Shown here: positions 1 through 64,000 of the stretch, one piece after another
Position numbering within the stretch: the first letter of the stretch is position 1
Layout: each line of letters starts with the position of its first letter
Assembly: GCA_035221665.1 (NCBI GenBank)
Contig: CM069151.1
Location: forward strand, 37,820,001 to 37,884,000
Direction of reading: 5' to 3'
From: Okamejei kenojei
Taxonomy: Eukaryota
DNA: 64,000 nt
Translations under genes and position numbers: made by a program
Notes under the pieces: model-generated
Seen by the model: the letters and a program-made list of their open reading frames with translations, nothing else
Told to the model about the DNA's origin: nothing
Database searches by the model: none

Positions 1-1374
1 CTGTAAGCTTCACCCTCATTGTTCATCCCAATGAAAAAACTGTAGTCTGGATAAACAATTTCAGTCGAGTCATAGAGACTTAGTACACAAAAAGTGGCCC
101 TTCAGCTCAGTGATTCTGCATTCACCATCAACCACCTATTGCTGCTTTCCTTTCTAACTCAAAACAGCCATTCTAATTGCCGATTAATTTATAATACAAA
201 TACAGCTTTGGGGGCAAATAAATGTGGATGTCAACAATTGCATGAAATGAAACGTGTTGTCCTTAGGGGGACAAAAAATCCAGTAACTTTTCAGATTTTG
301 GAGGCCTCTTGTTTTCATTGACTTGGGCAGATTTACATGAGTACATTCTGGAAATTATGTACAACTGTTAGAGATAAAAATTTTGAAACCTCATGAGTGA
401 AGAACTTAGAAAAATAAGGAAATTAAAACAAAAACTATTGATAAATTTATTTAAGAACATGGTTTTGTAATATATTGTCTAGAAGCTTATTTCTACACCC
501 TCATGATGAAACACAAAATGTTGAATTTGTTTGTTAATTTGATTATCCATAATAAAATATTACAGTGAAATGTTTCCTTTTACAGTGCGATTGTACATTA
601 TGCAATCTAGCTTTACTTTTTTCATGATAAAAACATAAGAATGTGAAAGAAGGTCAAAAAGTGTTATATTTAATAATATAAAAAGAGATTAAGATTGAGC
701 ATGTTAGCTTGCGTTAAAAAATACAAATGGTAATCCAAAATATAAACAGAGAATGCTGGAAACATGGAGCAATCCAGACAGCATCTGTGCAAAGACCTAC
801 CTGACCCGCTGAATATTTCAAGTCTTTTTGGTTTTTATTTCTATCATTGAGTTTTTATACTGAGCAAAATGAGACTCTTCTTAAGACCAATATTAACCTT
901 GAGAATGCTCAGGTCAGAAATAGCGCGGTTAAAATATGAACAAAGGCCTATTTACATTTCCCAAAATAGACTTTTTATTCAACGTCTGAAGTGCGTGCCA
1001 GAGTACAAAATTATTCAAATTAGCTCCACAGATACAGGAAGTAAGGTTCAATTTCACTTTACCTATTCTCTGTCAATATATAAAGGTACCTTTTGTCCCA
1101 TAAATCTCATATATACATATCCACATACACAAATATGCACCAATACAAATATACACAAATATAGCCCATCCAACTAGGCTGGTTTTGAGGGCCATTTCTC
1201 CCAAAAGTGAATGACAATAACTGTCTCATTTGAACCAGCCAATTCTACCATGAGTCAATTTCTCACTATTTATTCTTGTTCCATTGGTTTGTAAATAGAA
1301 CAAAACCAAATTCACCAGATTTTGAAAGTGACCTTTCAGGCATATCTTTTGTTTTGTTTAGTTTGGATGCAGAA

Positions 1375-1578
1375 CGTAAGGCCAGCGTAACCTACAAACC
1401 TGTACGTATTTTGGAGTGTGGGAGGAAACTGAAGATCTAGGAGAAAACCCACGCAGGTCACGGGGGGAACATACAAACTCCGTACAGACAGCACCCGTAG
1501 TCGTGATGGAACCAGGGTCTCCGCCGCTGCATTCTCTGTAAGGCAGCAACTCTGCCGCTGCGCCACCGTGACCGCCCT
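1375..1578 (-). mobile_element. tRNA-derived V-SINE (HE1-like)
   Basis: A box GGTGGCGCAGCGG, B box GGTTCCATC, and V-domain-like GGAGTTTGTATGTT...CGTGGGTTTTCTCC. Confidence 0.8.
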
Positions 1579-1664
1579 AAATCTAGATCAAGCATCTTTG
1601 ACAAAGCTTCATCAAAAGCTATTCTTGTTAGTTAGGAGATGAGGGAAGGTCTGATTGATGTAAT

Positions 1665-2145
1665 TAGAACATAGAAAAATACAGCACAGGAGCAAGCCCT
1701 TTGGCCCACAATGTCTATGCCGAACATTATGCCAGGATAAACTAATCTCATCACTGCACATGATGGATATTCCTCCATTCTTTGTATATCCAAGTGCCGA
1801 TCTAAAAGCCTCTTAAATGCCACTATCACATCTGCCATCAATACCACCCAGTGCAAAAAACTTGCCCCGTGCATCTCGATTAAACTTTGCCCTTCTTTCC
1901 TTAAAGCTATGCCCTCTACTCTTTGACATTTCCACCCTGGGAAAAAGGTTCTGATTGTCTCCCCTATCTATGTCTCTCATAATTTAAGATACTTCTGTCA
2001 GGTCTCCCTCCACCTCCAGCATTCCAGAGAAACTAATCCACCTCCTTGTAGTTAATGCCCCCTAAACTAGGCAGCATCTGCACTCTTTCCAGAGCTTCAA
2101 CATCATCCCTGTAATGGCACGAGCAGATGTACATGCACTACTCCA
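1665..2145 (-). mobile_element. degenerate CR1-type LINE 3' end
   Basis: AFKRLLDRHLD motif and a CR1-type 3' UTR. Confidence 0.7.
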
Positions 2146-4529
2146 ATTAAAATATGAAATACAGATAAACCTTTTTCCCCTCAAGGTGAAATTAAGGTGA
2201 CATAACTGTTCCATTAGAGCATGGGTTCAGGAAAAGGAAAGTAGATTAAGCACATAAAGCAGGTTGTCTTTTCTTGTCCCCCCCCCCCCCTCACCTTCCT
2301 ACTCCCAAAGCGAGAATTAAAATGTCAAAGTTGAAATTAAGGGATTTTTTTTGGATAATAGAATAATGGGGTAGCAGTAAAAATTAAATTATAAATTTAA
2401 TAGAATGGCTTGATGGGCTGAAAGGCGTCCTCACATTTCTTTGCCAAGAACGTATAGTGTCTGAGAGCAATTCCTTTAGCACCTCACAAAGTCACAGTGT
2501 ATTTGGAAAATGTCACTCATAATCCTCAAAGGGTTTGTTTCACAGATGTGTCAGTAGCTTGAAGCTTCAGGCTGTGATACATAACACATTGCTTGTGTAT
2601 GCTCAGCTCTGCTGAGTTCCTCTATGATTATAATTCTAATCATTTCACAGTGATTGTCCCAGTTATTAATGGAACACTGGTTAATATTATCCTCTTAGAA
2701 CAAGGCTCGTAATCTGTCAGGGCAGATGGCCTCACACGACAGATTGCTCCAACACACTCATTTGCAAAGTAATTATTAGCCTCTTATTTGTGTACCTTGA
2801 AATTCCCCCTTCATTCACCTGCTTAAAACGCTTCAGGTGTAACACATCCTTGGCACTCTGCTGACCCCAAGTGGTGACAAATATATATGGCAACTGTTTA
2901 AATCTGGCTTGGGTTCATTTAAGTATCTATGCATGTAAGTGTGCCTATGTGTAAATATAGGTGCATTTGTGAGTGCTCTATGTATGTGTGCATATATGTG
3001 TTTGTATATGCCTGTTTGCATGTATTTAACTGACAGCGTTGTTGAACTATTGCATTTTATGTGCCTGTAAAGCTGCAGCAAGTACAAATTTCATTGCCCC
3101 AGTCCTGGTTCATGTAATGATTAAACACTCTTGTCTCTTGATATCTAATTAAATATGGTACAGTTTTTACAGTTCAGCCCCGCCAGCCTATACCAGCAAA
3201 GCATGTCCATTTCTCCAGTTCTCTTTACTTTCCTGTACTCCTCAACTTACTTTCTTTCGCATGCTCAAACTTTTTTCATTCTTTTTCCCACTATACAGTA
3301 ATTTACAGTAGACGTGTCTTTGGATAGTGGGAGGAAATTTGAGCACCCTGGGGAATATTCATATGGTTACAGCAAGAATATTCAACTCCATACAGAACGC
3401 ACTGGAAGTCATGGTTTAACCAAGCTGTGCGGCAGCAGCAACAAATATTGCAATACTCCACTGCCCTTGCCACTCCAATGTTAATAGATTTGAAAGGAAA
3501 AGGAAAACATTAACTTTTAACTCATTAGTGACTCTGACTTCATTTTTGTTTCTTAATTAGAACTCGAAGTTGGAAGCCTTGACTCATAGGAACATTTACC
3601 TGTTGTGCAGCATAAACACACAAGAAGTTCAACAGCATCCGAGCCAGAACAGTTCACTTGAAATCACTGTACACACTCCCATCGGCTATACTCTGTGGCT
3701 GCTGCATTTACAAACTGCAGAATATAGTGCAGGATCTCTGCAAGGTCATTTCTGCTCCCGTCCAGTCACTTGCACCTGTGACAAGCATGGAACTGGCATC
3801 AGTTCCAGATTTGCTTGAATTCACGTACCGTTCTGATTTTGGCATATACTGACATTCCTTCATTGTCACCGCATTGTGGGCGCTTCTGAAGCAGATTTGA
3901 AATAGAGACACATCCCCAAACCAAGAGAGTTTGAGCTTGCCAGCTTTGTTCACATCCTATTAGCAAATTAAAAATCCTGTCTTCACAAGTACTGATATAT
4001 ATACATGTAAAGTAAGTCAGCAAACTCACCTCTCCACCACACAGATGCAAGATTTCAATCACAGCTGAAATTCTCCAAGTTTCTATCACAGCTTTTGTAA
4101 AAACTCCATGAACCCATAAAAAACAATGATTCTTTGGTACTTCAATAATATCCTTTCAGTGAATCTTTATTCAGTCCAGTGGAAGTTTAGATTGTTGTGA
4201 GAAACTTTATACTTTACGGTACGGGGCTCTTTCATTTAGGGAGTGGACAATTTAATTTAGATTTTGGCCTTATTGTGTGGATCCAGATCCTACCCAATGT
4301 ACTCAAGGGATTGAGTACACTGCACTCAAGGCAAAGTGGATTGTGACCTTAAACTGTGTATCTATTTTCCATTTAGTGAGCATTGACCTGATCCTGTGGT
4401 CCTTTAACCCATGAGGCTTGACTCTAACCTGTGGTGTATGCTGGCAGCCTGCGGACCTTTCCGTTCTCCTGTGAACCATAACAGATGTTGTGGATTTTGA
4501 CTCCATACAATGGATCTTTCTCCTGCCCT

Positions 4530-4634
4530 ATGGAACCTCACACCATCCTTTATTTTGTCCAAGTCTTGCTGTTCTCAACACTAATATGTGCTTTGGTTGT
4601 TGATCAAGAATCAAACATTTATGCAATGGTTCAG
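4530..4634 (+). CDS. candidate first (signal peptide) exon of the CDHR5-like gene
   Basis: ATG at 4530 opens MEPHTILYFVQVLLFSTLICALVVDQESNIYAMVQ (hydrophobic core) and ends at donor CAG|GTAAAG. It ends in phase 0, so it needs a bridging exon to reach the phase-1 exon at 18999. Confidence 0.5.
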
Positions 4635-6518
4635 GTAAAGCAGTGTGTTCTCAATCCTCCACAAGGTTGCCCAAATACACGTTATACAGATACCAACATG
4701 TTTTCATATCGTTTGTAAGTTTTTATAAATTAATAATTTATAAAGGCCAAGGAGTCCATTAGCCGTTACTAGTACCGCCTCCCCTGCAGCCCCCAGCCCT
4801 CAAATCACTTTCCAAATATATTTATTGGCCAAATTATCCTCACCTAGTATGCACCTCTCCACTGAGGTATGTGCAACACGGGTTGTTGCTGTATATCTGG
4901 TGCTTCTTTACTGATTGTGTCATATGACTACTTGCTATCTGGGTTTCAGCAATGTGTTGAGAAAGTTTCAGCGCGGCAGTCTGTGAGGAGCCCTCGAAAG
5001 AAGAAAGAAACACTTTGTTTCAATTTCCGCATGTCTCATGAACATTTGCTTGCACACTCTGTATTTGGACTCCATTGGATGTATGGAAGCAAAAGAATAC
5101 AATTACTAGATCCAGATCCCCCTTTCTCCCATATCTCACCTCTGTATCAAATTGCTTGATCCCAACGCCACCAAACCCTTTGATCTCATCTCCCCCTATG
5201 CATTCCTTTGTCCACTCTCAGTTAATGCTCCCACATCTCCAACATAATCCTTCAATCCTCCACTCCACCATGCATACCAATCCCCCCTCCCCACACATCC
5301 TAAAAGCACCTCCCACGCTAACTAAAGATCTTCCTCATCTCACTTCAAACCTCACTTGTTTCTCAGTCAAGGGTAGGAAATCTGAAGCAAGAAATGGACA
5401 TGCTCCAAAATAAACACTTCTAACCCTTGTTCTTAAGTGAACTGGAATACAGACAGCATAGTTGCAACCCAAATATAGAAGAAGAGATGAGACAGATGGT
5501 TGCAAATAATGAAACACTCAGCAGGTTATGCAGATCTGTGGAAAGGAAAGCAGACTTAATGTTTCGGGTCAAAACTGGGAATTTGAGAAAACAAGTTGCT
5601 TTTTAGTGGATGAATGCATGAAGGGAATATTTATGATAAGGTAAAGCCAAGATTGCAGTGGCAAAAAGTGATTAATGTTGCCAACTGGTTGATAGATTAA
5701 TGAGGGAAATTAAGAGAAAATATACAAATAAAAGAACGTTTAAGGTCTGTTAAATGCAGATCTAAGCTGTAGGAAATGCCCAGCAGATCAGGCAGTACAA
5801 ATGGAGAGACAAGTTTGAATTAATATTATAAATGCTTCATGTTGTAGTCTGAGAACAGTCGGCAATAGTGTATTTGGTTTTGAAGACACAAGAGATTACA
5901 GAGGATGGAATCGACAGCAAAATACAAACCACTGGAGGAACTCACCGGGTCAGGCAGCATCTGTGGAAGGTAATGACAGATGATGCTTCAGGTCGTATCC
6001 TTTTTGAATAATCATTGTTTATTTGGTTTTGATGCCTCTCGCTCAATTTAAACTTGGAGCAAGTTTTCCCTTGCTCAAACCTGATTATAATTTAACGAAA
6101 AGGTCAATGTGAGCTGGAAACGATGTTGCTGGATTTGAAACCATCTGGAATGACGTCAAAGATTAACATCCTCCACCACATCAAATCCTCTTATAGCACA
6201 TCAGCTGAGGTTAAATCAAGCAATGTTGTCTAATCACCTGTGTGATCCCATAACATAACTGGCTCACAAATTAAGATTCATTGTATATATTTTTGTCAGT
6301 ACTAAGGACTTTATTTTAGTCGAAAATCAATTGTAAATTGTGATCTGTTGAAATCACCTTACCTTTATAACAGAGGACAGTATGGAATGTGGGGAAATGG
6401 GGTAAGTGGGAGGAGGGTTAAACATAAGGACACTGCGATGTGACTGGTGATCATAAGCTGAACATGTCACCAGCACCTTGCCAATGGTCATCCTGCTGAC
6501 CATCTCCATAGGTACCAG

Positions 6519-6695
6519 AGTGTGTGTGTGTGTACACGCTCTATACGCAACTTGCGCACGCACAAGTGTGCATGTGTGAGTGTGCATGTACGTGTGCATG
6601 CGTGTATGTACATACGTAAGTGCGTGTATGTGTGCATGCGTGCGCATGCGTGAATGTGCTTGTACGTTGTGTGTGTGCGTGTGCACGTGCGTGTA
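6519..6695. repeat. (TG/CG/CA)n alternating purine-pyrimidine microsatellite
   Basis: gtgtgtgtgtgtacacgc...gtgcacgtgcgtgt. Confidence 0.9.
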
Positions 6696-9067
6696 GGTGA
6701 ATCATGGGGTTAGGTATACTGTGGCACTCGATCAGGTTTTTCATGTCCCTTGACATGTCCTCCTCTTCCCAAGGGAACGAGATGAGATTGTGAATTTGTA
6801 ACGGAGTTTTGGAACTTCAGCAGGGATGCTGTTTGGCCCAAATGCCTGTTTATTTTTGAATTGTCACCTGGCTTTTTTGACTTCTTAATTGTGACAGTGA
6901 AGTTGAACCATGATGTTTGCTGTGGAATGGAGGCAAGGGTGCTCACATAAAGAGCAGAATCACCATTGAGGAATTCTTCCACATGTTCATTGGACACTAT
7001 CTAATCCTGTGTCCTTGATAACTAGTTTTGTTCTTGCGTCACAATGGGCCTGTCACCTGCTCTTTAGCTCAAACGTTTTCCGGAGTCTGTTCAGCTGCAT
7101 GTTTCACCTTAAGTTGTGGTATCAGCTTCAGGTTCCCCTGATCACTTTCACTATTCTCAATCAGCTCCTATGGGCAAGCTACGCCATTTGAATTCTGAAA
7201 TGTTCTATTTCGAGTTCCATCTATGAAAGAAATTACCGAGTTGGCAGTGAACATGATTCAAAGATGTTTCCAAAGCTTGCACGACAGATTCCACAACAAC
7301 TCGGTGAATTCCTGGGCCCATGATCTCTCAAAATGGAACATTAGGAGTGGCACTGTGAAACCTGAGTTCATTTGTTAAGAAGTCGAGTCTAAATGGCAGA
7401 AAGATCGCACCACCTCCCAAACCACCCACCTGGCCACCCCATCAATCACTCCTTGTCCCACGTGGCAGAGCCTGTGGGTTTCCTCAACCACCTCAGAACC
7501 CAAAGAACAAGAATGAAAAACTTTGTCATCCTCGACAGTTGGTAACTGCTGAATCTGAATCGCTTGTGCAGTGCTGAGTCTCTTGTAGGTGGACTTTGGT
7601 ATTTTCGTTCATTGACCTTATTTGTGCAAGTAGAGTCATTAACGTTCTTGATGCACCAGGACTATATTCCTATGGGCATTTCTTTCCCTTCCCACCTCCT
7701 CTTGCTAGCAACTTGTGTTGTTCTTCAAACTTCAGGCTTTTGTAGGTCTATGTACATACATTCATAATGTGAACAGACAATCATATACATGTGCATCCAT
7801 AACCTCACAAGATTATTGGAGGGTTCACAATCCTGTCTCCCCAACTCTACCTCATTCATTTTTCATTTTTCCACATTCGCATAAATATGAGGAGGCCATT
7901 TATCTACTATGCCAGAGTAATCCAATTTCCCAGATTCTACCACTGGCTCCACTGGTTACAGTAGACAATTATACAGCTAACCAGCACGTCTTTGGGGTGT
8001 GGGAGGAAATCAGTGCATCCAAGGGAGATCAAGATAATTCAGGGAGAACGTGCAGACTCCACACAAACAGTACAGAGTTATACTGGGGCAACAAACCTAT
8101 GTTAGAACCAGCCCTTGTTAGAACCCTCCCTTTGAGTTCCACCTCTTTAACCAGGATGTTTAGCTCAGTGAAATGGAGCAACCACTCGAGCTGTGCCCGA
8201 ACATTAACTGCACAATGACCTTCAGCAATGTTCTGTTCATCTTTAAGTGGCGGTGATTAGTTGCAGCTACAGCAGATATTACACAAGCTTAGTGTGTGCA
8301 AATGCAGACACCTCTGTGTTACATGCTTACCCAATACCTGCATCTTTGCACAGGGTACACATATAAATCTTGTGTGAACAGGTTTGTGAAATTTAGAGCT
8401 AGTTTATGTGTACAGTTAAATTTCTACTCCAATTGGTTTGAAATTAAATCTTGCTGCAAAATGTAAGGCCAGATATAAATTCAAAGATAAATTGCTGCAA
8501 AATGCAAGACCAATGATAAAATCCTAGGTCAAATCTGCTACAGGTGTTTTCACCTGGACAGCTAATATGTGATTTGTTCTTTGAGCAGATAAAAATATAT
8601 CCTTTATGTTAGCAACATAACTCAATCGCATTATTGCTCTGACAATAAGTTTGAAATGGCCAACATTTTCTCCTCAAATGTTAACAAATAAAACCTTATG
8701 ATTCATCGCGCTGCAATTTAAAAGAAGTTCATGCTCCGTTTGCTTAAGCAAAATAAGTAATTGGCCTCGAAATCCATTCTCCCCTCAATAAGTATGCAAA
8801 AGTAAATCCTTTTCTACTGGCTTAATTAGACACTATTCCTGAAATCTTATCTCATTAAATGCCCTCTAAGCCCTTTCTAGGGTAGAGATTTCTCTTCCAA
8901 GCACTAGACACGTGACTATCTTACTGCAGTTGGCCCAAAAAAGCAACTTAATCTTTAAATGCTCAGCAAATGGAATCTGTGAAAGAAAAATGTCTTCCAT
9001 TTAAACATTCAAAATATTTGCTAATTGTTAAGAGCCAGGGATATCCATATGAATTTCTGCTGAAAAG

Positions 9068-9104
9068 CAAATCAACAGTGTTTCTTCAGGAGTGATAGTG
9101 AGGG
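9068..9104 (+). CDS. candidate bridging exon 2 of the CDHR5-like gene
   Basis: aaag|CAA...AGG G|GTAAGT. 37 nt, phase 0->1, QINSVSSGVIVRG. Strong donor, weak acceptor. Confidence 0.25.
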
Positions 9105-9419
9105 GTAAGTGAACTTTTGTCTGATTGCAGCAGATTGAATTTTAAAACTGGAACTGGTTTAACTCATTAATTATTTCTGATTATTGTTAATGTGAGAGTT
9201 ACATACATTATTCATTTAGCTGGCATTGTGAATTACTTTTGATGAGAATGTATTATAAACATGTAAAAAGGTATTCACGGAATCCTCAGCAACTAAAAAT
9301 GGAAATTCTAAACCAGATTCTTCTCAGTCACATTTGTCCTGCAAAACTGTTATGAACATTAGAGACTTGCGCTTCAGTATTCAACAGGAGGGTGGGGAGG
9401 AGGTGTTGTGCAAGGAAGG

Positions 9420-11820
9420 TCCCTGGAATATGCTGGTAATAACAATGTTCCTGGCTTTATTTCTGTGATCACAAAAAGATCCAGAAATGATTTGGTATTT
9501 AAACAGGTTCACAGGAGTGTGTCACATTAGAGGAGAGTCCCAGAATCTGACTATTTATGAATAGGTCCATTACACTATCATCAGTACAGGGGTTCACACA
9601 AATGTATCTATGCATGCAGGGGGGGTCCCAGAATGGAATTAATATTCACACAAGGTCCTGGGTTGTATCAGTTTGTATAGCGGGTCCTCGTGTGTATCAA
9701 CATTCACAGGGGGCCTCAGAAGTATATTTGTATTCCCAGAGGGCCCCAAGTGTGTATTCAAATATCTTAATAAGAAGATTCCATATGTGTGTCAGTATTC
9801 ACCGAGGATCTTGGAAATGTATTAGTATTCATGGATTTTCAAAAAAATATATCACTATTCACAAAGCGTCCAGGGAGAGAATCAGTATTTACAGTGTGTT
9901 TCTGGTGTAAATCAGTAATCACACAGTTTCCAAAGTCAGTTTTCACAGGCGATTTTGTGAATTTTTCAGGGAACCCTGAGGATGTATCAGCATTCACAGA
10001 TTTCCCCAAGAGTCTTTCAACATCTACGGAAGGTCCGTGAGGTATCCAAATTCATAATGGATTCTGGCCTTATATGAGTATATTACTACTCACAGAAAGT
10101 CATGGAAACATTTCCATATTCTCAGGGAGACTCAGGTGTACAACAGTATTCACAGAAGGTCCCCGGAGTATATGTCAATTAGGTACTTTCAGGATACCTC
10201 TATTTACAGTGAGTCTAAGAAGAATGGGGGTGGAGTGCCTCAATATTGTCAAGGTGTCCCAAGTGAATCAGTTCTCAGAGGCTCCCAGTATTGGTTGCGG
10301 GCTCCAGATGTGAATCGGTATTCCCAGAAGGTGCCATGTGTGTATCCATGTTCAGAGGGGGCCCTGGGAATATGTTGGTATGCAGAGGGTTCCGGTAGTA
10401 CTCACACCAGTACAGGAGGTTACTGGCATTCACAGGGATTCAGGGCAGTATCAGTCTCCACAGCAGGTTTGAGAAGAATCCCAGAAAGATATCAGCTTTC
10501 ACAGAGCATTACTGGAGTCTATCAGCATTCACAGAGGATACTAGAAGCACTTTGATATTCAAAGGGGGTCCTGGAATGAATCAGCATCTACCATGTGTCC
10601 TTGGAGAGTAATCAATATTCACAGAGGATTTTGGTATGCATCAGTTTTCACAGACCTGTATCAGTATCAGTATTCACACATGGCCCTGGGTAAGTTTGTT
10701 TTCACAACGGGTCCTTCTTGCATCAACATTCTTAAAGGGTCTCAACAGCGTATCTGTATTCACAGAAGTTCTGGAGTGTTTCTATGTCTGTGTTATTAAT
10801 GGAAAATTACAAATCACCACCAAAAACTTCAGATACAGATTAAAAATTTGCTCTTTCTCGTAAATGGGAAAAAATTAAGCAATTAAGAGAAACAACAAAT
10901 GTCAATTTTCGGCAAGAGTCCGTTATGCAGAAATTTGCAATACGGACGGTTGGATTGAAAAGCAAGCCCTCTGTAAAGCAGGGGTGTTCTGTACTCACAG
11001 AGCCTGTAACTTTATCAGTTTCTCAGGCATCTTGACCGTGTGTCAATGTTCAGAGTGCCCAGGCATGCAGAAGTACCACAGAGGAGGGAGACATGAGAGT
11101 ATTCCCAGGAGGGCGTAAGTATTCACACAGATTCCTGGGAGGGTATTAGTATTCAAAGGGAGTTCTGGGAGTGTGTCAGTGTTCACAGGAGATTGAGGAG
11201 GGTGTCTGTATTCATAGTGGGTCCTGGAAGGATGTTAGCAGGAGATCCTGGGTGGAAGTAATTCCTATTCACAGGAGTAGAGGGAAATTTCATTACATAG
11301 ACCATTGTGGATGTATGTCACCATTCAGAAAGTGCCCCAGGGGTATAAACATAGTCATAGAGGGTTCTATCATTTTTACAGAGGATCCCGGGAATTAATC
11401 AGTTTTCTCAGGCCCCAGGTGATCTCAGTATTCTCAGTACACGAGTCTTTCACAGGGTGTCTTAGGAGTGTATTTGCATCACAGTAGATCAGTACAGGAG
11501 GTTACCGGCATTGACACATGGTGTCAATATTCATAGAGGTCCCGATATTTCCATCAGTTTTCACGCAGAGTCCCAGGACTGCACCCAGATTCAGTGTCAT
11601 GGCTGCTTATCTGTGTTCAGCAAGAGTCTGGAAGAATATTGGTATTTACAGTGTGACCCCTCCCCCAGTGTGTATTAAGACCTGTGCAACCAGTGAATAC
11701 TGATACCCGGCCAGAGTAGCTGTGAATATTAATATACCTACAAGAAACACCATGAATACTGATAAAGCTGTGGGTCACTTTGTGAAAGTAGATACTCTCG
11801 GGGAACCACTGTGAATGTGA
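9420..11820. repeat. degenerate minisatellite of about 30 bp (core TCAGTATTCACAG)
   Basis: Core recurs at about 9792, 9822, 9852, 9882 and 9912, and onward; the last units (11690-11815) are inverted. Confidence 0.8.
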
Positions 11821-12588
11821 GGAATGAAGAGAAGCTTCAGCGGTGCTTATTCCATACGATACGATAGAAGTTTATTTATCCCAGGAGGGAAGTTGATCTG
11901 CGAACAGTTATAAAATCACAAAATACATGTAACATGAAATTAAAGTGACGAGTGGGAAGGATTGACGATGTGCGAAGATTGGGGGGGTGAGGGGAAGGGG
12001 AGTCAGTCTCAGTCTACCCCACGACAGAAGGAGGAGGAGTTGTACAGTTACGACAGAAGGGGAAGAGCTGTACAGTGATGTGTACATTCTGAACAGGAAT
12101 TTTACGATGGAGCACATGGAGAAAAACACAGAGGTTGCTCCGAAAGAGCCCGCCTGGCACAAGTTTAACATGACAGCATTTACCCTCCGCAGTTACTCGC
12201 CTCACAATTTGTAAATGCCTTTTTCTGATGCATTATCAACAAACATCAGCCATCTTCCACCTGGAGTCATTGCACCCTGTAATGCAAAGAGCCCATTCAG
12301 CCCATTATATCTGGGCCAGCCCTTTGAACAACACTTATTTGTCCCATCCCTCAGTTCTTCCATATAAATGCACAAATTATTCCTTTTAAGTCCCATCCTT
12401 TTGATTCGTGCAACATTTTAATTCTCCAATGTTCCGCAGAGAAATGCATAAAGTTTACTGCACAATGACTCAACACAATTGCATTGCCTTAATGTCCACC
12501 CTCACTTCCCATTCTGACCACACATCACTGTCCACTCACATTGCCCATCCATCACTGTTCACCCTTACTTTCCATTCTGATCATCCAT

Positions 12589-13731
12589 TGTTAATCCTGG
12601 CTGAAACCGAGCAGCCATGGTACCAAAATTTAGTAAGGACTCGTGTATTGCTAGGCCATTTTGATTACGTCTGGTGTGCTCTGCAGAAATAAGACAAGCT
12701 TCTGCATGGTGCCAGTACGTCTAGGGCCCAGATCAGTGTTGCACATTCAATTGACAGATAGATGGGATTTCTGCAGAGGACATCCAAGGAAATGTAAAAT
12801 GCATGAAGTTAATTGGATAAATGCAAACTAAGTGTACATAATTGTAAATAATGTTGCGAGATAGTTACCCTGTTAATTGTTGATTAGTTGAAATGTTAAG
12901 CCCTTGTCTGGTTTGTTTGAATCCCAGGGTAAATGTTGCATTATTCAAGTTCTGTTAGCTTCTTCTGGAATCTTCTCCTGCAACAATGTAAGGGGAATTC
13001 TGTTATTGGTCTTTGTAACTGTCAATAATGTATTGTTGTAATTTGTTATGTTTGATTGGATTGTAAATAGACCACCTTTCTGTAGATTGGCTCCTCAAGG
13101 TTCGGACACCTATAAAAGGCAGCCCCCACGAGGTCCTTTGTCGATCTTCTGGAAGAGCGCTTGGGACCGCGTGATCTTTTGGAGTGTTTCTGCTTGCACG
13201 AGGCTGAAGGGCTTGACCAGGCAGATAGAAACATAGAAACATAGAAAATAGGTGCAGGAGTAGGCCATTCGGCCCTTCGAGCCTGCACCGCCATTCAATA
13301 TGATCATGGCTGATCATCCAACTCAGTATCCTGTACCTGCCTTCTCTCCATACCCCCTGATCCCTTTAGCCACAAGGGCCACATCTAACTCCCTCTTAAA
13401 TATAGCCAATGAACTGGCCTCAACTACCTTCTGTTACAGAGAATTCCAGAGATTCACCACTCTCTGTGTGAAAAATGTTTTCCTCATCTCGGTCCTAAAG
13501 GAATTCCCCCTTATCCTTAGACTGTGACCCCTTGTTCTGGACCTCCCCAACATCGGGAACAATCTTCCTGCATGTAGCCTATCAGGTACAAGGATCGAAC
13601 CTGCAGTGGTTTAGGTATCGTATAGGTAATTTGTTCTGCTATCCAACAATAAAGACTAGTTGTTCCAGTGCTTGAATCAGTGGTTTATTGACTGAACTAG
13701 ACTGGGGGAAGCTTAGAAGAGCTCATTTACA
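12589..13731 (+). mobile_element. solo LTR interrupted by a CR1 fragment
   Basis: CCAT|TGTTAA...TTTACA|CCAT (4-bp TSD); TATAAAA at 13111; AATAAA near 13648. Confidence 0.75.
13225..13582 (-). mobile_element. CR1-type LINE 3' end
   Basis: (ATAGAAAC)n tail; antisense encodes the TQRVVNLWNSL-type ORF2 end. Confidence 0.88.
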
Positions 13732-13944
13732 CCATCACTGTCACCTTCACAACCCGTCCCTCACTGCCTACCCTTACTGTCCATTCTGACCATCCATTAT
13801 TGTCCACCCTTACTGTCCATTCATCATTGTCCACTCTGACTATCCATCACTGTTCAACCTCAGTGCTCACCCTGACTGGCAGTCCTTACTGTCTGCCCAA
13901 ATGCCCTCCGAAGCTAGACCTCTCTGTCTGTGTCATTCATAGTA

Positions 13945-14910
13945 ACATAGAAACATAGAAACATAGAAAATAGTTGCAGGAGGAGGCCATTCGGCCCTTT
14001 GAGCCAGCACCGCCATTCATTGTGATCATGGCTGATCATCCCCTATCAATAACCTGTTCCTGCCTTCTCCCCATAGCTCTTGACTCCACTAGCCCCTAGA
14101 GCTCTATCCAACTCGCTCTTAAATCCATCCCGTGATTTGGCCTCCACTGCCCTCTGTGGCAGGGAATTCCATAAATTCACAACTCTCTGGGTAAAAAAGG
14201 TTTTTCTCACCTCCGTCTTAAATGACCTCCCTTTTATTCTAAGACTGTGGCCCCTGGTTCTGAACTCACCCAACATTGGGACCATTTTTCCTGCATCTAG
14301 CTTCTCCAGTCAAAGTAAAAAAAAGTCAAACAAACTTCATTGTCATTTAGAAATACATCGATATATGCAATTCCAAACGAAATTCCGTTGCATTTGGCTC
14401 CCCGTGCAACAGAAGGATAAAATGGATAAAAATGGATAAAAGGATAAATAGGCAATGGTGGCAGCCCATTACATGGCATTCAGGAGTCTGATGGCTCGTG
14501 GGAAGAAGCTGTTGCATAATCTTGCTGTTCTGCTCCTTATGCTACGATATCTGTTGCCCGAGGGCAGCAGTGTGAACAGTCCGTGATGGAGATGTGTGGG
14601 GTCTTTTATAATACTGCTGGCCTTAGACACGCAACGTTTGGTCGCAATATCCCCGATTATAATTAACAGTCCTTTTATAATTTTATATTTTTCTATAAGA
14701 TCCCCCTCATCCTTCTATGCTCCAGTGAATACAAGCCTAGTCTTTTCAATCTTTCCTCATATGACAGTCCCACCATCCCAGGGATCAATCTCGTGAACCT
14801 ACGTTGCACTGCCTCAATCACAAGGATGTCCTTCCACAAATTAGGAGACCAAAACTGTACACAATACTCCAGATGTGGTCTCACCAGAGCCCTATACAAC
14901 TGCAGAAGAT
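13945..14910 (-). mobile_element. CR1-type LINE fragment interrupted by a Rex1-like 3' end (about 14310-14640)
   Basis: ORFs 14046-14285 and 14693-14920 ([15 protein letters not shown]). Confidence 0.88.
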
Positions 14911-17244
14911 GTGAAACCATTGTGCCTAAGAAAATGGAAATACCCTTGCAAAACTGTACTCTGCTTAGAACACAGGGTGGGGCTGTGAAAACAGTTCACC
15001 AAGAGACTCCACAACAAAAAGGAGAAAGTGAGCTGGTGCATGTACAGGTGAACTGGAGGACGCTAACACATTTAGCAATGTCATTGAAGGCCACATAGCA
15101 ACCAGGAAATCGTCTGTGATGCATTTGCATCTAAATAAGTCGTGCAATGAATGATGTCGCCACACATGTGACCTAAACATTCTACCTTCCAAATTGTAGT
15201 CATTGTTGTGTCCTGTAAGAAAATACATACATGTTCTGAAAGTGTCTCGTTAAGATAATTAGGGATAAACCTACCACCTCTGGGCATCCCCAAACATGCT
15301 TCACCTTCTTCATCCCACAGAAATATTTTAATAAACTGTGTCGTTTTTGTTCTCTCTTTCCAGATTGAGGTGTGCATGGCCAGGTTTGGCAGTGATTCTG
15401 AGAAGAGAGCAACAAAGGATCTCTATACTCTGCCACATTTCCAACCCAACCATTGGATTGGGTCACTATGCTGAAGCTATGGATGTTTATTACGGGCATA
15501 TTGTTTTCTAGGTTTGCATCGATCCTCATGGAAGGTAAAAGATACTCTCGGCTTCACTTAGAATGTTTTAGAAAAGAACATAAATGAAGAAATCACCTGC
15601 ATTTATACAAAGACACGAGGAACTGTTGATGCTGGAATCCTGAGCAAAACACAAAGTGCTGGAGGAACTCAGCGGGTCAGGAAGCATCTGTGGAGGGAAT
15701 GGACGGGTGATGTTTTGGGTTGGGACCTTTCCAATATGTCATCAGTCCATTCCCTCCATTGATGCTGCCTGATTTAGTAAGCTCCTCCAGCACTTTGCCT
15801 TTTGATCTGCATTAATATAGGGCTTGGCTTGGCTTATACAGATGTGGCTTTTGTAACTCCTGAGCCATTGAATTGTATTTTCTATTGTAATGCTGAAAAT
15901 ACAGCAATCAATTTGTGTAGAATAATGTACATGAACAATGAAAACATGACCAAATCTCCTGTTCTGTGAAGATGTTTGAAGGATAAACATTATCCAGGAT
16001 TGTGGAGGAAATCCCTTCCTTTTTTTCAAACATGCAACAATATTTTCCACCTGGAGTAGAAGAAAGGGACAACTTTTAATATCTATATTGACATTTTTGA
16101 ATTCTGGAGGGATAGTTAATGTTACAAATGCAACAAAGATTGAAATTATGGAGTTGTATGAGAATGAGGAAACAGCCCCTCTCGGCCCTTCCAGGTGCCG
16201 AATAGTCCCAACTGCACTCATCCATTCCCTTCACGATTTTAAAGCTCATGTCAATTCTCATGTCATGACTCTTGTTTGAATCTTCCCTACCCTCAATTCT
16301 CCACGTCTAACCTTCACCTTCAAAAGTCCCCCCTTATTCCAAAGAATAAAGACCTAACTTTCTCTGTAACATAGTTGCTGGAACGGGACATGAAACTAGG
16401 CGAAAACCCAGAATTGGTTCTTACCATGCAGAATAAAGCCCATAACCGTCCTATTTTGACATCTCCCACACAGACATGGTCACATTACCATCACCCATTG
16501 AATCCATCTTGCTATCATGTGACTGCCACATAATTGCCCTTTGTTAATTTCTGTCTTATTTCTACACTAGAGGACCTGCAGACTTATCCACTTTTAATAT
16601 TTTTCAAAAGTTCTTTCCTCTCTTTTGAATCTATACTAGAGTTCAATATCCTTCTCCTTGGTGATACCGAAGAAAATAAATTGTCCATTCAGATTTGTTA
16701 TCCTTTTGGTCCAAAAGTTATCCTTTTGTTAATGAAGCTTAGCCAGCCTTCCTATTGAGTTTTCACTCTTCTACCTAATTTCTTCATTAAGGAATGTTTC
16801 CTGACCTCTCTCTTGAATGACCTGGGTCTTATTTAAGGGTTATGTCCCCTTCTCCAACTCTCATCCACCAGCAGAAATGTTTATTTCTCTCTACCCTTCA
16901 AATTCTTTCAAAATCTTGGAATTTCAGATAGACTATCAATGAACTCTCTATCTTCTGGGGTTACCAAGCCTGTTTTATGAAATAATATAAACTTTGTAGT
17001 TTTGACATTACATCAATAAATTCTTAAGGTGTTGTGCAATGTAGATATGAAATTCTCCCCCCCTGCCTGTTTAGATCCCCCAGTGGATCATTGCCCAAAT
17101 TAATTTCAGCAAATCAGCAAACGAATCATTGATTTCCTGGTAAAGATGGGACACATTTTTACTCATCTCCACATTATGCAATTATCACAAATGTTACAAT
17201 AGTTTATCAAGGATTGCAAGACTAATGGTAATCTCCTCCAGTTA

Positions 17245-18845
17245 CAGTGGCTTGCAAATGTTTTCATACCCCTTGAACTTTTCCACATTTTGTCACGTTA
17301 CAACCACAAACGTAAATGTATTTTATTGGGATTTTATGTGATAGACCAACACAAAGTGGCGCATAATTGTGAAGTGGAAGGAAAATGATACATGGTTTTC
17401 AAATTTCTTTACAAATAAAAAACTGAAAAGTGTGGCGTGCAAAAGTATCTAGCCCCCTTTACTCTGATACCCTTAAATAAAATCCAGTGCAACCAATTGC
17501 CTTCAGAAGTCACCTAATTAGTAAATAGAGTCCACTTGTGTGTAATCTAATCTCAGTATAAATACAGCTGTTCTGTGAAGGCCTCAGAGGTTTGTTAGAG
17601 AACATTAGTGAACAAACAACATCATGAAACCCAAGGAACACACCAGACAGGTCAGGGATAAAGTTGTGGAGAAGTTTAAAGCAGGGTTAGGTTATAAAAT
17701 AATATCCCAAGCTTTGAACATCTCACGGAGCACTGTTCAATCCATCATCCGAAAATGGAAAGAGTATGGCACAACTGCAATTCTACCAAGACATGGCCGT
17801 CCACCTAAACTGACAGGCCGGGCAAGGAGAGCATTGATCAGAGAAGCAGCCAAGAGGCGCATGGTAACTCTGGAGGAGCTGCAGAGATCCACAGCTCAGG
17901 TGGGAGAATCTGTCCACAGGACAACTATTAGTTGTGCACTCCACAAATCGGGCCTTTATGGAAGAGTGGCAAGAAAAAAGCCATTGTTGAAACAAAGCCA
18001 TAAGAAGTCCTGTTTGCAGTTTGCCACAAGCCATGTGGGGAACACTGCAAACATGTGGAGGAAGGTGCTCTGGTCTGATGAGACCAAAATTGAAGTTTTT
18101 GGCCTAAATGCAAAACACTATGTGTGGCGGAAAACTAACACTGCACATCATCCTGAACACACCAACCCCACTGTGAAACATGGTGGTGGCAGCATCATGC
18201 TGTGGGGATGCTTTTCTTCAGCAGGGACAGGGAAGCTGGTCAGAGTTGATGGGAAGATGGATGGAGCCAAATACAGGGCAATCTTGGAAGAAAACCTGTT
18301 AGAGTCTGCAAAAGACTTGAGACTGGGGCAGAGGTTCACCTTCCAGCTGGACAACGACTCGAAACATTCAGCCAAAGCTACAATGGAATGGTTTAGATCA
18401 AAGCATATTCATGTGTTAGAATGGCCCAGTCAAAGTCCAGACCTAAATCCAATTGAGAATCTCTGACAAGACTTGAAAATTGCTGTTCACAGACGCTCTC
18501 CATCCAATCTGACTGAGCTTGAGCTATTTTGCAAAGAAGAATGGGCATCAGTAGATGTGCAAAGCTGGTAGAGACATACCCCAAAAGACTTGCAGCTGTA
18601 ATTGCAGCGAAAGGTGGTTCTACAAAGTATTGACTCAGGGGGGCTGAATACTTTTGCACGCCACACTTTTCAGTTTTTTATTTGTAATAAAATTTGGAAA
18701 CTATGTATCATTTTCCTTCACAATTTTGCACCACTTTGTGTTGGTCTATCACTTAAAATCCCAATAAAATACATTTACGTTTGTGGTTGTAACGTGACAA
18801 AATGTGGAAAAGTTCAAGGGTTATGAAAACTTTTGCAAGCCACTG
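17245..18845 (+). mobile_element. Tc1/mariner DNA transposon (IR/DR type), full length
   Basis: TA|CAGTGGCTTGCAAA...TTTGCAAGCCACTG|TA; about 210-bp inverted repeats, each with an inner direct repeat; TA target-site duplication. Confidence 0.96.
17624..18633 (+). pseudogene. Tc1 DD34E transposase, inactivated
   Basis: HTH region, GRPPK, WSDE, LDND and SPDLNPIE motifs. TGA replaces the conserved Trp at 18464-18466, a frameshift follows near 18550, and the remnant ends ...AKGGSTKY*. Confidence 0.93.
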
Positions 18846-18998
18846 TACTATTCAATGCCAATCACTGTCCATTAAGCCCACTCAAATCATCGACCACAAC
18901 ACATCACCTATCACCGGCCACTAATCTCTCCCAGCAGGTAGGGATCAAATGGCTGAATGCTGTAAAGTGAATTGTGAATTTATTGTCATTTACACCAG

Positions 18999-19207
18999 GT
19001 GATCTGTGCTCTGGTGGGCATGATCTTTCTGTTGATATTCAAGAGAATAGTCCGGATGGAACATTCATCGCAAGACTTACCGTGAATGGCAACCTATCCA
19101 CTGGAGAAATACACTTGAATTTAACAGGAACAGATTTGGAGTGGTTTCAAATGGAAGAGAAAATCATCAAGTTAAATGTGCTGCCAACCAAACCTTTGGA
19201 TCGAGAG
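18999..19207 (+). CDS. CDHR5-like exon (EC1: DLCSGG...PLDRE)
   Basis: ccag|GT GAT...CGA GAG|gtacag; lies in ORF 18974-19363. Confidence 0.9.
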
Positions 19208-22200
19208 GTACAGATGGGGGATGGATGGTGGACCTGGGAATCCCGGCACGGGAGATTTGAAGTTTTGAGAGTAACTGATCCATTCAAATTATGCAGGCAA
19301 ATCATTGGTGAAGGTAGAAAATCTTGGAAGTATACAATAGCAACTAATACATGGACCAGTTAAAGAAAGGTGTCATTGTTGGTATTGTTTTATTTTTTTC
19401 CCCTTCCATGTGATTGGATTGAAATCTATGAATTCCTTGACCACAGTAAAAGTATTGAGTGTAGTTCACATGGACTGCAACAGTTTAAGTAGCCACCTTC
19501 TCAACAATATTTAATAATGGGGTGTAAATGGTGGCCTTGCCGGCAGTGCCCAAATCTCATGAATAAACTTAAAAGATATTGTGTGAGCAATGTGAGATTA
19601 CACAAGGCCTGGCCTCCAGGGGCATCATAACTCCTGATAGGGACCATTGGTCATGATTTTGAGAAAGGGACACAAGCAATTTGTACTCACAGCCTCTGGA
19701 ACAGTGAATATGTTGGTTTCTGAATGTGAATACTCCTCTTACCCTAATATTCAGCATGTTGTGTTTCTTTTAACAGCTACTGACCACACCTCTTCTCTTT
19801 GCCACGATAACATGCACTGATATTATTTCTTCAGCTCAGGTACATGGATGTCTGCGAACTTATATTAAGCCTATTTTTCTGTATTTATGCCTGTTGCTTT
19901 GATAAATGGAATGAGATTTGGTGTGATTGGTGTGGTGTGATTAAGTTATAAAATACGATTGTCATTTTCTAATTTGACCTAGATGAGAAGAACAATTTAT
20001 GTCCCTGTCTTGCAAACCAATGATGTTTTGTATCAATAATACCAGTTAAGACCTGTAACTATTGGCTGCGAAATAGACATTTTATGCAGATACCACTCCT
20101 TGATTAATTGGTTGAAAATAGTGAAGTTCTAGAAACTGGTTACCAATTTATAAATACATTAACCTAATTGGAACCCAGTGGAAATGTTTAACATGTTCCA
20201 CATTAATTTGAATTCTGCTACACCTGATGTATGAAACTCAAGTGCTGGGAATCTGCTTGTCATAAGGATCAAGTAATCTACGGTACACAAAAAGCTGGAG
20301 AAACTCAGCGGGTGCAGCAGCATCTAAGGAGCGAAGGAGATAGGCGACGTTTCGGGTCGAGACCCTTCTTCAGGAATGTACATCAACTTTTCTGCTCTGT
20401 GTACATCTCTTTCAAGCAACATCTGTTATTTCCCCTTTTCTCTCGTGTCATAAATACACCTATGTTGAGCACTTTATCTACTCCTGACAGTGGTAAGTTT
20501 CGCTTTTTGACTGCACTTTGGATAAAGGATTGTCTCCTGACTTTCACTTCGATTGATCTTTCATTCCAGTGTCCCCAGCATGTGGTTTTTTTTTCTCACT
20601 TCTCAGAAGTTGCTTTCCCTTGTGACAGCAATGCACTCCTTTGAATTAATAGTAGCTCTATTAGAACAAATTGATGGCATGACTACCTTATAGAATACAG
20701 AATATGGGTTCACTTGAAGCAACCAAAGATATTATTGTAAAGATAGGACAATTAGATAAACGGTGCGTCTGTGGCTGCGACTCGCCTGCAGTCTCTCTTC
20801 CTTCTTTGCCTTATCGTTAATGTTAGATTATGCAATAATCTATTTTTAGTTGTGTATTATGTGGTGGGGGGGAACTTTATTTTATCTCTTTCTTCAACGG
20901 GGATGTGACTATTTGTCCATGTAATATATTCGTTCGCACTGCGGCCTAACATCGAGGAGCTGGGTGGCCTCCAGCTGGGATCGACCTTGAGGGCTCCAGT
21001 CGCAGAGCCTGTGGACTCACGGAGCTGGCTGGCTTTCGGAGGTTGTGGTGGTGTTGCGATTGCGGCTGTGATTCAACTTTCGGAGGCCTAGCAGCTCGCA
21101 GGTCCCTGGTTGGCGACCGACTTTTCGAGAGCTTTAGCAACAGCAGCTTCGTCCGCCCCGAATCGCAAGGCTGGAATCGGCCCATTCGCAGGACCTTTCC
21201 TCGCCCGGCGCAGTCCAGCCACGAGATCTTCCATCGCCCGGCGGGGGCTAGAATATCGGGAGCTTCGATCGCCTTGACGCAGCAGTTTGACTGCCTGACC
21301 ATGGGAGAAGAAGCAAGGAAGAGATAAGACTTTTTTTTACCTTCCTGGAGGAGATTCACTGTGATGGATGTTTCTGTTAAATTTATGTAATTGTGTGTTT
21401 TGTTTGCTTTTTATTGTTATGACTGTATGGAAACGACATTTCGTTCAAATTTTTTTTTGAATGACAAATAAATTAAATTCAATGAGGAAATGTTTCTTTA
21501 ATGCATAATGTCAATACATTCTGGATGCAGTGACTGACAGTGTAAGGGACACAGGAACTGGATAAGCATTTAAAACTAAAATATTGATAGTGTTTCTGAG
21601 AAAACTAGTGAAATGCAGTTGATTAGTTAGAGCCTCTAATGAAGCAGCACCGCCACAATGGGCTGAATGGCCAACTTCTGAGGTGTATGATTTCCTGTTG
21701 TTTCCATTGCCAGTGCACTTCTTACTTCCTCTTCTTCCTGTATTTCATTCTACAACTTTCCTTCTCCTCCTTTTGTAACTTCTTACCCATTACTACATTG
21801 TGCACGTCTGCATTTTGTCCACAAACCTACTACTTCTTTCATCACCTGTCTGACTTTCTTTTATAATTAATTAAATTAGTTTCTACCACTTTATCGGGTA
21901 GGATGTTTCCAATCCCATCAATTCCCAACTCAAACTAAAGGAAAAGAGGAAGATGGGTAGAATAGCAGTGAAATTCATTCTGAAGCTGGTATTTTATTTA
22001 TTGAGTCAATAAATGTTTCTATATTTTTGAAGATTCATCACAGGTTAATGGTGCAAGTCCTTAACGAAAATGATAACTTACCGGTTTTCCTGAAAGAAAG
22101 TGTTCAACCACTCAACATTAGTGAGGTGAGGAACTGACCTTCTGTCTTATAAAACCTGTTTTATTGTTCGTTAAAAAAGAAAGCACTTGCATTTATAGCA

Positions 22201-25200
22201 TGCCTTTACAATTTCATAACATCCCAAAGTGCTTTATAGCTAATGTGCTACGTATTGAAAAGTAGCCATTGCACTGCATAATTTCAACAGACAATTAATG
22301 TGTATCAAAATCCTACAACCAATATGTTTTTTGAAGAACAATTATTTTAATTTGTCAACCTGCGAGGGCTGTAGGGCACTCTTCAGAGACTGAGAACACA
22401 GTTTGATCTAACTCTCTAGTGTAGCAATGAGGGAGTGTCAACTTTCAGGTAAAAGTTAAATCAAAGATTTGTTCACCTACTCAGCTGGATGTAAAAGATG
22501 CTGCAACAATATTAGAAGAGGGGTGAGAGAGTTTTCCCTGGTGTCATGGCCAATACTGATCTCTCAATGAAAGTACATGAAATAATCTGGTCATTATCAC
22601 ATTGCACAATATATTTCCAACATTACAGATGAATATGTTTCCAAAAGTTTTTTTTGCCATCTATGCACTTGGGGTTGTGAAAGACAGTACATAAATGCAT
22701 ATTTATCTTTGAAATCAAAAGAAAATTACAAATGCTGGAAATCTAAAATAAAACCATAAATTGCTGGAAATATTCAGCAGCCCAAATATTTGGGAAGATA
22801 AATAGAGTTAATACTTCAAGTCTGCTGAATATTTCCAGTATTTTCTATTTTTATTTATGTTTTTTATCTTTCAAGCCTATGGCATTAAGTTTCACTTCAG
22901 AATAAACTACTACTTAAAAATTGTCATTTCAATTTCCCAAAGCTTTGAAAGCATCTTTAAACTTTTTTTTTTGCCCCTCCTTCCCCCTCTGACAGCTGAC
23001 ACCTATTGACGAGATTCTCTTCAGGTTGCAGGCTGATGATAAGGATGGTGATGGCCTCATCTACATGGTTGACAGAGCATCGGTAGGTAAAGGTTTGCTC
23101 CAGTTGAGACTGACACAACTACCCAGCAAAGTAGCAAAATAGGTCCCTATATGGGAATAGTAGTTGTTTAGCATTAATAGGCACAGAATGCTATTTGGCC
23201 CATCGCATATGCTCGCACTCTGAAGGAGTCACCAATTAGCACCATTCCCCTGACCTTTCTTGTGTTCCCTTTTAAACTATTTATTTTATTTTATTTTGGA
23301 ACATTTTATTTTATGTTGAGGAGTAGGAATGCTTCCTTCAATTCTACAGATTCACCAGCATACGATCACCATCCATCCCTTCAGACTGGTCTACTTGCTT
23401 TGACTATAGTCAGATTTTAACAATTTTCTTTGTTCTTGATCTCTCTGAATGCTTTGGAAATTGGCTCAAATTAGTGTCTGTTACTAATGAAGGTTTGAAA
23501 GCAAGGATGTGAGGCAGGATGAATACAGTTTTGCTTCAGATCACAGGTGCAGAGTATGCAATAGAATAGAAAGTGTTCAATCGTCAGCAGGTTCACTATT
23601 GTTTGAAAGCTGAACTTCAAATAGATCAAAGCTTGTTTTAGAAACTCAGCGGGTGAGGCAGCATCTATGGAGCGAAGGCATGGGTGATGTTTTAGGTCGA
23701 GACCCTTCTTCACCCGACCCGACCCGAAACATCACTCATTCCATCGCTCCATAGATGTTGCCTCACCCGCTGAGTTTCTCGAGCATTTTTGTCTACCTTC
23801 AATTATTCCAGCATCTGCAGTTCCTTCTTACAGCTTGTTTTAGAATGTGCAGAGAATAACGGAAGTTGGATCTTGTCACTTTGAGACAAAATACAGGTGC
23901 AGAGAGGGCCAATTTCAAGGCCCAACACACAATGCTGAAAGTACTGCTGAAAGATATCTAGCCTACTGCTGGAAAAGCCCATTTTACGTATCCCGCAAAT
24001 ATTTAACTTAATTTGCAGAGTGTAAAGCAGAATCCACATTTGCTCCTGTCTATTTGATGGCCTGTTGTTACTGAAAGGATTGTTCCAACAAGATAATAAT
24101 TTCAATAAATTGCTGTTGAGGAGTAGGAATGCTTCCTTCAATTCTACAGATTCACCAGCATATGATCACCATCCATCCCTTCAGACTGGAAGGGAAAAAA
24201 AGGCCACAATAATCTCAAAGCAGAAGAGACAAAGGTTGCAATGGAAAAGGAGAACAAGGTCCAGTTCAGAGGCCAGCAGGTTGGGAATCTAATGGGTAGG
24301 TTTTCTCTGTCTCCCTGCAATGCAGGTGGACAACTGATGTCTTTCATTTTATCAATGTCAAACTTTGTGTTGTAGAAAGATGCAGAATTCTTCAAGATTG
24401 ACCTACCAAACAGTGGGAACATCCTTCTGGCCCAACGCCTCGATTATGAGAGCAAGAAAGAGTTGGATCTGATTGTTTATGCTATGGTATGAAAACTCAT
24501 TTACCCCATGTAATCTTTGTTCCAATGCGATTTTGCCCGGAGTTTGCTAATGTAGAGTGAACACAACTAGTGGATTGAGCTCTGTAGTTTCTTCCCGAAA
24601 ACCTCCTGTAATTCCTAAGAATGTACCTCCTGACTTAGTTGTACTAACTATCTTAGCACTGAAAATGTTTCTTTACCCTCCTAATAATATCTTTCACACA
24701 GGAAATGAATACCGAGGAGAAATACAACACAACAGCAAAAGTGACCATTAGTGTGTTGGATGGGGATGACCAGTATCCAAGATTTCTTCCATGCAAGTTT
24801 GTGTTACATGGGAAGACCAGAGTCTGCGTCAATCCAACCTACACAGGAAATGTCACAGAAGCAAAGCTACCAGTAAGGGGGAATTCATGCAAATGGGGAA
24901 AGGGTCACAATGAATGTTGAAATTTTGAATTCGCGCCACAAGACTTCCATTTTAACCAACCATGATCTTAGCACAGTTTCCTTTATCGTTTAGAGATACA
25001 GCGTGGAAATAGACCCTTCAGCCCACCGAGTCTGTGCCAACCAGCGATCCCCAATATATTAGCACACTACAAACTAGGGACAATTTACAATTTTTACTGA
25101 AGCCAAGTAACCTAAAAATCTCTATGTCTTTGGAGTGTGGAAGGAATCTGTGGAGTGTGGAGAAAACCCATTAGGGCATGGGGGGGAAACGTACAAATTC

Positions 25201-28200
25201 TGTGCATAAAGCACCTGTAATCAGAATCGAACCTGGATTTCTGGTGCAGTAAGGCAGCAACTCTACTGCTGCGTCACCATGCTGCCCCTCAATATTCCTC
25301 CTCAACATATTCCTCCTCAATACTCGCATGAGGTTTACTGAATTTCATGTTCATAATCTCCCAGTTGGTGCTATCAGCAGAACAATCATAAGAATAAAAA
25401 TTACGCACAACTTCTTAACTTTCTTTGAAGGCTTATTTATTAGCTAACATCTTTTTGATTAAATCAATTTCTAATAATAGGCAATCATCCAATTGGATAA
25501 CAAGGAGCCTGTTTATTTTCCAACTCCTGTGAGAAGGTAGGAGAGGGAATGTTTCATGACCACATTTCAAGTGACTAACTGCAGTTCTGCAGTGCAGTGG
25601 AGTGGTTTATGGCAGGTCTTGTACTGAGATCTCCAGGAGTAGAGTCTTACTGGAGTAAAGACCTCAAGTAGAAATGTCTATATGAAGTTTCTATCACCAA
25701 GGTAGTCTACTGCTGCAGATAGTTGGGTTGCTGTGGTCTGATATAAGGTGGTGCTACAGAAGCCCATCAACAACAACAAATCTCTTTTTTTTTTAAACCC
25801 ATTAAGAAAGCATCAATTCAAAAAGGTGTCTTATTAAGAGAAAGGAAGTATTGTTAGTTGTATTGTATTATTGAAGTATTTCCAGCTATATTTCCATGGT
25901 CCATTAAAATCCATTACAACTATAAATGATTTGTAAATGTATACTCCCAGATCCCCATTGCTCCACAAATTAACTTTTTTTTAAACATTTTCCAAATAAT
26001 ATGATCTATTTTTCTGATCTAAACACACAATGTATGATGACTTTCCAAAACATTAATGGATGGGGGCAGGAGGGGATTGGGAGGGGGGGAGGAGAGGTGT
26101 TTGCAGTTAGCAGTGCCATCTTTCAGAACAAATATTAAACCAAAGTGCTGTGTACTCCCTTGGTGAACTCAATAGTTCTATGGCATTATTTCAAAGAAGA
26201 GCAGGGGATTTATCACTACTTTGATTCATATATCTCTCTCAATATTGACATGCAGCATGTGGGAGGTTGCTGCTCAAAACTATGCTATTTTGTGTAATGG
26301 CAATTATGACCTTCAAATATTATTTAGTAAGCAGATTTTGGAACATTGCAGTTATAAAAAGAGTTCTGTAAATGAAATCGAATGTTTATTCTTATCTTGC
26401 ATAAGACATACAATCTCATTCAGAGCCAGGGGAAGGATGGGTATGTGAACTGGGCAATGCAACTCAGATGCAATACAAGCTGCAGTTGCAACGATGGATT
26501 TAAGATAAAGGTGTTGGAAGCCAGCAGAGGCAGGTTACCTCTCGCATACATGCTGGAGTTCGCCGAACAAAAAGGTCATAAAATGGAAAGTGTCCAATTC
26601 CGATTATTGATTGGTTGCATGTTGACTAAAGTCTTATCAGCAAGACAAGTGTTCCCTATCTTTGCTGACGTCAATCTTTTTGTCTGTTACAGTATCATGC
26701 TCTCCAGCTCTCCCCAGGACCCTTATTAGCAGAAGATGGAGACAAGGGACTTCAGACCCAAATTGCATATTCAATTCTCACAGGTCTGAACTTTAAAAGA
26801 CAATCAAATCAGTCTAAGTGACTACTCTTTTTGCTTGAAATAAATCTGAAAATCATGTCATAGTTTGGAAGGCAGGAAGTATAAGAGGGAATGCTATAAA
26901 TGCACGCGTTTGGGTGAGGATGGCACGAGGTACAACAGAGGTGTGCAGGGGTGAAGTCAGGAGGAGAGCTCAAGTGGTTACAGCTGAATGTAAAGCTGTG
27001 ATAGCATTGGGTCGGTGAAAGAGCTTGGATCTGGGAATGCGAACACTTGGATCGGACATCAGTGGTCCAATCTCAGCGGGTGTGCTCAGGTCTAATCTCA
27101 GCGCGTGTTTAATGAGTTCTGGCATTAGGAGAATTTGGGTAAGATCTCAATGAGTCAGCTGGGTCTAGCAAAAAAAGAAAGAGCTGGAGTCTGGCCTCTG
27201 TTCAGCAAAGAGAGTTTAGGTCCAGTCTGAAGGGTAACTGAGATTCAACAATGGGAGAAATGGGGTCCAGTCTTGGTGGTTGAAATTGGGACTAGCAGGA
27301 AAGACTGGCCACACACAGTACATCTAGTGGAACAGGACCAGTTAGACTTGTCTAGTTCTAACTGTTCCTTCTATTCTTCAGGTGATGATAATGGTAGATT
27401 TGAAGTCAACAATATTACTGGAGCAATGATGATGAGGTGGCCAGTTCGGAGCTTGATGAAGACCCCCTTGTTCTCTTTGACAGTCATGGTAAAGAAAATA
27501 TAATTCATTATTATTTCTGGCATTAAACAAAATCAATGTGACAATGAACAATGAGCCTTTTTTGCAGTTGTTTGGCTTGAACACTGGCACAGTGCTGTAG
27601 TAACTCAACAGGTCTGGTAGCATCCCTGGTGAACATGGATAGGTGATTTTTTTGGGTTGTGACGTTTCTTTAGGTGATGATAATTTTTGGTCGGTTCTTT
27701 GGATGATATAACCATATAACCATATAACAATTACAGCACGGAAACAGGCCCTCTCGGCCCTTCCAGTCCGTGCCGACCATTTGTTTTCCCCTAGTCCCTT
27801 CTACCTGCACTCAGACCATACCCCTCCATTCCCTTCACGTCCATATACCTATCCACTTTACTTTTAAATGTTAAAATCGATCCTGCCTCCACCACTTCTG
27901 CTGGAAGCTCATTCCACACAGCCACCACCCTCTGAGTAAAGAAGTTCCCCCTCACGTTACCCCTAAACCTCTGTCCCTTAATTCTCATGTCATGCCCTCT
28001 TGTTTGAATCTTCCCTACCCTCAATGGGAAAAACGTATCCCCGTCAACTCTGTCTATCCCTTTCATCATTTTATATGGTTATATATACATTTTTTATATG
28101 ATGATAATTTTTAGTCGGTTGAGGGCGCTGCGAGTCGGCTGCCCTGCCAGCAGCATGTTCGTTATTTTGCCTTTCTTTGTTTTTTTTAAGTGTGTTCAAA

Positions 28201-31200
28201 TGTTTGTTTTAGTGGTATGTCTTGTGAGGGGGGTTGTGGACAGGGGTGGGGGGGGGGAGTAAAGGGGGAAACCGTTCTTCAGTCACTTCCTCGACAGAGA
28301 TGCAATTTTTTCGTGTCGCTTCTCCACCTCCGTCGCGGGCCTAACAGCTTGGATTGCAGTGGCCTTTCCTGGAGTAGGGCCCAGAGCTTCAGCAGTGGGC
28401 GCAGCGTGGGCTTTTCCATTATGGAGGGGGGCGGGCCTTTGCCGGGGGTCGCCAGAAAGGAGTGCTCCAATCGCTGGCCTGGTGACTTTGGCATCATGGG
28501 GCTGTGGTCTGCAGAGCTTCTAGCCACGGGCATTGACTTACCATCCGGAGTCTGGGATCCCTTGCCGCAGAACAGCTCCGACCGCCGACCTGCGGCCTAT
28601 AACATCCTGAAGCCGCGGTCTCCGGTAGGAAAGTGGCCGATCCGGGCGCTCCAGCTGCGGAGTGTGTTCGACCGTCCCGACGTCGGTGTTTTGATCATCC
28701 CTATCAGAGGGCCTATACATCTGGCCGTCCGTAGTGGCAACTATGGAGGGTTAATGGCCCCGACCACGGATGGAACGTGGAGGAGGATTGATTGAACTTT
28801 GTTGCCTTCCACCACAGTGAGGAATGCTGTGGTGGATGTATTGTGTTGAATTATATTCTGTATTGTGTATTTTTTTAAGTGTTTCGCTGCCTGGCAAATT
28901 CATTGTGTCATCGTTGGTGCATGTGATGAATAAATTTGACTTTGTCTGACTCACTGAGTTATTCCAGCGCTTTGTGTAATTTTGAGGCACTAAATCGTCA
29001 CTGGCTATTCCAGCACAAAAGAAGACAGTTTGTGGTTCTGGAAGCCAATCATCTCAGGTCCAGGACATCTCTGCAGGGCAGGCGAGAAACCTGACACAAT
29101 GGATCTGTAGATGCTTTATCAATGCGCTTCCATCCATCATAAGATCAGAAGTGAGAATGCCTGTTGATTTCTGCATAAATTAAATTCTATATGCAACTTC
29201 TCAGATAATGTAGCAGACTATTCCAGCACTATCAGACCATTCCAACAGCATCCTGAGTGGGGCACCACTGAGTCTTAATCAAACCAAACACATAAATATT
29301 GAGGTTTCAATGGCCAGACATGATCAAGGACAAAGCCATGTTACCCATTCACCTCCTTAAACATTCATTCCCTCCACTGACGTAATGTGGCTGAAATGTG
29401 TGCAATCCATAAAATGCATTGGAATTTCTTGCCGAAGTTTCTTAAACAGCTTATTTTGTGATGTACAACTAAAATAAAGGCAGTATGTGCATAGGAATGC
29501 CACAACTGGAAGGATTTCTCCCCAAGCCACACATTATCCTGACTTACAAATATATTGTCCTTCCTTCATCATAACTGGACCAAAATCCTGGAACTCCACA
29601 AGCACTGCAGCAGTGCCCAAGGGCAATTAGAGATGGGCAATAAATCCTGGCCTCACCAAACATTCCCACATCAAAGAAACACACAAGACAATTCTTTCTG
29701 TTGTACCGACAGGAAATCTGAACAGAGGACAATGATTCTCAGGAGTCTAAAGAAACCAATTGTCCTTTTACTTTTTCATGGTGATCTTCCTTAATCCCTG
29801 ACATCTTCAGCACAACAACAGGTGCTCTGCTAGGCCACACCTCAAGATGGTGCTTGGACACAAAAGCATATCCAAATGCATTGTGAAATACTGTCCATTG
29901 TATCCTCTTTGCACATTTTCTCTTTGTATGATCAATTAATTGATTACTAACCATTGTCCCTTTCTCGTACACCCACAGTTTGGTTTCACATCCAGTAAAA
30001 ACCTTGTTTAAGCAGCCCTCGTTTAAGGTGCAATGATCAGTGGTTGATATCTCACCACAGGAACAATTCAATCAAGAATAACTGTCAGAAATCACTGAGT
30101 AGCAATTAGATGCAGGAACAACGATTCCTATTTACTTTGCCTAAGATTTCTTGCTTTGAAGAGAGGTTTGTTAAATGTATCCAATGTTGTTAGACCACAC
30201 ATTGGACATAACTTTGACCATTGTTCTTTCTGAAAAAAATATAAAGAATATCTGCAGAAAGTGCAAATTAGAATTATATTAATGGTACCAGATATAAAGA
30301 TTAAAATTAACAGAATAGAATAATAAAGCTTATCTATATATGGTGTTCCAACTATAAGATGGCTACTCAAGTCAGGAACAATGCAGCATAAACAGAGGCT
30401 TGGACAATTTGTGCAAAATTATCTATTTCCGAGCTACACATTCTATGTAAAGGTCAACAGACCCAAGGATCAAGGCTGCAAGTTCCCCATTGAGTATTAC
30501 AGCATGGAAACAGGCCCTTCGGCCCAACTTGAACATGCCAACCAAGATGCCCAATACACGCCAGTCCAAGCAGCCCATATTTGGCTCATATCCTTGTAAA
30601 CCTTTTCTATCCATGTAGCTGTCCAAATGTATTCTAAATGTTGTTGTAGTAGCTGCCTCAACTACCTCCTCTGGCAGCTCATTCCATATACCCAACATCC
30701 TCTGCATGAAAAAGCTGCCCCTCGGGTTCCTTTTAAATCTTTTCCCTTTCATGTTAAACCTTTCATGTGGATCTTGATTCCTCTGTTCTGGATAAAATAA
30801 TCTGTGCATTCATCCAATGTATTCCCCTTGGGATTCGATGTACTATATCCTTTCACTATATACATTCATAATAAAAAGAGAAAATGCTAGATGCACTCAG
30901 CAGGCCAGGCAGCATCTGTTAGTCTGGCCGAAATGATTGAGTGTGAACCTAAGAAACATAGGTAATATAGTAAAGAGTAAGTGGAGGCTGTAAGTAACAA
31001 GAGTGACAGAACCTCCACAACTTTACATTAATGTTTTTTTCCTTTCCAGGCCTCCCAAGTAGATGATCCTACAAAGTACACATTGACAACAGTGCTAATT
31101 CGTGTTTTGGCCCAGAATCACTATCGGCCACGGTTTAATACCACCAAGTATGAGGGATTTGTTCAGGAGCAAACAAACCCATTTGCTGTGGTAGTTACTT

Positions 31201-34200
31201 ACAGCAATAAGCTCTTACTGCTAGAAGCAATAGACCAGGATTTTAAAAATGTGAGTTAAATCATATTTTGTTGTGTATACTTCTTCACTCATGATGAAGT
31301 GTCAGTATTTAAACGAAACATTAAACTGAGGTATTTGCCTGCTGTCAGGGTGCATGTTTAAGATCGCAAGGCAGTTTTCAAAGACTGTAAGGAATTTCTC
31401 CAAGTCTTATATCCAATATTCACCTGATGGAGACTTGGATACTAGAGGGGAGGAAGCAATTATTCAATTGATTAAAACCTTTATCATGTTCAACCTCACA
31501 GAAAGATAGCTAATGTGAACAGATCTTTGAAAAAGCAATCCATTAGGCAAATTCACCTGCCTTTCCCAGAGCTTTAGAACTTTTCTCAAGTACTTTGCTC
31601 AGTTTTGGATTCCATGGGTAAATTGGGCTGAAGCGCTCATTTCCATGCTGTGTGACTCCATGACTAGTGGAGAAATGTTTCAAAAATAAATGGATTTAAC
31701 ATGCTGTCACCTCAACACATTGTAGACTGTGTTAACTAACTTCACCCTTTCTCACATTCGCATATTGAGATACCTCACTATGAATCTTTTATCCTGACCC
31801 AATGCCAAGGCACTTCCAAAAATCCAATCATCTCATTACCATCTATTGCAGCAACAAAATAGTTTATTATCCACCTATCACCTTAAAACATTCCAACACT
31901 GAGATACTTCATCAAGGATTTATAATCTTAATTTATTTGACTCTTTGCAATGCTGAGTTACACGATGATGAACCTTTCACCACTTCAATTGAACTGTTGC
32001 AGTGTTGAGATACATAATCATGGACTTATCACCATGACCAATTTCAATTATAAGATAGTTCTCCAAAACACATTGTCCCATGGAGGTAATGACCAGAGAT
32101 GTTCACAGCCCAGAATTTACTGTCCCGGACTCAGTGAGTGGATCATGGAATGGCAGCAGTGGGGAAATTCAACTATTCACTCTATATCAGTGTGAATGCT
32201 TATTGTTTGAATTTGTGCCCATGTATTACCCCAGGGGAGAAATCCAAATATTGTCTACACCCTGGCATATCGCTCCAATCACACACAGCTGTTCCAAGTC
32301 ACACAGGAAGGACTCTTAATAGCTCGAACAGATCGTCTGCATGCGCATGAGAAATACACGTTGCAGGTAAGGGTACACTCCAGCCTCAGCTCTGAGGTTA
32401 AGACATAAAACATCTTTCTCTACCCCTTTTTAATGCCATTCTTTAATGTCCTCATTTTGCATTAATTTATTACTTGTATGCAATTCAGTGGGGAGAATGG
32501 CAATTTGCTCTCTGTGTGACTCTTTTCATAAAGCATTACAAAGACAATATTGAACTTTGGTTTAACTTGTTTGTACAGCTTGTTGGATCTGACAAAGAAT
32601 CGGGGGACGTGGTCAGCACAAGAGTCAAAGTTGAGATTCTTCATTCAAGTCAGCCAGGTAGGCCTGTCAATAAAATTATAAATCAAGCCTGCTCTCTCAA
32701 TTATAGATTCAATAGCAATTTTAACCATGTAATGATCCCAAAGCAGACCTGTTTGGGAATTATAGGTGATATTAAACTTAAGGTTCCCAAAGCCCTTCAC
32801 CATCAGAGGTTTTAAGAACAATGAACAGGACAGCACATGGACAATCCATTTGGCCCACAGTGTGCCGAACATGATGCCAAGATAAACTAATCTCATCTGC
32901 TTGCACATGATCCATAGAAAAGATGAAATGCAAAGCGGGCCAGAAATGTATAGGTGGTAGCAAGATGTGGAGGAGAGTTCTCAGAAATGATTCAATGCAC
33001 AACACAGTTTCTTTCCTCATCAGTCATTGTGTAACAGGGTGAGTGACCCAGAACTTCCAAGCGAAACTGTACAACCTTATTATCAGCAATAACTGGAGAA
33101 ACACAGAGGATTGGGAACTGGATGTCAAACTATCCCGCATCACCCACCATGATAATAACTATAAAATAAATTATGAACAGATGACTGGTTGGTTCTTTTG
33201 CTTGCACTGGTGCCCAGCCCAGCTCTACACTCATACACTTTGGTGAAAACCCAGTGAAAATGGTATGATCTTTTTCACAGCGACTGCTTACACACAACCA
33301 ACAAATTTGTATACCTCAGAGAAAGGCCATATAGAAACATAGAAAATAGGTGCAGGAGGAGGCCATTTGGCCCTTCGAACCTGCACTGCCATTCATTGTG
33401 ATCATGGCTGATCATCCACAATCAGTGACCGGTGCCTGCCTTCTCCCCTTGATTCTGCTAGCCCCTAGAGCTCTATCTAACTCTCTTTTAAATTCATCCA
33501 ATGAATTGACCTCTACTGCCTCCAGTGGCAGAGAATTCCACAAATTCACAACTCTCTGGGTGAAAAAGTTTTTTCTCATCTCAGTTTTAAATGGCCTCCC
33601 CTTTATTCTTAAACTGTGGCCCCTGGTTCTGGACTCACCCAACATTGGGAACATTTTTCCTGCATCTGACTTGTCCAGTCCTTTTATAATTTTATATGTT
33701 TCTATAAGATCCCCTCTCATCCTTCTAAATTCCAGTGAATACAAGTCCAGGTTTTCCCATCTTTCCTCATATACAGTCCCGCCATCCCGGGTATTAACCT
33801 CGTGAACCTACACTGCACTGCCTCAACAGCAAGGATGTCGTTCTTCAAATTAGGAGACCAAAACTGCACACAATACTCTAGATGTGATCTCACCAGGGCC
33901 GTGTACAACTGCAGAAGGACCTCTTTACTCCTATACTCAAATTCTCTTGTTATAAAGGCCAACATGCCATTAGGTTTCTTCACTGCCTTCTTCACCTGCA
34001 TGTTTACTTTCAGTGACTGGTGTACAAGGACACCCAGGTCTCGTTGCACTTCCCTTTTTCCTAATCTGACACCATTGAGAGCAGCAGCACCTCATATTTT
34101 GCTTAGGTAGTTTACACCCCAGCGGTATGAACTTTGACTTCTCCAATTTCAGGTAGTCCTTGCTTTCTCCCTCGATCCCCTCCCATTCCCACCTCTCCCA

Positions 34201-37200
34201 CAGCCCACTGTCTCCGCCTCTTCCTTTCTTCTTCCCGACCCCACCATCCCCACATCAGTCTGAAGAAGGGTCTCCACCCGAAACGTCACCTATTCCTTCG
34301 CTCCATAGATGCTGCCTCACCCGCTGAGTTTCTTCAGCATTTTTATCTACCTTCGATTTTTCCAGCATCTGCAGTTCCTTCTTAACCATCGAGGTATTAC
34401 TCTGCCTCCATGTTCTTGTCGCCAAACTGGATAACCTCACTGGATAACCTACATTATACTGCATCTGCCATGCATCTGCCTACTCACTCAACATGTCCAA
34501 GTCACCCTGCAACCTCCTAGCATCCTCTTCGCAGTTCACACTGCCACCCAGCTTTGTGTCATGTGCAAATTTGCTAGCGTTACTTTTAAATGTGCTGGTG
34601 TTACTTTCAAGGACTATATGATTTATAGTCCCTTAATCTTCTAGATATCTGATTTTCAAATAGGATACAACTGTACTGCAGATGACTCTTCATATCTTAC
34701 AGAAAATAAAAGCTCCTTTGCACATTTTCAGAAATAGGAATTCCCAATTATATCGCAGGCTAATGAGAGCCACACAGGTTAATAGATCTATTTTGCAGAC
34801 ATTCCTTTAAAACCTTACTTAGCCGTGTGCTTTCTGTTTGGAACATTGCTCAGTCACAATAGCAAGTTCCATAAGTAGATTACAAATGCTGGGTTTGTGC
34901 CAAATTTCCTTCTCTTCTACGTGCTGCTTGAACTTACACGAGTAATGTATAACCAATACGTAGTTAGAATCAAGCCTTCAAATCTGGATGAATAGCCCGA
35001 GGATACAATGGATTTCAGGTGCTTAACGTAGATTGTTGGCCTCTGTAGTACAGAGGTACTAAAGTAACAGCACATGCTGTGGGTACTACATTCTTCACTT
35101 CTTGGAATTATAACCTATTTGTTCTTTGAAGGATTTTGGAAGATTGTTAGTGAAAGAAAGCACACAGGTTTTATGCATTAAATATGATTAACAATGTCAG
35201 TGTTGCCCTCACCCGCACTGGGGCTTAGCAGCAATTTTACACAGACTTCATGGACATTTGACTCCCTATTGCAGCTATTTAAAGTGGTTAAATCTATAAT
35301 CTGATAGCCTAACCTGCCAATTGCTGCACTCAAATCCATGTGAATCTACAGGATAATACTGGCCATATGTTTCCAGGACCTCATAACTGGGTTGTTAAAC
35401 TGGCAAATGTTTAAGTTGTGCTGGTGTTTAAATCGATTTGAATTAACATTTGTTGGAAATAATTCATTTTATTCAATACCAAGGAGCATAGATAATAAGA
35501 ACCACTCTGCAGGTGAGAAACGTACAGAAGGAACTTGTTGCATGTCCTTGCACTAAGAAAATTATAGTCAATCTGACCAGGTTTTTTATGATAGAATAAC
35601 AGGATGGCATAAAAACTATAGCTACGAGAGAGAGATACCAGAGAGGGTAGAACAGAGGGAAGGCAAGCAAGATGGTTAATACAGAAATACAGAGAGAGAT
35701 CAAGAGTAGAAATATTTTAAATTGTAATTATTCACTGTTCTAAATAAACACTTAGCTGCCTACTTTGGACAAGGGCGCATGGAATGTCTCCCTCCTCCTC
35801 ATACATTGTTTAGACCAGTTGCACAACTCACTGTCAATAATGAAAGAGATCATCCCAGAGTATTTCAAAAAAGCTGTCCAAGATTTCATGGTATAGGTGG
35901 TCACTGAAATATGTCAGGATAAATTCATGATCTTGCCTGATCGATGCAATCAGGATGAAGGAGGTGCTTCAATATTGCGAATCCAAACAATGTTGATTTG
36001 AGATTTTTTTGGCTAATTCAGATGAAAATAAAAGATTCCAATGTAATAGGATAAAAAGCAGAATGATTGTCTACAGTCATCATTACGCAAAAAATGTTCA
36101 ACTGCTTCACATGGAATATATTTGCTTGCATAAGGGAATCTTACTTTTGCAGTACCCAAAGCATTGAAATGTGAAGTGATTGTTATAAGAAAACCTACAA
36201 GACTTTTAAATCTAGTCTCTAACAATCTTAACCAAGAAAACTTAATGGAAAATGTGAATATTGGTGATACTCAGCACTTAAAAAAAATACAATAATAAGT
36301 TTGTTTCTAAAGCTATAGCAAGATATTGCTTTGCTTGCAAGTATTAGAAAACACACAACCTTCACAAAATAAACTCTAGCATTTCTCCCAGAACATTAGG
36401 CACATCTTTTATTTTTTTTATTATATAATGCATGGTTTTTCCGTTGATATGCAGTTCCATCTGGACTTGCCAAGGAAAGCAGGAAGTACAGTTCGAAGGA
36501 AATAGGGCTTGTGGGAGGAATCACGGCTGTTTTACTTCTTTTCCTCATATCTGCACTTGTCCTACTCATACATAATGGAAGAGAATGGCACAGGCATCGC
36601 AGACATAGGGGCACAATTGCCATTGAACAAAACACCAATGTGGTAAGATATCTAGATTAAATATTCTATTAAATGGTGCCGACACATGAATGTCTGAACA
36701 ATATAGGATGGTGGGACAATTAAGGGAGATCAATAATTCCTTAGTTCAAGCGAAGTTTGCACTTGATTTGATTACATAATGAGCCTTGGTTTCAACACAA
36801 TGAGGCTGAATGTAATGGATTTTTTGGAGAAATAAGAGAATGTTCAAAAGAGAACTAGCCATTGCAGTATCAAAATTAACAGAGCGTAATTATTTTTTAA
36901 CAGGACTAATATTTGTATTTTATTTTTAACAGGACTATAGTATACAGCACCCTCAGTTTTAATAAGGTCATAACTGAACTTCCACAGTAATCTCAACTTT
37001 TTAAATAATTATTTTTTTGGATATGAGCATCATTGTCAAGGCTTTGCTTTGAGATACTGTAGTAGCGAGGATCCTAAAAAATTGTTACATTCCTTCTGGT
37101 GAAGATATTTGTGGACTAGATACCCCATTATGTCCTAATTCACTTAAGCCCCACAAAAACGATCAATCTACAACTTGAATATTATTTAATGGCTGCAATT

Positions 37201-40200
37201 CTGCAGCATTTAGAATTCCTGTGAATGAGAAAAATATCTTTATCCAAGTGGCTGACTCCAGGGAGTGCAAGCTACAGTTCTATACTCTCCAAATGGGGAA
37301 ACAACCTCTAAAGATATATTCTGTCAAACTCACTAAAAAAAATAATGTGACAAAATAGTGAAGGCAAGTAGTATACATTCATTTAAGGGAAACATGCATA
37401 AGCTGAAAGGAAAGAGGAACTGGGAAATTTTAAGTTGAACATAGAGACTCAAACAAAACTGTAGAGCTAAATGATCTGATTCTATGCAGTACACTATATG
37501 TTTCCTGAATGATTGCTATTTGATTTGCGGAATCTGACTCCAATCTAGCCCATATTAATTTGATGAATCATTTATTTACAACAATTCATTACCTCCAAGG
37601 ACATCAAATCATTTGGATCTAGTTTGCACTTAGCATCATCTTGTCCACATTATATACAAGATACAAGATACGTTTATTTGTCACGTGTACCAATTGGTTC
37701 AGTGAAATGTGTGGTCACCATACAGCCATAGAAATAAAAAAAGAACACAACACACGATTGACTCGGTCTATTCGTCTACCTTGAGTTTACCCATTCACAA
37801 AATCAAAGTCAACAATGCCATTGCGTTCGTATCATTGCCAAGCATGAATATATCTTTCTGTGAACATTACTGTAGTTTTACTTATTTAAAATTCTCACCT
37901 GCCAGAGAATGAATATTGATATATAATTTAGTAGGAAATTAGGTATTAAAAAAGTAACCAGAGTCCAGGGAGAATGGTCTACAGCCATGGATCTCATTCC
38001 ACATATATCAAAGAGTAAGCAATTATCAATTACCATATTTCATGAGACATAAATTTCATAGCTACATAGTTGCAATCTGTTAACTAAGAAAAATGGTTAC
38101 CACTGAATCCAGAAAATAACTAGAAGCTCTTAAGTATCAATGATTAAGTTAACTAAGGTTCAGGTGAAACAATAATTCAGGATAGTTGAGGTTCTTCAAA
38201 CCATGGTAGGAAAATGCAATTGTTTTTTATGCAATCATCCCAGACTGGAAAATAGTTAGTTTGTGATTAATGCTACCTCTGCCATTAACTATGAATTGCC
38301 AATGAACAGTGTGCTATTTGGAGACACAACGCTTAGTGAGAACCAAATTCAATATTTGTGCATGATCAAACAATCCTTTGTCCAAGAATTACTTAAAGTG
38401 CAACAATTCCTCTGATTGGAAAATATGACTTACTTTCTCTCTCTTTCTGTTTTGGCTCATTTTCTTTTTTGTTCACAACTCGGTGTCCTCAGAGCTTAAA
38501 GTGGTTCCAGATGGTGAGTGTGTATTTATTCTCTATTCTTCCAGAGTGTGACAATTATTAGTGATTATTTAGGGGATGTAGTACATCAGATATCTATGTA
38601 TAATTCACCAAATCTACTGGGGCTCTGTGTGAGCTTGGGGGTTGTCCATTATCATGGTTGCTGTCTCGAATGGACTACAAAGGTTCTAATCCTCATTTAA
38701 TCAAAGGATTCAACAGAACATGCCAGAATCAAATTAATTTATGGTGTATTGGTTTTGAAATTATCATCTGCAACAAAATTGTGAACCAAAGTGAATCAAA
38801 AATAAGAGAAGGTCTCACCCTCATCAATAGAATGAATGCTTTAGGGTAAATAATTGAGGATAACAGAATCACCAATGAGATGGAATTGCAGAGGTGCTGG
38901 CAGAGAAAAACTATCTGAGCACTATGTATTTTATTAGGGTTGATCTGCTGCGGCAAAATGCTCTTGTATGGTGAAAAAAATACCAAATGGGAAATCTCTA
39001 TTTGAACACCAATCCAGCTCTCTACACTGTCTTTTGTATTTATGTATGATGATTGCTTTTCCCATAAGGATTCTACAATTTTTCAAATCTCCAAATGATT
39101 AATTTTTCAATAGATTTCTTGATCTATTCTCTCTGTTTGTGAGATTCCATAACTTTATTTCACTTGATGCTTTCATATTCATGGAGCTCTATACAGAAAG
39201 CGTTAATCTGCAACTAACTCATTCCATAATGGTTGAATGTTGAGGAAGCATTCATAAAATGTTGAGCCTGTGCTGTGTATGATCAAGGCAATTTTTACAT
39301 AATGGAGCTCAAGGACAGTGTGAATCTAACTTGGACATAACAGTGATTCATATACCTGTCAATTTCCAAGATAAGAACATTTTAAAAATTGCAATTGGCA
39401 GGAAAAAGAGATAAAATATTCTCACTTAACTTACTTTACCAGCATTTTCTCCTTTGTTTTCTTTCTGCAATTCAGAATAACACCAACAAGACCGTATCAT
39501 CTTACAGTAATCTGGCCTACACAGATGAAATATACAGTATTGGCAAAGAGGAATCAAATAATGAATGTGCCAAAAATAATCTGTGGAGCATCCCAAACCC
39601 ACTACTTGATGCTGCACAAGAACCAGACAGTGTGATCAAATCTGTATTCACTAATGGAAAACTAGTGCAAACTGCTGACTGCATGTCTATGTGTATCAAA
39701 AGTAATTTGGCTAAAGAAAGTCATACCAATATAAAACATCAATGTTCGGAATGTAAGAATGAACAGCACAGAGAAATTGGGGATTTCTCATTAGGAATTG
39801 ATCTGCAATCATCAACCAGAGTAGAGAAGGAGTCAGGAAAGGATAACATGGAGAAGGGGACACAACATGAAAATAAAGCAGATGTTTCTGAATTCATAAA
39901 GGAACCTGCTTTTGAAGAAGCAAGACATTTGCAGACTATGCTAGGAGAAATTGAATGTTCAATACAAGACGAAGACCGGTCAGCAAATTCAGCTGGAGAA
40001 TTAGACCATGTAACTTGTACAGCAGAAGGACAAGAGAACCAAATAACTGAAAAGCAGAAAAAAGTAATGTCCCCACCAGAACAAGAAAACCTAGTGACCA
40101 CACCAGAAGGACAGGCACACATAATATGCTCAGAAACAGCAGGTTCAGTGGATCAAAAGGTAGTGGATCAAAAGGTACAAAATGTAATCACAGTTCATGT

Positions 40201-41122
40201 AATAGGCATAGATTATCCACCAGCCATAGTGCAGCCATTTATTGCAAGGCAACCAGCAGCCAATGTGCAACTGGGGAATCCATTGGTGGTTCAGCATCCA
40301 ATATCAGAGAACCCAGTGGAACATTATGTAGTGTCAACAGAGCATCCATTAGCAATAAAGCACCCAGAGGAAGTAATGTCAACAGACTATCTGCTGGAAA
40401 CAAATTGTCCAGAAACAGTGGAACGTATAACAATTACAGAGAAGCCACTGGCAGGTGAAATAGCAGTTGAGAATCCTGCAGCCATGCTGATAGAAGGAGT
40501 AATATTTCAGTGTCCAACAACAGGAGTGACCATAGAGATCCAAGAGGGTGGAATGGAAGGCACAGTAGTAAGAAAAACATCCAATGAAACTGCAAATGTT
40601 ACTACAGAAGATCTAGTAGCCACAGCCACAAAATGTTCATTACCAGAGGTGGCTACAGATTGCCTGACTGTCGATGTGGCCAAAAACAGACTAACAGGAC
40701 AGGTTATTGAGGGTCAGTCAGCAAGACAAGTGATTGCAGAGGATACAGCAACAGGAGGATTGACCATTATGGGTGCAGAGGAAAGAGTACTTGTTGAGGA
40801 TCAAATGAAAGCCAAAGACAGCTCAGCAACAGAAAGAAAAGAGGACATTTCAGTAATGGCTCACAATGACCAGCCTGCAGGAAGAGCAGCTGCCGAAATG
40901 TCAGTGATAGCCAGCATTCAGTCATCAGCAGAGGAAATTAATGCAGAAGCTCGAGAGCCAGCAGTCAAAGCAGCCAGATGTGGTTCAGTAGTTACAAGTC
41001 CAGCAGTCATGGATTACTCAATAGATGCTGCAAGAGAAAGCACTTCTGCAACTCCAGCAGAGAATACTCCCGATATGTTTTTCTATTTTAACCAGCCTAC
41101 AATGAGGAAGCAAGAACCCTAA
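18999..41122 (+). CDS. cadherin-related family member 5-like protein (spliced, 14 exons, about 1065 aa without the signal exon; 4 EC repeats, TM helix, long cytoplasmic tail)
   Basis: Cadherin motifs ENSP, LDRE, NENDNLPVF, ADDKDGD, LDYE, DGDDQYPRF, AEDGDKG and AIDQD, a TM segment IGLVGGITAVLLLFLISALVLLI, and GT-AG junctions that are all phase-compatible. Confidence 0.88.
19777..19839 (+). CDS. CDHR5-like exon (LLTTPLLFATITCTDIISSAQ)
   Basis: ttttaacag| ... CAG|gtacat; 63 nt, phase 0-0. Confidence 0.8.
20346..20373 (-). ncRNA. hammerhead ribozyme-like core in a Penelope-derived short element
   Basis: CTGAAGA-A-GGGTCTCGACCC-GAAA-C-GTC. Confidence 0.55.
20760..21480 (+). mobile_element. GC/CpG-rich non-autonomous interspersed element
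   Basis: CpG-rich block in an AT-rich intron, ending in AATAAA plus a tail; similar organisation to 28120-28945. Confidence 0.6.
22033..22125 (+). CDS. CDHR5-like exon (IHHRLMVQVLNENDNLPVF...ISE)
   Basis: tttttgaag| ... GAG|gtgagg; carries the DxNDNxPxF-type calcium-binding motif. Confidence 0.9.
22420..22700 (+). mobile_element. Deu-domain SINE (SacSINE/AmnSINE-like), degenerate; further copies at about 26110-26370 and 31300-31420
   Basis: GGATGTAAAAGAT...GAAGAGG...TTCCCTGGTGTCATGGCCAATA resembles the Deu core. Confidence 0.6.
22996..23082 (+). CDS. CDHR5-like exon (LTPIDEILFRLQADDKDGDGLIYMVDRAS)
   Basis: Polypyrimidine tract + gacag| ... TCG|gtaggt; AxDxD motif. Confidence 0.9.
23314..24189 (+). 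repeat. 76-bp direct duplication (23314-23389 and 24114-24189)
   Basis: One mismatch; the copies are exactly 800 bp apart. Confidence 0.9.
23640..23830. mobile_element. palindromic non-autonomous Penelope-derived element
   Basis: Two inverted arms (gaaactcagcgggtgaggcagcatctatggagcga / tcgctccatagatgttgcctcacccgctgagtttc) fused at the hammerhead core. Related copies lie near 750, 5900, 15620, 22730, 27590, 45670, 57180 and 63880. Confidence 0.75.
24376..24486 (+). CDS. CDHR5-like exon (KDAEFFKIDLPNSG...LDYE...YAM)
   Basis: tgtag| ... ATG|gtatga; LDYE motif. Confidence 0.9.
24702..24872 (+). CDS. CDHR5-like exon (EMNTEEKYN...DGDDQYPRFLPC...KLP)
   Basis: cacacag| ... CCA|gtaagg; overlaps ORF 24705-24920. 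Confidence 0.9.
24990..25288 (-). mobile_element. V-SINE (HE1-like)
   Basis: Same head and core as 1375-1578, plus a LINE-like tail. Confidence 0.78.
26693..26783 (+). CDS. CDHR5-like exon (YHALQLSPGPLLAEDGDKG...YSILTG)
   Basis: gttacag| ... ACA G|gtctga; phase 0->1. Confidence 0.88.
27382..27488 (+). CDS. CDHR5-like exon (GDDNGRFEVNNITG...LTVM)
   Basis: ttcttcag| ... ATG|gtaaag; phase 1->0. Confidence 0.88.
27710..28070 (-). mobile_element. CR1-type LINE 3' end
   Basis: ORF 27791-28069 (FFTQRVVAVWNELP); (ACCATATA)n tail. Confidence 0.85.
28120..28945 (+). mobile_element. GC/CpG-rich non-autonomous interspersed element
   Basis: Shares layout with 20760-21480 (ctgcga head, T-rich block, G-run, gcggcctaaca, GC-rich core, AATAAA tail). 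Confidence 0.6.
30495..30830 (-). mobile_element. CR1-type LINE 3' end
   Basis: FFMQRMLGIWNELPEEVV in ORF 30423-30809. Confidence 0.8.
31050..31250 (+). CDS. CDHR5-like exon (ASQVDDPTKY...AIDQDFKN)
   Basis: cctttccag| ... AAT|gtgagt; 201 nt open. Confidence 0.9.
32235..32366 (+). CDS. CDHR5-like exon (GRNPNIVYTL...EKYTLQ)
   Basis: ccccag| ... CAG|gtaagg; 132 nt. Confidence 0.88.
32579..32657 (+). CDS. CDHR5-like exon (LVGSDKESGDVVSTRVKVEILHSSQP)
   Basis: gtacag| ... CCA G|gtaggc; phase 0->1. Confidence 0.85.
33331..34590 (-). mobile_element. CR1-type LINE fragment
   Basis: ORFs 33412-33744 and 33717-34049 match the CR1 RT C-terminus; split by the Penelope fragment. Confidence 0.9.
34081..34384 (+). 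mobile_element. Penelope 3' fragment inserted into a CR1
   Basis: EQQHLIFCLGSLHPSGMNFDFS followed by the terminal repeat; flanked by near-duplicated accat(t/c)gag. Confidence 0.85.
36455..36642 (+). CDS. CDHR5-like transmembrane exon
   Basis: gcag|TT CCA ... GTG|gtaaga; hydrophobic IGLVGGITAVLLLFLISALVLLI followed by basic HRHRRHR. Confidence 0.88.
38493..38513 (+). CDS. CDHR5-like 21-nt microexon (SLKWFQM)
   Basis: Long pyrimidine tract at 38430-38472, then ctcag|AGC...ATG|gtgagt; phase 0-0. Confidence 0.7.
39476..41122 (+). CDS. CDHR5-like terminal exon (548-aa acidic cytoplasmic tail)
   Basis: Polypyrimidine tract + ttcag|AAT, in frame with the 577-aa ORF 39389-41122. Confidence 0.85.
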   Translation, partial: NNTNKTVSSYSNLAYTDEIYSIGKEESNNECAKNNLWSIPNPLLDAAQEPDSVIKSVFTNGKLVQTADCMSMCIKSNLAKESHTNIKHQCSECKNEQHREIGDFSLGIDLQSSTRVEKESGKDNMEKGTQHENKADVSEFIKEPAFEEARHLQTMLGEIECSIQDEDRSANSAGELDHVTCTAEGQENQITEKQKKVMSPPEQENLVTTPEGQAHIICSETAGSVDQKVVDQKVQNVITVHVIGIDYPPAIVQPFIARQPAANVQLGNPLVVQHPISENPVEHYVVSTEHPLAIKHPEEVMSTDYLLETNCPETVERITITEKPLAGEIAVENPAAMLIEGVIFQCPTTGVTIEIQEGGMEGTVVRKTSNETANVTTEDLVATATKCSLPEVATDCLTVDVAKNRLTGQVIEGQSARQVIAEDTATGGLTIMGAEERVLVEDQMKAKDSSATERKEDISVMAHNDQPAGRAAAEMSVIASIQSSAEEINAEAREPAVKAARCGSVVTSPAVMDYSIDAARESTSATPAENTPDMFFYFNQPTMRKQEP

Positions 41123-44100
41123 GACCTTGCTCTTCATTAGACAATATTCAGAGTGACGCTGAATCAGCTACTTTATATATGGAGAGCATTGTAGAAATGA
41201 CTTAATGCTGATTAAACAAGAAACAAAAACTTTGATGTATGATAACACTTAGGATTTCCATTTATTTTGCTTTTTTTAATCAATACATTTAGCCTTCAGA
41301 TTAAAACTAGTTATTGATTCACAAGCTTGTGTTGAGTTTGATGGGAAAAGACAAGATAATAAAATTGTGCATATTACATAAGGAATATATACTTACAATT
41401 CTGAAATAAATGACTAAAGGACATATTAGAACATTTGGGCTGATGCACATAGGTATAATTAACCCATTTCTATAGAGCACATTACGAATATCTTGACACA
41501 ATTTGGAATAATTCCCCACAAATATTCAAGTCTGAGAGTTGTATTAGGCAATATTTATAAACAAATTGCTCAATGCATTCTTGTCTTTGACAAAAGAGGT
41601 TGAAATTCTGTTGACATTCATCTTTCCTTTTTAACAGAAGCACGACACGCTATGCTTAAGCAATGGGTTCAACTACATTTGTGTTTGATCAGGGTAAATG
41701 TGAATACAGTCCTTTAAATTCTAACCTGAATTTAGTTTTATAATCTCTTCTAGCTGGTAAAGGATATTACTTTAATCTGTTATTTCTTGCTCTGTTGAGA
41801 GAACTTTCCACAACGAGAAGAATAATTTGATGGGACTATCCTCAGAACTATTCATTTATCACCCCACATCCATTTGTAGTGTTCCTCAAGATATTTCACC
41901 TGGCAGCTTTAGTAAAGTACTGTACATTGGAATTCCATTCATTGAGAATAGTTTGTTGCCCAAGTGGTTGCTCGGCGGTCCTTGAAAGGGAGTTTAATGC
42001 TCTTCCAATCCCGCTTTTGGGAATTCAGTCCCTAATGCTTTATCCACCAATCCTCTGAAGTGCTCTACTACTGGAACTACTCACACCATAAATGAACGTC
42101 CAGTGTTCTATTGATCCCTAAAGGATATGCCAATCATTTGAATAACTCTGCAACTGGGACTGCTAACTATTTGAAAGGGAGCCTTAGTTCTATTGTTCCA
42201 ATAAATGGGAATCTAGTCCTCCACAACTTGTTATTCTGCTCCCAATTCATGAATAGGAAACCACTGCCCTGCTATTAAACTGAACGGGAGTTCAACTCTC
42301 TTTGCAGTAATTGTTAAATAAATCCTTTAAAATTTTACAAATTTTAAATAACTTGGAGACTTACATCATATTACAATCTAATGACCAAGGAAACAAGACT
42401 TAAATGTTGCTCTGATATAATCATCATTTAAAAGATAACTATTCCACAGTTTTCCTTAAGACAGTAGCAACACCTTCACATTATGTTCTTCAGAGCATAT
42501 ATTCTGTGCTCTGAAATGTGGAGCAGGATTAGTTTCTGCGGAACATATCCATGCTTGTAGCAAAACAGAACCAAATTTCATTTATTTCACTGTCTACCAT
42601 TCTGACAGTCACAAAGCAGTGATAAGAAAGTATTGACTGATTATAACTATTGATCAGCATAAATTTGTTTACAGTAGACCTAAACATGAAATTAGAAAAA
42701 TCATAGTGGTGGATGGATTTGGGAATCATTGGTCCAAAGCAGAGCTTTTTTGTGGACAAAAGGGTGGAAGCACCCATATAACAGTTCATGTGTCACTATT
42801 GGTTGCTGTACGGCAATCTAATTTTAACTTATTAGAAGTGTTGTACTGTCACAAAAAAAGCACTGATCCAAAGTCATAATTTTCATCCAACTATGATGCT
42901 AGAATATTGGAAGGAAGATTACCATTATAAAGTCTCTGTAGCAGTACGTATTTCAGATTGGATCACAGTTGGAAAAGATCTTTCTGTGGCCCTCGCGCAA
43001 GTCATATCAGCAATTGTTAAATTCCTAATGCAAAATAAAAATTACTTGCATTTCTGTAGCATTTATGACATTCCTCAGAAGTATCTTAAATTCTTAAGGT
43101 GTAACCAGCTAAGCCCGGCCCTTATATCTAAGCAAACATTACAGTCTCAGGCACAGTATGAACCCAAAATCAACTAAGCACAACAAATGAACAAAGTATT
43201 TTGGTACTGGTGGTGGTGCTACAAGAAAAGTTAGAAAGCAAGAATTGGCCAAATGTTACTTGCATTAAAATATTTGGATGATTAAAGAACAAGAAAACTA
43301 TTTGAATTTACATAGTACCGTTAAGATTGGAAAATATTCAAGTCACTGCGTCGAAGCATTATCTAACAACATTAGACCTCGAGCCACTTAGATTATAGGA
43401 CAGATGACCAATAGATTGTCATAATATGTAGCCAATGAGAAACAACAAAAAGGAGAAACAACTGTAGATAAATGGAAAGGTTCAGAGAACTCTAGGGCCT
43501 AGAAAGATGAAGGCATTGCTGCCAAATGTAGAATATTAAAATCATTCAAGAGTCCAGAAATGGAGAAGTGCATAGATTCAAATATGTTAATGGATAGAGA
43601 AAAAAAACTTCAGGAAAAGTGTAGACACACATACGCACACACTTCTACTGGATGGCAATCAAAAATGAGAACCCATAAACTGTTTGATGAGATAAATTGC
43701 CAGCCTTCTCGCAGAGAGTAGATAACTCAACACTGATCTTCTCATTCTTAATGGTTCAATAAATGTAATGTTGGATTTATCTTAGAATCCTCCACAAAGC
43801 TGTCTATCTTGATTTCACAGATTAGTACAAGTGGCTACCATATCCTGAGAAATAGGAACCATGTAAGGCAGAATACCGACCAATCCTTGTTTAGAAGAGC
43901 AAATGATCACAGGTGCAACATAAATGCATCGACATAGTAAGTCCTGGATGACAAAATATGAGAGCAAACATAATAAACCACATGGAAGATAGTGTATGAC
44001 AAAAATTCCTGCAAACGAGGTCAGGGATACAAGCAATAAGCAATGTCCAAACAAGAGAATTGCGCACAAGCACTATTCAACCTCCTGATAACAATAGACT

Positions 44101-44319
44101 TGGGAGAAGGGGTATTCAATTAAAATGTGAAGATCTAATTTACTAGAATATATTACAGGTATCACTGGCTTTGAATAAAAACTGTCTTTAAACTAACTGA
44201 TCAGTTCGGTAGAAATAATTGCTGATCACTGAAAAATCCAGCTTTTTCTTGCTTACAACCAAATTTCAACCGCATTTATAAGAATTTTCGTACTCATCCT
44301 AGAATAGCAACTCGATTAG

Positions 44320-44692
44320 TTACACTTCCTGATGGGTGAACGGAGCACGATTAAAATTCACTTCCACTAGCCGGAAGGCATGCAACAAAGCAGCTATTTG
44401 CATAATCAGTCTTCTGATGATGTCGATTAAAGGGTTCAAGAGGTTTCTTATGCCAGTGAAAATATTCAATTGGAATATCATGATGGGTTGCAGCAGGCTG
44501 TTGAACAAAGTCGCCAGCAGTGGCTTCAGCACATGGTCTCCAATTGCTGTCAAGAGTCCAGCCACTAGGATTTCGATGAACGATCGACTTAAGAAATTCA
44601 CCAATTCAATCAAAAACAAAGTGACCACATTCATCAGGATCCTTACCACCGCAAACAGCTCTCTCCAACAATGCCGAATGACATCATTAGAC
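44320..44692 (-). CDS. minus-strand gene, terminal exon (SNDVIRHCWRELF...FTHQEV)
   Basis: tttttcag|G TCT AAT; ORF 44320-44709; hydrophobic helices. Confidence 0.85.
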
Positions 44693-47600
44693 CTGAAAAA
44701 GTTAGACACCCATCTGTAACTAAATATTTATATCCATCTACAATATATATACATATATTAAAATGAATGGAGGCAAAAACCTCCATATTACCACTTTGAC
44801 TGCACTGTTTCAATGGCAATGTTAGATTTGTTTCCCATTTCCTAGGGTTCCACCAGTTATCCATCAGGGAACTCCCATGTATATGATATAAACAGTTACC
44901 ATCCTTCATTACGTGCTCAAAGCAAACATTAAGTTTCAAACTGCAATAAAAATTGCTTCAATTTGCTCTGTTAAACTAAGAAGAAACTTAGATGTTATTT
45001 ACTTAATAACTGGTCATAATGGATAAAAAGATTTACTTTGGCAAAATAATACATTGCGCATAAAAAAATAGTTAACACTGCTGTTAATATAAAACATATT
45101 TATCATTAATGTCTCTAACACAAATTAGAAAATCATACACTTAAACCCAATTCCGAAGACTTTGGTGCAATAAAGATGGACCACGCCTCTGTCAAATGCC
45201 ATCAAAATTTATGTAATAATGATTAGCTAATGCCAAGTCTATCATGTAATTTGCAGATAGCAACTTGATGCGGCTAAGATGACATAACCAGCCTCAATTC
45301 CAACTCAAAGTTAGATTTTATTGTATTGGTAAATGAGTTAAGTTGCATGTGTTATTTAATGATAGAAACTAAACAATGCAACTGAAGTCCTTACAGGTGC
45401 ACTTTTCATGACGATTAAAAACAAATCTTGGCAGGATTAACTAAACCACAAAGGAGGTATATTAGGAAGAATGGCTAAAAGCTTGGCCAAAGTGGGAAGA
45501 TAAAGGAAGGTTGGTAGAGGAGAAACAGGTTAGAGAAGTCAGTACAGAATTTTAAGTCTTATGACTAAGATCACTTGCATAATTTGCATTTTGACATCAT
45601 ATCAATATGACAGTGAAAATTTTGAACAGTGACATCAGACAACCAGGCAAACCACGATGATAGATATCCAACAAACTGCTAGAGGAACTCAGCGGGTCAG
45701 GCAGTGTATGTGGAGGGAAATTAATAGACAAGGTTTCATGTTGGGACCTTTCTTCAGACGGATGGAGATGCTATCACACAAGCTAAATGAATCCATCAAT
45801 TTGTTTTTTTTATGCAAGATTCCAGCATCTGCTGTCTTCTGTGCCTCTACGATGAATATCCAGCACTGTACAGATTTGCATAAAGACTGCTGAATTATAG
45901 ATATCCTGAACTTCATTGGGATGGAGAGATTGCAATTGCAATAATTGGGTGTGGAGGTTCTATGAAATGAATTAAAGTTTCATAATTAGGATGAGAGTAC
46001 AGGTATATAGTCAATATCATATATATTTTTTCTGATCTGCCAGAAATACCATGAGGAAGGATATGGGGTATGAAGATCAGTTCTGCATTAAGTAGAATGG
46101 TGAAATAAAAGCAGTTAACCATATTCTGAGAAGCTACGTACTAAGACAATGTCTTCAGTATTCCTAATTTAAGATCACATTGTCCTTTTGAAGGGTACTA
46201 CTACATTAAAAACAAGCTAGCTCACCAGTCTGCAAGGTTACTAATGCAAGCTTCATTATATTCCTTCTTCGTCTCATAGAAGTTCTGATGTCCAAAATCA
46301 AAATGGTAGATTAAACTGAGGAATGAAAAATGGAAGGATTAAATGGATTGCATCTTCCATGATGTAGGCAACCAGAACACAATAATTTGATCAACTCACT
46401 TATTTTCTTTATAACTAGGAGCATCTTTCACGATTCCAACCACTATATTTTCCTCTGAAGCTACCCCTACATTTTCAGGTTCAATGGATTCCTCAATCAA
46501 GCCAACATTTGCCTGTCCAAGCTGTGGAAGAAAAACTAATTTACATATTTATAAATCAAAATGTAATGCTATAGAACAGGACAGAGGATCTTATACAATA
46601 TACAATTAAATTAACTACATATGCAAGCAAATTAACTAAGGTAACAATCGGAAGTTGGGTCATTTAAAGCTTATAAATCAATTATATTGAAGAAAGTGGA
46701 AACATCAACAGAACAATCCGAAGCATGTAATACCCTACTAAATTAATTAACTAAACCTACTTCACCACTGACAGATATCTATAACATGCAAAATATAAAT
46801 TTGTGCAGTGGAGGACTTCTCAGGATGCACTTATCACACATTTCCTTATCCTTGTTGTTTTGATAGCACAACCTCCTCCAAAAGTTCTTAAAACTTGGTA
46901 GACACAGCTAAAAGTCAATATTTGTTTTTTATAATACCACACCCATGGAACCGCATTCCAGGCTGCACAGTGGCACAGCTGATAGAGCTGCTGCGTCACA
47001 GTGTCAGAGACGTGGGTTCCATCCTGACCTTGGGTGCTGTCTGTGTGGAGTTTACAAATTCTCGTTGTGATCGGGTGCGTTTCCTTTGGGTCCCATATTC
47101 CAAAGACCTGGAGGTTTCTAGGTTAACTGCCCACTGTAATTTGCCCCTGGTGTTTAGGGGATGGATTCAAAAGTGAGATAACGTAGAACTAGTGATCGAT
47201 GGGTGGCATTGTGTGATCGATGAGTGGCATTGACTTTATGGGTTGAAGGGCCCTTTTTCATTCTCTATATTTCAATCAATCAATAAAAGAATAAAATAAT
47301 GAAATGAAATAGCAGCTTAAAGAGTATTTTTTTGCAGGGAAAATAGTTACAAGATGTTTGTCAGATGGTAAAATATGCTGAAAGAATCCTTGCACTGTTT
47401 CAGAAATTATTTAGAAACTTCTATTGCCCTTTCAGGCCATTCGAACATGTGGGTTTGTTGTAATACAAGTAACGTGGCAAACACTTTGTACGTAGCCAAA
47501 ATGTTTAAGAAGGAACTGCAGATGCTGAAAAATCAAAGGTAGACAAAAGTGCTGGAGAAACTCAACGGGTGCGGCAGCATCTATGGAGCAAAGGCAACGT

Positions 47601-50600
47601 TTCGGGCCAAAACCCTTTTTCAGACTGATGTAGGGTGGGGGGGGGCGGGAAGAAGAAAGAAAGAGGAGGAGCCAGAGGGCTGAGGGAGAGCTGAGAAGGG
47701 GAGGAGACAATAGGGCTACCGGAAATTGGAGGTCAATGTTCATGCCTCTGGAGTATTAACTGCCCAAGCAAAATATGAGATGCTGCTCCTCTAATTTCCG
47801 GTGGTGCTCACTCTGGCCATGGAGGAGGCCCAGGACAGAAAGGTCGGATTCGGAATGGGAGGGGGAGTTGAAGTGCTAAGCCACCAGGAGATCAGGTTGG
47901 TTATTGCTGACCACCCAAAAACCCCCCACCACACATCGCCTTGGCCTCAGTCCACTCACCTGCCTTCCTCCGGCCCCAACCCCCATCCCTGCCGTGTGTT
48001 TAACCCCTGACCTCCTCTCAGATACCGAACGGTCTGTCGTCAGCATATGCCTCACCTTTGTCCCCCTCCATCCCCACCTCAATGAGTTCCGCGCCCACCA
48101 TGATTTGGAGCTCTTCTACCGTCGCCTCCGCCTCACAGCGTTCTTCCATGGGAAGGAGTCCTAGCGTCCTATTGATAATCCCTTTTCCCATCTCCAACGG
48201 ACGCCCTCCTCTTGGACCCCACCTCATGGCCATCTTCCGGCTTTAGACCTTTTTATTTTTAACTGCCGGCGGGACATCAACCGCCTCAATGTCTCCACTC
48301 CCGTCTCGCTCTAACCTCTCCCCCCCGAACGTACAGCCATCCACTCACTCCGCAGCCCAGACTGGGTTATCAAACCCGCCGACCAGGGAGGTACCGTGGT
48401 AGTCTGGCGCGCTGATCTCTACAAGGCTGAGGCCACACGCCAACTCTCAGACACCTCCTCCTATTTATCCCTGGACCATGACCCCACAGACAAACACCAG
48501 GCCACTATCTCGAGCACCATCACTGACCATCAAATACGGCTTCTTGCCCCCCCAAGCCTCCAACCTCATCGTTCCCCAGCCCCGCACAGCCCGATTTTAC
48601 CTTCTCCCCAAAATCCACAACCCTGACTGTCCTGGGAGACCCATTGTCTCTGCCTGTTCGTGCCCTGCCAAACTTATTTCCACATACCTCGACTCCATCC
48701 TATCTCCCCTGGTTAAACCCTCCCTAACTATGTTCAAGGCACCTCTGACACTCTCCGTCGTCTCCGGGAATTCCGTTCTCTAGGCCCCCACCCCCTCATC
48801 TTCACCATGGACGTGCAGTCACTCTACACCTCCATCCCCCACCAGGAGGGTCTCAAAGGCCTCCGGTTCTTCCTCAACTGGAGAACCGTCTATCCCCGTC
48901 TACAGATACTCTCCTCCGCCTAGCAGAGCTGGTCCTTACCCTTAATAACTTCTCCCATTTCCTCCAAATACATGGCACGCGCATGGGCCCTAGCTATGCC
49001 TGCCTCTTTGTAGGGTACGTCGAACAATTTTTGTTCGAGACGTACCAGGGCCCCATCCCCGACCTCTACCTCAGCTACATCGATGACTGCATTGGTGCTA
49101 CCTCCTGCACCCACACACAACTCACTGACTTCATCCATTTCACCACCAACTTCCATCCGGCACTTTGGACCATTTCCGACACTTCCTTACCATTTCCTGA
49201 CCTCACTATCTCCATCGCAGGTGATAGACTCCTGACCGACATCCACTATAATCCACTGACTCCCATGGCTATCTAAACTACACTTCTTCCCACCCTGCTT
49301 CCTGTGAGGACTCCATCCCCTACTCCCAACTCTTCCGTCTACGCAGCATCTGCTCCCAGGATGAGGTGTTCCACACCAGGGCGTCTGAAATGTCCTCATA
49401 CTTCAGGGAATGGGGGTTCCCCCCCCCCCCCCCACTATACATGAGGCTCTCACCAGGTTTTCTTCAATATCCCGTAACACTGCTCTCTCTCCCCCTAGTC
49501 CTCACCTTCCACCCTACTAGCCGTCACATACAACAAATAGTCCTCCGTCATTTTTGCCACCTCCAACGTGGCCCCACCACTCGCCACATCTTCCCATATT
49601 CCCCCCCCCCCCCCCGTCTGCTTTGCGCCAAGACCGCTCCCTCCGTAACTCCCTGGTCAATTCTTCCCTTCCCACCCGTACCACCCCCTCCCCGGGCACT
49701 TTCCCTTGCAGCCGCAAGAAATGCTACACTTGTCGCTTTACCTCCCCCCTCCACTCCATTCAAGGACCCAAGCAGTCGTTCCAGGTGCGACAGAGGTTCA
49801 CCTGCACCTCCTCCAACCACATCTATTGCATCCGCTGCTCTAGATGTCAGCTGATCTAAATCGGTGAGACCAAGCGTAGGCTTGGCGATCGTTTCGCCGA
49901 ACACCTCCGCTCGGTCCGCAATAACCAACCTGAACTCCCGGTGGCTCAGCACTTCAACTCCCCCTCCCATTCCGAATCTGACCTTTCTATCCTGGGCCTC
50001 CTACATGGCCAGAGTGAGCACCACCGGAAATTGGAGGAGCAGCATCTCATATTTCGCTTGGGCAGTTTATACCCCAGCGGCATGAACATTGACTTCTCCA
50101 ATTTCCGGTAGCCCTTATTGTCTCCTCCCCTTCTGAGCTCTCCCTCAGCCTTCTGGCTCCTCCTCTTCCTTTCTTCCTCACCCCCAACCTACAATCTGAA
50201 GAAGGGTTTAGGCCCGAAACGTTGCCTATTTCTTTCATTCCATAGATGCTGCCCCACCAGCTGAGTTTCTCCAGCACTTTTGTCTACTTTGATGTAGTAA
50301 TGTCTTGCAGACAGAAGTGAAACAATAATCAGAAAATCTTTCATGCTACTATTAATTGAGAAATAAAAATGGGCAGATATTTTCTGCTCTCTTTTGGAAG
50401 AAGAGATCCCCACAGTTTTATATGAAGCATAAGCTAAGTATTTCATATAATAAAATCGATAAACACATGAATTAAATTATCAGACTCAGAAAGGCTGCAC
50501 AGCTATTGCAGTAGGAAATTATAAAGACGTGTTTCAGATTGTTGTAAAATCAATTTACTAATTAGGGTGTCTTGTGTAAAGAATTGGCCCCAATTACAGG

Positions 50601-53600
50601 ATGATTGAAAAAGAAAATGGTGAACATTGCCATTTGGTGTAGTGCAAGGAGTTGAGGTAAAAGATTGTAGTAGAATGGAAGATGATTTACTTTGAATTCA
50701 ATTAGGTGTCCACCAGATTGAGAATATGGGATTTTAATAATATGAAAAGAGAAAAGTGTTTAATTTGGTAATACCAACATCCATTCGCTTTCATAATCGG
50801 AGGTGCATTACCTCTGTTGAAGACACTCCAGCCTCAGCCTCAGTTTTCTCTTTGGATAAAACTCGAACAAGCTGGTGGTTGGTCCGAGAGTCCTCCATGG
50901 AGGGCTTGTTGGTGGATGTTTGGCTTGATTTGTGCTGGTTCCTGAGGTGGTTCATGTTCTTCTTTAAGGTTTCTAAATAGAATATATTTTTTGACACGAG
51001 AATCTAAGCTAAGGATCAGTGATTGTAAAACGTCCCTATATTCAGTCCAAATATTTTTGGGTTGAGAAATACCAAATTTATTTCAGATACAGAAACATCT
51101 TTTAGTGATTGAGGCAACATAGACCAGGTATCATTTTCCAAAATTCACCCTTCTCTTAATGCTATTTTGAGTACCTTTCCCTGATGTAGTAAACACACAA
51201 AAAATTCAAGTGAATTCAAGATGGCTTTTCAATTTATTTGTTTAGTCAAATGAGTATGCAAAATAATGTTTTTCAAATAAATTTACCTTCATTTTTATTT
51301 ATATGCATTACGAGAATTAGCAATAAAAATACCATCAGCGTTTTGGAAAGAAAATGCAAGTACCAAATTAAGAATATCAAGAAGTTGCTGAATGTCTCAA
51401 CTGGGTTCACATGCAGATGGAGTTCAATATGCAGTTATATTTTGCTCCATTATTATGCTATGGTATTTATATCAAGATTTCATTATCTTTTAGAACTAAT
51501 TTGTTTTATTAAATCTGCCTCCCAAAAACAATCTCCCGAAAATACTGAATGAGTACAACATTTCTATTAGTGACACAGGGGCCTGCAGGGTTGCAGCCCA
51601 ATACAGTGATTATCCCTTTACCTTCACAGATGCTACTTGACCCACTGAGTTCTGTCCGCAGTTTATTTTTGCTCAACATTTCTACCGGTTACCATTTTAA
51701 TCACATCAATTCACTCTTGTTTGTCATAATAGCTAATTAGAGAATATAGACTAATCCCTTAACAACTACTTTGTCAACGGAAAGCAGAACAACATTAATA
51801 ATGGCAGTAAAATACTGCAGCTGCAGGAAGGGTGATTGCTGTCTAATACCGCACTGCGTAGAAAGATGTTCAATTTTAATAAATTGATTTAGATAAATAC
51901 AAATGACATATGCTGATTTGACATTAGTAAAAGTTTCAGATTTCCATAGGTGGGGGTGGGTGGGGTGCGGAGGAGGGGGGGATTGGAAGGAGTTTCTTCT
52001 CCTTAACAATTTATTGTATAATATACTAATAGTCCAGATTAAGGGTTTTGACACAAATCATCAGCTGTCCATTTCCTTTCACAGATACTGTCTATTCCAC
52101 TGAGTTCCTGAGGCAATTTGATTTTTGTTTGGTTATGTATTCTGATTTAATTGACAAGAGCAATATTGAACTCGCTCGAAGTAGATAAGCTAAACTTTAA
52201 GGTCTCATGAAAGTTGTTCCCGGCTTGAACTCCAGGGGCCACTTTGGAGCAAATTCTAGTCCAGCTTTACAATGATGCAGGTACTAAATGAGAAAATATC
52301 AAAATGAAAATCTTAGCCAAAACTAATTTTAAGATTTAAAATGGTGAATCACTACTGAAGACTCAACTGAGAATTATTACACAACTGCTATTTTCCTCAC
52401 CTTTAATGCTCCCTTTATTATTTTTCTGTTCCTCTATTACAGCTTGGTTTTTCTTCTTCTGGTTGTCTCGTTCATAAAGAGAGAAGGTTGGTTGTGTCTC
52501 GCTTGATGAATCACTCCATCCAGGATAGCCTGGCAAAAGAAAGCAACCACTGCTTTTATTATTTTAGATGATCAAATCAAAATAGTCTGCAAATGTTGCT
52601 AACCCGCATGTAGTCTAAAATTATGTTCATTTGCCACAGATTTCATATTCATATTTTCTCATGACATGCAAGTCCATCGAGTCACTGCTGACTTTCAGAG
52701 CAATCCCATTAATTATATTGTTCAAGAAGGAATTTTTTTTTCTTCGGAGGGAGGAGGGCCTGAAGAAGGGTTTCGGCCTGAAACGTTGCCTATTTCCTTC
52801 GCTCCATAGATGCTGCCTCACCCGCTGAGTTTCTCCAGTACTTTTGTCTACCCATTAATTATATTCTGCCAGTTATTTCCTTCTCATGAACTAGTCCATT
52901 GATTCCTCCAATTCACCTACTACCCACCGACCATAAGGATAATTTAAAGTAGCCAATGAATCTCCCAACCAGCACATCTTTGAGAGGGAAGTTGGTACAC
53001 TCATGGAAACCCACAGGATCGCTGGAAAACACCCAAATTCCACGCAGGTAGCACCAGAACTCATGACCAAATCTCGTTGACTGGAGCTGTGAGGAAGCAA
53101 CAAATCAACAAACCTGTAGCCTCAATCTTCTACCCGTCCTGTCTCCCAGGCCGCCCCTCACACAACTATATTATTCACCGCTTACGATCTTATCTCATTC
53201 TGAAGTTGTATAAACTCTTCGGTTCAAATACCAGGAACACATGTTAAGAGATTAGAAAATTATATAGATGCCATTCCACAAATCATTAAACTTAATTTAA
53301 AAACTGTATCAAGGAAAGTATGGAAGAAAATAATAGTAATACAGAGGGAACTGTATGGATCTCCAGAGAGAATGGAATGGGAGAATATTACAAGATGATG
53401 GACTTGAGATTAATCAAAAATGTTCTAAATTTTGTTGGGATGGGCATTTTTATTGCTCAATAATCTCATGTTTCAACTTAACAAAAAATGTATTCCTGCA
53501 ATGCACTTACTTGACTGAATCATTGGATCTAGTTCTGCGGGTCTGTTTTTGGAACCTGAAGATTTATGGGGAATGTCCAAATTTTTATCATATTTTTTTA

Positions 53601-56600
53601 TATGAGATTTCCCAGGAGATTGGAAATGTCTGCCTACAAAATCTGTATCTAGATGAATAAGAACAAATATCAGGTTACAAAATCTTCACAAGTGATAAAT
53701 TTTTTATCATTAAAAAAAATTATATTGTGCTGCTCACATACTCAGTGGCATTTCACAGTAATAATTTACTGCTTGATTTAATCACCAATGCACTAATTGA
53801 TTACATGCAGCAGCCACTGTGCCCACAGCAATGCTTCCAAAAGACATTGGTAACACGTAAAATACTGTTAAAAAGCATTGCTGACCTAAAATATTGATGA
53901 ATTCTACCAAAGAAAACTTGGAATTTTATATGTCCACCTGGTTGAGAACATGCCTGGTTAACTTCTCTGTTAATATAATTCAGAAGTCTGTTTACTGCTT
54001 CTTTCACAAGATACGTCTAACAGTGTAGCACTCAACACTTCACAGATATGCCAGCTTAGATGATGAACAAGTCTCCAGGGAGAAGCCTAACCCAATGTTT
54101 TTCTGATTCTGGAGAAATGGTTCCACTTAGCATGGCTGACACTTTAAACATGTGGAACTAATGCAGAAACTAGTTACTGCTTGATTTATAAAAACGTGTA
54201 CGTATGCTTACATTTGATTATCAAACAGGCAATTATAGCTTTAGGATATAAACAAAGGATGGCTGACTATTAAAATATTAAAACTAATATGGAAGGTTTT
54301 GAGCATTCCAACAACGCTAGGTATTTGGTGGCAAATGTTAAAAGGCTTAGAATTTAATTGAAGAGATGGGAAGACTAAACAATAAAGAAATATTTAAACA
54401 TCTCAAGAAACATATATGATGTTCATTACAATGTTGCCCAAAATATAACAAGGGAGCAGGAGGAAATCATGTATCGGGAGAAACCAAGCATGCTAAAGAT
54501 TACTACACATGGCTACAGAAGAAACAGGACCAGAAATTAAACATCAGATTGTATAAAATATTTTTTTAAAGAAAACAGAGGATAAAAAGAGGAACGAGGA
54601 AAATGGACTAACAGTAATTATTAGGAATGACAGAATAAAAGTAGAATAGAAGAAATAAATCAATAATGAAGAGAAAGGTAGAATTCATATGGATACACAA
54701 TCTAATATGGAAGCAACATGGATGAAGAAATAAGAGAAATGTTTAATAAAAAGTGTGACTACTGTGATATTAAAAGGACATTATGTAGACGGAGGGAGCA
54801 AGGGAATGGTGATTTTGTAATGTATATGGGTCTTTTTAATATGTCAAAATCCCAACAAAAGTGGATTGTTGTTGAATCCAGTAATAGGGAATGAACGACA
54901 GCAGATATGTTATAAAGCATACGGTATTAGGGGTTCAGTATTGATGTGGATAGAGAACTGGCTGGCAAACAGGAAGCAAAGAGTAGGAGTAAACGGGTCC
55001 TTTTCACAATGGCAGGCAGTAACTAGTGGGGTACCGCAGGGCTCAGTGCTGGGACCCCAGCTATTTACAATATATATTAATGATCTGGATGATGGAATTG
55101 AAGGTAATATCTCCAGGTTTGCGGATGACACTAAGCTGGGGGGCAGTGTTCGCTGTGAGGAGGATGCTAGGAGACTGCAAGGTGACTTGGATAGGCTGGG
55201 TGAGTGGGCAAATGTTTGGCAGATGCAGTATAATGTGGATAAATGTGAGGTTATCCACTTTGGTGGCAAAAACAGGAAAGCAGACTATTATTTAAATGGT
55301 GGCCGATTAGGAAAAGGGGAGATGCAGCGAGACCTGGGTGTCATGGTACACCAGTCATTGAAAGTAGGCATGCAGGTGCAGCAGGCAGTGAAAAAAGCAA
55401 ATGGTATGTTAGCTTTCATAGCAAAAGGATTTGAGTACAGGAGCAGGGAGGTTCTACTTCAGTTGTACAGGGTCTTGGTGAGACCACACCTGGAGTATTG
55501 CGTACAGTTTTGGTCTCCAAATCTGAGGAAGGACATTATTGCCATAGAGGGAGTGCAGAGAAGGTTCACCAGACTGATTCCTGGAATGTCAGGACTGTCT
55601 TATGAAGAAAGACTGGATAGACTCGGTTTATACTCTCTGGAATTTAGGAGATTGAGAGGGGATCTTATAGAAACTTACAACATTCTTAAGGGGTTGGACA
55701 GGCTAGATGCAGGAAGATTGTTCCCGATGTTAGGGAAGTCCAGGACAAGGGGTCACAGCTTAAGGATAAGGGGGAAATCCTTTAAGACCGAGATGAGATA
55801 GACTTTTTTCACACAGAGAGTGGTGAGTCTCTGGAACTCTCTGCCACAGAGGGTAGTTGAGGCCAGTTCATTGGCTATATTTAAGAGTGAGTTGGATGTG
55901 GCCCTTGTGGCTAAGGGGATCAGAGGGTATGGAGAGAAGGCAGGTACGGGATACTGAGTTGGATGATCAGCCATGATCATATTGAATGGCGGTGCAGGCT
56001 CGAAGGGCTGAATGGCCTACTCCTGCACCTAATTTCTATGTTTCTATCTATGTTTCTATAAAGAAACATATAGCCAATCATGCCTATAACATACTTTAAT
56101 GTGATAACTGAGAAGGACATCAAGTGTGATAGCACAGATAACTAGGTTTGGGAAATGGCCACAGAAGAGAAGATTAAAATGGGCAACAGTACTGGCTAAA
56201 ACAACAATGCAGAAGACACTGGAAAACATGAAGAAGGTGATCAGCAGAGTATAAACAAAACCATAAACAAAACCCTCATGTTTTCTGCATTTAGGTTAAT
56301 AAGTAAAAATAGTCAATTTTAAAATAGAAATTCTACATTACTATCTACCTGAAAGGACTGATTCACACTTGAATCATCCATTAGTTTTATTTTTGTGACA
56401 CATATCCACATACTGAATATATTCAAAGTGTTCTATTTAGTCCATGAATTGTAAATTATAGAAATATACAATATCTCCATTACCTTTCAAAGTATCTTTA
56501 AAATCTTCATACACAGTGTGTGAATGTTTGGCTGATGCCTGTAGCTTTGATCTTTGATGGCCTGGTAACTTTTTAAAGCTCAACATTCTGAGAAGAGAGA

Positions 56601-59600
56601 ACATTTGTAGCAGGCACAACAACTGCGTTCTCTGTACAATATTCAGAAGCAACTTATAGTTAACATTTTTTCTTGAGTCAGAGAAGGGCAAGGGTAACAA
56701 TGTGATTTGTTAAGTTTCTTCAGAAGTAACAGAATACATAAGTATGCATTATGAAACCAATTTGTCATCTCATTGGGTTCAAGGATGGCCATTTCCAATT
56801 CAGAACTGTGGGTTCCTGATAATGTCTTTGTCAGACTCAAGGATTATGCCTTCCCTGTGACAGAGGGTGTTTAATTGAGAAGCTGATAGGTAATTTGGGA
56901 AGTGATATAATATTTCCGCCATCCATGCTGAAATTCTTTGTGTCGGTTGCAGTGAATCGAGATTCTCAACATCATCCTGCATGGTCTGGGCAGTCATCAT
57001 CTTAGGATTTCTTTGAGTCAGTGAGAACGTTACAACTTTTCAAAGATACTTTGAGAATATCCACAATTCATCTATTTTCCCAATTGGACAATATCTGGAT
57101 GGAACTATTAACAGAATGTCTGTTTTGAGAGTCTCATGTTAGGAATGTGAACAAAATGGCTTGCATATCATGCAGAAACAAGGAACTGCAGATGCTGGTT
57201 TATACCATAGATTAACACAAAGTGTTGGAGTAACTCAGCGGGTTAAGCATCATCTCTGGAGGAAAAAGATATGTGACGTCCAGAAGGTCCTGACCTGACT
57301 TTGTACTTTGTATCTATCTTTGGTTTGTCTATTATATTTGTTGGAGTGTAATTGGGGGATGTTGGCCTGTGAGATGGTGTTAATGTTACTTTGCTTATCT
57401 TGTCAGTAGATTTGTAGGATTTTTACAGAGACAACATTTGTGCTATTGCTTTAACACTATGAGGTGCATGTTGTTGCTTGCTCATCACTCAGGGGTACAC
57501 AGGAGAACAGAGATTATTGCTGCCTGGTGAACCACGAGCTATGTGTTCGGTTTAAGGTCTAGATCTTCAAACATTTGTTCCCCCAGATAGTTGGCTGGTG
57601 CACAGAAAGCAAGGGTTAATTTCATTATTAAACAGGACTGAAGTATTGAAAGATACTGTATGATAGTTTCCCGGACTCTTGGTGTGGACTCTTGGTGTAT
57701 GTGCAGGGCAGTGTTGTATAAACATTGACTGCAGGAAGAAAGATCTGCTCTCAACCCACACTGAGGTTGTTGACAGAGGGCCTATGTTTTATGGATGTCT
57801 TGTATACTTCACTGAAGATCTAAAAATGATTTCTCATTCCTTGGCCATGGGAGTGAGTGGGTAGCTGAGGAGGGTTCAGTGAATTTTCCTGTCGCAGATA
57901 GAGGGAGATCATTCTCCAACTGCATTCACCTTCTTGTTTACCAGTCATGCAGATGGTCATGATTACATCTCTGATACACCCAGGCACACCCTTCTCTTCC
58001 CAGATATGGGAGACAAGGTTGGGAACATGCGATATTTTCTTTGACATGTTCTAGAATTTCAACAGGTCAACCATTTACTCTCAAGCAAATGGAGTTTATG
58101 TCCTCGTTTATGCGGACAACAAGATCTACAAGAACAGAGTCACAATTGAGGAGTTTTCCTTTCAGTATACATTGGCCCCATTCCCAGTCTTGATAAATCT
58201 ACCTCCGTTTTTGGCACATAATGAGTGTTGAACCGCAATGACCTCGGCAGTACTGAAGAACCTGTGCATTTTATATTTTTTGGTGCTATTCTATCTGGTT
58301 CATTTTTATCCATTTTCAGGTTTAAATCCAAGAACGCCTGCAGATAAGAGGGCTAGAGGAATCAAAGGGTATGGGGAGAAGGCAGGAACGGGGTACTGAT
58401 TGTGGATGATCGGCCATGGTCACATTGAATGGCATTGCTGGCTCGAAGGGCCGGATGGCCTACTCCTGCACCTATTGTCTATGTATCTATGTATATCCTT
58501 TTCAATCTCATCTAATGAGTCTTGGTGCTTTCTGGTTAGAAGTCAGTATCTCTTCACCAGTCTAATTAGGGTCTTCAGGATGGTCCAGGTACTGTGGACA
58601 GTGTGTGGCTCCTGTTGGTTATGGGTTGTCAAGTTGCTGTCCAAGAGGAACTATCATTCCAGACCTTCAACACTGATTTTCTTACAAAAATAGTTTCTAT
58701 AGTTGCTTTTGTTTTGGGACCAGTCCGAGGGAAATAATAGATGATTAGATGGTAGCCCATCAAACAGACATCAACATCTGTAAAGGCATCTGATTCAAAC
58801 ATCCTTCTGATCGCTTGCTCAAACACTGGTATAATCTAACAGGGGTCATTTCCTGGGTAGAGCATGTTGCCATGTGGTTCTCTTCTTATCTCTGGCAAAC
58901 CAAGATTTTGGCTTTGTCAATCAAGTGTCCTTAGCATTTTGTGCTGAGGAAAACTCTATTTGGATTATCTTTTCCTAGAAATTCCTTACCAATCATGTCT
59001 TACTAGAGGATTGTATCTATTTCAAACTTGGTAATGACGTTGTCCAAGAATATCAGTTAGCCTAACTCTGGGATGCAAGTTAGGGTTTGGAAGGTTGCAG
59101 AAAACTTTTCCAAGATCATAACAGCCTCACACACACAAATGGGATTTTTTGGCTGATGACTGCAGTATGCACTTCCTACTTCAGAGTGATCTGATGGGGC
59201 TTGAATATTGCACATATACAACAGAGAGTGTCATTGAGGCACCACATCAACTTGTCTTGACAGAAAACTTAATCTCATGATAACATTATTTAATTTCCAG
59301 TTTGCCCTTGTTTTTCTGGCTATTTCAAACCACTTTCCAGGCTTTCCCTCTAAACTATATTTAAAGACGACAGAGCCTCACATCAGTGGTAGGGATGCTA
59401 TGGAGAGGATTCTTAGCAACAGGATTTACTCATATTGGGAATAAAATGGGCAAATTAGTGACAGTCTGTGTGGTTTTGTCCATGGCAGGTCCTTTCCCCT
59501 GCAACCGCTGGATATGTAACACCTGTGCCTTCGCCTTCTCTCTCATTTGAGTTATCATTATCTGTACTAATTTTTTTTTAGCCCATCTAAATATCACATA

Positions 59601-60399
59601 CATGTTTACCTCTTCTCATCTTCAATCTCCTTATGTTTAGAAAGGCCCTCCTCTTCACTATCCCAAGGACTTGAATCAACAGCGTTTCCCTAAAGCAATC
59701 ACATAGGAATTCTAAAAATAATCTCCATCACAGGCTTTTTCAATTTTTGAAATGCATTGAATGAAGGTTTTGAATATAGAAAATCTTAAGGTGCATATAT
59801 CATTTAAAAAAAAATCTACTCATAACTGAAAATTTAAAAAAAAAACACAGATGCTGGAAATGTGAAATTAAAAAATGGAAAATGAGAGAAACATTTTGCA
59901 GGTCAGGCAACATCTGCTAAAAGAAACCGAGTTAACATTTCAGGCTACTGGATTAAATCAGATATATAAACATTTTTTTTTAGAAATACAAGTAAGTACA
60001 CATAAGCACTCTGCAATTTTACCTGACATTCAAATGAACAGTCAGCTCTTTTGTCTCCAATAATTTATGGATTGTAATTCTACTGCAAAGACACATAACA
60101 TATGCTTACCTATCATCTCTCTTCATCATCCACACCTGTTCTCCATCATGGTAGCAGAGACTAGATGAAAGATAAAACCTTCTACTAACAAGGCTTTAAG
60201 CAGCATTCAGTATAGTATGAGATGCTCGCTGCCTAGCCCCATACAGGTGCAGGCTCTCTATCCTGTCCGTCAAGACTTCAAAACTCTATAGCACTATAGC
60301 AGGGTTCGCTTGGATACCATTCATTCCACAACACACCAAAAAAGGATTATCTGTTCCATACCTGATGTACAGCGGTTTTTTCATTTTTTGATACAACAT
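44320..60399 (-). CDS. uncharacterised spliced gene (about 396 aa from the first in-frame ATG at 60399); low-complexity N-terminal part, amphipathic/hydrophobic C-terminal domain
   Basis: Nine exons with consensus splice sites join in one open frame. The true start codon is uncertain. Confidence 0.72.
46226..46315 (-). CDS. minus-strand gene exon (LIYHFDFGHQNFYETKKEYNEACISNLADW)
   Basis: tttttcattcctcag| ... TG|gtgagc; phase 2-2. Confidence 0.8.
46400..46521 (-). CDS. minus-strand gene exon (LGQANVGLIEES...YKEN)
   Basis: tttcttccacag| ... AA|gtgagt; phase 0->2. Confidence 0.8.
46960..47275 (+). mobile_element. V-SINE (HE1-like)
   Basis: GGCTGCACAGTGGCACAGC...GGGTTCCATCC...GTGTGGAGTTT. Confidence 0.78.
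47505..50290 (+). mobile_element. Penelope-like retroelement (Neptune-type), degraded, with an inverted 5' terminal repeat
   Basis: RT motifs MDVQSLYT, GTRMGPSYA and YIDDC; Cys motif CSRKKCYTC; GIY-YIG region IYCIRC...IGETKRRL..RFAEH ending at TAG 50109-50111. 47505-47905 is the reverse complement of about 49915-50290. Confidence 0.92.
50812..50972 (-). CDS. minus-strand gene exon (TLKKNMNH...VSSTE)
   Basis: tctatttag| ... GAG|gtaatg; ORF 50791-50997. Confidence 0.8.
52401..52529 (-). CDS. minus-strand gene exon (YPGWSDSSSE...GSIK)
   Basis: ctttcttttgccag| ... G|gtgagg; phase 1-1. Confidence 0.8.
52756..52791 (+). ncRNA. hammerhead ribozyme-like core with a potential stem I
   Basis: GGGC-CTGAAGA-AGGGTTTCGGCCT-GAAA-CGTT-GCCT. 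Confidence 0.5.
53511..53633 (-). CDS. minus-strand gene exon (RHFQSPGK...PMIQS)
   Basis: ttttgtag| ... A|gtaagt; phase 1-1. Confidence 0.78.
54910..56060 (+). mobile_element. young 5'-truncated CR1 LINE (RT C-terminus)
   Basis: GVPQGSVLGP, FADD and LVRPHLEYC motifs in the 311-aa ORF; (TTTCTATG)n tail. Confidence 0.95.
56484..56587 (-). CDS. minus-strand gene exon (MLSFKKLPGHQR...DTLK)
   Basis: ttctctcttctcag| ... G|gtaatg; phase 2->1. Confidence 0.7.
57450..59260 (-). mobile_element. degenerate RTE-type LINE, interrupted by a CR1 3' end (about 58345-58495, +)
   Basis: IWEEKGVPGCIRDVIMTI...ECSWRMISL resembles the RTE RT N-terminal motif (WEEE.IP.D.RDA.I.TI.KKGD...YRGISL). Boundaries are approximate. 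Confidence 0.6.
60110..60160 (-). CDS. minus-strand gene exon (LCYHDGEQVWMMKRDD)
   Basis: tctttcatctag| ... AG|gtaagc; phase 2-2. Confidence 0.68.
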
Positions 60400-60451
60400 T
60401 CCACTTGCTAGAAACTCGACTTTCTGCTGAGCTGCTTTCAATTTCACTGTC
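60362..60451 (-). CDS. minus-strand gene exon (TVKLKAAQQKVEFLASGMLYQKMKKPLYI)
   Basis: tttgtaaaccag| ... AG|gtatgg; phase 2-2. Confidence 0.65.
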
Positions 60452-61189
60452 CTGGTTTACAAACAAACAAAAAGTTTCAGAACTCGTCCTGTACAAACAT
60501 TCGATCTATTATCTAGGTGTGGTGGAGACACATTTGCCACTGATCCATTCAATCAAACAAACTCCTTGAAGATAAAAAAAATTAAATGTGTTGAGGCTAG
60601 AAAAGTCTGTAAAATATTACTTTTGCTGTGACTTCAGGCATTAACATTTCTAGGAACTGGAGGATCCTGTAAACGCACAGCTGTCTATAGAAGGAACTCA
60701 ATCAACCCATCACGTCCACACTGGCTTTTGCAACAGTAACAAAATTAATTGCATTATCCTGCTCTCTCTTCCATTAGCCTTGTGCCATACTTTTTTTAAA
60801 AATTTAAAACAGAAATTAGATAGATATCTGAAAATAGTCTTGTCTTTCCCAATGACATATGCATCATTAATTGTCTGCTTAAAATAGTTTCTTCTAATAT
60901 TTCTCTTGTTCTTTAGGACATTGCATTCCTGCATTCTCTCTCAAGATATGCATGATGATCCTGGCATTTAGTAGTAGGAAGAATCCCTATCCCATCATCC
61001 CCCCTGGGCTATTGACAAAGATTATCAATTATTTAGGGTTTTGTTGACACTGACAAGGAGAATTGCTCTCGAAATTTGCTTGAATTTAATTCTGGGACAC
61101 TGTTGGAGTTAACGTGAGCTTTGCAAATTTAGACATAATGTAGCATATGCCTGGATAGGTTTGTTAGACGTGATGCAAATACAAAAGAC

Positions 61190-61605
61190 TCCCCACCATT
61201 GACTTCATCTACACCACGCTATCTCAGAAAAGGAGCTAACATAATCAAAGAGCTGTTCCATACCTTTTTTCACCTGCTCCCATCTGGCAGAAGATACAGT
61301 ATTGAAGTTTGAAAGAGCGCACCACCAGAATCTGGAACAGTTCATCCCCTCTGTTATAAGGCTTCTGAACAGTCCTTCCATAAGCTAGAGTAGTATCCAA
61401 TTCAACTCTGCCTCATGGTGGACATTGAACTTTGTCTATGTTGAGAACTATAATCAGCACTCTGTGTCTTCCCGTTTGCCCTACCTATTGTACTTGAGTT
61501 TGATTTGTTGTATTTGTGTATAGTATTACCTGATCTGATTGAATAGCATGCAAAATAAAGCTTTTCACTGGACCTTGGTAGATGTGACAATAATAAACCT
61601 AAATC
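61190..61605 (+). mobile_element. Rex1/Babar-like LINE 3' end
   Basis: LLPSGRRY...RTTR motif, then AATAAA and a short tail. Confidence 0.65.
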
Positions 61606-62055
61606 TAAACAAAGCATGGAATTGCAGAGGATGTTGCCAGTGATGGAAAATCTTAGCTATGTGGAAACTGGGATTTTTTTTTGCAGAACAGGGGAGGTTC
61701 AGGGGAGAGTTAATTGAGTTGATTAAAGCTGAATCATCTGGATAGAGAAAATAAGGAATCTTCCCTTACCTGAAGAGGTCAAACGCCAGGAGACATAGAT
61801 TTTAAGTAATTAGTGCAAGAACTACAGAGGAAATTAAGATAAATCTTTGCACCCAGATGATAGTGGAGGCATGGAACTCATTGCCTGAGAGGCAGAATCT
61901 AAAAATATCACCTCAGTTAAGAAGTGCTTGCATGTGTAAAGAGTCATGATCCACAAGGCAGAAAGGTGAAATTAAGCTTTTTTTGACTGGCACAGACATG
62001 ATTGGATGAATGGTTTTAGGGTATGTCATAAATGGACACCATGATGACTTCTTAC

Positions 62056-62421
62056 CTTTGGGTCTTCAGGAAGAGGGTGAACAAGCTTTGATTATTAGGT
62101 TTATCTATCAAAGGAGAAGGAGGTGGAGCGAAAAAAGTCTCTGAACACAGGTTAGGCACAACTGGTTTTCGAGGAGCACTTCAACTTCTTGATGGGTGAG
62201 TAGGGCGTAAATCAGCAGATAATGGCAACATATAAAACTTGTCCGGTGGGAACTCCAGTACACACCAGGAGTGGTGCAGACTAGTGTTTACACAATTGGT
62301 TGTTCCACAATCCTTTTTTGTAGTGATGTTCAGCTATACTCTGGAGCCTGAAGAAGTGCCACGTTAATGAAGGAGGGTGGAGTCCTTTCCTTCAAACCCA
62401 TAGCACTGAGTGACTTAGCAT
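62056..62421 (-). pseudogene. upstream exon of the minus-strand gene, with a nonsense codon and an apparent frameshift (or a non-coding 5' exon)
   Basis: atatttcag| ... CAA AG|gtaaga. The phase-2 end matches the next exon, but there is an in-frame TGA at 62181-62183 and further stops upstream. Confidence 0.45.
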
Positions 62422-64000
62422 CTGAAATATGGCAGGCAATAGAGATTATTAAAAGTATTATAATGCAAATTCATGGTATTGACCATAAATTTATTCTCTT
62501 GGTCTACCATAACTTGTACTTTAAGGTTTGATTGCTCTTATGATTCACAAAGAGCTGAGTTTGGAGCTTTATCGGGATCCTTGAAGCACCACAAGAACAA
62601 ATCTTGCACCACTGCTGTAGAAAATGCAGATGTCCTATATGGTGAAGTGGAGAACACCATTGACTTCCAAATGCTACAACGCGCAGCAAACCAGTTACTT
62701 TAAAAATCCTAGCTTCAGAACTCATTGCCTTCTCAGGCAGGCTTCTGACAAAATCTTTTGCAACAGCCTCTAGCAGTATAAGTTTATTATTTCTTGGTGT
62801 ACCCGGGCATGTTTTCACCTCTAACACTTGTCCTGCAGCTCAGCTCACGTAATCATCCAGTCTGACAATAAACAAATACCCAAGGTAATGAGACTTTTAT
62901 CAAAATAGTAGTGCATATCACCCAAAGCTAATGTAGATTTCAGAATCTGCATCCGATTGTACTAATTTGTCCAAGTTGTGCAAATGGTCTTTTAAATTGC
63001 AGTTCATCAAAAGTGCTTAGACATTATTTTTACTTCATTTTTCAGGATGTTGATTGGAGGGATTAGCTAAAGGCCAGCATTAATTGTCCATCTCTAAATG
63101 TCTTTAAGAAAGTATTAATGACCTACTTTCTGTAATTGTCACAGACTCTCTGAATGTTGCAGGATTTTGATCTAGGTTCAGCAAAAGAATTGTAATATAT
63201 TTATAAGTCAAGATGCTGTACTAATTGGAGTAGATCCAAAAAATGGTGGTGTTCCCCTGTGACTCTCTTGTTCGCATAGCTCAGGTTTGAAAGCAACTGC
63301 CTGAGTAGTCTAGGTAAGTAACTGCATACATTTTGTAAATGACACACATTTTATCCACAATGCAAGGGTGGTGGAGGGAATGAATCTTTAATAAAGCAGA
63401 AGAGGTACCAATGGCTTTGTCCCGGATGTTCTCAAATATTGTTGGAAGTGCCTTCATCCAGGCATTAGGGAAGTATTCCATTACATTTTTGACGTGTTTT
63501 GCAGATGGTGAAGAGCCTCAGGGATCTGGGGTATCAGGGGGCAAAACTAATACCTAACATAATTTGCCTTTGTATTTATGTGGCAGGTTATGGTCAATGG
63601 CAGTTGCTGGGGTATTGATAATATGGATCGTAGCAATGGTGAAAAAGTTCAATTTCTGTAACTCCTGTCACTGTTCGCTTATTTGTCCAGGCCTTACTGC
63701 AAACAGGCATGCACTGCTTTACTTTAGAACTTACATATGAAATTGAACATCATGCAAATATCAGCAAGCTTATAATGGAAGGAATGTTATTGATGAGATG
63801 CAGCTGAAGTTGGTTAAGCTTCCTAGCCTTAGAAACTTATGTTCCAATGATTGACCTCCAGCAACCACAACTACCAGTCTGAAGAAGGGTCTCGACTCCA
63901 ACCTCACCCATTCCTTCTCTCCAGAGAATCTACCTGTCCCTCTGAGTTACTCCAGCTTTCTGTGTCTATCTTCGGTTTAAACCAGCATCTGTAGATCCTT

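What the first reader, a model, noticed from the sequence alone, without database searches (positions are those of the whole stretch)
15611..63999. Abundant palindromic, MITE-looking elements made of two Penelope termini fused at the ribozyme core
Seen: at least 8 short inserts (about 750, 5900, 15620-15800, 23640-23830, 27590/28950, 45670-45840, 57180-57320, plus single arms at 20285, 52760 and 63880) consist of the terminal sequence of the Penelope element. They often occur as two inverted arms joined in or near the CTGAAGA...GAAAC motif. At 23700-23735 the minus core runs directly into a plus core (cccgacccgacccgaaacatca). Single arms at 20373, 52760 and 63879 begin within a few bases of CTGAAGA. 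Inference: a retrozyme-like non-autonomous family whose ends are set at the ribozyme and which is mobilised by the Penelope RT. Its hairpins would form dsRNA in the introns of both genes.
Basis: partly seen in the sequence, partly recalled or inferred. Interest (0 to 1): 0.7.

Follow-up and report, generated by a model that had tools for sequence, protein, structure and literature searches.

The report
Twin-primed Penelope stubs, not MITEs
These small hairpins are short end pieces of a known jumping gene (a Penelope-like element), each flanked by its own long target duplication; they were likely made afresh at each insertion by copying one RNA from two start points, and many stop just before the built-in ribozyme rather than at its cut site, probably where the RNA begins.

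Summary
The arms are real: they are the terminal ~130 nt of an endonuclease-bearing Penelope-like element (Neptune-type linker), roughly a million arms genome-wide by extrapolation. They are not a MITE or retrozyme family. Two-armed copies have 9-18 bp target duplications (34 of 41), nearly all junctions differ (38 of 39), and one arm carries the 35-nt tail while the other stops at a second fixed site (45 of 57). Both arms share source variants. Inner ends pile up 25-35 nt 5' of the predicted hammerhead cut (217 of 365 arms reaching it), not at the cut (37 of 514, like its neighbour). Best reading: both nicked target strands prime reverse transcription on one uncut RNA at two internal sites, and the cDNAs join by microhomology. 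The pile-up is probably the RNA's 5' end: the two arms' fates are coupled, and an Inr/MTE/DPE-like promoter sits exactly there, overlapping the ribozyme. The architecture is published; I found no paper with this mechanism. This scan reported double priming and the pile-up before, on other DNA of this and other genomes.

The parts
23630..23845 (.). Best two-armed insert: TSD 23630-23643, minus arm 23640-23713 (-27..+46, tail-less), plus arm 23720-23830 (-14..+97, tailed), TSD 23832-23845
   Evidence: perfect 14-bp duplication; folds at -106 kcal/mol
15597..15817 (.). Older two-armed insert: tailed minus arm 15618-15732, tail-less plus arm 15731-15813, 11-bp TSD with 1 mismatch
45659..45865 (.). 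Decayed two-armed insert: tail-less minus arm 45670-45763 (to -34), weak tailed plus arm 45752-45836; 15-bp TSD, 12 matches
739..830 (.). Very decayed remnant, probably two arms joined downstream of the core; no TSD found
   Evidence: E 0.045; second arm by eye only
5883..6005 (-). Single tailed arm, inner end near -24; possible 7-bp TSD
20274..20373 (-). Single tail-less arm, 5' end at -28
27578..27671 (-). Old single tail-less arm (-26..+69)
28940..29004 (+). Weak arm fragment (+23..+86), 1.3 kb from the previous one
   Evidence: E 0.022
34074..34388 (+). Longer 5'-truncated copy (-213..+100) inside a LINE; used as coordinate reference
34255..34288 (+). Inr-like TCAGTC (A at 34257 = -31), minimal hammerhead core 34260-34287 with palindromic ACGT helix III, predicted cut 34287|34288; MTE-like 34274-34283 and DPE-like 34284-34288
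   Evidence: sequence; consensus from PMC5580651; scan; Rfam finds nothing at gathering score
47503..47912 (-). Inverted, tailed pseudo-LTR of the long copy
47938..50292 (+). Decayed, 5'-truncated element body: RT, CX4CXXC linker, GIY-YIG with CCHH, 3' arm ending tail-less near +67
   Evidence: relatives L288 and L297 hit RVT_1 (E 2.5e-6) and GIY-YIG (E 3.4e-4), both just under Pfam's cut-off
52758..52856 (+). Single tail-less arm starting at CTGAAGA
57179..57295 (-). Old tailed arm (-19..+96); possible decayed partner to about 57320
63873..64000 (+). Single arm starting near -34, runs off the window

Best explanation
Each hairpin is a TSD-flanked, extremely short insertion of a Penelope-like element's end, likely built afresh when both strands of a 12-16 bp staggered cut prime reverse transcription on one uncut element RNA at two fixed internal sites, and many arms probably end where that RNA begins, just 5' of the ribozyme. 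Shown: the TSDs, the two fixed outer ends (+100 and about +61..+67), one tail per insert, arm kinship, junction diversity and the inner pile-up at -35..-25. Inferred: a dimeric RT-endonuclease primes at both sites; one RT can displace the other's cDNA, so the arms overlap; the two cDNA ends join by microhomology, often at the ribozyme's own small palindromes. If one side fails, a single tailed or tail-less arm results. Inferred with less certainty (about 0.55-0.6): the pile-up is the 5' end of a short-start RNA class transcribed from an Inr/MTE/DPE-like promoter (+1 = A at -31), so the stubs resemble strong-stop cDNA, while longer copies come from read-through tandem RNAs. The ribozyme mostly does not cut the template.
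For: TSD of 9-18 bp (mode 13-15) in 34 of 41 two-armed and 48 of 91 total copies; control 0.7. Pairs not selected on their tail: 45 tailed+tail-less, 10 both tail-less, 2 both tailed of 57 classifiable (p 4e-6). The tail-less site is also the 3' end of 245 of 447 unselected single arms. Target-to-arm microhomology at the tail-less end averages 1.87 nt against 0.35, and 28 of 31 ends lie at +59..+67. Arms of one insert match in family in 127 of 133 pairs; in family A they share minor variants at 46 of 60 sites (null 16%) and 13 rare variants (null 2.0, max 8). The tail-less arm reaches further in 57, the tailed in 35, equal in 17 of 109. Inner ends: 217 of 365 at -35..-25, in both main families; a 10-30-fold coverage step at the same place in contigs of three other organisms. 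Coupling: of 27 pairs with both arms reaching -24, 20 stop/stop, 5 pass/pass, 2 mixed (p 4e-5); in template-jump chimeras, 0 of 10 second passes cross the site after a first stop there, against 6 of 10 after a first pass (p 0.011). Inr 6/6, MTE 8/10 and DPE 4/5 at exact spacing from A(-31): best site in 4 of 4 copies with an intact or near-intact motif (18.4, 18.4, 14.3, 10.2 bits; best site elsewhere 11.8). In vitro, the anole PLE extends both strands, starts at two internal sites bounding the tail, and uses uncut RNA (PMC11167929).
Against: No RNA-level support for the start site: the one raw-read run (another organism, polyA) shows no place where many molecules begin. No cap-type extra G: among 100 listed cores the non-reference base before GTCTG was G 10, T 7, C 6, and before AGTCTG A 8, G 7, T 5 (hand count). 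The promoter score is ad hoc, post hoc and uses Drosophila consensuses, and part of the MTE/DPE match follows from the ribozyme's conserved GAAA and GTC. The same spot is also a pyrimidine tract plus CAG, like a 3' splice site, and in D. virilis the start lies upstream of an intron that ends at helix I (PMC4209133, PMC2377424). An RNA-bound roadblock removed by the first RT would give the same coupling. Arm kinship could come from two identical pLTRs of a tandem RNA or from later gene conversion. A small excess of single arms starts at +2 (10 of 367; 5 are solitary inserts), so a few per cent may come from cleaved RNA.
Confidence: 0.68

Rival explanations
1. Double priming as above, but the inner pile-up is a roadblock inside a longer RNA (splicing factors on the pyrimidine tract and CAG, or the protein-bound ribozyme), not the RNA's 5' end.
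For: Pyrimidine tract plus CAG precedes the core in both families despite different upstream sequence. The D. virilis intron ends at the 5' end of helix I (PMC4209133). 148 of 365 arms pass the site. A removable block explains the coupling too.
Against: Ends peak at -32..-30, on the Inr A rather than at the exon's first base -29. No intron evidence: the spliced form has 2 unrelated genomic hits and no such joint was among the 10 RNA joints listed. The promoter composite is best at this base.
Confidence: 0.3
2. Fold-back: one cDNA (or an antisense template) self-primes at a small palindrome and copies itself, as proposed for rotifer Penelopes.
For: Explains arm kinship and palindromic junctions (1,173 exact symmetric junctions). 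Proposed in PMC3846280 (passages). 35 of 109 pairs have the tailed arm longer, as it predicts.
Against: In 57 of 109 the tail-less arm reaches further, which a snap-back from the tailed strand cannot give without later deletion. The tail-less end is the same site that ends 245 of 447 solo copies. Some inserts have only the tail on one side and a non-overlapping arm on the other (L065, L281, L290, L040, L363).
Confidence: 0.15
3. One reading: a non-autonomous retrozyme- or MITE-like family with ends set by ribozyme cleavage, amplified from palindromic masters.
For: Some junctions recur (107 and 1,173 exact matches). Minor +2 class. Retrozymes do derive from PLE ends (bioRxiv 2026.07.22.740005).
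Against: 38 of 39 junctions distinct. The 107-copy junction spans at least four sequence subfamilies among 20 viewed, tail on either side. Cut-site bin 37 of 514 against 29 of 477 next door, p 0.52. No tandem units, no fixed TSD or TIR.
Confidence: 0.05

Closest known systems
Endonuclease-positive Penelope-like elements, Neptune or Nematis type (PMC8557442, passages)
   Same: RT plus C-terminal GIY-YIG with CCHH, CX2-5CxxC linker, hammerhead in the pseudo-LTR, heavy 5' truncation, inverted 5' copy, optional 30-40 bp tail, variable TSD.
   Different: Here the commonest product is the ~130-nt end alone, at very high copy number, with a sharp inner end point that I did not find described.
Adineta Pen2a_Av inverted-pLTR insertions (PMC3846280, passages)
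   Same: Inverted pLTR, tail on one side, 8-10 bp TSD, palindromic inverted junctions.
   Different: Explained there by self-priming on an antisense template; the counts here favour priming from both target ends.
Anolis Poseidon PAc in vitro (PMC11167929, parts 1-2 of 4)
   Same: Two internal RT starts bounding the tail, both strands cut and extended, predicted dimer, uncut RNA as template.
   Different: That paper saw no difference in start site between strands; here two-armed inserts nearly always use one site per side, and ends show 1-2 nt microhomology.
L1 twin priming (recalled; not read)
   Same: Second primer on the other target strand gives a 5' inversion inside one TSD.
   Different: L1 inversion points vary and the parts do not overlap; here the second site is fixed and the arms usually overlap.
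Non-LTR retrozymes (bioRxiv 10.64898/2026.07.22.740005, parts 1-3 of 5) and minimal PLE hammerheads (PMC4209133, parts 1-2 of 4)
   Same: Type I minimal hammerhead with palindromic helix III, PLE origin; that paper also notes dual motifs 100-700 bp apart on opposite strands.
   Different: Retrozymes are head-to-tail tandems with an HHR in each unit; these are head-to-head or solo and do not end at the cut.

Membership tests
EN+ Penelope-like element | RT followed by GIY-YIG endonuclease with CCHH | tested here: met
   Window frame shows C-X2-C before YIGET and later histidines; RVT_1 E 2.5e-6 and GIY-YIG E 3.4e-4 in relatives, just under curated cut-offs
EN+ Penelope-like element | Pseudo-LTR in partial tandem running into the next ORF; inverted 5' copy; 30-40 bp tail | tested here: met
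   Tandem junction in L192, L195, L205; inverted pLTR 47503-47912; tail +67..+100
Neptune or Nematis clade | CX2-5CxxC linker between RT and EN | tested here: met
   C-X4-C-X2-C in the window and in L288, L297, L097; definition
Neptune or Nematis clade | Placement in the RT tree | not tested
   No reference PLE proteins on hand; Neptune and Nematis not separated
Minimal type I hammerhead of PLEs | CUGANGA, helix II, GAAA, palindromic minimal helix III, NUH | tested here: met
   Sequence; motif intact in 170 of 333 arms reaching -28; no Rfam hit
Minimal type I hammerhead of PLEs | Self-cleavage | not testable with these tools
   Needs a dimeric or protein-assisted assay
Non-LTR retrozyme | Head-to-tail tandem units each with an HHR | tested here: not met
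   Head-to-head pairs and solo arms; direct repeats are rare chimeras that include ORF sequence
Non-LTR retrozyme | Unit ends defined by ribozyme cleavage | tested here: not met
   37 of 514 at the cut against 217 of 365 at -35..-25
Non-LTR retrozyme | Circular RNA intermediate | tested here: inconclusive
   No back-joint among the RNA joints listed, one polyA run of another organism
MITE | Short fixed TSD (TA, TAA, TTAA or fixed 8-9 bp) | tested here: not met
   9-18 bp, variable sequence
MITE | Symmetric TIRs and uniform internal structure | tested here: not met
   Ends differ by the tail; 38 of 39 junctions distinct

The most novel reading that the evidence does not exclude
These stubs record the unsolved Penelope integration cycle: a dimeric RT-endonuclease makes a 12-16 bp staggered cut, primes both strands on one RNA at two fixed sites with strand displacement, and runs off a capped 5' end set by an Inr/MTE/DPE promoter written into the hammerhead core itself. 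The conserved, barely active ribozyme would then double as the element's core promoter, and the stubs would be strong-stop cDNAs that can jump back into the ORF start to build the partial tandems PLEs need.
Probability: 0.35. Interest if true: 0.75.

Novelty: new member of a known kind. Interest (0 to 1): 0.45.

Why it matters
How PLEs form inverted pseudo-LTRs, the one-sided tail and partial tandems is stated to be unresolved (PMC11167929, PMC8557442, PMC2377424), as is the role of their weak hammerheads. This genome gives base-level predictions that the existing in vitro system and one CAGE library can test: cut stagger, which start site each strand uses, and the RNA's first base. Repeat libraries may also mislabel such palindromes as MITEs. 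The elements themselves are an ordinary kind of repeat.

Tried and rejected
Rfam at gathering score: 0 matches. Run search: no RNA holder listed. The raw-read run gave no start or end pile-up, and A-to-I editing cannot be read from pooled multi-copy reads without matched DNA. Cap-derived extra G: not seen. Spliced-out intron form: 2 matches, neither an intron-less copy. Looking for full-length 5' ends through the pLTR-ORF junction mostly gave short chimeras, so it did not decide start site against roadblock directly. In some searches minus-strand loci were not re-oriented; only plus-strand rows were used. Host genes not named: Pfam gave a weak cadherin hit and nothing for the 578-aa and 135-aa ORFs; the PDB search was uninformative; the Atlas gave an unnamed cluster for the 135-aa ORF at low recognition. 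My first label, Poseidon, was dropped after the linker test. Paper searches showed no paper on two-site twin priming or on 5' ends at the hammerhead's edge; Arkhipova 2006 and Evgen'ev and Arkhipova 2005 were not read, and no supplements were seen (Fig. S2 of PMC11167929 may bear on 5' ends).
Full report
Setting. The window is G000:C21:37820001-37884000 of a 2.76-Gb genome; skate or ray is my recollection of the repeat, not a call result. Coordinates count from the predicted hammerhead cut (window 34287|34288): CTGAAGA starts at -28, the tailed end is +100.

Observation. Self-comparison and profile searches find arms at every listed place and several more. Three are clear two-armed inserts (15611, 23640, 45670), one is a decayed candidate (750), and the rest are single arms or fragments. 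The arms are the 3' end of the long copy at 47503-50292, which itself has an inverted tailed pseudo-LTR. Its RT, C-X4-C-X2-C linker and GIY-YIG place it with Neptune or Nematis PLEs as defined in PMC8557442; no tree was built. Exact 29-mers of two tailed ends occur 14,948 and 12,397 times. Twenty 10-kb stretches picked blind held 83 arms, 24 of them paired, which extrapolates to about a million arms and of order 100,000 hairpins.

Samples. I took 91 of the first 100 listed family A ends and 72 of the first 100 family B ends, chosen by the 3' end only, plus all other arms in 221 sequences (1.24 Mb, 950 arms). The 30 loci found with the palindrome as query were left out of all counts. For inner ends, 588 of 950 arms were scored; arms under 45 nt, under 84% identity or near a locus edge were dropped.

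Not a MITE. TSDs of 9-18 bp flank 34 of 41 two-armed and 48 of 91 family A copies; the shuffled control gives 0.7. The outer ends differ: of 77 pairs not selected on a tail, 57 could be classed, and 45 have one tailed and one tail-less arm, 10 two tail-less, 2 two tailed (p 4e-6).

Not one amplified family. 38 of 39 junctions are distinct. The window's junction type occurs 107 times exactly; among 20 viewed it spans at least four subfamilies, with the tail on the left in some (L329, L343) and on the right in most (read by eye). Recurrent junctions sit on the ribozyme's small palindromes; the symmetric one occurs 1,173 times.

Both ends look primed. The tail-less end falls at +59..+67 in 28 of 31 TSD-defined cases, with 1.87 nt of target-arm microhomology against 0.35, and the same site ends 245 of 447 unselected solo arms. 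At the tailed end the flank matches the RNA's continuation into the next ORF for 1.5 nt against 0.4, though the first base may simply belong to the element. Some inserts have only the tail on one side and a non-overlapping arm on the other. The tail-less arm reaches further in 57 pairs, the tailed in 35, equal in 17, against a plain snap-back. Arms match in family in 127 of 133 pairs and share minor and rare variants beyond permutation (family A 46 of 60 sites, 13 rare against 2.0; family B 48 of 128, 18 rare against 8.5, maximum 17). This fits the anole PLE, which cuts and extends both strands, starts at two internal sites bounding the tail and uses uncut RNA (PMC11167929). Displacement of one cDNA by the second RT is my inference.

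Inner ends. 217 of 365 arms that reach -25 end within -35..-25 (0.079 per nt, against 0.003-0.008 downstream of -14 and between -47 and -120); the cut-site bin holds 37 of 514, like its neighbour (29 of 477, p 0.52). Contigs of three other organisms show the same coverage step. Ten of 367 single arms start at +2, five of them solitary inserts, so a small cleaved-RNA class is possible.

Why there. The limit behaves as a property of the template. Of 121 pairs, 27 have both arms reaching -24: 20 both stop, 5 both pass, 2 are mixed (p 4e-5). Among 83 exact pLTR-to-ORF junction copies (70 fetched, 50 parsed, three rows corrected by hand), most are short chimeras in which one arm is joined to the ORF start at +115..+420 and a second arm follows; after a first stop at the site 0 of 10 second passes cross it, after a first pass 6 of 10 do (p 0.011). 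With consensuses from PMC5580651, A(-31) has Inr 6/6, MTE 8/10 and DPE 4/5 at exact spacing and is the top composite site in four copies; three other copies with the motif mutated or outside the slice gave no such peak. Against this: no extra G, no RNA start pile-up in one polyA run of another organism, a post hoc score partly implied by the ribozyme consensus, and a splice-acceptor-like tract at the same spot, as in D. virilis. I put the start site at about 0.55-0.6 and a bound roadblock at about 0.3.

dsRNA. The two best hairpins fold at -100 and -106 kcal/mol, and opposite-strand joints at the core occur in the polyA reads, so such hairpins are transcribed in a related organism. Introns and editing were not shown.

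What is known. Inverted 5' copy, optional tail, variable TSD and minimal hammerheads are published for PLEs (PMC8557442, PMC3846280, PMC4209133). My searches showed no paper giving two-site twin priming or this end point; two older reviews and all supplements were not seen. Earlier notes of this scan reached double priming and the pile-up on other DNA; they are not independent support. I did not see the coupling tests or the promoter geometry in the few lines shown of those notes.

Verdict. Interest 0.45.

Noticed in passing
L228-L297 (G000 loci): Short direct chimeras: arm, 15-320 nt of ORF start, second arm. They look like RT jumps and may show how partial tandems arise.
   Followed up: partly
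L192, L195-L214 (C393, C470, C305, C679, C1013, C747 and others): An amplified unit, mostly on small contigs, holding a tandem PLE in which CTGAAGA is replaced by a local inversion of the C-rich tract, destroying the ribozyme core; 89-96% alike, perhaps a large satellite or segmental repeat.
   Followed up: no
-180..-121: A second, weaker cluster of 5' ends (47 of 92 reaching it), near a donor-like CAG|GT at window 34152/34153; partly limited by reference length.
   Followed up: no
window 17612-18466: Tc1/mariner transposase remnant (HTH_Tnp_Tc3_2, DDE_3) with about 210-bp inverted repeats at 17243-17457 and 18639-18847.
   Followed up: no
window 33331-34570 and 54821-56060: LINE fragments (RVT_1 at 54821); the one at 33331 is interrupted by the PLE copy at 34074.
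   Followed up: no
window 39386-41122 (+) and 44320-44727 (-): A 578-aa acidic open frame and a 135-aa hydrophobic frame, neither with a Pfam family; the latter resembles an unnamed eukaryotic Atlas cluster (0.94, low recognition).
   Followed up: partly
L064, L072, L056, L111: Internal deletions in arms at short microhomologies; L064 removes exactly the ribozyme core between two GTC triplets.
   Followed up: no
window:34085-34170 in run X24: Reads upstream of the core are 2-3-fold strand-biased, while the terminal arm is symmetric.
   Followed up: no
L288:1131-2582, L170: The ORF's N-terminal part carries a variable 27-nt minisatellite (Pro/Asn-rich repeat).
   Followed up: no
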